The notes under the pieces are model-generated. The model was given only the letters and a program-made list of their open reading frames with translations. It made no database searches and was not told the DNA's origin. Positions 1-64,000 of a stretch of 64,000 nt of DNA are shown piece by piece; position 1 is the stretch's first letter; each line of letters opens with the position of its first letter. The translations under genes and the position numbers were made by a program. Origin of the DNA: Squalus acanthias (Eukaryota); contig JASTWF010000033.1 of the NCBI GenBank assembly GCA_030390025.1, positions 5,458,001 through 5,522,000 of the forward strand, written 5' to 3'.

Positions 1-3000
1 AGGGAGCTTTACTCTGTATCTGACCCGTGCTGTACCTGCCCTGTGAGTGTTTGATGGGACAGTGTAGTGTGAGCTTTACTCTGTATCTAATCCGTGCTGT
101 ACCAGCCCTGGGAGTGTTTCATGGGAGAGTGTGGAGGGAGCTTTACTCTGTATCTGACCCGTGCTGTAGCTGCCCTGGGAGTGTTTGTTGGGACACAATA
201 GAGCGAGCTTTACTCCGTATCTAACCCGTGCTGTGCCTGCCCTGGGAGTGTTTGATGGGACAGTGTAGAGGGAGCTTTACTCTGTAACTAACCCATGCTG
301 AACCTGTCCTGGGAGTGTTTGATGGGCCAGTGTACAGGGAGCTTTACTCTGTATCTAATCCGTGCTGTACCTGCCCTGGGAATGTTTGACAGGACAGTGC
401 AGAGGGTGCTTTACTCTGTATCGAACCCGTGCTGGACCTGCCCCGTGAGTGTTTGCTGGGACAGTGTACAGGGAGCTTTACTCTGTATCTAACCCGTGCT
501 GTACCTGCCCTGGGAGTGTTTGATGGGACAGTGTCGAGGGAGCTTTACTCTGTATCTAACCCGTGCTGTACCTGCCCTGGGAGTGTTTGATGGGACAATG
601 TAGAGGGAGCTTTACTCTGTATCTAACCCGTGCTGTACCTGCCCTAGGAGTGTTTGATGGGACAGTATAGAGGGAGCTTTACTCTGTATCTAACCCGTGC
701 TGTACCTTCCCTGGGAGTGTTTGATGGGACAATTTCGATGGAGCTTTACTCTGTATCTAACCCGTGCTGTACCTGCCCTGGGAGTGTTTGATGGGACAGT
801 GTCGATGGAGTTTTACTCTGTATCTAACCCGTGCTGTACCTGCCCTGGGAGTGTTTGATGGGACAGTGTAGAGGGAGCTTTACTCTGTATCTAACCCGTG
901 CTGTACCTGCCCTGGGAGTGTTTGATGGGACAGTGTAGAGGGAGCTTTACTCTGTATCTAAACCATGCTGTACCTGCCCTGGGAGTGTTGGATGGGCCAG
1001 TGTACAGGGAGTTTTACTCTGTATCTAACCCGTGCTGTACCTGCCCTATGAGAGTTTGATGGACAGTGTGGAGCGAGTTATTCTATGTTTCTAACCCGTG
1101 CTGTACCTGCCCTGGGAGTGTTTGATGGGACAGTGTAAAGGGAGCTTTAATCTGTATCTAACCGATGCTGTACCTGTCCTGGGAGTGTTGGATGGGCCAG
1201 TGTACAGGGAGTTTTACTCTGTATCTAACCCGTGCTGTACCTGCCCTGGGACTGTTTGATGGGACAGTGCAGAGGGAGCTTTACTCTGTATCTAACCCGT
1301 GCTGTACCTGCCCTGGGAGTGTTTGATGGGACTGTGCAGAGGGAGCTTTACTCTGTATCTAACCCGTGCTGTACCTGCCCTAGGAGTGTTTGATGGGACA
1401 GTATAGAGCGAGCTTTACTCTGTATCTAACCCGTGCTGTACCTGCCCTGGGAATGTTTGATGGGATCGTGTCGATGGAGTTTTACTCTGTATCTAACCTG
1501 TGCTGTACCTGCCCTGGGAGTGTTTGATGGGACAGTATCGAGCGAGCTATACTCTGTATCTAACCCGTGCTGTACCTGCCCTGGGAATGTTTGGCAGGAC
1601 AGTGCAGAGGGTGCTTTACTCTGTATCTAACCCGTGCTGTACCTGCCCTGGGAGTGTTTGATGGGATCGTGTCGATGGAGCTTTACTCTGTATCTAACTC
1701 GTGCTGGACCTGCCCTGGGAGTGTTTGATGGGACAGTATAGACCGAGCTTTACTCCGTATCTAACTCGTGCTGTACCTGCCTTGGGAGTGTTTGATGGGA
1801 CAGTGTAGAGGGAGCTTTACTTTGTATCTCACCCGTGCTGTACCTGCCCTGTGAATGTTTGTTGGGACAGTATAGAGCGAGCTTTACTCCGTATCTAACC
1901 CGTGCTGTACCTGCCCTGGGACTGTTTGATGGGATCGTGTAAAGGGAGCTTTCCTCTGTATCTAACCCGTGCTGTACCTGCCCTGGGAGTGTTTGATGGG
2001 ACAGTGTAGAGGGAGCTTTACTCTGTATCTAACCCGTGCTGTAACTGTCCTGGCAGTGTTTGATGGGACAGTATAGAGGGAACTTTACTCTGTATCTAAC
2101 CCGTGCTGTACCTGCCCTGGGAGTGTTTGATGGGACAGTGTAGAGGGAGCTTTACTCTGTATCTAACCCGTGCTGTACCTGCCCTGGGAGTGTTTGATGG
2201 GGCAGTGCAGAGGGAGCTTTACTCTGTATCTAACCCGTGCTGTACCTGCCCAGGATTGTTTGATGGGACAGTGTAGAGGGAGCTTTACTCTGTATCTAAC
2301 CCGTGCTGTACCTGCCCTGGCAGTGTTTGATGGGACAGTACAGAGGGAACTTTACTCTGTATCTAACCCGTGCTGTACCTGCCCTGTGGGTGTTTGATGG
2401 GACAGTGTAGAGGGAGCTTTACTCTGTATCTAATCTGTGCTGTACCAGCCCTGGGAGTGTTTGATGGGACAGTGTAGAGGGAGCTTTACTCTGTATCTAA
2501 CCCGTGCTGTACCTGTCCCTGGGAGTGTTTGATGGGACAGTTCAGAGGGAGCTTTACTCTGTATCTAACCCGTGCTGTACCTGCCCTGGGAGTGTTTGAT
2601 GGGACAGTGTAGAGGGAGCTTTACTCTGTATCTAACCCGTGCTGTACCTGCCCTGGGAGTGTTTGATGGGACAGTGTAGAGGGAGCTTTACTCTGTATCT
2701 AACCCGTGCTGTACCTGCCCTGGGAGTGTTTGATGGGACAGTGTAGAGGGAGCTTTACTCTGTATCTAACCCGTGCTGTACCTGCCCTGGAGTGTTTGAT
2801 GGGACAGTGTAGAGGGAGCTTTACTCTGTATCTAACCCGTGCTGTACCTGCCCTGGGAGTGTTTGATGGGATAATGTAGAGGGAGCTTTACTCTGTATCT
2901 AACCCGTGCTGTACCTGCCCTGGGAGTGTTTGATGGGACAGTGTAGAGGGAGCTTTACTCTGTAACGAACCACTGCTGTACCTGCCCTGGGAGTGTTTGA

Positions 3001-4863
3001 TGGGCCAGTGTACAGGGAGTTTTACTCTGTATCTAACCCGTGCTGCACCTGCCCTGGGGGTGTTTGATGGGACAGTGTAGAGGGAGCTTTACTCTGTATC
3101 TAATCCGTGCTGCACAAGCCCTGGGAGTGTTTGATGGGATCGTGTCGATGGAGTTTTACTCTGTATCTAACCTGTGCTGTACCTGCCCTGGTTGTATTTG
3201 ATGGGACATTGTGGAGGGAGCTTTACTCTGTATCTAACCCGTGCTGTACCTGCCCTAGGAGTGTTTGATGGGACAGTATCGAGCGAGCTTTACTCTGTAT
3301 CTAACCCGTGCTGTACCTGCCCTGGGAATGTTTGGCAGGACAGTGCAGAGGGTGCTTTACTCTGTATCTAACCCGTGCTGTACCTGCCCTGGGAGTGTTT
3401 GATGGGATCGTGTCGATGGAGCTTTACTCTGTATCTAACGCGTGCTGGACCTGCCATGGGAGTGTTTGATGGGACAGTATCGAGCGAGCTTTACTCTGTA
3501 TCTAACTCGTGCTGGACCTGCCATGGGAGTGTTTGATGGGACAGTGTAGAGGGAGCTTTACTTTGTATCTCACCCGTGCTGTACCCGCCCTGTGTATGTT
3601 TGTTGGGACAGTATAGAGCGAGCTTTACTCCGTATCTAACCCGTGCTGTACCTGTCCTGGCAGTGTTTGATGGGACAGTATAGAGGGAACTTTACTCTGT
3701 ATCTAACCCGTGCTGTACCTGCCCTGGGAGTGTTTTTTGGGACAGTGTAGAGGGAGCTTTACTCTGTATCTAACCCGTGCTGTACCTGCCCTGGGAGTGT
3801 TTGATGGGGCAGTGCAGAGGGAGCTTTACTCTGTATCTAATCCGTGCTGTCCCTGCCCTGGGAGTGTTTGATGGGACAGTGTAGAGGGAGCTTTACTCTG
3901 TATCTAACCTGTACTGTACCTGCCCTGGGAGTGTTTGATGGGACAGTGTATAGGGAGCTTTACTCTGTAGCTAACCCGTGCTGTACCTGCCGTGGGAGTG
4001 TTTGTTGGGACAGTTTCGAGCGAGCTTTACTCCGTATCTAACCCGTGCTGAACCTGCCCTGGGAATGTTTGATGGGACAATGTGGAGGGAGCTTTACTCC
4101 GTATCTCACCCGTGCTGAACCTGCCCTGGGAATGTTTGATGGGACAATGTGGAGGGAACTTTACTCTGTATCTAACCCGTGCTGTACCTGTCGTGGGAGT
4201 GTTTGATGGGACAATGTAGAGGGAGCTTTACTCTGTATCTAACCCGTGCTGTACCTGTCGTGGGGGTGTTTGATGGGACAGTGTAGAGGGAGCTTTACTC
4301 TGTTTCTAATCCGTGCTGTACCTGCCCTGGGAGTGTTTGATGGGACAGTGTACAGGGAGTTTTACTCTGTATCTAATCTGTGCTGTACCAGCCCTGGGAG
4401 TGTTTGATGGGATAGTGTCAATGGAGTTTTAATCTGTATCTAACCCGTGCTGTACCTGCCCTGGGATTGTTTGATGGGACAGTGTGGAGGGAGCTTTACT
4501 CTGTATCTAACCCTTGCTGTACCTGCCCTAGGAGTGTTTGATGGGACAGTATAGAGCGAGCTTTACTCTGTATCTAACCCGTGCTGTACCTGCCCTGGGA
4601 ATGTTTGATGGGATGGTGTCGAGGGAGCTTTACTCTGTATCTAACTCGTGCTGGACCTGTCCTGGGAGTGTTTGATGGGACAGTGTAGAGAGAGTTTACT
4701 CCGTATCTAACTCGTGCTGTACCTGCCCTGGGAGTGTTTGATGGGACAGTGTGGAGGGAGCTTTACTCTGTATCTAATCCGTACTGTACCTGCCCTGGGA
4801 GTGTTTGATGGGACAGTGTAGAGGGAGCTTTACTGTGTATCTAACCCGTGCTGTATCTGCCCT
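1..4863 (+). repeat. 67-bp satellite array 1 (about 72 monomers, runs off the left edge)
   Basis: Tandem consensus GGGAGTGTTTGATGGGACAGTGTAGAGGGAGCTTTACTCTGTATCTAACCCGTGCTGTACCTGCCCT (67 nt). Confidence 0.97.
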
Positions 4864-5860
4864 TTTGTACTCTACACCCCTATTTATAAAATCTAAGATC
4901 CCATGTGCTTTTTAAACACTTGATCAGCTTGTTCCTCCCACTTTTAAAGGTTTGTGTATCTGAACCCCTTGTTGTTTTTAGTGATATTAACAGAACATGG
5001 CTAAAATTCATTAACATAAATGTCTGATATAATGGTTATTATGGGAGAGAGAAGTTTAGTCTGAGTTAGAAACTCAAACAGGCCTTTCACTGCAGACAGG
5101 TCGCCATGGCAACACTGATAAGACATTCCATTCCACAAATTCCGCTCGGGTGAAACTCTAATCAGATCAGGAGAAAGAACTGGGTTTGTCTGTTATTAAC
5201 CACAATATAAGCTTAAACCAGAGTGAGTAATAGAATAGATCAGATTATAATGTGTGATGTTTATACATATAATTGTGAAGTTGGGTAGTTTAGGGATAAT
5301 GAGAATATTACTGAAGAAAAGGGAACCAGGGAAAGTGTCCTTGTAAACCACACCTCTTTACTGTTCTGCTCCTCCACTCCTTTTAAACTTTTACCATTTA
5401 ATGTAGATTTCCTACCATTTTCATCCTCCCAAAATGCATCACCTCACATTTCTCTGTGTTAAATTTCAGCTGACATCTCCCTGCCCCATTTACTAACCTG
5501 TGTATTCACACTGAAGTCACTTACAGTCCTCTTCACAGTTGGCCAGGGTCCCTATTTTGGTCTCATCTGGAGATTTTGATCTTGTGCCCCACATACCCAA
5601 GCCCAGATCATTTCTCTATATTGAGAAGAGCAGTGGTCCCAACACTGACCCTGGGGGACACCACTGTTTACATCCCTCCAGTCTGAAGAACATCCATTAC
5701 CCACTACTCTCTGTTTTCTGCCCTTTACCCAACTTCCGATCCACGCTGCCCCACTCCCTTTAATACCGTCAGCCTTCATTTGATCAACAAGCCTCCTGTC
5801 CGGCACCTTATCAAACACCTTTTGACAATCCATCTCCACAACATCCACTGCATTTCCTTT
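4864..5860 (-). mobile_element. CR1-clade LINE ORF2 (RT) fragment, interrupted by an insert at 4970-5352
   Basis: Minus-strand translation MDVVEMDCQKVFDKVP...WIGSWVKGRKQRVVGNG...SGVPQG resembles CR1 RT (D-F-x-K-A-F-D-K-V-P, G-V-P-Q-G); frameshifted. Confidence 0.85.
4970..5352. mobile_element. Solo-LTR-like (or MITE-like) insertion, about 383 bp
   Basis: Starts TGTTGTTT and ends AAACCACA (imperfect inverted TG...CA ends); flanks CCCCT/CCTCT; interrupts a CR1 sequence that resumes after it. Confidence 0.5.
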
Positions 5861-6040
5861 CTCACTACACTGTGTTATTTCCTGAAATAATCCCTGCTGT
5901 CTGTCCTGAGTGAATCCATTTCACTGCCAAATGTTGCAATCTTTGCTCCACCCCATAGGGTTCCATCTGTGGTGTGGAGCAAACAACAGAAAGTCCACAA
6001 AGCGGCCCCGCGGCAAACTCCGGGACAGGGAGGAAGTGAA

Positions 6041-6354
6041 TCAGGGAGCGTCTGTAAATGGAGGAGAAAAGGTGAGTGGTCAGGGAGCGTCTGCAAATGG
6101 AGGAGAAAAGGTGAGTGGTCAGGGAGCGTCTGTAAATGAAGGAGAAATGGTGAGTGGTCAGGGAGCGTCTGTAAATGGAGGAGAAAAGGTGAGTGGTCAG
6201 GGAGCGTCTGTAAATGAAGGAGAAATGGAGAGTGGTCAGGGAGCGTCCGTAAATGGAGGAGAAATGGTGAGTGGTCAGGGAGCGTTTGTAAATGGAGGAG
6301 AAAAGGTGAGTGGTCAGGGAGCGTCTGTAAATGGAGGAGAAATGGTGAGTGGTC
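6041..6354 (+). repeat. 39-bp minisatellite (about 8 copies)
   Basis: Unit TCAGGGAGCGTCTGTAAATGGAGGAGAAAAGGTGAGTGG. Confidence 0.92.
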
Positions 6355-6566
6355 TGATCAAGGATTGAACATGGGACCATCCTAGTCAGTAGTGCAGTGT
6401 GTTCTAAAGTGGCGTTGGGGTGGGGGGAGGGGTGTGTGGAGGGTTAGAACAGAATATTTTGAAAGAAATGTCACTCCAACATTGCAAAATTCTGAAGTCT
6501 CAATATTAACCAAGCAAGTCAAATGGATCGTCAAAAACAGTGAGACATTTTAGAAAGGCTCAAGTC

Positions 6567-7560
6567 ACTGAAACAGACAGGTTTACAATCACTGCACAGT
6601 ACAGAAGGGAGCGACTGTTAATGGGAGCTCTGTTAGTGAAGTCCGCCGACACTCCAAGATAAACGGGTCTGTCCCTTTAAAGATAAATATGCAGAGAAAG
6701 GGGAGTCCCTGTCCCTTTAAATATCTGGCCCATTCCCCCAGACAGTGGGAGGAGGAGCAGCGCGCGGTCTCTTTATATCCTGACCCAGCGGGAACCCGCT
6801 TTGTCGGTGGGTGGGTGGGGGCCTCAGGAAACTGCTTTATGTGCAGACTACTTACACTGAGACACCAAATCCAGGGACCACTTATACTGAGACACCAAAT
6901 CCAGGGACCACTTACACAGTGACTTCAAATGAAAAAGGCTGCATCTCGTGAAACTGGTGTTGTCAATAGTTGTTTCTATCCCTAACCCCTAATCCAAACC
7001 CATTAATAGGAGCTCTGTTAGTCGAGTCCTCCGACACGCCAAGTTAAACTGGTCTGTCTCGCTTTAACTATAAATAGGCAGAGAAAGGGGAGTCCCTGTC
7101 CCTTTAAATATCTGGCCCATTCCCCCAGGCAGTGGAAGGAGGAACAGCGCGCAGTTTCTTTATATCCTGACCCTATATTGTATAATCTTGTAATCCTATG
7201 TAATGTAAGTTACTGAAATAGACAGGTTTACAATCAATGCACAGTACAGAAGGGAGCGACTGTTAATGGGAGCTCTGTTCGTGAAGTCCGTCGACACTCC
7301 AAGATAAATGGGTCTGTCCCTTTAACTATAAATAGACAGGGAAAGGGGAGTCCCTGTCCCTTTAAATATCTCGCCCATTCCCCCAGGCAGTGGGAGGAGG
7401 AACAGCGCGTGGTCTCTTCATATCCTGATCCAGCGGGCCCCGCGGGATGGGCTGCAACATGTAGGAACCTGCTCTGTGTCGGGATCACTTACATTGAGAC
7501 AACAAATCCAGGGACCACTTACATTGAGACACCAAATCCAGGGACCACTTAAACTGAGTC
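6567..7560 (+). repeat. Triplicated 170-225-bp block with interspersed 30-bp repeats
   Basis: Copies near 6567, 7005 and 7213 of ...GGGAGCTCTGTTAG...GTCCCTTTAAATATCTGGCCCATTCCCC...TATCCTGA; 30-bp unit TGAGACACCAAATCCAGGGACCACTTACAC. Confidence 0.85.
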
Positions 7561-8669
7561 TATAAATGGGAATCAGAGAGCCTCAGTATGGGGAATGGTC
7601 ATGATGGTGAAACCAGCTCTCGTGAGGGTGGGTAATGGATGAAGATATGACGGTGGAATCAGATGGTTAATGCTGGGGCCTGGTGACAGGTTGTCAGAAC
7701 CCCTTTCAGGCAGGCCGATGATTAGATGTAACCAGCACAACACCTGGATCTGCCTGTTCTTGTCCCAAAGTCTAATGACCCTGATGTCTTTTTCTGTGGC
7801 AAATGTAGAGATGTGAAAGAAGAGAGGAAATCAGGCTTGGGCTAGAAAGAAGGTTCCTTGAATGAACAATTCATGAGGCTGTTTTCTGACTCATCTGCAT
7901 AAGCTTATAACACCATGAAATGAAAGAGAACATGTCCAGTGACACTGGCGTTGTCAATAGTGGTTTCTATCCCTAATCACCGTCTCATAAGCCTAACATC
8001 CTAACCCGAACCCCTAACGCCAACCCCTAAACCCTAACCAAGGATTATTGACAGGCATCAATGGAGGAGCTAAAGACGTGATTAAGGAAGTATTGAAACA
8101 ATTATCTCGATTAAAGAAATAGTGCAAGGTATGTTGATAACAAGAGATTAAATCAAAGAGCGCATCAAAATCAGCAATGACAATTACAAAGATCAGAACA
8201 TTTCAAAGGCGATCACATGCAATATATGTGGAGGTGTTTTTACCAAATCGGATCCAAAAAGGGTTAACTGATACAGCAAGTAACAGATTTCAAATCTTAT
8301 GCAAGATAGTTCTATAAAAGGGTGGTTCAAAGGAACTTCAGATGAGTGTACAGTGAGACACTCCAGTTCAGTCTATTACACTCACAAGCCATGGACTCAA
8401 ACAGAACCAGCCTTGGGTTTGATGTGGTAGAAGGAAAACTAGGTGAGAAGTGATATAAGTTAGAGTAAGAAAAGGGCCCAAAAAATGGAACATTCGGTAA
8501 CAGAACATCAATTAGTCTCCTCTTATCATGGAGAAATCAAATATTCGACCCACTGTATTTATACAAAGCTGATTTATTCAATATTTATACAAAATATCAA
8601 TCTCCAGCCCAGATATAGGGTTATTAAGATCAGCAGAAACACATTCTAACTGCTGGAATGAACATGATT

Positions 8670-9240
8670 CAGTGCTCAATGCAGACCCAGTAAATTGCGT
8701 TCAATTCACTAATGCTGCCTTTCAATGGCGGGTCTTCTACCCAGCATTCCCCGCGGGGGAGAATGAGCCGAACCCGGACTACAGGAGCCCAGTGCGCAGG
8801 CGCGGGACCCGCCTGGTTTGGGCATGCGCGGTGCGTGTCATCTCAGAGGATGTTGCCTGTGAATCAGTTCCTGATTAATCCGTGAGAAGCGACAGGACGG
8901 AGCGGACTAATGGACCGGAAAGTGGGCGGGGAGGCTTCATAAACAACTAGTGCAGGCCGCAAACACCGAATAATAATCTGAAGCTCCCGCGTTTGCAGCT
9001 TCGGGGCTTCTCCCGGTCACAGGCTCAGACTAACGGCCGCCATCTTGATTCAGTGAGTAGCAAAGCGCATGCGCGGACATCTTGTGAGCAACAAAGAGTG
9101 GGCGGGGCTTCAGTGTCTGTTCCCAACCGGGTCCTAGTGCCCGGGCGAGTAAAACGTTGACTCAGTTATTTGATTCAGACTCTCCACACTTCGAATTTCT
9201 CACCATCTCTCCTGACGGCGCTGGTAAAAGCAGAGCATAC
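8670..9240 (+). promoter_or_regulatory. CpG-island promoter / first exon region of ZNF-A
   Basis: CpG-rich; NRF1-type TGCGCAGGCGC and GCGCATGCGC (9065), YY1-type GCCGCCATCTT (9036), GC boxes GGGCGGGG; homologous to the other ZNF promoters. Confidence 0.7.
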
Positions 9241-9286
9241 GGTTAACATCCCACACAATTGTAACAGAAGAACACGAGAGCTGGGC

Positions 9287-10340
9287 TCCCCTTGTACAGT
9301 CCCAGGGCTGGAATCCCCATGTACAGTCCCAGGGTTAGAATCCCCATGTACAGTCCCAGGGTTAGAATCCCCATGTACAGTCCCAGGGTTAGAATCCCCA
9401 TGGACAGTCCCAGGGTTAGAATCCCCATGTACAGTCCCAGGGCTGGAATCCCCATGTACAGTCCCTGGGTTAGAATCCCCATGTACAGTCCCAGGGTTAG
9501 AATCCTCATGTACAGTGCCAGGGTTAGAATCCCCATGTACAGTCCCAGGGTTAGAATCCCCATGTACAGTCCCAGGGTTAGAATCCCCATGTACAGTCCC
9601 AGGGTTAGAATCCCCATGTACAGTCCCAGGGTTAGAATCCCCATGTACAGTCCCAGGGTTAGAATCCTCATGTACAGTCCCAGGGTTAGAATCCCCATGT
9701 ACAGTCCCAGGGTTGGAATCCCCATGTACAGTCTCAGGGTTAGAATCCCCATGTACAGTCCCAGGGTTGGAATCCCCATGTACAGTCCCAGGGTTTGAAT
9801 CTCCATGTACAGTCCCAGGGTTGGAATCCCCATGTACAATCCCAGGGTTGGAATCCCCATGTACAATCCCAGGGTTGGAATCCCCATGTACAGTCCCAGG
9901 GTTGGAATCCCCATGTACAGTCCCAGGGTTAGATTCCCCATGTACAGTCCCAGGGTTAGAATCCCCATGTACAGTCCCAGGGTTAGAATCCCCATGTACA
10001 GTCCCAGGGTTAGAATCCCCATGTACAGTCCCAGGGTTGGAATCTCCATGTACAGTCCCAGGGTTGGAATCCCCATGTACAGTCCCAGGGTTAGAATCCC
10101 CGTGTACAGTTCCAGGGCTGGAATCCCCATGTACAGTCCCAGGGTTGGAATCCCCATGTACAGTCCCAGGGTTGGAATCCCCATGTACAGTCCCAGGGTT
10201 GGAATCTCCATGTACAGTCCCAGGGTTGGAATCCCCATGTACAGTCCCAGGATTAGAATCCCCATGTACAGTCCCAGGGCTGGAATCCCCATGTACAGTC
10301 CCTGGGTTAGAATCCCCATGTACAGTCCCAGGATTGGAAC
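9287..10340 (+). repeat. 27-bp minisatellite (about 39 copies) in the presumed intron of ZNF-A
   Basis: Unit TCCCCATGTACAGTCCCAGGGTTAGAA. Confidence 0.96.
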
Positions 10341-10399
10341 CCTCAGCAACACCGAGTGCAGGTCTCAGGCCCCGAGTCAGAGCCGCCGGGCCCGGGGCA

Positions 10400-10560
10400 A
10401 CACCGAGTAGGAACGGCGATATATGCCCAAGTCAGGATAGTGTGTGACTTGGAGGGGAACTGGGAGGTGATGGTGTTCCCATGCACCTGCTGCCCTTGTT
10501 CTTCTAGGTGGTGGAGGGCGCGTGTTTGGGAGGTGCTGTCAAAGTTCTAGTCGAGTTACA
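10400..10560 (-). mobile_element. Non-LTR retrotransposon fragment shared by the ZNF-A and ZNF-C introns
   Basis: Nearly identical to 31442-31600; resembles a common shark LINE segment (recognised from memory, not searched). Confidence 0.45.
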
Positions 10561-10851
10561 GATGTATAAAATCACTCTCCTTCACCCCTCCCCCTCCCAC
10601 CTCGCTCTCTCTCCTCCCATAGAGGCCAGAGTCTTGTGTAGGCCCAGACCGGGTGGCGGGTTCCCTTCCCTGAAGGACATTAGTGAACCAGTTGGGTTTT
10701 TACGACAATCCGGCAGCTTTCATGGTCACTTTTTTCTAGTGCCGGCCCCACAAATTTCCAGATTCATTCAGCTCAATTTTACAACCTGCCTTTGTGTTTT
10801 TGTGGGTTCTCTCTCACCCTCCCTTTTTCCTGTTTTAAATTCATTTTACAG

Positions 10852-11699
10852 GCTGTTAGAAGGGGAGGATTTGCAGACGGGAAACTCAAACCAAACATCA
10901 CTTCAAGATCTGACAGAGTCACTCGATTCATCAGGACCTTTGAGCATGGAAGCAGAAAGCACCGTTCAGAGCGGGGAGAAACCGTACACGTGTTCTGTGT
11001 GGACGAGGCTTCAGCCGATTCTCTAGCCTGTCGAGTCACAAGCGCAGTCACACCGAGGAGAGGCCGTTCACCTGCACTGAGTGTGGGAAGCAATTCACTA
11101 ATTCATCCGCGGGGAGAAACCGTACACGTGTTCTGTGTGGACGAGGCTTCAGCCGATTCTCTAGCCTGTCGAGTCACAAGCGCAGTCACACCGAGGAGAG
11201 GCCGTTCACCTGCACTGAGTGTGGGAAGCAATTCACTAATTCATCCGCCCTGCTGAGACACCAGCGAGTTCACACTGACAAGAGACCTTTTAAATGCTTG
11301 AACTGTGGGAAGTGCTATAAAAGTTCCGGGGAACTGACGCGCCATCAACGTGTTCACACTGACGAGAGACCATTCAGGTGCTCTCACTGTGGGACTGGGT
11401 TCAGCCAATCATCTGACTTCACTGTACACCAGCGCACTCACACTGGGGAGAGACCGTTCACCTGCTCCGAGTGTGGGAAGGGATTCACTCGGTCATCCCA
11501 CCTGCTGAGACACCAACTTGTTCATACTGATGAGAGACCTTTTAAATGTTCTGACTGTGAGAAGAGATTTAAAAGAAAAACAGATCTGCTGACACACCAG
11601 CGAGTTCACACTGGGGAGAGGCCGTTCACCTGCTCTGAGTGTGGGAAGGGATTCACTCATTCATCGAACCTGCTGTCACACCAGCGAGTTCACAAGTGA
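10852..11699 (+). pseudogene. ZNF-A: C2H2 zinc-finger gene disrupted by a 2-bp deletion and a 138-bp tandem duplication
   Basis: Acceptor TTTTACAG at 10851; ATG at 10946 ([16 protein letters not shown]); TGTGTGGA versus TGTGTGTGGA in paralogue C shifts the frame; 10971-11108 repeated at 11109-11246; six intact fingers follow with no in-frame ATG; AATAAA near 11845. Confidence 0.85.
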
Positions 11700-12849
11700 C
11701 TGCAGAGGTTGGATTCTGCTGTTATTGCTGCTGTTAATTACATCCAGGACTGAATCGTGTTCACACTGACAGTTGGGGTTTATTTCTGCTGATGTTAATA
11801 ACCCCTGTAACTGGGCTGGAGTTTAATATTCTGGATATATGTCAAATAAATCAGCTTTGCTTTGAACACATTGTTGTGGATTTTTGTCGTTCCCACCTGA
11901 GTGTTTAGCATCACCTGGCTGGAGCTCAGAAAGGACAATCTGGGGAGAGGATCGTACGGCAGGAACAGAACTACAGCCTGGACACAGTCCTTCAGGGCCA
12001 CACTGAGAGGGGCAAACGGCACTTTGGTCTTTCTCGTCTCTCTTCACTGACAGCAATGTCCCCGTGCAGGTTAATCTTGAGGCCTGTAAGGAATGTGTCC
12101 CAGCCGCTCTCTTCCATGGGTCAGAGCTCCTGGGCACAGAACAGAAGGCTCCTTTACAACTGTGTTTAGAGTCAGGAAGAACAACGGTGAATGCTGGAAA
12201 CGTGCTGTCAAATCAGAGATTGGTGTCAAACTGCGATCTGTTCCTGACTGAAAGTGAAACGGCAGGGTTAAGTTTCCAGTCTCAAAATGACTGGTAATTA
12301 TTCCACGAAGATTTAATGTGTGTGTGACAGTCCTGAGTCTACCATTTTAAGGCAGGTGTTAGCTCATTTAAAATAAACCCGTTTAAAATAAATTGGTTAA
12401 AGTCTGCATTAAAATAGCAGAGGGATGAGTTCACAGGAGCCTGTTAACTGCTGGTACAATTATACAACAGACATTTGATCTCCAGATAAAGAAGGACCTG
12501 CAGCGTGTTTCCAGCAATTCCCTGTTTTATTGATGTGGGCGTGTTAGACAACAGGATAACTAAAAATACACGACCCAGAACATCCACGGGGTGCGATCCC
12601 GACAGTTACTCTGGGATCACTCCCGCTGCGGAACTCCAGCACTGACCCTGCTGAAGGTTGTAGGCTCAGGGAGTGGGGCCTCCAGGAGTGGACTGTGAGA
12701 AAGCTGGGTTTCAGTATCCTGACACATATATGGTGAGGAACCAGAGGAATCCTTACTGAGGAGCTGTCTGGGGTTTAACCTGTCAGTGTAGGTCTAGGGG
12801 TGAATGATGCCTGACTCCCCGAACTGTCTCACATTGAACCCAGTTCAGA

Positions 12850-13542
12850 TCAAGATGGATTCAGTTTACAGGAGAATAGGGAGAAATATCACCCACAATG
12901 GAGGGAGACGAAAGCAGCCATTAGAGAAGCTCAGAGATCTTTGGAAAAGCTGATGGTGCCCAATTGTGGGAATAATAGCAAAAGCTTTTCCAGCTACGTC
13001 AGGAGTCAGTAGACCGTTAAAGATGGTTTCACATCAGTCTACACTCCTGTGGGTGATGCTCAGATTCCAGCTGTGGGATGTGCTGTCAACAATAACATCA
13101 TAAATATTAAAATAGAAAGAGATTGTCATACAATCATCGAATAGTACCGCACAGAAGGAGGCTATCCTGCCCATCGAGTCTGTGCCGGCTCTTTCGAAGA
13201 GCAATCCAGTTAGTCCCACTCCCCTGCTCATTCCCCAAACCCCTGCAATGTTTTCTCCTTCAAGTATTTCTCCAATTCCCTTTTGAAGGCTACTATTGAA
13301 TCTGTATCCACCAGCCTATCAGGCAGTGCATTCCAGATCCTAACCACTCGTTGTGTAAAAAGGTTTTTCCTCGTGTCACCTCTGGTTCTTTTGCCAATAA
13401 CCTTCAATCAGTGCCCTCTGGTTATCGACCCTTCAGTCACTGGAAACAGTTTCTCTTTATTTACTCTATCGAAACCCTTTGTGATATTAAACACCTCTCT
13501 CAAATCTCCTCTTGGGATTCTCTGCTCGAAGGAGAACAACCG
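12850..13542. mobile_element. Two CR1 LINE fragments (degraded + strand piece, then a - strand 3' end at about 13127-13542)
   Basis: Reverse complement of a CR1 3' end (GAAGGAGGCTATCCTGCCCATCGAGTC..., ORF2 C-terminus), similar to 36319-36645. Confidence 0.7.
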
Positions 13543-13580
13543 CAGGGGAGTCAAACTCATTTTACATGGTGGGCCTGACC
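13543..13580 (+). mobile_element. hAT-like terminal fragment
   Basis: CAGGGGAGTCAAACTCATTTT resembles the CAGGGGTGTCAAACTC terminus of fish hAT MITEs; no partner end seen. Confidence 0.4.
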
Positions 13581-13590
13581 CGATATCCTG

Positions 13591-14286
13591 GCACTAGACC
13601 CTGTCTCTGTTTATATTACACTAGGCCCTGTCTCTGTTTATATCACACTAGGCCCTGTCTCTGTTTATATTACACTAGACCCTGTCTCTGTTTATATTAC
13701 ACTGGACCCTGTCTCTCTTTATATTACACTAGACCCTGTCTGTTTATATTACACTAGACCCTGTCTCGGTTTATATTACACGAGACCCTGTCTCGGTTTA
13801 TATTACACGAGACCCTGTCTCGGTTTATATTGCACTGGGCCCTGTCTCGGTTTATATTGCACTGGGCCCTGTCTCGGTTTATATTGCACTGGGCCCTGTC
13901 TCGGTTTATATTGCACTGGGCCCTGTCTCTGTTTATATTGCACTGGGCCCTGTCTCTGTTTATATTGCACTGGGCCCTGTCTCTGTTTATATTGCACGAG
14001 ACCCTGTCTCTGTTTATATTACACTAGGCCCTGTCTCTGTTTATATTGCACTGGGCCCTGTCTCTGTTTATATTGCACTGGGCCCTGTCTCTGTTTATAT
14101 TGCACTGGGCCCTGTCTCTGTTTATATTACACTGGACCCTGTCTCTGTTTATATTACACGAGACCCTGTCACTGTTTATATTACACTAGGCCCTGTCTCT
14201 GTTTATATTACACTAGACCCTGTCTCTGTTTGTATTACACTAGACCCTGTCTTTGTTTGTATTACACTCGGCCCGGTCTCTGTTTA
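13591..14286 (+). repeat. 27-bp minisatellite II (about 25 copies)
   Basis: Unit CACTAGACCCTGTCTCTGTTTATATTA; also at 34108-34408. Confidence 0.95.
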
Positions 14287-14810
14287 CTAGACTATGTCTG
14301 AGTTATTACTGCACTCACTCCCACACACACAAAGACAAACAGACAGAAATTAATTAATATAAATAAAGACATTATATTTGAGTGGGTGGGAGGATGCAAT
14401 CATTTTTTGGTTTGAAGCATCGGTCTAATCTTGTTAATAACTGTCAGAAGCTGTGTGCAATGACTAATTGATGTGGGATTATGTGGGTAATATCGGTGTT
14501 GAAAGGACGGGGTGAACCTTGTAACAATCCCCCAGAGATGAGCTGGGATTGAGGGACAGGACTGAAGGTGAGCAATAGTGCCCTGCACTTTGTACTAATT
14601 AGTGACAGACTCTGTGTGTTAAAGTTTACTAATTCACACTTGTGTTGTGCTGTGCCGATTGCTCCCAGTTTGTGAATGTTCAGGATTGTTTTTGCTGCAG
14701 TATTTTCTATTGAGCTTTGGCGGGACCCACTGATTGGGTGAGACAGAGCCTGGAACCGTGACCTCACAGCACCGCCGGATGGGCGGCCACAGGGTCCTAA
14801 TGCCCACCGT

Positions 14811-15510
14811 GATATGGGGAGAAAGCAGGGACAGGGTACTGAATTTGGATGATCAGCCATGATCGCATTGACTGGCGGAGCAGGCTAGAGGGGCCGAATG
14901 GCCTATTCCTGCTCCTATCTTCTATGTTTCATGGCGGATCATCCAAATTCAGTACCCTGTCCCTGCTTTCTCCCCATATCCCTTGATCCCTTTAGCCTTA
15001 AGAAATATATCTAACTCCTTCTTGAATATATTTAATGAATTGGCCTCAACTGCCTTCTGTGGTGGAGAATTCAACAGGTTCACCACTCTCTGGGTGAAGA
15101 AATTCCTCCTCATCTCAGTCCTAAATGGCTTACCCCTTATCCTTAGACTGTGACCCCTGGTTCTGGACTCCCCCGCCATCAGGAACATCCTTCCTGCATC
15201 TAGTCTGTCTAGTCCTGTTAGAATTTTATAAGTTTCAATGAGATCCCCTCTCATTCTTCTAAACTCCATCGAATACAAGCCCAATCGACCCAATCTCTCC
15301 TCATACGTCATTCCTGCCATCCCAGGTATCAGTCTGGTGAATCTTCACTGCACTCCCTCCATGGCAAGAACATCCTTCCTCAGATAAGGCGACCAAAACT
15401 GCACACAATACTCAAGGTGTGGTCTCACCAAGGCCCTGTACAACTGCAGCAAGACATCCTGGCTCCTGTACTCGAATCCTCTCGCTATGAAGGCCAACAT
15501 ACCATTTGCC
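14811..15510 (-). mobile_element. CR1 LINE 3' fragment with an inverted tail
   Basis: ORF 14949-15320 (YEERLGRLGLYSMEFRRMRGDLIETYKIL...RRNFFTQRVVNL) is CR1 ORF2 C-terminus; its 3' UTR/tail lies in + orientation at 14811-14930. Confidence 0.92.
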
Positions 15511-15810
15511 GTTGAATCCCTTTAACATTTATTGAGAACCCATTGTCTTGTGGGCTCTTGTTTAGAAAGTGATGTCACAATGACCATTCCGTTCCCAAGG
15601 TGATCCTGTCTGTCCGCAGTATTCAGTGGGAAAGGGGATTAAATCACACCGAGGATAATGAGCAGCCACCCACCAGTCTCTGCACTTTATTCTCCAGTGA
15701 TCACCTCACCATCACACAGAAGCTCCTGATATAAACCTCCAGTGTGTGATACTTGGTGCAAGTGATGGTAAAAATGAAACTGTACCTGGACCTGACATCC
15801 CTCTCCACAG

Positions 15811-18800
15811 TCCCAGGACAGGTACAGCACGGGTTAGATACAGAGTAAAGCTCCCTCTGCACTGTCCCATCAAACACTCCCAGGGCAGGTACAGCACGGG
15901 TTAGATACAGAGTAAAGCTCCCTCTACACTGTCCCATCAAACACTCCCAGGGCAGGTGCAGCACGGGTTAGATACAGAGTAAAGCTCCCTCTACACTGTC
16001 CCATCAAACACTCCCAGGGCAGGTACAGCAGGGGTTAGATACGGAGTATAAACTCCCTGTACACTGGCCCATCAAACACTCCCAGGGCAGGTCCAGCACG
16101 GGTTAGATACAGAGTAAAACTCCCCCTACATTATCCCATCAAACACTCCTATGCCACCTACAGCATGGTTTAGATACAGATTAAAGCTCGCTCTATACTG
16201 TCCCATCAAACACTCCTAGGGCAGGTACAGCACGGATTAGATACAGAGTAAAGCTCCCTCTACACTATCCCATCAAACACTCCCCAGGCAGTAACAGCAC
16301 GGGTCAGATACAGAGCAAAACTCCATCGAAACTATCCCATCAAACACTCCCAGGGCAGGTACAGCACGGGTTAGATACAGAGTAAAGCTCCCTCTACACT
16401 GTCCCATCAAACACTCCCAGGGAAGGGACAGCACGGATTAGATACAGAGTAAAGCTCCCTCTGCACTGCCCCATCAAACACTCCCAGGGCAGGTACAGCA
16501 CGGGTTAGATACAGAGTAAAGCTCCCTCTACACTGTCCCATCAAACAATCCCAGGGCAGGTACAGCACGGGTTAGATACAGAGTAAACTCTCTCCACACT
16601 GTCCCATCAAACACTCCCAGGGCAGGTACAGCATGGGTTAGATACAGAGGAAAGCTCCCTCTACACTGTCCAATCAAACACTCCCACGACAGGTACAGCA
16701 CGGGTTAGATACAGAGTAAAGCTCCCTCTACACTGTCCCATCAAACACACCCAGGACAGATACAGCATCGGTTAGATACAGAATAAAGCTCCCTCTACAT
16801 TGTCCCATCAAACTCTCCCAGAGCAGGTACAGCATGGGTTAGATACAGAGTAAAGGTCGCTCTACACTGTCCCATCAAACTCTCCTAGAGCAGGTACAGC
16901 ACTGGTTAGATACAGAGGAAAGCTCCCTTTACACTATCCCATCAAACACTCCCAGGGCAGGTACAGCACGGGTTAGATACAGAGTAAAGCTCGCTCTATA
17001 CTGTCCCATCAAACACTCCTAGGGCGGGTACAGCACGGGTTAGATACAGAGTAAAGCTCCCTCTACACTGTCCCATCAAACACTCCCAGGGCAGGTGCAG
17101 CACGGGTTAGATACAGAGTAAAACTCCCTGTACACTGGCCCATCAAACACTCCCAGGGCAGGTACAGCAGTGGTTAGTTGCAGAGTAAAGCCATCTCGAC
17201 ACTGTCCCATCAAACACTCCCAGGGCAGGTACAGCAGGGGTTAGATACAGAGTAAAACTCCCTGTAAACTGGCCCATCAAACACTCCCAGGGCAGGTCCA
17301 GCACGGGTTAGATACAGAGTAAAACTCCCTCTACATTATCCCATCAAACACTCCTATGGCACGTACAGCATGGTTTAGATACAGATTAAAGCTCCCTTTA
17401 CACTGTCCCATCAAACACTCCCAGGGCAGGTACAGCACGGGTTAGATACAGAGTAAAGCTCCCTCTACACTGTCCCATCAAACACTCCCCGGGCAGATAC
17501 AGCACGGGTTAGATACAGAGTAAAACTCCATCGACACTGTCCCATCAAAAACTCCCAGGGCAGGTACAGCACGGGTTAGATAGAGAGATAAGCTCCCTCT
17601 ACACTATCCCATCAAAAACTCCCAGGGCAGGTACAGCACGGGTTCGATACAGAGTAAAACTCCCTCTACATTATCCCATCAAACAATCCTAGTGCACGTA
17701 CAGCACGGGTTAGATACAGATTAAAGCTCCCTCTACATTGTCCCACCAAACACTCCCAGGGTAGGTACAGCACGGGTTAGATACAGAGTAAAGCTCGCTC
17801 TATACTATCCCATCAAACACTCCTAGGGCAGGTCCAGCACGGGTTAGATACAGATTAAAACTCCATCGACACTATCCCATCAAACACTCCCAGGGCTGGT
17901 ACAGCATAGATTAGATACAGAGTAAAGCTCCCTCCACACTGTCCCATCAAACACTCCCAGGACAGGGACAGCACGGGTTCGATACAGAGTAAAGCTCCCT
18001 CTACACTGTCCCATCAAACACTCCCAGGGCAGGCACAGCACGGGTTAGATACGGAGTAAAGCTCGCTCTATAGTGTCCCAACAAACACTCCCAGGGCAGC
18101 TACAGCACGGGTGAGATACAGAGTAAAGCTCCCTCCACACTCTCCCATGAAACACTCCCAGGGCTGGTACAGCACGGATTAGATACAGAGTAAAGCTCAC
18201 ACTACACTGTCCCATCAAACACTCCCAGGGCAGGGTCAGCACAGGTTAGATACAGAGTAAAACTCCCTGTACACTGGCCCATCAAACACTCCCAGGGCAG
18301 GTACAGCACGGGTTAGATACAGAGTAAAGCTCCCTCTACACTGTCCCATCAAACACTCCCAGGGCAGGTGCAGCACGGGTTAGATACAGAGTAAAACTCC
18401 CTGTACACTGGCCCATCAAACACTCCCAGGGCAGGTACAGCAGTGGTTAGTTACAGAGTAAAGCTCCCTCTGCACTGTCCCATCAAACACTCCCAGGGCA
18501 GGTACAGCAGGGGTTAGATACGGAGTATAAACTCCCTGTACACTGGCCCATCAAACACTCCCAGGGCAGGTACAGCACGGATTAGATACAGAGTAAAGCT
18601 CACTCTACACTGTCCCATCAAGCACTCCCAGGGCAGGTACAGCACGGGTTAGATACAGCGTAAAGCTCCCTCTACACTGTCCCAGCAAACACTCCAGGGC
18701 AGGTACAGCACGGGTTAGATACAGAGTAAAGCTCCATCTACACTGTCCCAGCAAACACTCACGGGGCAGGTACAGCATGGGTTAGATACAGAGTAAAGCT

Positions 18801-21800
18801 CCTTCTGCACTGTCACATCAAACACTCCAGGGCAGGTACAGCACTGGTTAGATACAGAGTAAAGCTCGCTCTTTTCTGTCCCAACAAACACTCACAGGGC
18901 ACATACAGCACGGGTTAGATACAAAGTGAAGCTCCCTCCACAATGTCCCATCAAACACTCCCAGGGCAGGTACAGCAGTGGTTAGTTATAGAGTAAAGCT
19001 CCCTCTACACTGTCCCATCAAACACTCCCAGAGCAGGTACAGCAGGGGTTAGATACAGAGTAAAACTCCCTGTACACTGGCCCATCAAACACTCCCAGGG
19101 TAGGTACAGCACGGGTTAGATACAGAGTAAACCTTCCACTACACTGTCCCATCAAACACTCCCAGGGCAGGTACAGCACGGGTTAGATAGAGAGTTAAGC
19201 TCGCTCTACACTATCCCATCAAAAACTCCCAGTGCAGGTACAGCACGGCTTAGATACAGAGTAAAACTCCCTCTCCATTGTCCCATCAAACACTCCTAGG
19301 GCACGTACAGCATGGTTTAAATACACATTAAAGTTCCCTCTACATTGTCCCACCAAACAGTCCCAGGGTAGGTACAGCACGGGTTAGATACAGAGTAAAG
19401 CTCGCTCTACACTGTCCCATCAAACACTCCTAGGGCAGGTACAGCACGGGTTACGTACAGATTAAACCTCCATCGACACTATCCCATCAAACCCTCCCAG
19501 GGCTGGTACAGCACGGATTAGATACAGAGAAAAGCTCCCTGTACACTGGCCCATCAAACACTCCCAGGACAGGTACAGCAGGGGTTAGTTACAGAGTAAA
19601 GCTCCCTCCACACTGTCCCAGCAAACACTCCCAGGGCAGGTACAGCACGGGTTAGATACAGAGTAAAGTTCCCTCTACATTGTCCCACCAAACACTTCCC
19701 GGGTAGGTACAGCACGGGTTAGATACAGAGTAAAGCTCCCTCGACAGTGTCCCATCAAACACTCCTAGGGCAGGTACAGCACGGTTTAGATACAGAGTTA
19801 AGCTCCCTCTACACTATCCCAACAAAAACGCCCAGGGCAGGTACAGCACAGGTTATATGCAGAGTAATGCTTCCTCTGCATTGTCCCATCAAACACTCCC
19901 AGGACAGGTACAGCACGGGTTAGATACAGAGTAAAGCTCCCTCTACATTGTCCCACCAAAAATTCCCAGGGAAGGTACAGTAAGGTGTTAGATACAGAGT
20001 AAAACTCCATCGACACGATCTCATCAAACACTCCCAGGGCAGGTACAGCACAGGGTAGATACAGAGTAAAACTCGCTGTACACTGGCCCATCAAACACTC
20101 CCAGGACAGGTACAGCACGGGTTAGATACAGAGTAAAGCTCACTCTACACTGTCCCATCAAACACTCCCAGGGCAGGTACAAGCACGGATTAGATGCAGA
20201 GTAAAGCTCCCTTTACAACTGTCCCATCAAACACTCCCAGGGCAGGTACAGCACGGGTAGATCAGAGTAAAGCTCCGTCTACACTGTCCCATCAAACACT
20301 CCCAGGGCAGGTACAGCACGGTTAGATACAGAGTAAAGCTCCCTCTACACTGTCCCATCAAACACTCCCAGGGCATGTACAGCACGGGTTCGATACAGAG
20401 TAAAGCTCCCTCTACACTGTCCCATCAAGCACTCCCAGGGCAGGTACAGCACGGGTTAGATACAGAGTAAAGCTCCCTCTACAATGTCCCATCAAAAACT
20501 CCCAGGGCAGGTACTGCACAGGTTCGATGCAGAGTAAAGCTCCCTCTACACTGTCCCATCAAGCACTCCCAGGGCAGGTACAGCACGGGTTAGATACAGA
20601 GTAAAACTCCATCGACACGATCCCATCAAACACTCCCAGGGCTGGTACAGCACGGATTAGATACAGAGTAAAGCTGCCTCTATACTGTCCCATCAAACAC
20701 TCCTAGGGCAGGTACAGCACGGGTTAGATACAGAGTAAAGCTCCGTCTACACTGTCCCATCAAACACTCCCAGGGCAGGTACAGCATGGGTTAAATACAG
20801 AGCAAAGCTCCTTCTGCACTATCCCATCAAACACTCCTCGGGCAGGTACAGCAGGGGTTAGTTCCAGAGTAAAGCTCCGTCTACACTGTCCCATCAAACA
20901 CTCCCAGGGAAGGTACAGAGCGGGTTACATACAGAGTAAAGCTCCCTTTACACTGTCTCATCAAACGCTCCCAGGGCAGGTACAGCACGGTTTAAATACA
21001 GAGTAAAGGACCCTCTACACTGTCCCATCAAACACTCCCCGGGCAGCTACAGCACGGGTTAGATACAGATTAAAACTCCATCGACACTATCCCATCAAAC
21101 ACTCCCAGGGCTGGTACAGCATAGATTAGATACAGAGTAAAGCTCCCTGTACACTGGCCCATCAAACACTCCCAGGACAGGTTCAGCATGGGTTAGTTAC
21201 AGAGTAAAGCTCCCTCTACACTGTCCCATCAAACACTCCCAGGGCAGGCACAGCACGGGTTAGATACGGAGTAAAGCTCGCTCTATAGTGTCCCATGAAA
21301 CACTCCCAGGGCTGGTACAGCACGGATTAGATACAGAGTAAAGCTCACACTACACTGTCCCATCAAACACACACGGGGCAGGTACAGCACAGGTTAGATA
21401 CAGAGTAAAACTCCCAATACACTGGCCCATCAAACACTCCCAGGACAGGTACAGCACGGGTTAGATACAGAGTAAAGCTCACTCTACACTGTCCCATCAA
21501 ACACTCCCAGGACAGGTACAGCATCGGTTAGATACAGAGTAAAGCTCCCTCCAGACTGTCCCATCAAACACTCCCAGGGCAGGTGCAGCACGGGTTCGAT
21601 ACAGAGTAAAGCTCCCTCTACACTGTCCCAGCAAACACACACGGGGCAGGTACAGCATGGGTAAGATACAGAGTAAAGCTCCCTCTGCACTGTCACATCA
21701 AACACTCCAGGGCAGGTACAGCACGGGTTAGATACAGAGTAAAGCTCCCTCTACACTGTCCCAGCAAACACTCACGGGGCAGGTACAGCATGGGTTAGAT

Positions 21801-22857
21801 ACAGAGTAAAGCTCCTTCTGCATTGTCACATCAAACACTCCAGGGCAGGTACAGCACTGGTTAGATACAGAGTAAAGCTCGCTCTATACTGTCCCAACAA
21901 ACACTCACAGCTCACATACAGCACGGGTTAGATACAAAGTAAAGCACCCTCTGCACTGTCCTGTCAAACATTCCCAGGGCAGGTACAGCACGGGTTAGAT
22001 ACAGAGTAAAGTTCCCCCTACACTGTCCCATCAAACACTCCCAGGGGAGGTACAGCACAGGTTAGATACAGAGTAAAGCTCCCTTTACACTGTCCCATCA
22101 AACACTCTCAGGGCAGGTACAGCACGGGTTAGATACAGAGTAAAGCTCCCTCGACACTGTCCCATCAAACACTCCCAGGGCAGGTACAGCATGGTTTAGA
22201 TACAGAGTAAAGTTCCCTCTACACTGTCCCATCAAACACTCCCAGGGCAGGTACAGCACGGGTTTGATACAGAGTAAAGTTCCCTTTACACTGTCCCATC
22301 AAACACTGCCAGGGCAGATACAGCACGGGTTAGATACAGAGTAAAGCACCCTCTACACTGTCCCATCAAACACTCCCAGGGCAGTTACAGCACGGGTTAA
22401 ATACAGAGTAAAGCACCCTCTACACTGTCCCATCCAGCACTCGCATGGCAGGTACAGCACGGTTTAGATACAGAGTAAAGCTCCCTCTACACTGTCCCTT
22501 CAAACATTCCCAGGGCAGGTACAGCACGGGTTAGATACAGAGTCAAGCTCCCTCTACACTGTCCCATCAAACACTCCCAGGGCAGGTACAGCATGGGTTA
22601 GATACAGAGTAAAGCTCCCTCTACACTGTCCCATCCAACACTCGCATGGCAGGTACAGCACGTGTTAGATACAGAGTAAAGCTCCCTCTACACTGTCCCA
22701 TCAAACACTCCCAGGGCAGGTACAGCACGTGTTAGATACAGAGTAAAGCTCCCTCTACACTGTCCCATCAAACACTCCCAGGGCAGGTACAGCACAGGTT
22801 AGATACAGAGTAATGTTCCCTCTACACTGTCCCATCAAACACTCCCAGGGCAGGTAC
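15811..22857 (-). repeat. 67-bp satellite array 2 (about 105 monomers, inverted)
   Basis: Reverse complement of the array-1 unit. Confidence 0.97.
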
Positions 22858-23242
22858 ACGGACATGTAACCGATACCTTCGCTTGATACCAAGGCTAGGA
22901 GAGTCACTCTGGAAGGTTTGGGGAGCTGGGGCTTGTGCACGAGAGTAACTAAAGGTGTGAGAACTGAAATAATCTTGATTTAGAAAAGAGAAAAGGGCCC
23001 AAAATGGAGCAGTCATTAACAGGACATCAATTAGTCTCCTCTTATCTTGGAGAAATCAAGGATTCGACCCACGGTGTGTTCGAAACAAAGTTAATCTATC
23101 GGACATATCAAAATATTAAACTCCAGCCCAGTTAGAGGGGTTATTAACATCAGCAGAAACAAACTCCAACCGTCAGAATGAACATGGTTCAGTCCTGGAT
23201 GAGATTAACAGCAGCAAAAACAGCAGAATCTAACCCCTGCTG

Positions 23243-23749
23243 TCACTTGTGAACTCGCTGGTGTCTCAGCAGGGTGGATGACTGAATGAATCCCTTCCCA
23301 CACAGGGAGCAGGTGAACGGCCACTCCCCAGTGTGAACTCGCTGGTGTGTCAGCAGGGTGGATGACAGAATGAACCCCTTCCCACACTCAGGGCAGGTGA
23401 ACGGCCTCTCCCCAGTGTGAACTCGCTGGTGTGTCAGAAGATCCCTTGTGCTTTTAAAGCTCTTCTCACACTCAGAACATTTAAAAGGTCTCTTATCAGT
23501 GTGAACGCGTTGGTGTGAAGTGAGGCTGGAGGAGTTAGTGAATCCCTTCCCACACACAGAGCAGGTGAACGGCCTCTCCCCAGTGTGAAGTCGCTCGTGT
23601 GTCAGCAGGTGGGATGACCGAGCGAATCTGTTCCCACACACAGAGCAGGTGAACAGTCTCTCCCCAGTGTGACTGCGTTGATGAGCTTCCAGCTGGGATG
23701 GGTAATTGAATCCCTGCCCACAGTCCCCACATTTCCACGGTTTCTCCGT
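23243..23749 (-). CDS. ZNF-B: six C2H2 fingers, open frame with no ATG; candidate ACG start at 23749 (or a pseudogene)
   Basis: (T)[26 protein letters not shown] plus five more fingers with TGERPF-type linkers to ...HQRVHK*; context CGCACC-ACG-G; acceptor at 24113-24114; upstream fingers carry stops and a frameshift. Confidence 0.6.
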
Positions 23750-24304
23750 GGTGCGGGTGTCCTTGTGTCTCTCCAGGTTGGACGATCAGTTGAAGCCTCG
23801 TCACACACAGAACACGTGTACGGTTTCTCCCCGCTGTGAATGGTGCGATGTTTTTTCAGACTGTGTAACTGGTTAAAGCTCTTTCCACAGTCAGTGCACT
23901 GGAACACTCTCACTCGGGTGTGTGTGTCTCGGTGCTTTTCCAGTCACACTGATGTTTGAAATCTTTTCCCACAGACAGAACAGACAAACATTTCTCCTTC
24001 TACATTCAAAGTCCGATGATACTCAGGTCCTGATGAATGGAGTGACTCCGTCAGATCTTGAAATTATGTTTGGTTTGAGTTTCTGGTCTGTAAATCCTCC
24101 CCTTCTCACAGCCTGTAAAAGGAGTTTACAAAAGACATCACTAAGTAGAGGATAGAAATTCAGAACAGACAATTCTAGTTTCTATGGAACATTCTTTCCT
24201 CTCTTGTTCCCCCAAAGCCGTAAATCTCCATCCCACACACTCTCCCTCCTCCCTGTGCTGAAATCCAAACCCATCGCACCATCTCCAACACATTTTCCTT
24301 CTTG

Positions 24305-25215
24305 CTGAAGGTGCTGACTCTGGCTGGGTTCAGTTCCACACTCACTGGTTCCCAGCCCTCTCCTCCCCTGAAGGTGCTGACTCTGGCTGGGTTCAGTTCT
24401 GCACTCACTGGTTCCCCTCCTTCTCCTCCCCTGAAGGTGCTGACTCTGGCTGGGTTCAGTTCGACACTCACTGGTTCCCCTCCCTCTCCTCCCCTGAAGG
24501 TGCTGACTCTGGCTTGGTCCTGTTCTACACTCACTGGTTCCCCTCCCTCTCCTCCCCTGAAGGTGCTGACTCTGGCTTGGTCCTGTTCTACACTCACTGG
24601 TTCCCCTCCCTCTCCTCCCCTGAAGGTGCTGACTCTGGCTGGGTTCAGTTCGCATCTCACTGGTTCCCCTCCCTCTCCTCCCCTGAAGGTGCTGATTCTG
24701 GCTGGGTTCAATGCGAATCTCACTGGTTCCCCTCCCTCTCCTCCCCTGAAGGTGCTGACTCTGGCTGGGTTCAGTTCGGCACTCACTGGTTCTCCTCCCT
24801 CTCCCCCCCTGAAGGTGCTGACTCTGGCTGGGTTCAGTTCGACACTCACTGGTTCCTCTCCTCCCCTGAAAGTGCTGACTCTGGCTGGGTTCAGTTCCAC
24901 ACTCACTGGTTCCTCTCCCTCTCCTCCCCTGAAGCTGCTGACTCTGGCTGGGTTCAGTTCGACACTCACTGGTTCCCCTCCCTCTCATCCCCTGAAGGTG
25001 CTGACTCTGGCTGGGTTCAGTTCGACACTCACTGGTTCCTCTCCTCCCCTGAAAGTGCTGACTCTGGCTGGGTTCAGTTCTACACTCACTGGTTCCTCTC
25101 CCTCTCCTCCCCTGAAGGTGCTGACTCTGGCTGGGTTCAGTTCTACACTCACTGGTTCCCCTCCCTCTCCTCCCCTGAAGGTGCTGACTCTGGCTGGGTT
25201 CAGTTCACTCACTGG
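24305..25215 (-). repeat. 63-bp minisatellite (about 15 copies, some 54-bp variants) in the 5' region of ZNF-B
   Basis: Minus-strand unit CCAGTGAGTGTAGAACTGAACCCAGCCAGAGTCAGCACCTTCAGGGGAGGAGAGGGAGGGGAA. Confidence 0.95.
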
Positions 25216-25612
25216 GACCCTGAAGCCACGCCCCCCATTGGCTCCTTTACAAAGATGGCTACGCATGCGCTCTACCGCTCGACGAAGCAAGACGGCGACG
25301 CAAAAACCCTCAGCGCTCCTTTACAAAGATGGCCGCCGTTAACCCGGGCCTAGTTCCTGGGAAAAAGCCTCCGAGCTGCAAACACGGAAGCTATAGGTTC
25401 TCATTCCGGGCTTGCGGCCTACGCCAGGTGCTTACGAAGCTCACCCGCCGGGTGCATTATCTCCCTGCGCCCCGCTGATTCGTAATCGGCGCAAAAACCG
25501 CGTCTCCCAAATCGGCCCGCTCCCTGCACTCGCATGGCTCTGATCACAGTGACACTGCGCATGCTCCAGCTACGGGCGGGCACTGGGCCTGCGCACTGGG
25601 CTCCTCCAGTGT
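25216..25612 (-). promoter_or_regulatory. CpG-island promoter of ZNF-B
   Basis: Inverted homologue of 44700-45060; AAGATGGCCGCC (YY1), TGCGCATGCTC and ACGCATGCGC (NRF1-like). Confidence 0.7.
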
Positions 25613-25989
25613 GAATATTTTTTTAATTCCAAAACAATAATACCTGTGCAACTCATCAATTACATAGTAAATCCATTACATAGTAAATCCATTACATTCA
25701 TCCATCACAGTAAAAAGTAAAGCCTTAAAAACAGCCTTATAGTTAATATAAATGCAATGATTAATTTTACAAATAATTAATAATGTTTACAGTACAAATA
25801 CCCTTAAACAATACCACACAACTTTTTAGATTTAAAATAATAAATCTCAAAGTTAACTCCACATAAAACAAAAACCATTTCAACACCAGTGTACAAACAC
25901 ATAGCACCATCATAATCCAATTAAATGCTACAGATAACATTTATTCCAATAAACCAAGAAAAAACCCGTTTTACGCCAGTCCTACTGGC

Positions 25990-26550
25990 ATTGTTCATTT
26001 GATCATTCATTCAATTGTTCGTTCGTTCATTCAAGCGTTCGTTCGTTAGTTCGATCGAGCGTAAGTTCCAATATGTATGTATGAATGCGTGCGTGCGTAT
26101 CATTTGTCTAAGTGCGCGCCTGCGTGCGTTCACTCGATTATCGTTCGTTTGATCGTTCACCACGCAATCATTCGTTCGCTCGAGTGTAAGTTCCAATGTG
26201 CATGCTTGCGTTCGCTCGAATCGTTCGTTCGACCACTACCCCATGAGGTCGTTCATTCGATCGAGTGTAAGTTCCAATGTGCATGCTTGCATTCGCTCGA
26301 ATTGTTCGTTCGACCACTACCCCATGAGGTCGTTCGTTCGATCGAGTGCAAGTTCCAATATGTATGTCTGAATGCGTGCGTGCGTATCATTTGTCTAAGT
26401 GCGCACCTGCGTGCGTTCGCTCGAATCGTTCGTTCTATCACTGCACAAGTGATCATTCGTTCGATCGAGTGTAAGTTCCAATATGCATGAATGCGTTCGT
26501 TCGAATCGTTTGTCCGTTCGTTCACTCGAGCGTCCGTTCGTTCAATAAAT
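25990..26550. repeat. CpG-rich compound tandem repeat (5 units, spacings 125/81/81/123 bp) of unknown origin
   Basis: Constant core TCGAGYGYAAGTTCCAAT near 26057, 26182, 26263, 26344 and 26467, with (TTCG)n runs. Confidence 0.85.
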
Positions 26551-27481
26551 TACCAATATTAATTTATTTTATCTTTTCAACCACAACACTAGACAATAAC
26601 CTCAAAATAAGTTCCTACATAACCACCAATACATCACCATGTGCAAATTCCCACAGTCCTTATCAGAAAATCAATTAAGCTTCAAGTAAACTGCTTTCAA
26701 ACAGAAAACCTGAAACCTTCCCAACAAAACAATTAAATACCAGTTCTACGCCAGTCCTATTGGCAATCCATTAACGAAAATCATTTGATGTTGTCGAACC
26801 ATGTAAAGTCATAGTCCTTATCCACAGTCTTCAGCCCTTCCACGGAAAAAGAAGCCATCCACTTCCTGAAATCCCGTAAAAAGACTGAACACTCAAATCT
26901 TCTTCTGCTTGCTGTTATCGCTCACAGGACCCAACCATCAAAGAATACTCATCATTCCTTACTGATATTACTTTGCTCTGTCTTTTAATTTCCTTTTATT
27001 TTCCGTCTTTTAACCATTCACATTTTCCATCTTGTAACTGCTCACGCGCCACATTACAGATGGAAACAGTTTGTCTTTCCTCCTCCAATATGGCGACGAA
27101 TAAACCGGTCCCATGACCAAGAAAAAGCCTCACAGCTGCCGCCAGGCAGAGCAGATGCTGGGCCGCTGGAACTCATTCAGGCCCGAAACCATTCTGCAAC
27201 TTTCAGAACCAGTGCAGCAATGCTCACCAACCGCATCTCCCGACTCCACCTCTGCCGACCAGCCGCCCCGCCCTGGGCCCCCCGCCTGGGGTTCTCCGTG
27301 CTGGGCCTCCCGCCCAGGCCACTCTCCTCCGGGTCTTCCACCTTGGGCCTTCTGCACCGGGCCCTTCGCACCGGCATTCCCCGCGAGCAGCCGGGGTGTG
27401 GAGCAGCCCGTTCACACAGCACCAAACTGAGCTGAGAATCTTGCAGCCTGGGCTTCGATTTTGTCATTGGGGCGGGCTGGG

Positions 27482-28075
27482 CATGAACAAGGTTCAGTGC
27501 TCAATGCAATCTCAGTAAATTCTGTTCTGTTCACTAATGTGGCCTTTCAATGGCGGGGCTTTTACCCAGCATTCGCCGCGGGGCAGAATGTGCCAACTCA
27601 GACGACAGGAACCCAGTGCGCAGGCGCGGGACCCGCCTGGATTTGGAGCATGCGCGGTACGTGTCATCCCGGAAGACGTGGGGTTGCGGATCAGGTCCTG
27701 ATAAAATTGTAAGAAGCGGCCGGACAGGCCAGAGTAATGGACCGGCCAGTGGGCGGGGAGGCTTCATGAACAACTAGTGCAGGCCGCAAATCCCGAATAA
27801 TAACCTGAAGGTCCCGCGTTTGCAGCTTCGGGCTTCTACCGGTCACAGGCCCGGGATAACGGCCGCCATCTTGATACAGTGAGTAGTAAAGCGCATGCGC
27901 GGTCACCTTGGTGCAGGAACAAAGAGTGGGCGGGGCTTCAGTGTCTGTTCCCAACCGGGTCCCAGTGCCCGGGAGAGTAAATCATTGACTCAGATATTTG
28001 ATTCAGACTCTCCACACTTCGGATTTCTCACCATCTCTCATGAAGGCGCTGGTAAAAGCAGAGCATACGGTTAAC
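27482..28075 (+). promoter_or_regulatory. CpG-island promoter / first exon region of ZNF-C
   Basis: Direct homologue of 8660-9245 with the same NRF1, YY1 and GC-box motifs. Confidence 0.72.
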
Positions 28076-28122
28076 ATCCCACACAATTGTAACAGAAGAG
28101 CCCCAGAGCTGGGCCCCCCTTG

Positions 28123-28809
28123 AGGTTAGAATCCCCATGTACAGTCCCAGGGTTGGAATCCCCATGTACAGTCCCAGGGTTGGAATCCCCATGTACAGTC
28201 CCAGGGTTGGAATCCCCATGTACAGTCCCAGGGTTGGAATCCCCATGTACAGTCCCAGGGTTAGAATCCCCATGTACAGTCCCAGGGTTAGAATCCCCAT
28301 GTACAGTCCCAGGGTTAGAATCCCCATGTACAGTCCCAGGGTTAGAATCCCCATGTACAGTCCCAGGGCTGGAATCCCCATGTACAGTCCCAGGGTTAGA
28401 ATCCCCATGTACAGTCCCAGGGTTAGAATCCCCATGTACAGTCCCAGGGTTAGAATCCCCATGTACAGTCCCAGGGTTAGAATCCCCATGTACAGTCCCA
28501 GGGTTAGAATCCCCATGTTCAGTCCCAGGGTTAGAATCCCCATGTACAGTCCCAGTGTTAGAATCCCCATGTACAGTCCCAGGGTTAGAATCCCCATGTA
28601 CAGTCCCAGGGTTAGAATCCCCATGTTCAGTCCCAGGGTTAGAATCCCCATGTACAGTCCCAGTGTTAGAATCCCCATGTACAGTCCCAGGGTTAGAATC
28701 CCCATGTACAGTCCCAGGGTTAGAATCCCCATGTACAATGCCAGGGTTGGAATCCCCATGTACAGTCCCAGGTTTGGAATCCCCATGTACAGTCCCAGGG
28801 TTAGAATCC
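28123..28809 (+). repeat. 27-bp minisatellite (about 25 copies) in the presumed intron of ZNF-C
   Basis: Same unit as 9287-10340. Confidence 0.96.
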
Positions 28810-29084
28810 ATCCTTTTTCCAATGAGCTTGGGCCCCAGCACATGTTTACTGTAAAACTCAGGTCAAGGGCAATCCCAGCGTGCCCACTCTGAACCCGGTT
28901 TGCTGCTCCCTCTGTGCCCAGCACTGCCTGCTCCCCCGGCTCATGGAAGTGGAATTTCAGCCTCAGTGTTACAAGTTTCCTCGGTTACAGGCTGGAGAGA
29001 GGAATAATTCAATCTGAGACTGAGCTGTGTGATTGGTTCAGTCTGTCATAGGAACAGGAGGGGCCCAGGATTGATCCTGTCTGC

Positions 29085-29780
29085 ATCTCCTCCCCTCCTG
29101 ATACCCTGTAAAAGCTGTTTACAAAAGTCATCACTGTAAGTAGGAACAGGAGGAGGCCATTCAGCCCATCGAGCAAGTTCCCTCATTCAATTAGATCCTG
29201 GCTGATCTGTGTCTGAGCACCATCTACCCACCTTGGTTCCGTAACCTTTAGTACCCTTGACTAACAAAAATCTCGCATGCTCAGTTTTGAGATTTTTCTA
29301 TTGACCCCAGCCGCAGCAGTTTTGGGGGGAGAGAGTTCCAGATTTCCAGTACCCTTTGTGTGAAGAAGTGCTTCCTGACATCACCCCTGAACGGCCTGGC
29401 TCTGATTTGAAGGTTATGTCCCCTTGCTGTGGACTCCCCCACCAGAGGAAATAGTTTCTCTCTGTTTACCCGATCAACTCCTTTAATCATCTTAAACACC
29501 TCAATTAGATCACCGCGTAATCTTCTACATTCAAGGAAGTAGACGCCTAGTCTATGCAACCTGTCTTCATAATTTACAAAAGTCATCACTGTCGGGACAG
29601 GATAGAAATTCTGAACAGACAGTTCTAGTTTCTCTGGAACATTCTTTCCTCTCTTGCCCCTCCTAATCTGTGAATCCCCCATCCCACACACTCCCCCCTC
29701 CTCCCCACATCCTCGCTGTTTGAAATCCAGATTCATCGCAGGCTCGGATTTTTCTCCCTTTCTCTCCTGAAGGTGCTGTG
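29085..29780 (-). pseudogene. ZNF-F remnant: B/D-type intron end and exon start, inverted inside the ZNF-C intron
   Basis: 29085-29140 and 29573-29780 match 24095-24316 (CTGTAAAA acceptor, GATAGAAATTC..AACAGACA.TTCTAGTTTCT.TGGAACATTCTTTCCTCTCTTG). Confidence 0.75.
29140..29572 (-). mobile_element. CR1 LINE 3' fragment
   Basis: YEDRLHRLGVYFLECRRLRGDLIEVFKMIKG...RKHFFTQRVLEIWNSLP; flanked by a duplicated TTTACAAAAGTCATCACTGT. Confidence 0.9.
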
Positions 29781-30430
29781 TGATGGTGGGGTTCGGCCCC
29801 AGTCACTGTTTGCCCTCCAGTACCTTGCCGAGTGGTCATTCTGAGCTGTGAGCCTATACTGAAGGTGCTGTGTGATGGTGGGGTTCGGTCCCAGTCACTG
29901 TTTGCCCTCCAGTACCTTGCCGAGTGGTAATTCTGAGCTGTGAGCCTATACTGAAGGTGCTGTGTGATGGTAAGGTGCTGTGTTGATGGGGGTTCGGTCC
30001 CAGTCACTTTTTGCCCTCCAGTACCTTGCCGGAGTGGTAATTCTGAGCTGTGAGACCTATACTGAAGCTGCTGTGTGATGGTGGGGTCGGTCCAGTCACT
30101 GTTTGCCCTCCAGTACCTTGCCGAGTGGTAATTCTGAGCTGTGAGCCTATACTGAAGGTGCCTGTGTGATGGTGGGGTTCGGTCCAGTCACTGTTTGCCC
30201 TCCAGTACCTTGCCGAGTGGTAATTCTGAGCTGTGAGCCTGTACTGAAGGTGCTGTGTGATGGTGGGGTTCGGTCCCAGTCACTGTTTGCCCTCCAGTAC
30301 CTTGCCGAGTGGTAATTCTGAGCTGTGAGCCTATACTGAAGGTGCTGTGTGATGGTGGGGTTCGGTCCCAGTCACTGTTTGCCCTCCAGTACCTTGCTGA
30401 GTGGTAATTCTGAGCTTTGAGCCAATACTA
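29768..30430 (+). repeat. 92-bp tandem repeat (about 7 copies)
   Basis: Unit CTGAAGGTGCTGTGTGATGGTGGGGTTCGGTCCCAGTCACTGTTTGCCCTCCAGTACCTTGCCGAGTGGTAATTCTGAGCTGTGAGCCTATA. Confidence 0.93.
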
Positions 30431-30519
30431 TGAGCTGCCAGCATTAAGACCATGGGGAGCAGCACAGCTGCCGTCCCTGGCTGATTCTGTCTGGCGAAGC
30501 TGAGGCCAATGGTAGCACA

Positions 30520-30750
30520 CCAACAACAACTTGCATTTACATAGTGCCTTTAATGTAGTAAAACGTTCCAAGGCCCTTCACAAGAGCAAAATCCGTCAAA
30601 AACTGACTCCGAGACAAAGAAGGAGAGATTCGGACAGGTGACCAAAGACTTGGTCAAAGATCTTGGGGCCGAGGTAACTGAAGGCACGGCTGCCAATGGT
30701 GGAGCCCAGGGAGTGGGGGTTGTACAAGAGGCCCGAGTGGGAAGAACGCA
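30520..30750 (-). mobile_element. L2-clade LINE (or L2-tailed SINE) 3' fragment
   Basis: Reverse complement ends ...AAAGGCACTATGTAAATGCAAGTTGTTGTTG, an L2-type tail similar to 44335-44365. Confidence 0.55.
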
Positions 30751-30779
30751 GATTTCATAGAATCACAGAATGATACACA

Positions 30780-31390
30780 AGAGGTTATCTCACTAAATTA
30801 GGGCTCATGGGGTTGGGGTAAAATATTAGCATGGATTGAGGATTGGTTAACGGGCAGAAAACAGAGAGTAGGGATAAACGGGTCACTTTCGGGTTGGCAG
30901 GCTGTAACTGGTCGGGTACAGCAAGGATCAGTGCTTGGGCCTCAGCTATTTACAATCTGTATCAATGACTTCAATGAGGGGACCGAGTGTAATGTATCCA
31001 AGTTTGCTGACAATACAAAGCTCGGTGGGACAGTAAGCTGTGAGGAGGACACAAAGAGCCTGCAAAGGGATATAGACAGGTTAAGTGAATGGGCAAGAAC
31101 GTGGCAGATGGAATATAATGTGGAGAAATGTGAAGTTATCCACTTTGGTGGGAAAAATAGAAAAGCAGAATATTTTTTAAATGGTGAGAGACTCAGAAAT
31201 GTTGGTATTCAGAGGGACCTGCGTGTCCTTGTACACGAATCACAGAAAGTTAACATGCAGGTACAGCAAGCAAATGGTAAGTTAGCCTTTATTACAAATG
31301 CATTGGGGTATAAGAGTAAAGAATTCTTCCTGCAATTATATAGGGCCTTGGTGAGACCACACCTGGAGTACTGTGGACAGTTCTGGTACT
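30780..31390 (+). mobile_element. CR1 LINE RT fragment
   Basis: SVLGPQLFTICIND...VSKFADNTKLGG...LYRALVRPHLEYC. Confidence 0.92.
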
Positions 31391-31979
31391 CTCAGAATGC
31401 TGTTAGGTGAGGAGTTCCAGGATTTTCACCCAGCGACGATGTAGGAACGGCGATATATGTCCAAGTCAGGATAGTGTGTGACTTGGAGGGGAACTGGGAG
31501 GTGATGGTGTTCCCATGCACCTGCTGCCCTTGTCCTTCTAGGTGGTGGAGCTCGCGTGTTTGGGAGGTGCTGTCAAAGTTCTGGTCGAGTTGCAGATGTA
31601 TAAAGTCGCTCTCCTTCACCCCTCCCCCTCCCACCTCGCTCTCTCTCCTCCCATAGAGGCCAGAGTCTTGTGTCGGCCCAGACCGGGTGGCGGGTTCCCT
31701 TCCCTGAAGGACATTAGTGAACCAGTTGTGTTTTTACGACAATCCGGCAGCTTTCATGGTCACTTTTTTCTAGTGCTGGCCCCACAAATTCCCAGATTCA
31801 TTCAGCTCAATTTCACAACCTGCCTTTGTGTTTTTGTGGGTTTTCTCTCACCCTCCCTTTTTCCTGTTTTAAATTAATTTTGCAGCGTGTTCGAAGGGGA
31901 GGATTTGCATACGGGAAACTCAAACCAAACATCACTTCAAGATCCGACAGAGTCACTCAATTCATCAGGACCTTGGAAC

Positions 31980-33017
31980 ATGGAAGCAGAAAGCACCGTT
32001 CAGAGCGGGGAGAAACCGTACACGTGTTCTGTGTGTGGACGAGGCTTCAGCCGATCCTCTGGCCTGTTGAGACACAAGCGCAGTCACACTGGGGAGAAAC
32101 CGTGTAAATGTGGGGACTGTGGGAAGCGATTCAACTACCCGTGTGAGCTGGAAACTCAGCGACGAGTTCACACTGGGGAGAGGCCGTTCACCTGCTCCGA
32201 CTGTGGGAAGGGATTCACTGATTCATCCCACCTGCTGCAGCACCAGCGAGTTCACACTGGGGAGAGGCCGTTCACCTGCTCCGAGTGTGGGAAGGGATTC
32301 ACTACTTCATCCTGCCTGCTGAGACACCAGCGAGTTCACACTGGGGAGCGACCGTTCACCTGCTCTGAGTGTGGGAAGGGATTCACTCGGTCATCCACCC
32401 TGCAGACACACCAGCGAGTTCACACCGGGGAGAGGCCGTTCACCTGCTCTGAGTGTGGGAAGGGATTCACTCAGTCATCCAACCTGCTGACACACCAGCG
32501 AGTTCACACTGGGGAGAGGCCGTTCACCTGCTCCATGTGTGGGAAGGGATTCACTGATTCATCCAACCTGCTGAGACACCAGCGAGTTCACACTGGGGAG
32601 AGGCCGTTCACCTGCTCGGAGTGTGGGAAGGGATTCACGTGTTCATCCGACCTGCTGACACACCAGCGAGTTCACACTGGGGAGAGACCGTTCACCTGCT
32701 CTGAGTGTGGGAAGGGATTCACTCGGTCATCCCACCTGCTGACACACCAGCGAGTTCACACTGGGGAGAGACCGTTCACCTGCTCTGAGTGTGGGAAGGG
32801 ATTCACTGATTCATCCAGCCTGCTGATACACCAGCGAGTTCACACTGGGGAGAGGCCGTTCACCTGCTCCGAGTGTGGGAAGGGATTCACTCGGTCATCC
32901 AGCCTGCTGAGACACCAGCGAGTTCACACTGGAGAGAGACCATACACCTGCTCCGTGTGTGGGAAGGGATTCACGTATTCATCCCACCTGCTGAAACACC
33001 AGCGAATTCACAAGTGA
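31980..33017 (+). CDS. ZNF-C: intact tandem C2H2 zinc-finger protein, 345 aa, 12 fingers (finger 2 has H to Q), no effector domain
   Basis: Acceptor TTTTGCAG at 31885; AACATGG Kozak ATG at 31980; repeated [28 protein letters not shown]; AATAAA near 33161. Confidence 0.9.
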
Positions 33018-34107
33018 CTGCAGGGGTTAATTCTGATGTTATTGCTGCTGTTAATCACATCCAGGACTGAATCGTGTTCATTCTGACAGTTGGGGTTTGT
33101 TTCTGTTGATGTTAAACTCCAGCCCAGTTACGGGGGTTATTAATATTTGGACATATGTCAAATAAACCAGTTTGCTTTAATCACATTGTTGTGGATTTTT
33201 GTCATTCCCACCTGAGGATCGTATTGCGGGAACAGAACGACAGCCTGGACACAGTCCTTCAGGGCCACACTGAGAGGGGCAAACGGCACTTTGGTCTTTC
33301 TCATCTCTCTTCATTGACAGCAATGTCCCCGTGCAGGTTAATCTTGAGGCCTGTAAGGAATGTATCCCAGCCGCTCTCTTCCATGGGTCAGAGCTCCTGG
33401 GCACGGAACAGAAGGATCCTTTACAACTGTGTTTAGAGTCAGGAAGAACAACTGTGCATGCTGGAAACGTGCTGTCAAATCAGAGATTGGTGTCAAACTG
33501 CGATCTGTTCCTGACTGAAAGTGAAACGGCAGGTTAAGTTTCCAGTCTAAAAATGACTGGTAATTATTCCACGAAGATTTAATATGTGTATGTGAGACAG
33601 TCCTGAGGCTACCATTTTAAGGCAGGTGTTAGCTCATTTAAAATAAACCCGTTTAAAATAAATTGGTTAAAGTCTGCATTAAAATAGCAAAGGGAGGAGT
33701 TCACAGGAGCCTGTTAACTGCTGGTACAATTATACGACAGACATTTGATCTCCAGATAAAGAAGGACCTGCAGCGTGTTTCCAGGAATTCCCTGTTTTAT
33801 TGATGTGTGCGTGTTAGACACCAGGATAACTAAAAATACACGACCCGGAACATCCACGGGGGTGCGATCCCGACAGTTACTCTGGGATCACTCCCGCTGT
33901 GGAACTCCACCAGTGACCCTGCTGAAGGTTGTAGGCTCAGGGAGTGGGGCCTCCAGGAGTGGACTGTGAGAAAGCTGGGTTTCAGTATCCTGACACATAT
34001 ATGGTGAGGAACCAGAGGAATCCTTACTAAGGAGCTGTCTGGGGTTTAACCTGTCAGTGTAGGTCTAGGGGTGAATGATGCCTGACTCTCCGAACTGTCT
34101 CACATTG

Positions 34108-34408
34108 AACCCTGTCTCTGTTTATATTACACTAGGCCCTGTCTCTGTTTATATTACACTAGACCCTGTCTCTGTTTATACTACACTAGGCCCTGTCTCT
34201 GTTCATATTACACTAGACCCTGTCTCAGTTTATATTACACTAGACCCTGTCTCTGTTTATATTACACTAGACCCTGTCTCTGTTTATATTACACTAGACC
34301 CTGTCTCTGTTTATATTACACTAGACCCTGTCTCTGTTGATATTACACTAGACCATGTCTCAGTTCAAATTACACTAGACCCTGTCGCTGTTTATATTAG
34401 ACTAGATC
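34108..34408 (+). repeat. 27-bp minisatellite II (about 11 copies)
   Basis: Same unit as 13591-14286. Confidence 0.93.
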
Positions 34409-34409
34409 C

Positions 34410-35228
34410 ACAGTATAAAGTCCCACAGTCTCCCCTGGCCCCAGGCCCTGAACAAGGGTCTGGAGAAGGGGAATAGAGCCCCACAGTCTCCCCTGGCCCA
34501 AGGGTCTGGAGAAGGGGAATAAAGCCCCAAAGTCTCCTCTGGCCCCAGCGTCTGAACAAGGGTCTGGAGAAGGGGAATAAAGTCCCACAGTCTCCCCTGG
34601 CCCCAGGGTCTGAACAAGGGTCTGGAGAAGGGGAATAAAGCCCCACAGTCTCCCCTGGCCCCAGGCCCTGAACAAGGGTCTGGAGAAGGGGAATAAAGCC
34701 CCACAGTCTCCCCTGGCCCCAGGCCCTGAACAAGGGACTGGAGAAGGGGAATAAAGCCCCACAGTCTCCCCTGGCCCCAGGGTCTGAACAAGGGTCTGGA
34801 GAAGGGGAATAAAGCCCCACAGTCTCCCCTGGCCCCAGGGTCTGAACAAGGGTCTGGAGAAGGGGAATAAAGCCCCACAGTCTCCCCTGGCCCCAGGCCC
34901 TGAACAAGGGTCTGGAGAAGGGAATAAAGTCCCACAGTCTCCCCTGGCCCCAGGCCCTGAACAAGGGTCTGGAGAAGGGGAATAAAGCCCCACAGTCTCC
35001 CCTGGCCCCAGGGTCTGAACAAGGGTCTGGAGAAGAGGAATAAAGCCCCACAGTCTCCCCTGGCCCCAGGGTCTGAACAAGGGACTGGAGAAGGGGAATA
35101 AAGTCCCACAGTCTCCCCTGGCCCCAGGGTCTGAACAAGGGACTGGAGAAGGGGAATAAAGTCCCACAGTCTCCCCTGGCCCCAGGGTCTGAACAAGGGA
35201 CTGGAGAAGGGGAATAATGCCCCACAGG
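34410..35228 (+). repeat. 58-bp minisatellite (about 14 copies)
   Basis: Unit AAAGCCCCACAGTCTCCCCTGGCCCCAGGGTCTGAACAAGGGTCTGGAGAAGGGGAAT. Confidence 0.95.
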
Positions 35229-35229
35229 C

Positions 35230-35380
35230 TCAGGGGCCCAGTGCGCAGGCGCAGGGACGGATGATTGACAGTCCCACAGGGTGTGTGTGCCAAGCATGCG
35301 CGGTGCGGACCGAGCGGGAGTGGGCGGGGCCATGTGACGCATGCGCAGTGTCAGCGGCGGCTGGTGCGCGGGGGCTTGTG
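35230..35380 (+). promoter_or_regulatory. CpG-rich promoter-like patch of fossil ZNF-E
   Basis: GCCCAGTGCGCAGGCGC, GCATGCGCGG, GTGGGCGGGG and ACGCATGCGCA, as in the other ZNF promoters. Confidence 0.55.
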
Positions 35381-35539
35381 GGTATTTCAACCAACCTGGG
35401 CAGCAGCTGGGCCTGTAAATCAGCTTCACTGCCCATGGGCTGGGAAAGGGAGACATGAGACAGCTTTCTCCCTCTTACCCATTCTACACTCCGTTTACAG
35501 GGTGTTAGTCCTGGAGCGTTTACAGACAGGAAGCTCAAG

Positions 35540-36276
35540 GGCCGTGCAACGAGACCTGGGTGTCCTTGTGCACCAGTCGCTGAAGGTAAGCATGCAGGTG
35601 CAGCAGGCGGTTCAGAAGGCATATGGTATGTTGGCCTTCATAGCGAGAGGATTCGAGTACAGGAGCAAGGAGGCCTTGCTGCAGTTGTACAGGGCCTTGG
35701 TGAGACCACACCTTGAGTATTGTGTGCAGTTTTGGTTGCCTTATCTGAGGAAGGACGTTCTTGCCATGGAGGGAGTGCAGCGAAGATTCACCAGACTGAT
35801 ACCTGGGATGGCAGGAATGACGTATGAGAGAGATTGGGTCGATTGGGCTTGTATTCGCTAGAGTTTAGAAGAATGAGAGGGGATCTCATTGAAACTTATA
35901 AAAATCTTACAGGACAGGACAAACTAGATGCAGGAAGGATGTTCCCGATGGCAGGGGAGTCCAGAACCAGGGGTCACAGTCTAAGGATAAGGGGCAAGCC
36001 ATTTAGGACAGAGATGAGGAGGAATTTCTTCACCCAGAGAGTGGTGAACCTGTGGAATTCTCTACCACAGAAGGCAGTTGAGGCCAATTCATTAAATATA
36101 TTCAAGAAGGAGTTAGATATATTTCTTAAGGCTAAAGGGATCAAGGGATATGGGGAGAAAGCAGGGACAGGGTACTGAATTTGGATGATCAGCCATGATC
36201 TCATTAAATGGCGGAGCAGGCTCGAGGGGCCGAATGGCCTACTCCTGCTCCTATCTTCTATGTTTCTATGTTTTTT
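35540..36276 (+). mobile_element. CR1 LINE 5'-truncated copy with complete 3' tail
   Basis: QRDLGVLVHQSLK...LYRALVRPHLEYCVQFW...RRMRGDLIETYK; tail TTCTATGTTTCTATG; same subfamily as 14811-15510. Confidence 0.93.
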
Positions 36277-36318
36277 AAGCCAAACATCAGGTCAAGATCT
36301 GACAGAGTTGCTCGATTG

Positions 36319-39140
36319 ACAGAATCATAGAATGGTTACAGCACAGAATGAGGCCATTCGGCCTGTCGCGCCCGTGCCGACTCTCTGCAAGATCACTTCA
36401 GCTAGTCCCACTCCCCCACCCTTTCCCCGGAGTCCTGCAAATGTTTTTCTTTCAGATACTTAACCAACTCTCTTTTGAAAGCCATGATCGAGTCTGCCTC
36501 CACCACCCTTTCAGGCAGTGCATGCCAGATCCTAACCACTCGCTGCGTAAAAAAGTTTTTCCTCATGTCGCCTTTGGTTCTTCTGCCAATCACCTTAAAT
36601 CTGTGTCCTCTGGTTCTCGACCCTTCTGCCAATGGGAACAGTTTACATAAGAACATGAGAAATATGAGCAGGAGTCGGCTATTTGGATCCTCGAGCCTGC
36701 TCCGCCATTCAAGAAGATCATGGCTGATCTTCTACCTCAACTCCACTTTCCTGCACTATCCCCATATCCCTTGATTCCCTTAATATCCAAAAATCTATTG
36801 ATCTCTGTCTTGAATATACTCAACGACTGAGACTCCACCGCCCTCTGGGGTAGAGAATTCCAAAGATTCACCACCCTCTGAGTGAAGAAATTTCTCCTCA
36901 TCTCAGTCCTAAATGGCCGACCCCTTATTCTGAGACTGTGACCCCTCGTTCTAGGCTCCCCAGCCAGGGGAAATATCCTCCCTGCATCTACCCTGTCAAG
37001 CCCTGTAAAAAAAATTGTTTCAATCGATCTACTCTGTCCAGACCCCTTATGATTTTGAACCCCTCTATCTAATCTCCTCAATCTTCTGTGCTCCAAGGAG
37101 AACAATCCGAGTTTCTCCAGTCTATCCACGTAACTGAAGTCTCTCATCCCTTTCTCAACCTGCTCTGCCACCTTCAATGATTTGTGCACATATACCCCGA
37201 GGTCTCTCTGTTCATGCACCCCCTTTAGGATTGTACCCTTTATTTTATATTTCCTTTCTACCAAAATGTATCACTTCGCACTTTTCTGCGTTAAATTTCA
37301 CCTGCCCCGTGTTCGTCCATTCCACCAGCCTGTCTCTGTCCTCTTGAAGTCTATCACTATCCTCCTCACTGTTCACTATACTTCCAAGTTTTGTGTCATC
37401 TGCAAATGTTGAAATTGTGCTCTGTACACCCATGTCCAAGTCATTAATATATATCAAGAAAAGCAGTGGTCCTAGAACCGACCCCTGGAGAACACCACTG
37501 TATACCTTCCCCCAGTCCGAAAAACAAACGTTCACCACTACTCTCTGTTTCCTGTCACTTAGCCAATTTCGTATCCATGCTGCCACTGTTCCTTTTATTC
37601 CATGGGCTTCAACTTTGCTGGCTAGCCTATTATGTGGTACTTTATCAAACGCCTTTTGGAAGTCCATGTACACCACATCAACCACATTACCCTCATCAAC
37701 TGTTTCTGTTACCTCATCAAACAACTCAATCAAGTTAGTTAAACACGATTTGCCTTTGACAAATCCATGCTGGCTTTCCTTAATTAATCCACACTTGTCC
37801 AAGTGACTGTTAATTTTGTCCCGGATTATGATTTCTAAAAGATTCCCCACCATCGAGGTTAAACTGACTGGCCTGTAGTTGCTGGGTTTATCCTTACACC
37901 CTTTTTTGAACAAGGGTGTAACATTTGCAATTCTCCAGTCCTCTGGCACCACCCCCGTATCCAAGTAGGATTGGAAGATTATGGCCAGTACCTCTGCAAT
38001 TTTCACCCTTACCTTCTTCAGCATCCTGGGATGCATCCCATCTGGTCCTGGTGACTTATCTACTTTAAGTACAGTCAGCCTTTCTAGTACCTCCTCTTTA
38101 TCAATTTTTCTCCCATCCAGTATCTCAACTACCTCCTCTTTCACTGTGACTTTGGCAACATCTTCTTCCTTGGTAAAGACAGATGTAAAGTACTCATTTA
38201 GTACCTCACCATGTCATCTGCCTCCATGCATAGGTCTCCTTTTGGTCCCTAATCGGCCCCACCCCTCCTCTTACTACCCGTTTATTATTTCTACGCTATA
38301 GAAGACTTTAAGATTGCCTTTTATGTTAGCTGCCAGTCCATTCTCATACTCTCTCTGCCCCTCTTATTTCCTTTTTCACTTCCCCTCTGAACATTCTATA
38401 TTCAGCCTGGTTCTTGCTTGTATTCTCAATCTGACATCTGTCATACTCCCCCTTTTTCTGCTTCATCTTACTCCCTATCTCTTTCCTCATCCAGGGAGCT
38501 GTGTCTTTGATTGCCCTCCCTTTCCCCCTGGTGGGAATGTACATCGAGTGGACCCGAACCATCTCTTTAAAGGCAGCCCATTGTTCCAGCACAGTTTGAC
38601 CTGCCAATCTTTGATTCCAATTTACCCGGGACAGATCCCTTCTCAACCCACTGAAACTGGCCCTCCTCCAATTCAGGATTTCTACTCCAGATTGCTCCTT
38701 GTGCTTTTCCATAGCTCATCTAAACCTTATGATACTATGATCACTCTTCCCTAAATGTTCCCCTCCTGACACTTGCTCCACTTGACCCACCTCATTCTCC
38801 AGAACCAGATCCAGCAATGCCTTGTTCCTCATTGGGCCGGAAACGTACTGATCAAGAAAGTTCTCCTGAACACACTTCAGAAATTCTTCCCCCATTCTGC
38901 CCTTTACACTATTACTATCCCAGTCTATATTAGGATAGTTGAAGTCCCCCATTATTACTACACTGTAGTTCTTGCACCTCTCTGTAATTTCCCTGCAAAT
39001 TTGCTCCTCTATATCCTTCCCACTAGTTGGTGGTCTATAGAATACACCTAGTAGTGTAATGGCACGTCTATTGTTTCTTAACTCTAACCGGATAGATTCT
39101 GTCCTTAACCCCTCCAGGACATCCTCTCTCTTATACCTTA
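36319..39140 (-). mobile_element. CR1 LINE ORF2 (APE endonuclease part, RT and 3' tail), degraded, with a nested CR1 at 36646-37010
   Basis: LGVFYRPP, IMGDFNYPNIDW, LLDLVL, LGKSDH (APE); KSPGPDGMHP, NYRPVSLTS, QHGF, DFQKAFDKVPH, FADDTKL (RT). Confidence 0.95.
36646..37010 (-). mobile_element. Nested CR1 3' fragment of a different subfamily
   Basis: Own tail ACATAAGAACATGAGAAATATGAGCAGGAG; GLDRVDAGRIFPLAGE...GIKGYGDSAGKWS*. Confidence 0.85.
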
Positions 39141-39519
39141 TAGAATCATAGGGGGAAAAATTAGGTCGCGCCCCGTTTGGGGCGCAAATATCGTCTGGAC
39201 GCAAATATTAGCGCCTGGCGCTAATTATCGCCACTGACTGGAAACTTCACTTTTACCGCCCTGGGAGGTGAGTGGAGCGCTAAATCAGGCGCTGCACACC
39301 TGTCTTAAGGCGCAAAGGCCGAGCAGTGAGGCGTTAACTCAGCGCGCGAGCGCAGCGCAGGTGCTGCCAGTTAGCGAGGGAACACAGACACACTGGCGCC
39401 AGCCAGTTCTTAAAGCGGGGGGGGGGGGGGGGGGGCAACTTGCTTCCCAGCCACACCCTGCTCATTGCAGCCTTGAATCTCGGCCTGGAGAGACCTGTGA
39501 ATCCATTTTGCTGCCAAGG

Positions 39520-41331
39520 ATGGAGAGGGTGAGAGAACGAGCTCAGCGCTTCACTGAGCGGGCCTTGGATGCTCTGGTTGGCACGGTGGAGCGCAGAAGA
39601 TGTATACTCTTCCCTGAGAGTGGCAGGAGGCCTTTGCCACGCGAGTACAGAAGAGTGTGGAGGGAGGTGGCTCAGAGCGTCTCCTCCAGGAGCATGGTGC
39701 CCAGGACCCATGTTCAATGCCGCAAAAAGTTCAACGACCTCACTCGGGTCGTCAAGGTGAGTGGCTTTTTCTCAATACCTCTCCATCCCTCCATCTCAAC
39801 CTCACTCTATGGCCAGAGGGTCTTAAAACCCCAATGCACAACACTCATCCAACACCTATGGCCCTTTCATGAAACACACACACACATTCCACACTTTGCA
39901 TACAGTAAGGGCTATGGGAGGCACATCAGGCAAGACCATGGCTGTATATTGTAAAGGCTATTCACCTATGGGAGGCACATCAGGCAAGACCATGGCTGTA
40001 TATTTACTCAGATGCTGTCCTTTTTCTTGCAGGCCAAGCTGGCGCATAATAGGAGACAGCAGCAACGGACAGGTGGAGGGCGGCCTCAGCTGCAACCCCT
40101 CAGCGATCTTGAGGAGCGCGTCCACAGGATTGTGGCAAGCCGGGTGATCGGTCCCGTCGCCACTGGAGACGCCGACCCCGTTCTGGACAGCAATGGTAAG
40201 GTCATCACCTTTTTGTCCTCTGTCCTTCCACTTGTCCCTCACAACACCAGCCTTTGACACTTTCAATCCAACTTGCTAACTCGCTGCACTTATTCCTCCC
40301 TTACTGCCACCCTGTCCTCACGCTAAAGCCACTCTTGTACCTCCCTGCTTTCAGATGGTGATTCACCAGCTGAGGAGACGGGCCCTGAAGCTGCCAGTGG
40401 GAGTGAAGCTGCAGCCGAGGAGGAAGAGGAAGCCGGAGCATCAGTGCCACCCTCTCCCGAGGAAGCCCATGCCCACACTGGGAACACGCCTTCCCTGGAG
40501 GGGAGCAGGGGGGAAGGGTCTGATGAGGGTGAAGCTCCAGGACCCAGCGGGCTGCAGCAACGCCATGGGGGTAGGGAAGAACGGGGTCCTTCTCCCCGGA
40601 GGGAGAGTATGCCAGAGACTCCTACTGCAATGGACGCAGAGGAGGAGCGGCTGATCGCAGAAATGAACACCCAGGCGGTGGGCATGCACACTGAGCTCAT
40701 GGGTGCAGTGGGAAGGGTGCCCGAATGCATTGAGTCACTGGCAAGGAGTGTGGAGCACTTCGCTGTAGCACAGGCGGATGCCACACTAATGCTTAATGCT
40801 GCAATTCAGTCACTGACTGCCGTGATCCCATCTCTGACTGCTCTCATGCAGACTCAGATTGAGGCCACGCGAGCACTGACTGCTGCCAACCTCGATGGTT
40901 CGTTCACATGTCCCCGGGGCTCTCACCGCGCCGCAGCAGGCGAGCAATCTGTGCTCCAGCAGATTGCTCCGGATGCTGAAGTACTGCCCCGTGGGAGTGC
41001 CAGTGTGTTGAGCGAGCAGGGAGTTGCTGTCCTCTCTCACGATGACAGCATTCCTGCTGACAACACTGTCACTTCTCCACTGCACTTGCCACCGGCTGTA
41101 GGACAGACTGCTGCCGCCCATGCAGAGTTGGTGCAGTCTGCAGCCGGGCCCTCCAGGCCCAGAACTGGTCGAGGCCGTCCTTCAGGGGCATCTGCAGTGT
41201 CAGGGTCTGACGATCAGCAGCCTTCCACCAGCCTTGCTGCAGCCACTGAGGTCCCATTACGGAGGAGCAGTAGGGTTAGAAGGGGGGAAGTGCGCAAGGG
41301 AAGGAGATCACCCTCGAAGGGCAAAAAGTAG
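39520..41331 (+). CDS. Harbinger Myb/SANT-like DNA-binding protein; exons 39520-39756, 40033-40195, 40355-41331 (458 aa)
   Basis: RFTERALDALV...VWREVAQSV...RTHVQCRKKFNDL trihelix/Myb pattern; GT-AG introns of phase 0 and 1 keep the frame; NRRQQQRTGGG motif; basic C-terminus. Confidence 0.85.
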
Positions 41332-41666
41332 GAGGTGTGACAAAATGCTGGTCATTTTTTTATTAAAGGCCGAGGTTCGTGGTCCAACTTTTGTCTAGTG
41401 TTTTGGACATTATCTCCAGGTTGTGAGAACCAGTTATGTTAATGACTGTTATTTTGTGTTTATTTCTATGAGTTTGTCATGAGGAAATGACACACACAGA
41501 GTTTGTAAAATAAATAAGTTTTTGTATTCAAAATAAATAAGTTTTTGTATTCAAAATATACATGTTTGGTTTTTGGAATCATTGGTGCCTTGGCTGGCTT
41601 AGGGGTTGTGTGCTGGGTTCATTGATGTTGTTAGCAATGGCAGAAGCCATTTCCACAGCAGGGGCC

Positions 41667-42836
41667 CTAGAAGCGGCTTGCTATCAGCCGTTGACGGACG
41701 GCCCTTGCAGTTTCACCATTGTGGGCCGCCCTCTCGCCTTGGTGCTGCTGATGATCATCCTCCTCGTCCTCTTCCTCCACTTCCTCCTCCTCCTCTGGTG
41801 GTGCTCCAAGGCCTGGTGGCATTGGCTGGGTCCTGACGATTGCCATGTTATGCAACATGCAGCACACAACTACGAAGTTGGATACTCGCTCAGGCGAGTA
41901 CTGCAGGGCTCCTCCAGAATGGTCGAGACAGCGGAACTGTTGCTTCAGCACGCCGATTGTGCGCTCAATGATGTTCCTGGTAGCTTGATGGCTCTCATTG
42001 TACCGCAGCTCAGCAGGGGTGTTGGGCGTACGGAGCGGTGTCATCAGCCAGGTGCTCAATGGATACCCCTTGTCCCCGAGAAGCCAACCAACTGGCTGAT
42101 GCGGTGCCTCGAAAAGTTCTGCCACAGTAGTCTGGCGCAGGATGAAAGCATCGTGGCAGCTGCCAGGATAGTGGGCATTGACAGCGAGTATCAGCTGTCT
42201 GTGGTCACAGACCAACTGAACATTCAAGGAATGGAACCCCTTTCTGTTCCGGAATTCCTCGGCATTCTCATGTGGAGCACGCAAAGCCACATGCATGCAG
42301 TCAATGGCGCCCTGCACCATGGGGAAGCCCGCTATCCTCGCAAAGCCCAGAGCGCGGTCAAGCTGCTTGTCTGGGGTCATGGGGAAAGAGATGAACTCTC
42401 GTCTCCTTTTAAAGAGGGCATTTGTGACCTGCCGGATGCAGCAATGCACCACGAACTGGGAGATATTGGCGAGGTCCCCAGCAGCAGCTTGAAATGAACC
42501 AGTAGCATAGAAGTTGAGAGCCACTGTGACCTTCACTGCCACCGACAGAGACGTCCTGGACCTCAGTTGAGGCTGCAGATCTGGCTGCAGCAGGTGGCAG
42601 AGCTCAGTGACCACCTCCTTGCTGAATCGCAGCCTTCGCAAACACAGCTCCTCAGACATATGAATGTAGGAGAGCTGTTCACGATATACCCTGGGAGGGT
42701 AAGCTCTCCTGTACATACGCCTGTTGGCCCTCCTCCGTCTGGCCATCATTGCCACTCTCTCTCTGCGTCTCTGTGTCCTCCGATTCAGCTGGAGCAGGAC
42801 GACGCCCCCAATCCGTGCAGCCCCCATAGTCTTCAT
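41667..42836 (-). CDS. Harbinger DDE transposase (HARBI1-like, DDE_Tnp_4 family), 389 aa
   Basis: LRFSKE, ALNFYATGSFQ, GAIDCMHV (D), NRKGFHSLNVQLVCD, YPGSCHD, LLGDKGYP (D), RNIIERTIGVLK (E), CCMLHN; no stops. Confidence 0.93.
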   Translation of the reverse strand: MKTMGAARIGGVVLLQLNRRTQRRRERVAMMARRRRANRRMYRRAYPPRVYREQLSYIHMSEELCLRRLRFSKEVVTELCHLLQPDLQPQLRSRTSLSVAVKVTVALNFYATGSFQAAAGDLANISQFVVHCCIRQVTNALFKRRREFISFPMTPDKQLDRALGFARIAGFPMVQGAIDCMHVALRAPHENAEEFRNRKGFHSLNVQLVCDHRQLILAVNAHYPGSCHDAFILRQTTVAELFEAPHQPVGWLLGDKGYPLSTWLMTPLRTPNTPAELRYNESHQATRNIIERTIGVLKQQFRCLDHSGGALQYSPERVSNFVVVCCMLHNMAIVRTQPMPPGLGAPPEEEEEVEEEDEEDDHQQHQGERAAHNGETARAVRQRLIASRF

Positions 42837-43090
42837 ATAAATTGACCCTTAGTGTTAGGGGGGATTAAATATGTGGGGTTATGGGGATAGGATGGGATAT
42901 GTTAGGGGGAATTAAATACGTGGGGTTACGGGGGTAGGGTGGGATATGTGTACTGTGGGGATTAAAGCAGGGACAGGGTACTGGATTTGGATGATCAGCC
43001 ATGATCGTATTGAATGGCGGAGCAGGCTCGACGGGCCGAATGGCCTACTCCTGCTCCTAGATTCTATGTTTCTATGTTTCTATGTTTCTC
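42837..43090 (+). mobile_element. 5'-truncated HE1-like SINE with CR1-derived tail, inserted in the Harbinger
   Basis: TAAATTGACCCTTAGTG...AAATACGTGGGGTTACGGG body, then AAAGCAGGGACAGGGTACTG...GGCCGAATGGCCTACTCCTGCTCC and (TTCTATGT)n tail matching 36158-36270. Confidence 0.6.
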
Positions 43091-43600
43091 TTTGCAAGCA
43101 AAGTTATGAAGGACAGCAACCAAAGTAGCAGCGAAGTTAGGATCAGTAGGCAAAACTACCTCACAAAGCGTTGACTCAATGCAGAAGTCTCTCTTTCTCT
43201 CTCTCCGAATCTCTCTCTCTCTCTCAGAACGAGTGGTGCAAAAATGTCAACCACAGAAAAAGACAGGAAGAGGACCCCTTTAAATAGCGCCCCCCCCCCA
43301 GCCCCACAGCGTTTGATAGCATTCCAGTCTTCCGGTCGTTGGATGCGCCAGGCGGTAAGGCAGGGGGCGCCACTCAATTTCCGCTCCGGGGCGCCACAAG
43401 GGCGTTGCACCATGGAATGACGTCACAATCTGCGCGCGCAGGTGGTCGCAGCGGTAAGGTTTAGCGCCGCTGCACAATGTCTAGTTAAGTTCCCGAGCGG
43501 CGCAAACATCGCTGCGCCCGGGCGCTAGCGGCTTTGCGCTCCATTAGCGCCCTCTTAAGGCGCTAACGGGAGGCGCAACCAACTGAATTTTTCCCCCATA

Positions 43601-44423
43601 GAGTCATAACGGCACAGAATGAGGTCATTCGGCCCATCGAGTCCGTGCCGGCTCTCTGCAGAGCAATCCAGTCAGTCCCATTCCCCCGCTCTATCCCCGT
43701 AACCCTGCAAGTTTATTTCCCTCAAGTGCCTATCCAGTCTCCCCTTGAAAACATTGAGTGTCTCCGTTTCCACCACTTCCCCCTTTAGGATTGTACCCTT
43801 TATTTTATATTTCCTCTCAGTCTTTCTACGAAAATGTATCACTTCACACTTTTCTGCGTTAAATTTCATCTGCCACGTGTCCGCCCATTCCACCAGCCTG
43901 TCTATGTCCTCTTGAAGTCTATCGCTCTCCTCACTGTTCACTATACTTCCAAGTTTTGTGTCATCTGCAAATTTTGAAATAGTGCCCTGTACACCCAAGT
44001 CCAAGTCATTAATATATATCAAGAAAAGCAGTGGTCCACGTACCGAGCCCTGGGGAACATCGCTGCGTACCTTCCTCCAGCCCGTTAAAGTGAGGCCCTG
44101 TCTGCTCTCTGAGGTGGATGTAAAAGATCCCAAGGCACTATTTCGATGAAGAGTAGGGGAGTTATTCCCCCGTGTCCTGGCCAATATTTATCCCTCAATC
44201 AACATAACAAACACAGATTATCTGGTCATTATCACATTGCTGTTTCTGGGAGCTTGCTGTGCGCAAATCGGCTGCCGCGTTTCCCACATTACATCAGTGA
44301 CTACACTCCAAAAGTACTTCATTGGCTGTGGTGGTGAAAGGCGCTATATAAATGCAAGTCTTTCTTTCTCAGCCAATTTCACACCCATGCTGACCCTTTT
44401 ATTCCATGGACTCCAACGTTGCT
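43601..44423 (-). mobile_element. CR1 LINE fragment with an internal deletion; its tail microsatellite is the Harbinger target
   Basis: VPQGSVRGPLLFLIYINDLD...FADDTKLG joined directly to VVETETLNVFKGRLD; tail (ATAGARTC)n continues at 39140-39150. Confidence 0.88.
44083..44368 (+). mobile_element. DeuSINE (SacSINE1/AmnSINE1-related) fragment with L2-type tail
   Basis: GTAAAAGATCCCAAGGCACTATTTCG..GAAGAGTAGGGGAGTT..GTGTCCTGGCCAATATT..TTGCTGTGCGCAAATCGGCTGCCGCGTTTCC resembles the Deu domain; ends AAAGGCGCTATATAAATGCAAGTCTTT. Confidence 0.75.
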
Positions 44424-44574
44424 TTGATTGCTCAGGACCTGAATATCAGCGGCCTTTGCACAGGGAAGCAGAGAGCAGCGATGGCAGGGCGGACAGAGCG
44501 CCCGGTGTTGGGTGTGTGCAGGCGGATTGAGCGACCGCCGGCCCTGGCGAGACAATCCGGGAAAGGAGGAAAAG

Positions 44575-45060
44575 GAGACCAGCGCGCAGGCGCAGCGCCG
44601 CCTGTTGGGGAGGAGGAATCCAGCGCGCAGGCGCAGCGCCGCCTGTTGGGGGAGGAATCCAGCGCGCAGGCGCAGCGCAGCCTGTGGGGGAGGAATCCAG
44701 CGCGCAGGCGCAGCGCCGCCTGTGGGTGGAGCATGCGCAGTGTCACTGTGATCAAGGCCGGTCGAGAACTCGAGGCGGTGAGAAACGGAGAAGAGGTTTT
44801 TGCGCCGATTACGTATCAGCGGGGCGCAGAGAGGTAACACACACGGCGGGTGGGCTTCATAAACATCTAGTGTGGGCCGTAAGCCCCGAATGAGAACCTA
44901 CAGGTTCCGCGTTTGCAGCTCCGGGGCTTTTTCCCCGGGAACAGGCCCAGATTAACGGTAGCCATCTTTGTAAAGGACAATGGGGGTCTTTATTTGTCGC
45001 CATCTTGATTATCGCGGCCATCTTTGTAAAGGGGACAATAGTGGGCGGGGCTTCACGGTC
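44575..45060 (+). promoter_or_regulatory. CpG-island promoter of ZNF-D with tandem NRF1-like motifs
   Basis: Four copies of CCAGCGCGCAGGCGCAGCGC; GAGCATGCGCA; three GCCATCTT (YY1); GTGGGCGGGG. Confidence 0.72.
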
Positions 45061-45579
45061 CCAGTCAGTGATCTGAACCCAGCCTGAGTCAGCACCTTCA
45101 GGGGAGGAGAGGGAGGGGAACCAGTGAGTGTAGAACTGAACCCAGCCAGAGTCAGCACCTTCAGGGGAGGAGAGGGAGGGGAACCAGTCAGTGTAGAACT
45201 GAACCCAGCCAGAGTCAGCACCTTCAGGGGAGGAGAGGGAGGGGAACCAGTGAGTGAACTGAACCCAGCCAGAGTCAGCACCTTCAGGGGAGGAGAGGGA
45301 GGGGAACCAGTGAGTGTAGAACTGAACCCAGCCAGAGTCAGCACCTTCAGGGGAGGAGAACCAGTGAGTGTAGAACTGAACCCAGCCAGAGTCAGCACCT
45401 TCAGGGGAGGAGAGGGAGGGGAACCAGTGATTGTAGAACTGAACCCAGCCAGAGTCAGCACCTTCAGGGAGGAGAGGGAGGGGAACCAGTGAGTGTAGAA
45501 CTGAACCCAGCCAGAGTCAGCACCTTCAGGGGAGGAGAGGGAGGGGAACCAGTGAGTGTAGAACTGAACCCAGCCAGAG
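45061..45579 (+). repeat. 63-bp minisatellite (about 8 copies) in the 5' region of ZNF-D
   Basis: Same unit as 24305-25215, opposite strand. Confidence 0.95.
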
Positions 45580-46154
45580 TTGGTGGTGAAAACAGTGAGA
45601 TTAGGAAAAACTGTCTTGAGACGTGCGATTTGTTTGGATTTTAGCACAGGGAGGAGGGAGAATGTGTGGGACGGGGATTTACAGCTTTGGGGGAACAAGA
45701 GAGGAAATAATGTTCCATAGAAACTAGAATTGTCTGTTCTGAATTTCTGTCCTGTACTTACAGTGATGAGTTTTGTAAACTATTTTTACAGGGTATTAGA
45801 AGGGGAGGATTTGCAGACAGGAATCTCGAACTAAACATCACGTCAAGATCTGACGGAGTCACTCGATTCATCAGGACCTGAATATCATCGGCCTTTGAAT
45901 GTGGAAGGAGAAATGTTTGTCTGTTTTGTCTGTGGGAAAAGATTTCAAGCATCAGTGTGACTGAAAAAGCACCGAGACACACACACCCGAGTGAGAGTGT
46001 TCCAGTGCACTGACTGTGGAAAGAGCTTTAACCAGTTCCACAGCCTGAAAAAACATCGCACCATTCACAGCGGGGAGAAACCGTACACGTGTTCTGTGTG
46101 TGACGAGGCTTCAACTGATCGTCCAACCTGGAGAGACACGAGGACACCCGCACC

Positions 46155-46829
46155 ACGGAGAAACCAGGGAAATGTGCGGACTTTGGGAAGGGATTCAATT
46201 CCCCATCTGAGCTGGAAATGCATCATCGCACTCACATCGGGGAGAGGCCGTTCACCTGCTTTGAATGTGGGAAGGGATTCACTCAGTCATACAATCTGCT
46301 GACACACCAGCAAATTCACACTGGGGAGAGGCCGTTCATCTGCTCCGAGTGTGGGAAGCGATTCACTCGGTCATTCAACCTGCGGACACACCAGCGAGTT
46401 CACACTGGGGAGAGACCGTTCACCTGCTCCGGGTGTGGGAAGGGATTCACTCGGTCATCCGACCTGCTGAGACACCAGCGGGTTCACACTGGGGAGAGGC
46501 CGTTCACATGCTCCATGTGTGGGAAGGGATTCACTTGTTCATCTGAGGTTGTAACTCACCAGCGAGTTCACACTGGGGAGAGACCGTTCACCTGCTCCGT
46601 TTGTGGGAAGGGATTCACTCAGTCATCCCACCTGCTGAAACACCAGCGAGTTCACACTGGGGAGAGACCGTTCACCTGCTCTGAGTGTGGGAAGGGATTC
46701 ATTCAGTCATCCCACCTGCTGAAACACCAGCGAGTTCACTCTGGGGAGACACCGTTCACCTGCTCTGAGTGTGGGAAGGGATTCATTCAGTCATCCGACC
46801 TGCTGACACACCAGCGAGTTCACAAGTGA
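46155..46829 (+). CDS. ZNF-D: tandem C2H2 protein, 7 intact fingers from ATG 46218; upstream in-frame ACG at 46155 adds one degenerate finger
   Basis: Acceptor TTTTTACAG at 45791; TGERPF linkers; ends HQRVHK*; fossil fingers upstream. Confidence 0.75.
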
Positions 46830-48139
46830 TGGCAGGGGTTGGATTCTGCTGTTATTGCTGCTGTTAATCACATCCAGGACTGAACCATGTTCATTCTGAC
46901 AGTTGGGGTTTATTTCTGCTGATGTTAATAACCCTTATAACTGGGCTGGTGTTTAATATTTTGATATTTCAAATAACACAGAGGGTTGATATTTGATGTC
47001 TCCAAGATAAGAGGAGACTAATTGATGTCCTGTTACCGACTGCTCCATTTTTGGGCCTATTCTCCTTTCTAACTCGAGATTATTTCAGTTCTCGTACCTT
47101 CGGTTACTCTCATGGACAAGTCCCAGCTCCCCATACCTTCCAGAGTGCCTCTCCTAGCCTTGGTATCCAGGGAAGGTCTCGGTAACACGCCCGGGATCAC
47201 TAAACACAAAACCCAGTCTGTTAATCACTTTCAGCTACTGGACTTAGCGTGTGTCCCACAGCATCTCTCTCACCTTCGATGTGTGAATAGAGCATCACGC
47301 CTGCAAACCTGCTTTCAATTTCAATTTGAATCCACTCAGCAAGTGTATTTAAAAAAATACGTACAAGTAAACAGATCACATCAAATAATTGGCAAAGGTT
47401 TAGAGTCAACAAGATGAACAAGTGAACACATCACGGCCCAATACCCCAGCTCCATATTCACAGGAGAAAGTCTGTTATCTAACTCCTCGAGTGGACAGAA
47501 TAGAGAAAGATCCCAACTCTAAGAACATCTAGAATCTGTTGTAAATATCTTTCAAATCCTGACTGGTCCAATCTGTCGGTTTCCTTTCAATTGAAGTGAA
47601 TGGAAGATGAGAGGGGTGTTGGCATATGGACCTCGGTTAATTCAGCTTCTGAAAGGTGTTCATGTTTAGTTCATTCGATATCGGGGAAAATGTGGTCGGT
47701 ATCATTAGAGAGAGAGAGAGATTTCACTGAGCAACAGCTGGTGTTTGCAACCAACTGGCCTTGGATATTTTCATCATAGAATGTTTCGATCAGAAATATG
47801 ATGTTGGGATAAGGAAAGTCTGGAGACTAGTGGTTTGTGCTGCCCCAGGAAGGCCACAGTGTTTTTACCTGCTTCTGACGTTGATGTGTGTTGAAGAAAA
47901 TGCAGACTTGTGTCTCTGGACTGTGCAGTAGCCAGAGACGACCATATTAGGCAATGCCAGCTCCAGTTTGATAAGAGGTTGATGGCAGAACAAGAGATCC
48001 AGCAGTTTTAAGAATTTATCTCCCGTTATCTGCAGACATCGAATGTCGCAGCGTGCTGACAAAATTGGACTTAAGACTTTAACCTATTGGGTTAAATTAT
48101 TGGGATCGATTGTTATAGAATTGAATTGTTATAGAATGG

Positions 48140-48748
48140 AAAAGTAGTGAAGTTATGCTAAACTTGTATCGAACCTTGGTCAGACCACACTTGGAGCACT
48201 GCGTACAATTCTGGTCACCATATTATAAAAAGGATATAGAGGCACTGGAGAGGGTGCAGAGAAGATTTACAAGGATGATACCAGAAATGAGAGGGTATAC
48301 CTGTCAGGAAAGGATGGACAGGCTGGGTCTCTTTTCTCTTGAAAAAAGAAGGCTGAGGGGTGACCTAATTGAGGTCTTTAAAATGATGAAAGGTTTTGAT
48401 AGAGTAGATACAGAGAGAGTGTTTCCACTTGTGGGGAAGAGCAAAACTGGAGGCCATCAATATAAGATAGTCACCAAGAAATCCAATAGGGAATTCAGGA
48501 GAAACTTCTTTACCCAGAGAGTGGGGAGAATGTGGAACTCGCTACCACAGGGAGTGGTTGAAGCGAATAGTATAGATACATTTAAGGGGAGGCTAGACAA
48601 GCATATGAGAGAGAAGGGAATAGAGGCTTATGCTGATAGTTAGATGGGGAAAGACGGGAGGAGGCTCGAGTGGAGCATAAACGCCGGCATGGACTGGTTG
48701 GGCCGAATGGCCTGTTTCTGTGCCGTATATCCTGTGTAATCCTGTGTA
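48140..48748 (+). mobile_element. CR1 LINE 5'-truncated copy with tail
   Basis: LYRTLVRPHLEHCVQFWSP...RRLRGDLIEVFK...RNFFTQRV; 3' stem TTGGGCCGAATGGCC and (ATCCTGTGTA)2 tail. Confidence 0.93.
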
Positions 48749-49074
48749 GTCACAGCAAACAGACAGTTTAACAGACTGCCCATGGTCCACTCTAACCCCC
48801 ACCTTCTCTCTCTCTCACTATTCATGGACACTGCTGCAGTAATTGCTCCTCTGACCTTTCCTCTCTTGTCCCTCCAACACCCCTAATACACGGCCCGACA
48901 CAATCTCCCTCCCCCTACATCCTCCCCGTGCTGGAATCCACACCAGTCTCCCCATCTGCTCCTTGTTCTCTTCCTGGATCCGAAAACTACTGAACTCAGT
49001 CTTCCCTCCTGAAGTCTACAGGCTCGAAAACTGAAGCTTGGTGTCCCTCAGTCCCTACTCATCCCCTTCTCCCC

Positions 49075-49522
49075 TCCCCCGGGGTGTGTCCACACTCTGG
49101 GCCTTGGGCCTTGCCTGGGGATTCTCAGTATGAACAGGTGGGGTGTGTGTTGAGACAGGGTGTCCCCGCTCTCCTCATCTTTTCCCCGGGGTGTGTCCAC
49201 ACTCTGGGCCTTGGGCCTTGCCCGGGGATTCTCAGTATGAACAGGTGGGGTGTGTGTTGAGACAGGGTGTCCCCGCTCTCCTCTTTTCCCCGGGGTGTAT
49301 CCACACTCTGGGCCTTGGGCCTTGCCCGGGGATTCTCAGTATGAACAGGTGGGGTGTGTTGTGATTCTCAGTATGAACAGGTGGGGTCTGTTTTGAGACA
49401 GGGTGTCCCCGCTCTCCTCTTTTCCCCGGGGTGTGTCCACACTCTGGGCCTTGGGCCTTGCCCGGGGATTCTCAGTATGAACAGGTGGGGTGTGTTTTGA
49501 GACAGGGTGTCTCCGCTCTCCA
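49075..49522 (+). repeat. Tandem repeat of about 104 bp (4 copies)
   Basis: Unit CCCCGGGGTGTGTCCACACTCTGGGCCTTGGGCCTTGCCCGGGGATTCTCAGTATGAACAGGTGGGG...GAGACAGGGTGTCCCCGCTCTCC. Confidence 0.9.
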
Positions 49523-49628
49523 CCTTTAAAGGGACAAGGAGACGACCAGCTGGGCTGAATGGCCATGCTTTATGACATCACTGCAGTGCCTAGCAACCAA
49601 CCTCCCTGAGCCCTGCTCATTATGGGCT

Positions 49629-52600
49629 GGGAGTGTTTGATGGGACAGTGTCGAGGGAGCTTTACTCTGTATCTAACCCATGCTGTACCTGCCCTGGGAG
49701 TGTTTGATGGGACAGTGTAGAGGGAGCTTTATTCTTTATCTAACCCTTGCTGTTCCTGCCCTGGGAGTGTTTGATGGGACATGTAGAGGGAGCTTGACTC
49801 TGTATCTAAACCGTGCTGTACCTGCACTGGAAGTGTTTCATGGGACAGTGTAGAGGGAGCTTTACTCTGTATCTAACCAATGCTGTACCTGCCCTGAGAG
49901 TGTTTGATGGGACATGTAGAGGGACTTTTACTCTGCATCTAACCCATGCTGTACCTGCCCTGGGAGTGTTTGATGGGGACAGTGTAGAGGGAGCATAACT
50001 CGGTATCTAACCCGTGCTATACCTGCCCTGGGTGTGTTTGATGGGACAATGTAGAGGGAGCTTTACCCTATCTAACCCGTGCTGTACCTGCCCTAGGAGT
50101 GTTTGATGGGATAATGTAGAGGGAGCTTTACTCTGTATCTAACCTGTGCTGTACCTGCCCTAGGAGTGTTTGATGGGACAGTGTAGAGGGAGCTTTACTC
50201 TGTATCTAACCTGTGCTGTACCTGCCCTGGGAGTGTTTGATGGGACAGTGTAGAGGGAGCTTTACTCTGTATCTAACCCGTCCAGTACCTGCCCTGGGAG
50301 TGTTTGATGGGGACAGTGTAGAGGGAGCTTTACTCTGTATCTAACCCGTGCAGTACCTGCCCTGGGAGTTTTGATGGGACAGAATAGAGGGAGCTTTAAT
50401 CTGTATCTACCCCATGCTGTATCTGCCCTGGGAGTGTTTGATGAGATAGTGTCGATGGAGTTTTACTCTGTATCTAACCCGTGCTGTACCTGCCCGGGGA
50501 GTGTTTGATGGGACAGTCTCGAGCGAGTTTTACTATGTATCTAACCCGTGCTGTACCTGCCCTGCAAGTGTTTGATGGGATAGTGTAAAGGGAGCTTTAA
50601 TCTGTATCTAACCCGTGCTGCACCTGCCCTGGCAGTGTTTGATGGGACAGTGCAGAGGGCGCTTTTACTCTATATGTAACCCGTGCTGTTCTGCCCTGGG
50701 AGTGTTTGATCGGACAGTGTAGACGGAGCTTTACTCTGTATCTAACCCGTGCTGTACCTGCCCCAGCAGTGTTTGATGGGACAGTATAGAGGGAGCTTTA
50801 CTTTGTATCTAACCCGTGCTGTACCATCCCTGGCAGTGTTTGATGGGACAGTGCAGAGGGAGCTTTACTCTGTATCTAACCCCGTACTGTACCTACCCTG
50901 GGAGTGTTTGATGGGACAGTGTAGAAGGAGCTTTACTCTGTATCTAATCCGTGCTGTACCTGCCCTGAGAGAGTTTGATGGGACAGTGTAAAGGGAGCTT
51001 TACTCTGTCTGTAACCCGTGCTGTTCCTGCCCTGGGAGTGTTTGATGGGACAGTGTAGAGGGACTTTTACTCTGTATCTAACCCTGTACTGTACTTTCCC
51101 TGGGAGTGTTTGATGGGACAGTGCAGAGGGAGCTTTAACCTGTATTTAACCCGTGCTGTACCTGCCCTGGAAGTGTTTGATGGGACAGTGCAGAGGGAGC
51201 TTTACTCTGTATCTAACCCGTGCTGTACCTGCCCTGGGAGTTTTGATGGGACAGTATAGAGGGATCTTTAATCTGTATCTACCCCATGCTGTATCTGCCC
51301 TGGGAGTGTTTGATGGGATAGTGTCGATGGAGTTTTACTCTGTATCTCACCCGTGCTGTACCTGCCCTGCAAGTGTTTGATGGGATAGTGTAAAGGGAGC
51401 TTTACTCTCCATGTAACCTGTGCTGTACCTGCCCTGGGCGTGTTTGATGGGACACTGCAGAGGGAGCTTTACTCTGTATATAACCCGTACTGTACCTGCC
51501 CTGGGAGTATTTGATGGGACATGTAGAAGGAGCTTTACTCTGTATCTAAACCGTGCTGTAGCTGCCCTGGGAGTGTTTGATGGGCCTGTGTAGAGGGAGC
51601 TTTACTCTGTATCGAACCCATGCTGTACCTGCCCTGGGAGTGTTTGATGGGACAGTGTAGAGGGAGCTTTACTCTGTATCTAACCCGTGCTGTACCTGCC
51701 CTGGGAGTGTTTGATGGGACAGTGCAGAGGGAGCTTTACTCTGTATCTAACCCGTGCTATACCTACCCTGGGAGTGTTTGATGGGACAATGTAGAGGGAG
51801 CTTTACTCTATCTAACCCGTGCTGTACCTGCCCAAGGAGTGTTTAATGGGATAATGTAGAGGGAGCTTTACTCTGTATGTAACCTGTGATGTACCTGCCC
51901 TGGGAGTGTTTGATGGGACAGTGTAGAGGGAGCTTTACTCTGTATCTAACCCCGTACTGTACCTTACCTGGGAGTGTTTGCTGGGACAGTACAGATGGAG
52001 CTTTACTCTGTAACTAACCCCTGCTGTACTGCCCTGGGAGTGTTTGATGGGACAGTATAGAGGGAGCTTTACTCTGTATCTAACCCGTGCTGTACCAGCC
52101 TGGGAGTGTTTGATGGGACAGTGTAGATGGAGCTTAACTCTGTATCTAACCCGTCCTGTACCTGCCCTGGGAGTGTTTGATGAGACAATGTAGAGGGAGC
52201 TTTACTCTGTATCTAACTTGTGCTGTGCCTGCACTGGAAGTGTTTGATGGGACAGTGTAGAGGGAACTTTACTCTGTATCTAAACCGTGCTCTACCTGTC
52301 CTGGGAGTGTTTGATGGGACAGTGCAGAGGGAGCTATACTCTGTATCTGACCCGTGCTGTACCTGCCCTGGGAGTGTTTGATGGGACAATGTAGAGGGAG
52401 CTTTACCCTGTATCTTCCCCGTGCTGTACCTGCCCTGGGAGTGTTTGATGGGACATTGTAGAGGGAGCTTTATTCTGTATATAACGTGGTCTCCGTGCCC
52501 TGGTAGTGTTTGATGGGACAGTGCAGAGGGGGCTTTACTCTAAATCCAGCCCGTGCTGTACCTGCCCTAGCAGTGTTTGATGGGACAGTATAGAGGGAGC

Positions 52601-55600
52601 TTTTACTCCATATGTAACCCGTGCTGTTCTGCCCTGGGAGTGTTTGATGGGACTGTGTAGAGGGACCTTCACTCTGTATCTAACCCTGTACTGTACCTGC
52701 CCTGGGAGTGTTTGATGGGACCGTGCAGAGAGAGCTTTAATCTGTATTTAACCCGTGCTGTACCTGCCCTGGAAGTGTTTGATGGGACAGTGTAGAGGGA
52801 GCTTTACTCTGGATTAAACCCGTGCTGTACCTGCCCTGGGAGTGTTTGATGGGACAGTGTGGAGGGAGCTTTACTCTGTAGCTAACCCGTGCTGTAACTG
52901 CCCTGGGAGTGTTTGGTGGGACAATGTAGAGGGAGCTTTAGTCTGTATCAAAACCATGCTGTACGTGCCCTAGGAGTATTTGATGGGATAATGTAGAGGG
53001 AGTTTTAGTCTGTATCTAACCCGTGCTGTGCCTCCCCTGGGAGTGTTTGATCGGACAGTATAGAGGGAGCTTTTACTCTGTATCTAACCCGTGCTGTACC
53101 TGCCCTGGGACTGTTTGATGGGACCGTGTAGAGGGAGCTTTGATCTGGATCTAACCCGTGCTGTACCTGCCCTGGGAGTGTTTGATGGGATAGTGTAAAG
53201 GGAGCTTTACTCTGTCTGTAACCTGTGCTGTACCTGCCCTGGGAGTGTTTGATGGGACAGTGCAGATGGAGCTTTACTCTGTATCTAACTTGTGCTGTGC
53301 CTGGCCTGGGAATGTTTGATGGGACAGTGTTGAGGGAACTTTACTCTGTATCTAAACCGTGCTCTACCTGTCCTGGGAGTGTTTGATGGGACAGTGTAGA
53401 AGGAGCTTTACTCTGTATCTGACCCGTGCTGTACCTGCCCTGAGAGAGTTTGATGGGACAGTGTAGAGGGAGCTTTATTCTGTATATGACGTGCTCTACC
53501 TGCCCTGGGAGTGTTTGATGGGACAGTGTCGAGGGAGCTTTACTCTGTATCTAACCCGTGCTGTACCTGCCCTGGGAGTGTTTGATGGGACAGTGTAGAG
53601 GGAGCTTTACTCTGTATCTAACCCGTGCTGTACCTGCCCTGGGACTGTTTCATGGGATAGTGTAAAGGGAGCTTTACTCTGTATCTAAACCATGCTGTCC
53701 CTGCCCTGGGAGTGTTTGATGGGATAGTGTAAAGGGAGCTTTACTCTGTCTGTAACCTGTGCTGTACCTGCCCTGGGAGTGTTTGATGGGACAGTGTAGA
53801 TGGAGCTTTACTCTGTATCTAACCCCGTACTTTACCTACCCTGGGAGTGTTTGATGGGACAGTGTAGAAGGAGCTTTACTCTGTATCTAATCCGTGCTGT
53901 ACCGGCCCTGGGAGTTTTGATGGGACAGTATAGAGGGAGCTTTAATCTGTATCTACCCCATGCTGTATCTGCCCTGGGAGTGTTTGATGGGATAGTGTCA
54001 ATGGAGTTTTACTCTGTATTTAACCTGTGCTGTCCCTGCCCTGGGAGTGTTTGATGGGGACAGTGCAGAGGGAGCTTTACTCTGTATCTAACTTGTGCTG
54101 TGCCTGGCCTGGGAATGTTTATTGGGACAGTGTAGAGGGGACTTTACTCTGTCTCTCACCCGTGCTGTACCTGCCCTGACAGTGTTTGATGGGACAGTGC
54201 AGAGGGAGCTTTACTCTGTATCTAACCCGTACTTTACCTGCCCTGGCAGTGTTTGATGGGACAGTGTACAGGGAGCATTACTCTGTGTCTAACCCCTGTT
54301 GTACCTGCCCTGGGAGTGTTTGATGGGACAGTGTAGAGGGGGCTTTACTCTGTATCTAACCCGTGCTGTACCTGCCCATGGAGTGTTTGATGAGACATGA
54401 CATAGGGAGCTTTACTCTATATCTAAGCCGTACTGTACCTGCCCTGGGAGTGTTTGATGGGATAGTGTAAAGGGAGCTTTACACTGTATGTAACCTGTGC
54501 TGTACCTGCCCTGGGAGTGTTTGATGGGACAGTGTAGTAGGAGCTTTACTCTGAATCTAATCCATGCTGTACCAGCCCTGGGAGTGTATGATGGGATAGT
54601 GTCGATGGTGTTTCACTCTGTATCTAACCCCGTACTGTACCTGCCCTGGGAGTGTTTGATGTTACAGTGCAGAGGGAGCTTTACTCTGTATCTAACCCGT
54701 GCTGTACCTGCCCTAGCAGTGTTTGATGGGACAGTGCAGAGGGAGCTTTACTCTGTATCTAACCCATGCTGTACCTGCCCGAGGAGTGTTTGATGGGATA
54801 ATGTAGAGGGAGCTTTACTCTGTATCTGACCCGTGCTGTACCTGCCCTGGGAGTGTTTGATGGGACAGTGTAGAGGGAGCTTTACTCTGTCTCTAACCCA
54901 TGCTGTACCTGCCCTAGGAGTGTTTGATGGGATAGTGTAAAGGGAGCTTTACTCTGTCTGTAACCTGTGCTGTACCTGCCCTGGGAGTGTTTGATGGGAC
55001 AGTGTAGATGGAGCTTTACTCTGTGTCTAACCCCGTACTTTACCTACCCTGGGAGTGTTTGATGGGACAGTGTAGAAGGAGCTTTACTCTGTATCTAATC
55101 CGTGCTGTACCGGCCCTGGGAGTTTTGATGGGACAGTATAGAGGGAGCTTTAATCTGTATCTACCCCATGCTGTATCTGCCCTGGGAGTGTTTGATGGGA
55201 TAGTGTCAATGGAGCTTTACTCTGTATTAACCTGTGCTGTCCCTGCCCTGGGAGTGTTTGATGGGACAGTGCAGAGGGAGCTTTACTCTGTATCTAACTT
55301 GTGCTGTACCTGCCTGGGAATGTTTGATTGGGACAGTGTAGAGGGAGCTTTACTCTGTCTCTCACCCGTGCTGTACCTGCCCTGACAGTGTTTGATGGGA
55401 CAGTGCAGAGGGAGCTTTACTCTGTATCTAACCCCTGCTGTACCTGCCCTGGGAGTGTTTGATGGGACAGTGTAGAGGGAGCTTTACTCTGTATCTAACC
55501 CGTGCTGTACCTGCCCTGGAGTGTTTGATGAGACATGACATAGGGAGCTTTACTCTATATCTAAGCCGTACTGTACCTGCCCTGGGAGTGTTTGATGGGA

Positions 55601-58600
55601 TAGTGTAAAGGGAGCTTTACACTGTATCTAACCTGTGCTGTACCTGCCCTGGGAGTGTTTGATGGGACAGTGTAGTAGGAGCTTTACTCTGAATCTAATC
55701 CATGCTGTACCAGCCCTGGGAGTGTATGATGGGATAGTGTCGATGGTGTTTCACTCTGTATCTAACCCCGTACTGTACCTGCCCTGGGAGTGTTTGATGT
55801 TACAGTGCAGAGGGAGCTTTACTCTGTATCTAACCCGTGCTGTACCTGCCCTAGCAGTGTTTGATGGGACAGTGCAGAGGGAGCTTTACTCTGTATCTAA
55901 CCCATGCTGTACCTGCCCGAGGAGTGTTTGATGGGATAATGTAGAGGGAGCTTTACTCTGTATCTGACCCGTGCTGTACCTGCCCTGGGAGTGTTTGATG
56001 GGACAGTGTAGAGGGAGCTTTACTCTGTCTCTAACCCATGCTGTACCTGCCCTAGGAGTGTTTGATGGGATAATGTAGAGGGAGCTTTCCTCTGTATCTG
56101 ACCCGTGCTGTACCTGCCCTGGGAGTGTTTGGTTGGACAGTGTAGAGGGAGCTTTACTCTGTATCTAACCCCGTAATGTTACAACCCTGGGAGTGTTTGA
56201 TGGGATAGCGTAAAGGGAGCTTTTCTCTGTATTTAACCCGTGCTGTATCGGCCCTTGGACTGTTTGATGGGACAGTGCAGAGGGAGCTTTACTCTGTATC
56301 TAACCCGTGCTGTACCTGCCCTGGGACTGTTTGATGGGATAGTGTAAAGGGAGCTTTACTCTGTATGTAACCCGTGCTTCACCTAACCTGGGACTGTTTG
56401 ATGGGACAGTGTAGAGGGCGCTTTACGCTGTATCTAACCCATGCTGAACCTGCCCCAGGAGTGTTTGATGGGACAATGTAGAGGGAGCTTTACTCAGTAT
56501 CTAACCCGTGCTGTACCTGCCCTGGCAGTGTTTGATGGGACAGTGTAGAGGGAGCTTAACTCTGTATCTAACCCATGCTGTACCTGCCCTAGGAGTGTTT
56601 GATGGGATAGTGTAAAGGGAGCTTTACTCTGTATGTAACCCGCGCTGTACCTTCCCTTGGAGTGTTTGATGCGACAGTGTAGAGGGAGCTTTACTCTGTA
56701 TTTAACCCGTGCTGTACCTGCCCTGGGAGTGTTTGATGGGACAGTGTAGAGGGAGCATTACTCTGTATCTAACCCGTGCTGTAGCTGCCCTGGGAGTGTT
56801 TGATGGGACAGTATAAAGGGAGCTTTACTCTGCATTTAACCTGTGCTGTACCTGCCCTGGAAATGTTTGATGGGACAGTATAGAGGGATCTTTACTCTGT
56901 ATCTAACCCGTGCTGTACCTGCCCTGGGAGTGTTTGATGGGATAGTGTAGCGAGAGCTTTACCCTGTATCTTTCCTGTGCTGTACCTGCCCTGGGAGTGT
57001 TTGATGGGACATTGTAGAGGGAGCTTTATTCTGTATATAATGTGCTCTACCTGCCCTGGTAGTGTTTGATGGGACAGTGTAGATGGAGCTTTACTCTGGA
57101 TCGAACCCCGTACTTTACCTACCCTGGGAGTGTTTGATGGGACAGTGTAGAAGGAGCTTTACTCTGTATCTAATCCGTGCTGTACCGGCCCTGGGAGTTT
57201 TGATGGGACAGTATAGAGGGAGCTTTAATCTGTATCTACCCCATGCTGTATCTGCCCTGGGAGTGTTTGATGGGATAGTGTCAATGGAGTTTTACTCTGT
57301 ATTTAACCTGTGCTGTCCCTGCCCTGGGAGTGTTTGATGGGGACAGTGCAGAGGGAGCTTTACTCTGTATCTAACTTGTGCTGTGCCTGGCCTGGGAATG
57401 TTTATTGGGACAGTGTAGAGGGGACTTTACTCTGTCTCTCACCCGTGCTGTACCTGCCCTGACAGTGTTTGATGGGACAGTGCAGAGGGAGCTTTACTCT
57501 GTATCTAACCCGTACTTTACCTGCCCTGGCAGTGTTTGATGGGACAGTGTACAGGGAGCATTACTCTGTGTCTAACCCCTGTTGTACCTGCCCTGGGAGT
57601 GTTTGATGGGACAGTGTAGAGGGGGCTTTACTCTGTATCTAACCCGTGCTGTACCTGCCCTGGGAGTGTTTGATGAGACATGACATAGGGAGCTTTACTC
57701 TATATCTAAGCCGTACTGTACCTGCCCTGGGAGTGTTTGATGGGATAGTGTAAAGGGAGCTTTACTCTGTATGTAACCTGTGCTGTACCTGCCCTGGGAG
57801 TGTTTGATGGGACAGTGTAGAGGGAGCTTTACTCTGTATCTAACCCGTGCTGTACCTGCCCTGGGAGTGTTTGATGGGACAATGTAGAGGGAGCTTTACT
57901 CTGTATCTAAACCGTGCTGTACCTGCCCTGGGAGTGTTTGATGGGACAGTGTAGAGGGAGCTTTACTCTGTATCTAACCCGTGCTGTACCTGCCCTGGGA
58001 GTGTTTGATGGGACAGTGTAGAGGGAGCTTTACTCTGTATCTAACCCGTGCTGTACCTGCCCAGGAGTGTTTGATGGGACAGTGTAGAGGGAGCTTTACT
58101 CTGTATCTAACCCTGTGCTGTACCTGCCCTGGGAGTGTTTGATGGGACAGTGTAGAGGGAGCTTTACTCTGTATCTAACCCATGCTGTACCTGCCCTAGG
58201 AGTGTTTGATGGGATAATGTAGAGGGAGCTTTCCTCTGTATCTGACCCGTGCTGTACCTGCCCTGGGAGTGTTTGGTTGGACAGTGTAGAGGGAGCTTTA
58301 CTCTGTATCTAACCCCGTAATGTTACAACCCTGGGAGTGTTTGATGGGATAGCGTAAAGGGAGCTTTTCTCTGTATTTAACCCGTGCTGTATCGGCCCTT
58401 GGACTGTTTGATGGGACAGTGCAGAGGGAGCTTTACTCTGTATGTAACCCGTGCTTCACCTAACCTGGGACTGTTTGATGGGACAGTGTAGAGGGCGCTT
58501 TACGCTGTATCTAACCCATGCTGAACCTGCCCCAGGAGTGTTTGATGGGACAATGTAGAGGGAGCTTTACTCAGTATCTAACCCGTGCTGTACCTGCCCT

Positions 58601-60186
58601 GGCAGTGTTTGATGGGACAGTGTAGAGGGAGCTTAACTCTGTATCTAACCCATGCTGTACCTGCCCTAGGAGTGTTTGATGGGATAGTGTAAAGGGAGCT
58701 TTACTCTGTATGTAACCCGCGCTGTACCTTCCCTTGGAGTGTTTGATGCGACAGTGTAGAGGGAGCTTTACTCTGTATTTAACCCGTGCTGTACCTGCCC
58801 TGGGAGTGTTTGATGGGACAGTGTAGAGGGAGCATTACTCTGTATCTAACCCGTGCTGTAGCTGCCCTGGGAGTGTTTGATGGGACAGTATAAAGGGAGC
58901 TTTACTCTGCATTTAACCTGTGCTGTACCTGCCCTGGAAATGTTTGATGGGACAGTATAGAGGGATCTTTACTCTGTATCTAACCCGTGCTGTACCTGCC
59001 CTGGGAGTGTTTGATGGGATAGTGCAGAGGAAGCTTTACTCTGTATGTAACCTGTGCTGTACCTGCCCTGGGAGTGTTTGATGGGATAGTGTCAAGGGAG
59101 CTTTACTCTGTATGGAACCTGTGCTGTTCCTGCCCTGGAAGTGTTTGATGGGACAGTGTCGAGGCAGCTTTACTCTGTATCTAACCCGTGCTGTACCTGC
59201 CCTGGGAGTGTTTGATGGGACAGTGTAGAGGGAGCTTTACTCTGTATCTGACCCCGTACTGTACCTACCCTGGGAGTGTTTGATGGGACAGTGTCGAGGA
59301 AGCTTTACTCTGTATTTAACCCGTGCTGTACCTGCCCCGGGTGAGTTTGATGGGACAGTGGAGAGGGAGCTTTACTCTGCATCTAACACTTGCTGTACCT
59401 GCCCTGGGAGTGTTTGATGAGACAGTATAGACCAAGCTTTGGTCTCTAATTAACCCGTGCTGTACCTGCCCCGGGTGACTTTGATGGGACAGTATAGAGG
59501 GATCTTTACTCTGTATGTAACCTGTGCTGTACCTGCCCTGGGAGTGTTTGATGGGACAGTGTCGAGGCAGCTTTACTCTTTATCTAACCTGTGCTGTACC
59601 TGCCCTGGGAGTGTTTGATGGGACAGTATAGAGGGAGCTTTACTGTGTAACTACCCCGTGCTGTACCTGCCCTGGGAGTGTTTGATGGGACAGTGTAGAG
59701 GGAGCTTTACTCTGTATCTTACCCCGTACTGTACCTACCCTGGGAGTGTTTGATGGGACAGTGTAGAGGGAGCTTTACTCTGTCTCTAACCCCGTACTGT
59801 ACCTACCCTGGGAGTGTTTGATGGGACGGTATAGAGGGAGCTTTACTCTGTATCTAACCCGTGATGTACGTGCCCTGGGAGTGTTTGATGGGACAGTGTA
59901 GAGGGAGCTTTACTCTGTATCTTACCCCGTACTGTACCTACCCTGGGAGTGTTTGATGGGACAGTGTAGAGGGAGCTTTACTCTGTCTCTAACCCCGTAC
60001 TGTACCTACCCTGGGAGTGTTTGATGGGACAGTATAGAGGGAGCTTTACTCTGTATCTAACCCGTGATGTACGTGCCCTGGGAGAGTTTGATGGGACAGT
60101 GTAGATGGAGCTTTACTCTGTATCTAACCCAGGTTGTACCTACCCTGGGAGTGTTTGATGGGATAGTGTAGAGGGAGCTTTACTCT
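49629..60186 (+). repeat. 67-bp satellite array 3 (about 157 monomers) with higher-order duplications
   Basis: Same unit as array 1. Confidence 0.97.
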
Positions 60187-63100
60187 ACCACACCTCTTTA
60201 CTGTTCTGCTCCTTGACTCCTTTTAAACTTTTACCATTTAATGTAGATTTCCTACTTTTTTCTTCCTCCCAAAATGCATCACCTCACATTTCTCTGCATT
60301 AAATTTCAGCTGCCATCTCCCTGCCCCATTTACTAACCTGTGTATTCACACTGAAGTCACTTACAGTCCTCTTCACAGTTGGCCAGGGTCCCTATTTTGG
60401 TCTCATCTGGAGATTTTGAGCTTGTGCCCCACATACCCAAGCCCAGATCATTTCTCTATATTGAGAAGAGCAGTGGTCCCAACACTGACCCTGGTAACAC
60501 CACTGTGTACATCCCTCCAGTCTGAAGAACATCCATTAACCACTACTCTCTGTTTTCTGCCCTTTACCCAACATCCTATCCATGCTGCCCCACTCCCTTT
60601 AATACCGTCAGCCTTCATTTGATCAACAAGCCTCCTGTCCGGCACCTTATCAAACACCTTTTGACAATCCATCTCCACAACATCCACGGCATTTCCTTTC
60701 TCACTACACTGTGTTATTTCCTGAAATAATCCCTGCTGTCTGTCCTGAGTGAATCCATTTCACTGCCAAATGTTGCAATGTTTGCTCCACCTCACAGGGT
60801 TCCATCTGTGGTGTGGAGCAAACAACAGAAAGTCCACAAAGCGGCCCCGCGGCAAACTCCGGGACAGGGAGGAAGTGAGTCAGGGAGCGTCTGTAAATGG
60901 AGACTGGTCAGGGAGCGTCTGTAAATGGAGGAGAAAAAGAGACTGGTCAGGGAGCGTCTGTAAATGGAGGAGAAATGGAGACTGGTCAGGGAGCGTCTGT
61001 AAATGGAGAAGTGGTGAGTGGTCAGGGAGCGTCTGTAAATGGAGAAGAAATGGTGAGTGGTCAGGGAGCGTCTGTAAATGGAGGAGTAATGGTGAGTGGT
61101 CAGGGAGCGTCTGTAAATGGAGAAGAAATGGTGAGTGGTCAGGGAGCGTTTGTAAATGGAGAAGAAATGGTGAGTGGTCAGGGAGCGTCTGTAAATGGAC
61201 GAGAAAAGGTGAGTGGTCAGGGAGCGTCTGCAAATGGAGGAGAAATGGTGAGTGGTCTGATCAAGGATTGAACATGGGACCATCCTAGTCAGTAGTGCAG
61301 TGTGTTCTAAAGTGGCGTTGGGGTGGGGTGGGGGGGGGAGGGTTAGAACAGAATATTTTGAAAGAAATGTCACTCCAACATTGCAAAATTCTGAAGTCTC
61401 AATATTAACCAAGCAAGTCAAATGGATCATCAAAAACAGCGAGACATTTTAGAAAGGCTCAAGTCACTGAAAGAGACAGGTTTACAATCACTGCACAGTA
61501 CAGAAGGGAGCGACTGTTAATGGGAGCTCTGTTAGTGAAGTCCGCCGACACTCCAAGATAAACGGGTCTGTCCCTTTAAATATAAATATGCAGAGAAAGG
61601 GGAGTCCCTGTCCCTTTAAATATCTGGCCCATTCCCTCAGACAGTGGGAGGAGGAACAGCGCGCGGTCTCTTTATATCCTGACCCAGCGGGAACCCACTT
61701 TGTGTGTGTGTGGGTGGGTGGGGGCCTCAGGAAACTGCTTTATGTGCAGACTACTTATGCTGAGACACCAAATCCAGGGACTACTTACACTGAGACACCA
61801 AATCCAGGGACTACTTACACCGAGACACCAAATCCAGGGACAACTTACACTGAGACACCAAATCCAGGGGCCACTTATACTGAGACACCAAATCCAGGGA
61901 CCACTTACACTGTGACTCCAAATGAAAAAGGCTGCGTCTAGTGAAACTGGTGTTATCAATAGTTGTTTCTATCCCTAACCCCTAATCCAAACCCATTAAT
62001 AGGAGTTCTGTTATCGAGTCCTCCGACACGCCAAGTTAAACTGGCCTGTCTCCCTTTAACTATAAATAGGCAGAGAAAGGGGAGTCCCTGTCCCTTTAAA
62101 TATCTGCCCCATTCCCCCAGGCAGTGGAAGAAGGAACAGCGCGCGGTCTCTTCATATCCTGACCCTATATTGTATTATCTTGTAATCCTATGTAATGTAA
62201 GTTACTGAAATAAACAGCTTTCCAATCACTGCACAGTAAAGAAGGGAGCGACTGTTAATGGGAGCTCTGATAGTGAAGTCCGCCGACACTCCAAGATAAA
62301 CGGGTCTGTCCCTTTAACTATAAATAGGCAGAGAAAGGGGAGTCCCTGTCCCTTTAAATATCTGGCCCATTCCCCCAGGCAGTGGGAGGAGGAACAGCGC
62401 GCGGTCTCTTTATATCCTGACCCAGCGGGCCCCACCGGATGGGCTGCAAAATGTAGGAACCTGCTCTGTGTCGGGATCACTTACATTGAGACAACAAATC
62501 CAGGGACCACTTACACTGAGACAACAAATCCAGGGACCACTTAAACTGAGTATAAATGGGAATCAGAGAGCCTCAGTATGGGGAATGGTCATGATGGTGA
62601 AACCAGCTCTCGTGAGGGCGGGTAATGGACGAAGATATGATGTTGGAATCAGATGGTTACTGCTAGGGCCTGGTGACAGGTTATTGTCAGAAGCCCTTTC
62701 AGGCAGGCCGATGATTAGATGTAACCAGCACAACACCTGGATCCACCTTTTCCTGTCCAAAGTCTAATGACCCTGATGTCTTTTTCTGTGGCAAATGCAG
62801 AGATGTGAAAGAAGAGAGGAAATCAGGCTTGGGCTAGAAAGAAGGTTCCTTGAATGAACAATTCATGAGGCTGTTTTCTGACTCATCTGCATAAGCTTAT
62901 AACACCATGAAATGAAAGAGAACATGTCCAGTGACACTGGCGTTGTCAATAGTGGTTTCTATCCCTAATCACCGTCTCATAAGCCTAACATCCTAACCCG
63001 AACCCCGAACGCCAACCCCTAAACCCTAAACAAGGATTATTGACAGGCATCAATGGAGGAGCTAAAGACATGATTAAGGAAGTATTAGAAACAATTATCT

Positions 63101-64000
63101 CAATTAAAGAAATAGTGCAAGGTATGTTGATAACAAGAGATTAAATCAAAGAGCGCATCAAAATCAGCAATGACAATTACAAAGATCAGAACATTTCAAA
63201 GGCGATCACATGCAATATATGTGGAGGTGTTTTTACCAAATCGGATCCAAAAAGGGTTAACTGATACAGCAACTAACAGATTTCAAATCTTATGCAAGAT
63301 AGTTCTATAAAAGGGTGGTTGAAAGGAACTTCAGATGAGTGTACAGTGAGACACTCCAGTTCAGTCTATTACACTCACAAGCCATGTACTCAAACAGAAC
63401 CAGCCTGGGGTTTGATGCGGTAGAAGGAAAACTAGGTGAGAAGTGATATAAGTCAGAGGAAGAAAAGGACCCAAAAAATGGAACATTCGGTAACAGAACA
63501 CCAATTAGTCTCCTCTTATCATGGAGAAATCAAATATTCGACTCACTGTGTTTATACAAAGCTGATTTATTCAATATTTATACATAATATCAATCTCCAG
63601 CCCAGGTATAGGGTTATTAAGATCAGCAGAAACACACTAACTGCTGGAATGAACATTGTTCAGTGCTCAATCTAATCGCAGTAAATTCTGTTCTATTCAC
63701 GAATGCGGCCTTTCAATAGCGGGGCTTTTACCCAGCATTCCCCGCGGGGGAGAATGTGCCGCACCCGGACTAAAGGAGCCCAGTGCGCAGGCGCGGGATC
63801 GCCTGGTTTGGGCATGCGCAGTTCGTGTCATCTCAGAAGACGTTGCCTGCGGATCAGCTCCTGATCAAACCGTGAGAAGCGGCCAACGGAGCGGAGTAAT
63901 GGACCGGCAGGTGGGCGGGGAGGCTTCATAAACAATTGGTTCAGGCCGCAAACCCCGAATAATAACCTGAAGGTCCCGCGTTTGCAGCTTCGGGGCTTTT
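60187..64000 (+). repeat. Segmental duplication copy 2 (partner 5347-9010); contains CR1 fragment 60193-60700 and 39-bp minisatellite 60879-61256
   Basis: Colinear with 5347-9010. Confidence 0.95.
63650..64000 (+). promoter_or_regulatory. Start of another A/C-type ZNF promoter (gene presumably beyond the window)
   Basis: Homologous to 8660-9010 and 27482-27840. Confidence 0.7.

Follow-up and report, generated by a model that had tools for sequence, protein, structure and literature searches.

The window (the whole 64,000-nucleotide stretch of Squalus acanthias DNA analysed here) contains a cluster of related zinc-finger genes and gene remnants (Table 1). The initial annotation had described at least six related C2H2 units. 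There are six (A to F), but only four (A–D) carry C2H2 arrays. A six-frame motif scan of the window gave 36 C2H2 matches, of which 34 are in these units (A, 6; B, 6+2; C, 11; D, 7+2) and the two elsewhere are chance matches. As in KRAB-ZNF genes, a single 3' exon holds the tandem fingers, which are joined by HTGE(R/K)P linkers. The window also has three arrays of a 67-bp satellite, with the same consensus in all three. The idea that satellite blocks of 5–10 kb partition the genes was overstated: just one large array (array 2) lies inside the cluster as first delimited, where it makes up 18% of the interval. Five of the six units (B, E, C, F, and D) share a single 27-kb block flanked by two arrays, and what separates them there is no more than short minisatellites, LINE pieces, and a Harbinger element. 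Rather than a functional part of the cluster, the 67-bp arrays are most likely duplication substrates and passengers. An Rfam search of the window gave no matches.

Table 1. Features of the zinc-finger cluster and its surroundings (positions within the window).
Feature	Position	Strand	Details
67-bp satellite array 1	1..4863	+	TRF, 72.6 copies; cut by the window edge
Upstream block of A	5347..8443	+	self-BLAST 92-95% to copy at 60187-63436
3' UTR remnant of a lost minus-strand family member	8443..8676	-	adjoins promoter A; 75-78% identical to B/D 3' regions
Unit A promoter and exon-1 module	8655..9286	+	CpG island; GCATGCGC, GC-box, GCCATCTT motifs
27-bp minisatellite, intron of A	9287..10339	+	same unit at 28124-28809 in C
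Unit A finger exon (type 2), pseudogene	10852..11699	+	6 canonical fingers, out of frame
67-bp satellite array 2	15807..22858	-	105.3 copies
Unit B finger exon (type 1)	23243..24112	-	dead-finger leader, 6 fingers, no in-frame ATG
63-bp minisatellite, intron of B	24305..25206	-	same unit at 45073-45580 in D
Unit B promoter	25207..25620	-	head-to-head with C; site homologous to D's donor is AT
Unit C promoter and exon-1 module	27480..28114	+	putative donor 27734/27735 (by alignment), GT kept
Fossil E, inside intron of C	29075..30429 (fossil match 29075-29705)	-	finger-less
Unit C finger exon (type 2), intact	31886..33017	+	ATG 31980 to TGA 33017, 345 aa
Fossil F	35230..36317	+	promoter-like CpG-rich stretch, acceptor 35500/35501; finger-less
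Harbinger transposon, near-complete, between F and D	39151..43597	.	Myb/SANT ORF (+), terminal inverted repeats, ATA target duplication
DDE_Tnp_4 transposase of the Harbinger transposon	41667-42848	-	
Unit D promoter	44690..45072	+	short ATG-free exon 1, ends at donor 44833/44834
Unit D finger exon (type 1)	45792..46829	+	dead fingers, then 7 fingers
67-bp satellite array 3	49627..60186	+	157.6 copies
Copy of the 3' UTR remnant, before the right-edge promoter	63461-63667		
Right-edge promoter of an A-like paralogue	63646..64000	+	segmental duplicate, period about 55 kb

The units appear to follow one gene plan: a CpG-island promoter, a short non-coding exon 1, an intron filled with minisatellites and transposable elements (TEs), and one coding exon. 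Comparing the promoters across units confirmed that they share a module, as had been noted; we take its GCATGCGC, GC-box, and GCCATCTT motifs to be NRF1, Sp1, and YY1 sites. The earlier description of a single finger exon is right for the coding sequence, but a separate 5' exon exists. The finger exon seems to begin with a vestigial leader, probably left from an ancestor with a longer N terminus, and it comes in two types. In type 2 (A and C), the first two fingers were apparently deleted and a strong ATG lies just before the array. C was thought to be intact, and it is: its protein has 11 canonical fingers and one that lacks the first histidine, its start codon is the first ATG of the modelled mRNA and has a strong context, and a polyA-like AATAAA lies about 143 nt past the stop. 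A is frameshifted, as expected. The loss of 2 bp in a TG run puts the ATG at 10946 on course for a stop at 11026, and the finger frame has no methionine. (A also has a perfect 138-bp duplication at 10971-11248.) In type 1 (B and D), dead fingers with an in-frame TGA appear to have been kept, and translation would need to restart downstream. The two units have this leader in common, including TGA stops and a 1-bp deletion. B is probably a pseudogene. E and F, which we assume are the two fossils of the initial annotation, are indeed finger-less fossils. E keeps the acceptor and about 31 nt of the exon, along with a 92-bp minisatellite; its intron is interrupted by the 3' part of a LINE (~430 bp), with a target duplication of ~20 bp. 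The exon start of F is split by a CR1 3' fragment (35541-36271); F was matched by BLAST at 36282-36317 (E = 7e-8), and its promoter and 5' piece were recognised on visual inspection.

The proposed birth and death of these genes is supported. Only one of the six units is clearly intact. Positions 60187-64000 duplicate 5347-9009, promoter included, at 92–95% identity (self-BLAST), which accounts for the additional promoter that had been noticed at the right edge. (The block upstream of A contains a LINE piece, 39-bp and 30-bp minisatellites, and a triplicated ~350-bp unit.) And A and C have similar flanks but different arrays, with 43 differences over 1335 flank sites (about 97% identity) and 69 over 605 promoter sites. 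Between A and the right-edge copy, the flanks differ at 68 of 2032 sites and the promoters at 38 of 331. We considered whether CpG decay might explain the fast divergence of the promoters, but non-CpG sites carry this divergence. In the promoters of A and the right-edge copy, 12% of CpG sites and 12% of other sites differ, whereas in the flank the figure is about 8 times higher for CpG sites than for others (22% vs 2.6%). Since CpG sites are faster in the flanks but not in the promoters, this suggests that the promoters are unmethylated in the germline. Their observed/expected CpG ratio is 0.90–0.99, versus 0.38 for the window. The presence of CpG islands that look unmethylated weakens the suggestion that the cluster sits in heterochromatin. 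We also considered that C might combine the chassis of A with a D-like 3' end, and rejected this: the first ~95 nt past the stop differ at 8–9 positions in five of the six pairs of units (13 for A–B).

The initial annotation saw no KRAB-, SCAN-, or BTB-like sequence, and neither did we. Among 145 sense-strand open reading frames (ORFs) of at least 28 amino acids upstream of A–D, none matched these Pfam domains at E ≤ 0.1, none matched zf-AD (ZAD), PR/SET, or SSXRD, and the only match over a curated cut-off was a piece of CR1 reverse transcriptase. In contigs from relatives, the 5' exon that we observed, of D type, is ATG-free. Among the 15 joints listed of 69, a GT..AG joint from 44833/44834 to 45791/45792 appears in one contig of run X1 and two of run X3, and in none from X6 or the DNA run X19. 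(X1, X3, and X6 come from relatives, with a best share of words of 0.49, and are RNA by guess only.) The three contigs cover the D-type stretch with just 24–26 letters on the exon-1 side, so a further upstream exon is possible. Both exon types exist in relatives: the letters of the type-2 junction form a joint in X19 and loose ends in X1 and X6. These contigs support direct joining of the promoter exon to the finger exon for the D type in relatives, and we infer the same for C; in A, the site homologous to D's donor is CT (at about 8907). On this evidence, the D-type proteins, and presumably C, have no domain besides the fingers.

Database relatives of these genes are found in sharks: all four matches at E ≤ 0.001 among 1.84 billion representatives are from sharks. 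The family is already annotated automatically (RefSeq/UniRef) in Pristiophorus japonicus, Heterodontus francisci, and Cetorhinus maximus, as “zinc finger protein 239-like,” “850-like,” “664-like,” or uncharacterised LOCs, names that come from automatic similarity alone. These models share the leader peptide (EGEDL...DSSGP; 61–72% identity) and the finger types of the cluster, and one of them (P0001) starts at the same methionine as C. ZNF ORFs have already been counted genome-wide as well, with 475–3,586 in seven chondrichthyan assemblies (3,586 in catshark); these are all ZNF ORFs with at least five fingers, not this family alone. The cluster appears to be a small and mostly decaying sample of a very large finger-only family of sharks. 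The literature that we searched contained no description of the family's anatomy. A word-based protein search, which is nearly blind, gave no candidates for the leader of C and one match for the region of B; in a similarly weak search for the leader of another model (P0002) among longer proteins, none of seven candidates passed. A scan for the leader motif in metagenome and viral contigs gave no matches, and for C the Atlas returned only generic C2H2 clusters.

In unit C, fingers 2–11 are homogenised yet diversified at the DNA-contact positions −1, 3, and 6. The array is minisatellite-like, with 96% nucleotide identity outside the contact codons. The share of amino-acid diversity at these positions is 0.69 in C (leaving out the first two atypical fingers), versus 0.25 in A, 0.26 in B, and 0.32 in D. 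Fingers 2–11 of C require at least 16 nonsynonymous changes at 7.2 contact sites, 6 at 56 other sites, and 9 synonymous changes at 20.8 sites (nominal p = 6e-5 and p = 0.007; the counts are per-column minima on non-independent repeats). The excess at contact sites is significant in C alone of the four arrays (B, p = 0.08; D, 0.26; A, 0.56); amino-acid change at non-contact sites is depleted in all four (p from 0.04 to 7e-6). None of the three database relatives with at least four fingers has a high contact share (0.19–0.22). Selection on the DNA-contact residues of C is supported by this pattern of substitutions. Fingers of C and D are as far apart at synonymous sites (0.10) as fingers within C (0.12) or within D (0.09), which fits a shared pool of fingers.

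We propose that the cluster belongs to a large family of tandem C2H2 genes, spread across sharks, whose proteins consist of fingers only. We give this explanation as a whole a probability of roughly 0.6. Copies would be born by segmental or tandem duplication, and most would die; their mosaic identity suggests that ectopic recombination or conversion also moves promoters and finger units between them. An intact copy, C for example, would be a sequence-specific DNA binder with a conserved scaffold and diversified base-contact residues. Since there is no effector domain, they would most likely act by occupancy: by blocking access of factors, by fixing nucleosomes, or by recruiting partners via the fingers. 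By analogy, repeats or TEs may be their likeliest targets, which we rate just short of an even chance; KRAB-independent repertoires against TEs were already proposed for metazoans in general (PMC10547256).

KRAB-ZNF genes (coelacanth, lungfish, and tetrapods) are likewise clustered, subject to birth and death, encoded by a single finger exon, and diversified at contact residues, and they have CpG-island promoters. In having a homogenised, minisatellite-like array with diversity focused on contact residues, C, alone among our units, resembles PRDM9, whose human diversity share at contact positions is 0.687 (PMC5519329). But PRDM9 is one gene with KRAB, SSXRD, and SET domains, which are absent from this multi-copy family. 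According to PMC10547256, the FiNZ-ZNFs of cyprinids are KRAB-independent, clustered, and under positive selection at contact residues, with one finger exon. They have a conserved coding 5' exon with the 28-aa FiNZ domain (acidic, cyprinid-specific, and similar to no known domain), and knock-down experiments indicate that they repress TEs. In the shark genes, the 5' exon that we observed is non-coding, no ATG occurs in the exon-1 region of D, and the database relatives have no common N terminus. Finger-only tandem clusters have been described in Hemiptera: the ZF271-like/APEZ genes of pea aphid and milkweed bug form few-gene clusters with pseudogenes and rapid lineage-specific turnover (PMC6444547), as seen here. 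Those are insect genes of independent origin, while the shark family belongs to a jawed vertebrate and has a fixed two-exon layout and a vestigial dead-finger leader; ZNF ORFs in sharks number from several hundred to thousands.

Could the amplification be largely neutral, driven by segmental duplication and unequal crossing-over in repeat-rich DNA, with mostly dead or decaying copies and with the contact diversity of C being an inherited finger vocabulary reshuffled by conversion instead of a product of present selection? The scarcity of intact units and the C–D synonymous distances fit this. Also, in simulations the open frames of B and D survive neutrally with probability 0.61–0.69 without indels or CpG bias and 0.03–0.08 with both, so these frames are no proof of selection since the two units split. 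However, the frame of C, with 345 open codons including 16 CGA, survives with probability 0.001–0.44, and the depletion of non-contact change in every array, the persistence of CpG islands at the promoters, and spliced forms in the relatives' probable-RNA contigs also speak against neutrality. We consider a neutral origin rather unlikely. It is less probable that the proteins carry a short, unrecognised N-terminal module, encoded by a 5' exon that is spliced in frame onto an open type-2 leader. The leader frame of C is open for 32 codons from acceptor to ATG and could thus be lengthened by a coding 5' exon; the frame of A is open from the acceptor too, and all four units have the same phase. 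Pfam would miss a module as short and as unlike known domains as FiNZ (PMC10547256), and a KRAB cluster was the second Atlas match for the N terminus of the shark model P0004, albeit at 0.79, with nothing at our bar of 0.9 or above. But the exon that joins the acceptor directly is ATG-free, the type-1 leader has stops, and between promoter and acceptor, A and C share just the minisatellite and a 445-bp repeat-like piece, with no candidate coding exon. Furthermore, in the relatives from the three sharks the shared leader is preceded by 3, 5, 8, 53 (P0006), 135 (P0004), or 883 residues, with no relationship among the three long extensions.

It is also possible, if quite improbable, that the proteins are finger-only but are ordinary regulators of host genes, or bind RNA or proteins, and that their expansion had nothing to do with repeats, as for fly ZAD-ZNFs or the hemipteran genes. 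In Hemiptera, the expansion of ZF271-like genes does not follow repeat content (PMC6444547), and in Diptera, ZNFs do not follow retroelements (PMC10547256). Nor did we predict any match to local repeats: none of 36 recognition-code tests (four arrays by nine repeats) reached p < 0.05, with a crude code and a method too weak to argue either way (such predictions recover 5% of human motifs; PMC10547256). On the other hand, the PRDM9-like homogenisation and contact diversification of C point to fast-changing targets, and PMC10547256 reports that ZNF and retroelement counts correlate across metazoans.

Taking the finger-only proposal further, sharks might use hundreds to thousands of effector-free ZNFs as a repertoire for repeat surveillance. 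The N-terminal effector would be long lost, with the dead leader as its scar; the 84-bp finger unit would be a shared, PRDM9-like minisatellite pool, shuffled among paralogues to give new specificities; and young TEs and satellites would be controlled by occupancy or by finger-recruited cofactors, without KRAB/TRIM28. We regard this combination as doubtful. The KRAB-ZNF radiation does not include cartilaginous fishes, whose genomes are rich in TEs and contain many tandem ZNF ORFs. Should their main family prove to be finger-only, it would allow a natural test of whether sequence recognition suffices for repeat control when there is no repressor domain, and it would bear on the state that preceded or paralleled KRAB/TRIM28. 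The window contributes the anatomy of the genes and, for one of them, a signal of selection, rather than function; with a non-coding exon 1, two start-codon types, and one strongly diversified intact gene defined, these questions become testable.

Finally, B and D had been called open but unusual, which fits their dead-finger leaders and possible starts. D has an upstream ORF (ATG 45913 to TGA 45960), then the 1-bp deletion (near 46101), an ACG at 46155, and an in-frame ATG at 46218, which would give 203 amino acids with seven fingers; only D has such an ATG. Recoding of the leader TGA is unlikely because the same leader has further stops and a frameshift. In both units, the ACG lies at a TTEKP linker (23749-23747 in B) in a good Kozak context, and might conceivably serve as a start. 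Shark models presumably often start with MEKPWKC.

A six-frame scan of the window found 36 C2H2 motifs, 34 of them within four units: A (+), B (-), C (+), and D (+). Self-comparison showed that the units have a common layout. A CpG-rich promoter module comes first, followed by an intron filled with minisatellites and a conserved acceptor; next come a leader that all units share (about 85 nt), the array of fingers, and a 3' UTR, which is short. The initial annotation had described at least six related units, with C intact and A frameshifted; we count four with finger arrays, two fossils (E and F), and another promoter at the edge. Positions 5347-9009 are repeated at 60187-64000 (92-95% identity by self-comparison), which places the start of the next A-like unit at the right edge of the window. 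A 3'-UTR remnant on the minus strand adjoins the promoters of A and of this right-edge copy, suggesting the loss by deletion of a B-like partner at these sites. And because additional leader or intron remnants are present (see table), the dead copies that went into the block numbered more than two. In a protein database search, the only proteins with the same pre-finger leader were from Pristiophorus, Heterodontus, and Cetorhinus, so the window is shark-type DNA. The cluster is a real and ordinary-looking example of birth and death in an under-described, finger-only family of shark zinc-finger genes (ZNFs).

Coordinates of features in and around the cluster
Feature	Position	Strand	Description
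Finger exon of B	23243..24112	-
Finger exon of D	45792..46829	+
Fossil E	inside intron of C	-	no fingers; interrupted by a LINE piece with target duplication
Fossil F		+	no fingers; interrupted by a CR1 fragment
Leader/intron remnant	44426-44472	+	short
Leader/intron remnant	48857-48915	-	short
Promoter/exon-1 cores	8680-8980, 27505-27808, 63671-63998
B-C promoter spacer	25620-27480		AT-rich, unique; 81-bp and 24-bp TTCG-rich repeats; CpG-rich end
63-bp minisatellite unit	24305-25206, 45073-45580		in introns; acceptor-like and donor-like motifs ~22 nt apart
Inverted segment of C 3' UTR	33109-33146		38 bp, in the reverse orientation to that in A, B, and D
Harbinger element, near-complete	39151-43597		DDE_Tnp_4 frame open, 393 codons; opposite-strand Myb/SANT gene
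LINE 3' piece within Harbinger	~42956-43090		small
CR1 3' fragment	14929-15510	-
CR1 3' fragment	35618-36198	+
Cys-containing frames	8140-8270, 63150-63280		short; beside CCCTAA-like repeats

B and C are arranged head-to-head, and in the spacer between their promoters, Pfam found nothing above its cut-off. C is intact and encodes 345 amino acids. A has lost 2 bp 3' of its ATG, contains a perfect 138-bp duplication, and has a finger frame without a Met; an assembly error is conceivable here. B and D had been described as open but unusual. They form a second type: their leaders contain dead fingers (two to three), a uORF of 15 codons that ends with TGA, and a second TGA, and a 1-bp deletion is common to both; a protein of 203 amino acids could still be made from ATG 46218 of D, but B has no in-frame ATG. 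Both have an ACG at the TTEKP linker, and non-AUG initiation there is possible from the sequence. (These ACGs, at 23749-23747 (-) in B and 46155-46157 (+) in D, have a strong Kozak-like context, at a place where a start codon is expected.) The G that B and D have lost is present in contigs of relatives from four public sequencing runs (6, 18, 14, and 30 contigs). Among 40 listed variants of 312, the first TGA of the leader (45958-60) does not appear, while its neighbors 45949 and 45964 are variant at ~99%; these 40 suggest that this stop is family-wide.

The initial annotation had also proposed that the genes lack a KRAB, SCAN, or BTB effector. We used Pfam to scan 145 sense-strand, stop-free frames of at least 28 amino acids upstream of A-D (excluding mostly repeat-masked frames). 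None of the 145 matched KRAB, SCAN, BTB, zf-AD, or SET, and the sole match above the cut-off was a piece of a CR1 RT. Since a short module of a new kind would escape Pfam, we compared contigs from the four runs to the stretch of D from promoter to leader, with a threshold of 80% likeness. A GT..AG joint from 44833|44834 directly onto the finger exon (45791|45792) is found in one contig from run X1 and two from run X3; the contigs of X6 and those of X19, a run of DNA size, lack it (15 of 69 joints listed; the joint contigs show 24-26 letters of exon 1). All four runs are from other organisms, with a best word share of 0.49, and X1, X3, and X6 are RNA by guess. For the D type, then, the proposal agrees with both the frames and the splicing in relatives. 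The donor lies inside the CpG island; its homologue is retained in C and in the right-edge copy, but A has CT at this point and B has AT. Because the frame of C is already open at the acceptor, an in-frame 5' coding exon is formally possible there. P0001, a shark database protein, begins at a Met homologous to C's. In six database relatives, the leader is preceded by 3 to 883 residues, and the three long N-termini among them have no sequence in common. The 63-bp minisatellite unit could, by its motifs, yield micro-exons; none were among the 15 of 69 joints listed.

KRAB-ZNFs are described in coelacanths, lungfish, and tetrapods (bioRxiv 10.1101/2025.11.27.690821 and PMC11603059), and the shark cluster does not belong to them. 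In FiNZ-ZNFs, the 5' exon is coding, whereas the exon-1 region of D has no ATG. In published work, the closest anatomy is that of a finger-only family in Hemiptera, the ZF271-like/APEZ expansion (PMC6444547). Shark ZNF ORFs (475-3,586 in seven assemblies) are tabulated in the supplement of PMC10547256; its main text gave no mention of sharks for the terms used. In the open-licence literature searched, we found no paper on the anatomy of this family.

Fingers 2-11 of C are 96% identical outside of the contact codons. By minimum counts, contact sites (7.2) took 16 nonsynonymous changes and other sites (56) took 6; synonymous changes numbered 9, over 20.8 sites. The contact-site excess has a nominal p of 6e-5. 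Over 28 positions, the DNA-contact positions -1/3/6 account for 0.69 of the amino-acid diversity, much like human PRDM9 (0.687; PMC5519329). This strong PRDM9-like signature belongs to one gene of the cluster: C is atypical, because the share is 0.25-0.32 in A, B, and D, without significant excess, and 0.19-0.22 in three database relatives. Non-contact change is in deficit in all four arrays.

Between A and C, 43 of 1335 flanking sites and 69 of 605 promoter sites differ, and the arrays are different; between A and the right-edge copy, the figures are 68 of 2032 and 38 of 331, respectively. In recent duplicates, the promoter/exon-1 core diverged ~3.5 times faster than the flanks. The extra differences fall at non-CpG sites, and each of the three lineages has them. 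Also, at synonymous sites, a finger of C is no farther from a finger of D than two fingers of the same gene are from each other. We read the promoter and finger patterns as probable ectopic exchange of family-wide modules. The alternative for the promoters is locally raised mutation; the fast divergence of the core may stem either from older paralogues, by conversion, or from a hotspot of mutation or recombination at this place.

The initial annotation described the units as embedded in satellite and partitioned by it. Three 67-bp arrays do share one consensus, but only one is inside the annotated cluster (covering 18% of it), and B, E, C, F, and D form a single block, with only minisatellites, LINE pieces, and the Harbinger element between them. 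The satellite neighbors are probably not special. CpG o/e is 0.90-0.99 in the promoters versus 0.29 in satellite and CR1, and A and the right-edge copy show excess CpG divergence in the flanks and none at promoter CpG sites, so the promoters look germline-unmethylated. This would be compatible with H3K9me3 over gene bodies, and a heterochromatic location is plausible; H3K9me3 is noted for KRAB- and FiNZ-ZNF regions (PMC10547256).

Given the layout, the intact and broken copies, the D-type splice form in relatives, and the selection pattern in C, we propose that an open CpG-island promoter would drive expression, that the transcript would be translated into a finger-only protein, and that this would bind specific DNA sequences. 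By analogy with what is reported for SCAN-ZNFs without TRIM28 recruitment (bioRxiv 10.1101/2025.03.03.638093), it might act by occupying its sites or anchoring nucleosomes. Likewise by analogy, its targets might be transposable elements or repeats, which are the predicted targets of several ZNF sets outside tetrapods (PMC10547256). Repeat recognition by these proteins is plausible on that analogy. A zinc-finger recognition code gave no match to nine local repeats, a result that is uninformative.

The Harbinger element has short TIRs and an ATA target duplication, and inserted into the simple-repeat tail of a LINE. The only Pfam hit for the Cys-containing frame is zf-BED (E = 0.05); the frame is reminiscent of the N-terminus of a Polinton/Maverick polymerase. 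The two CR1 fragments, one of which interrupts fossil F, are 96% identical, and by sequence both belong to a young LINE subfamily.
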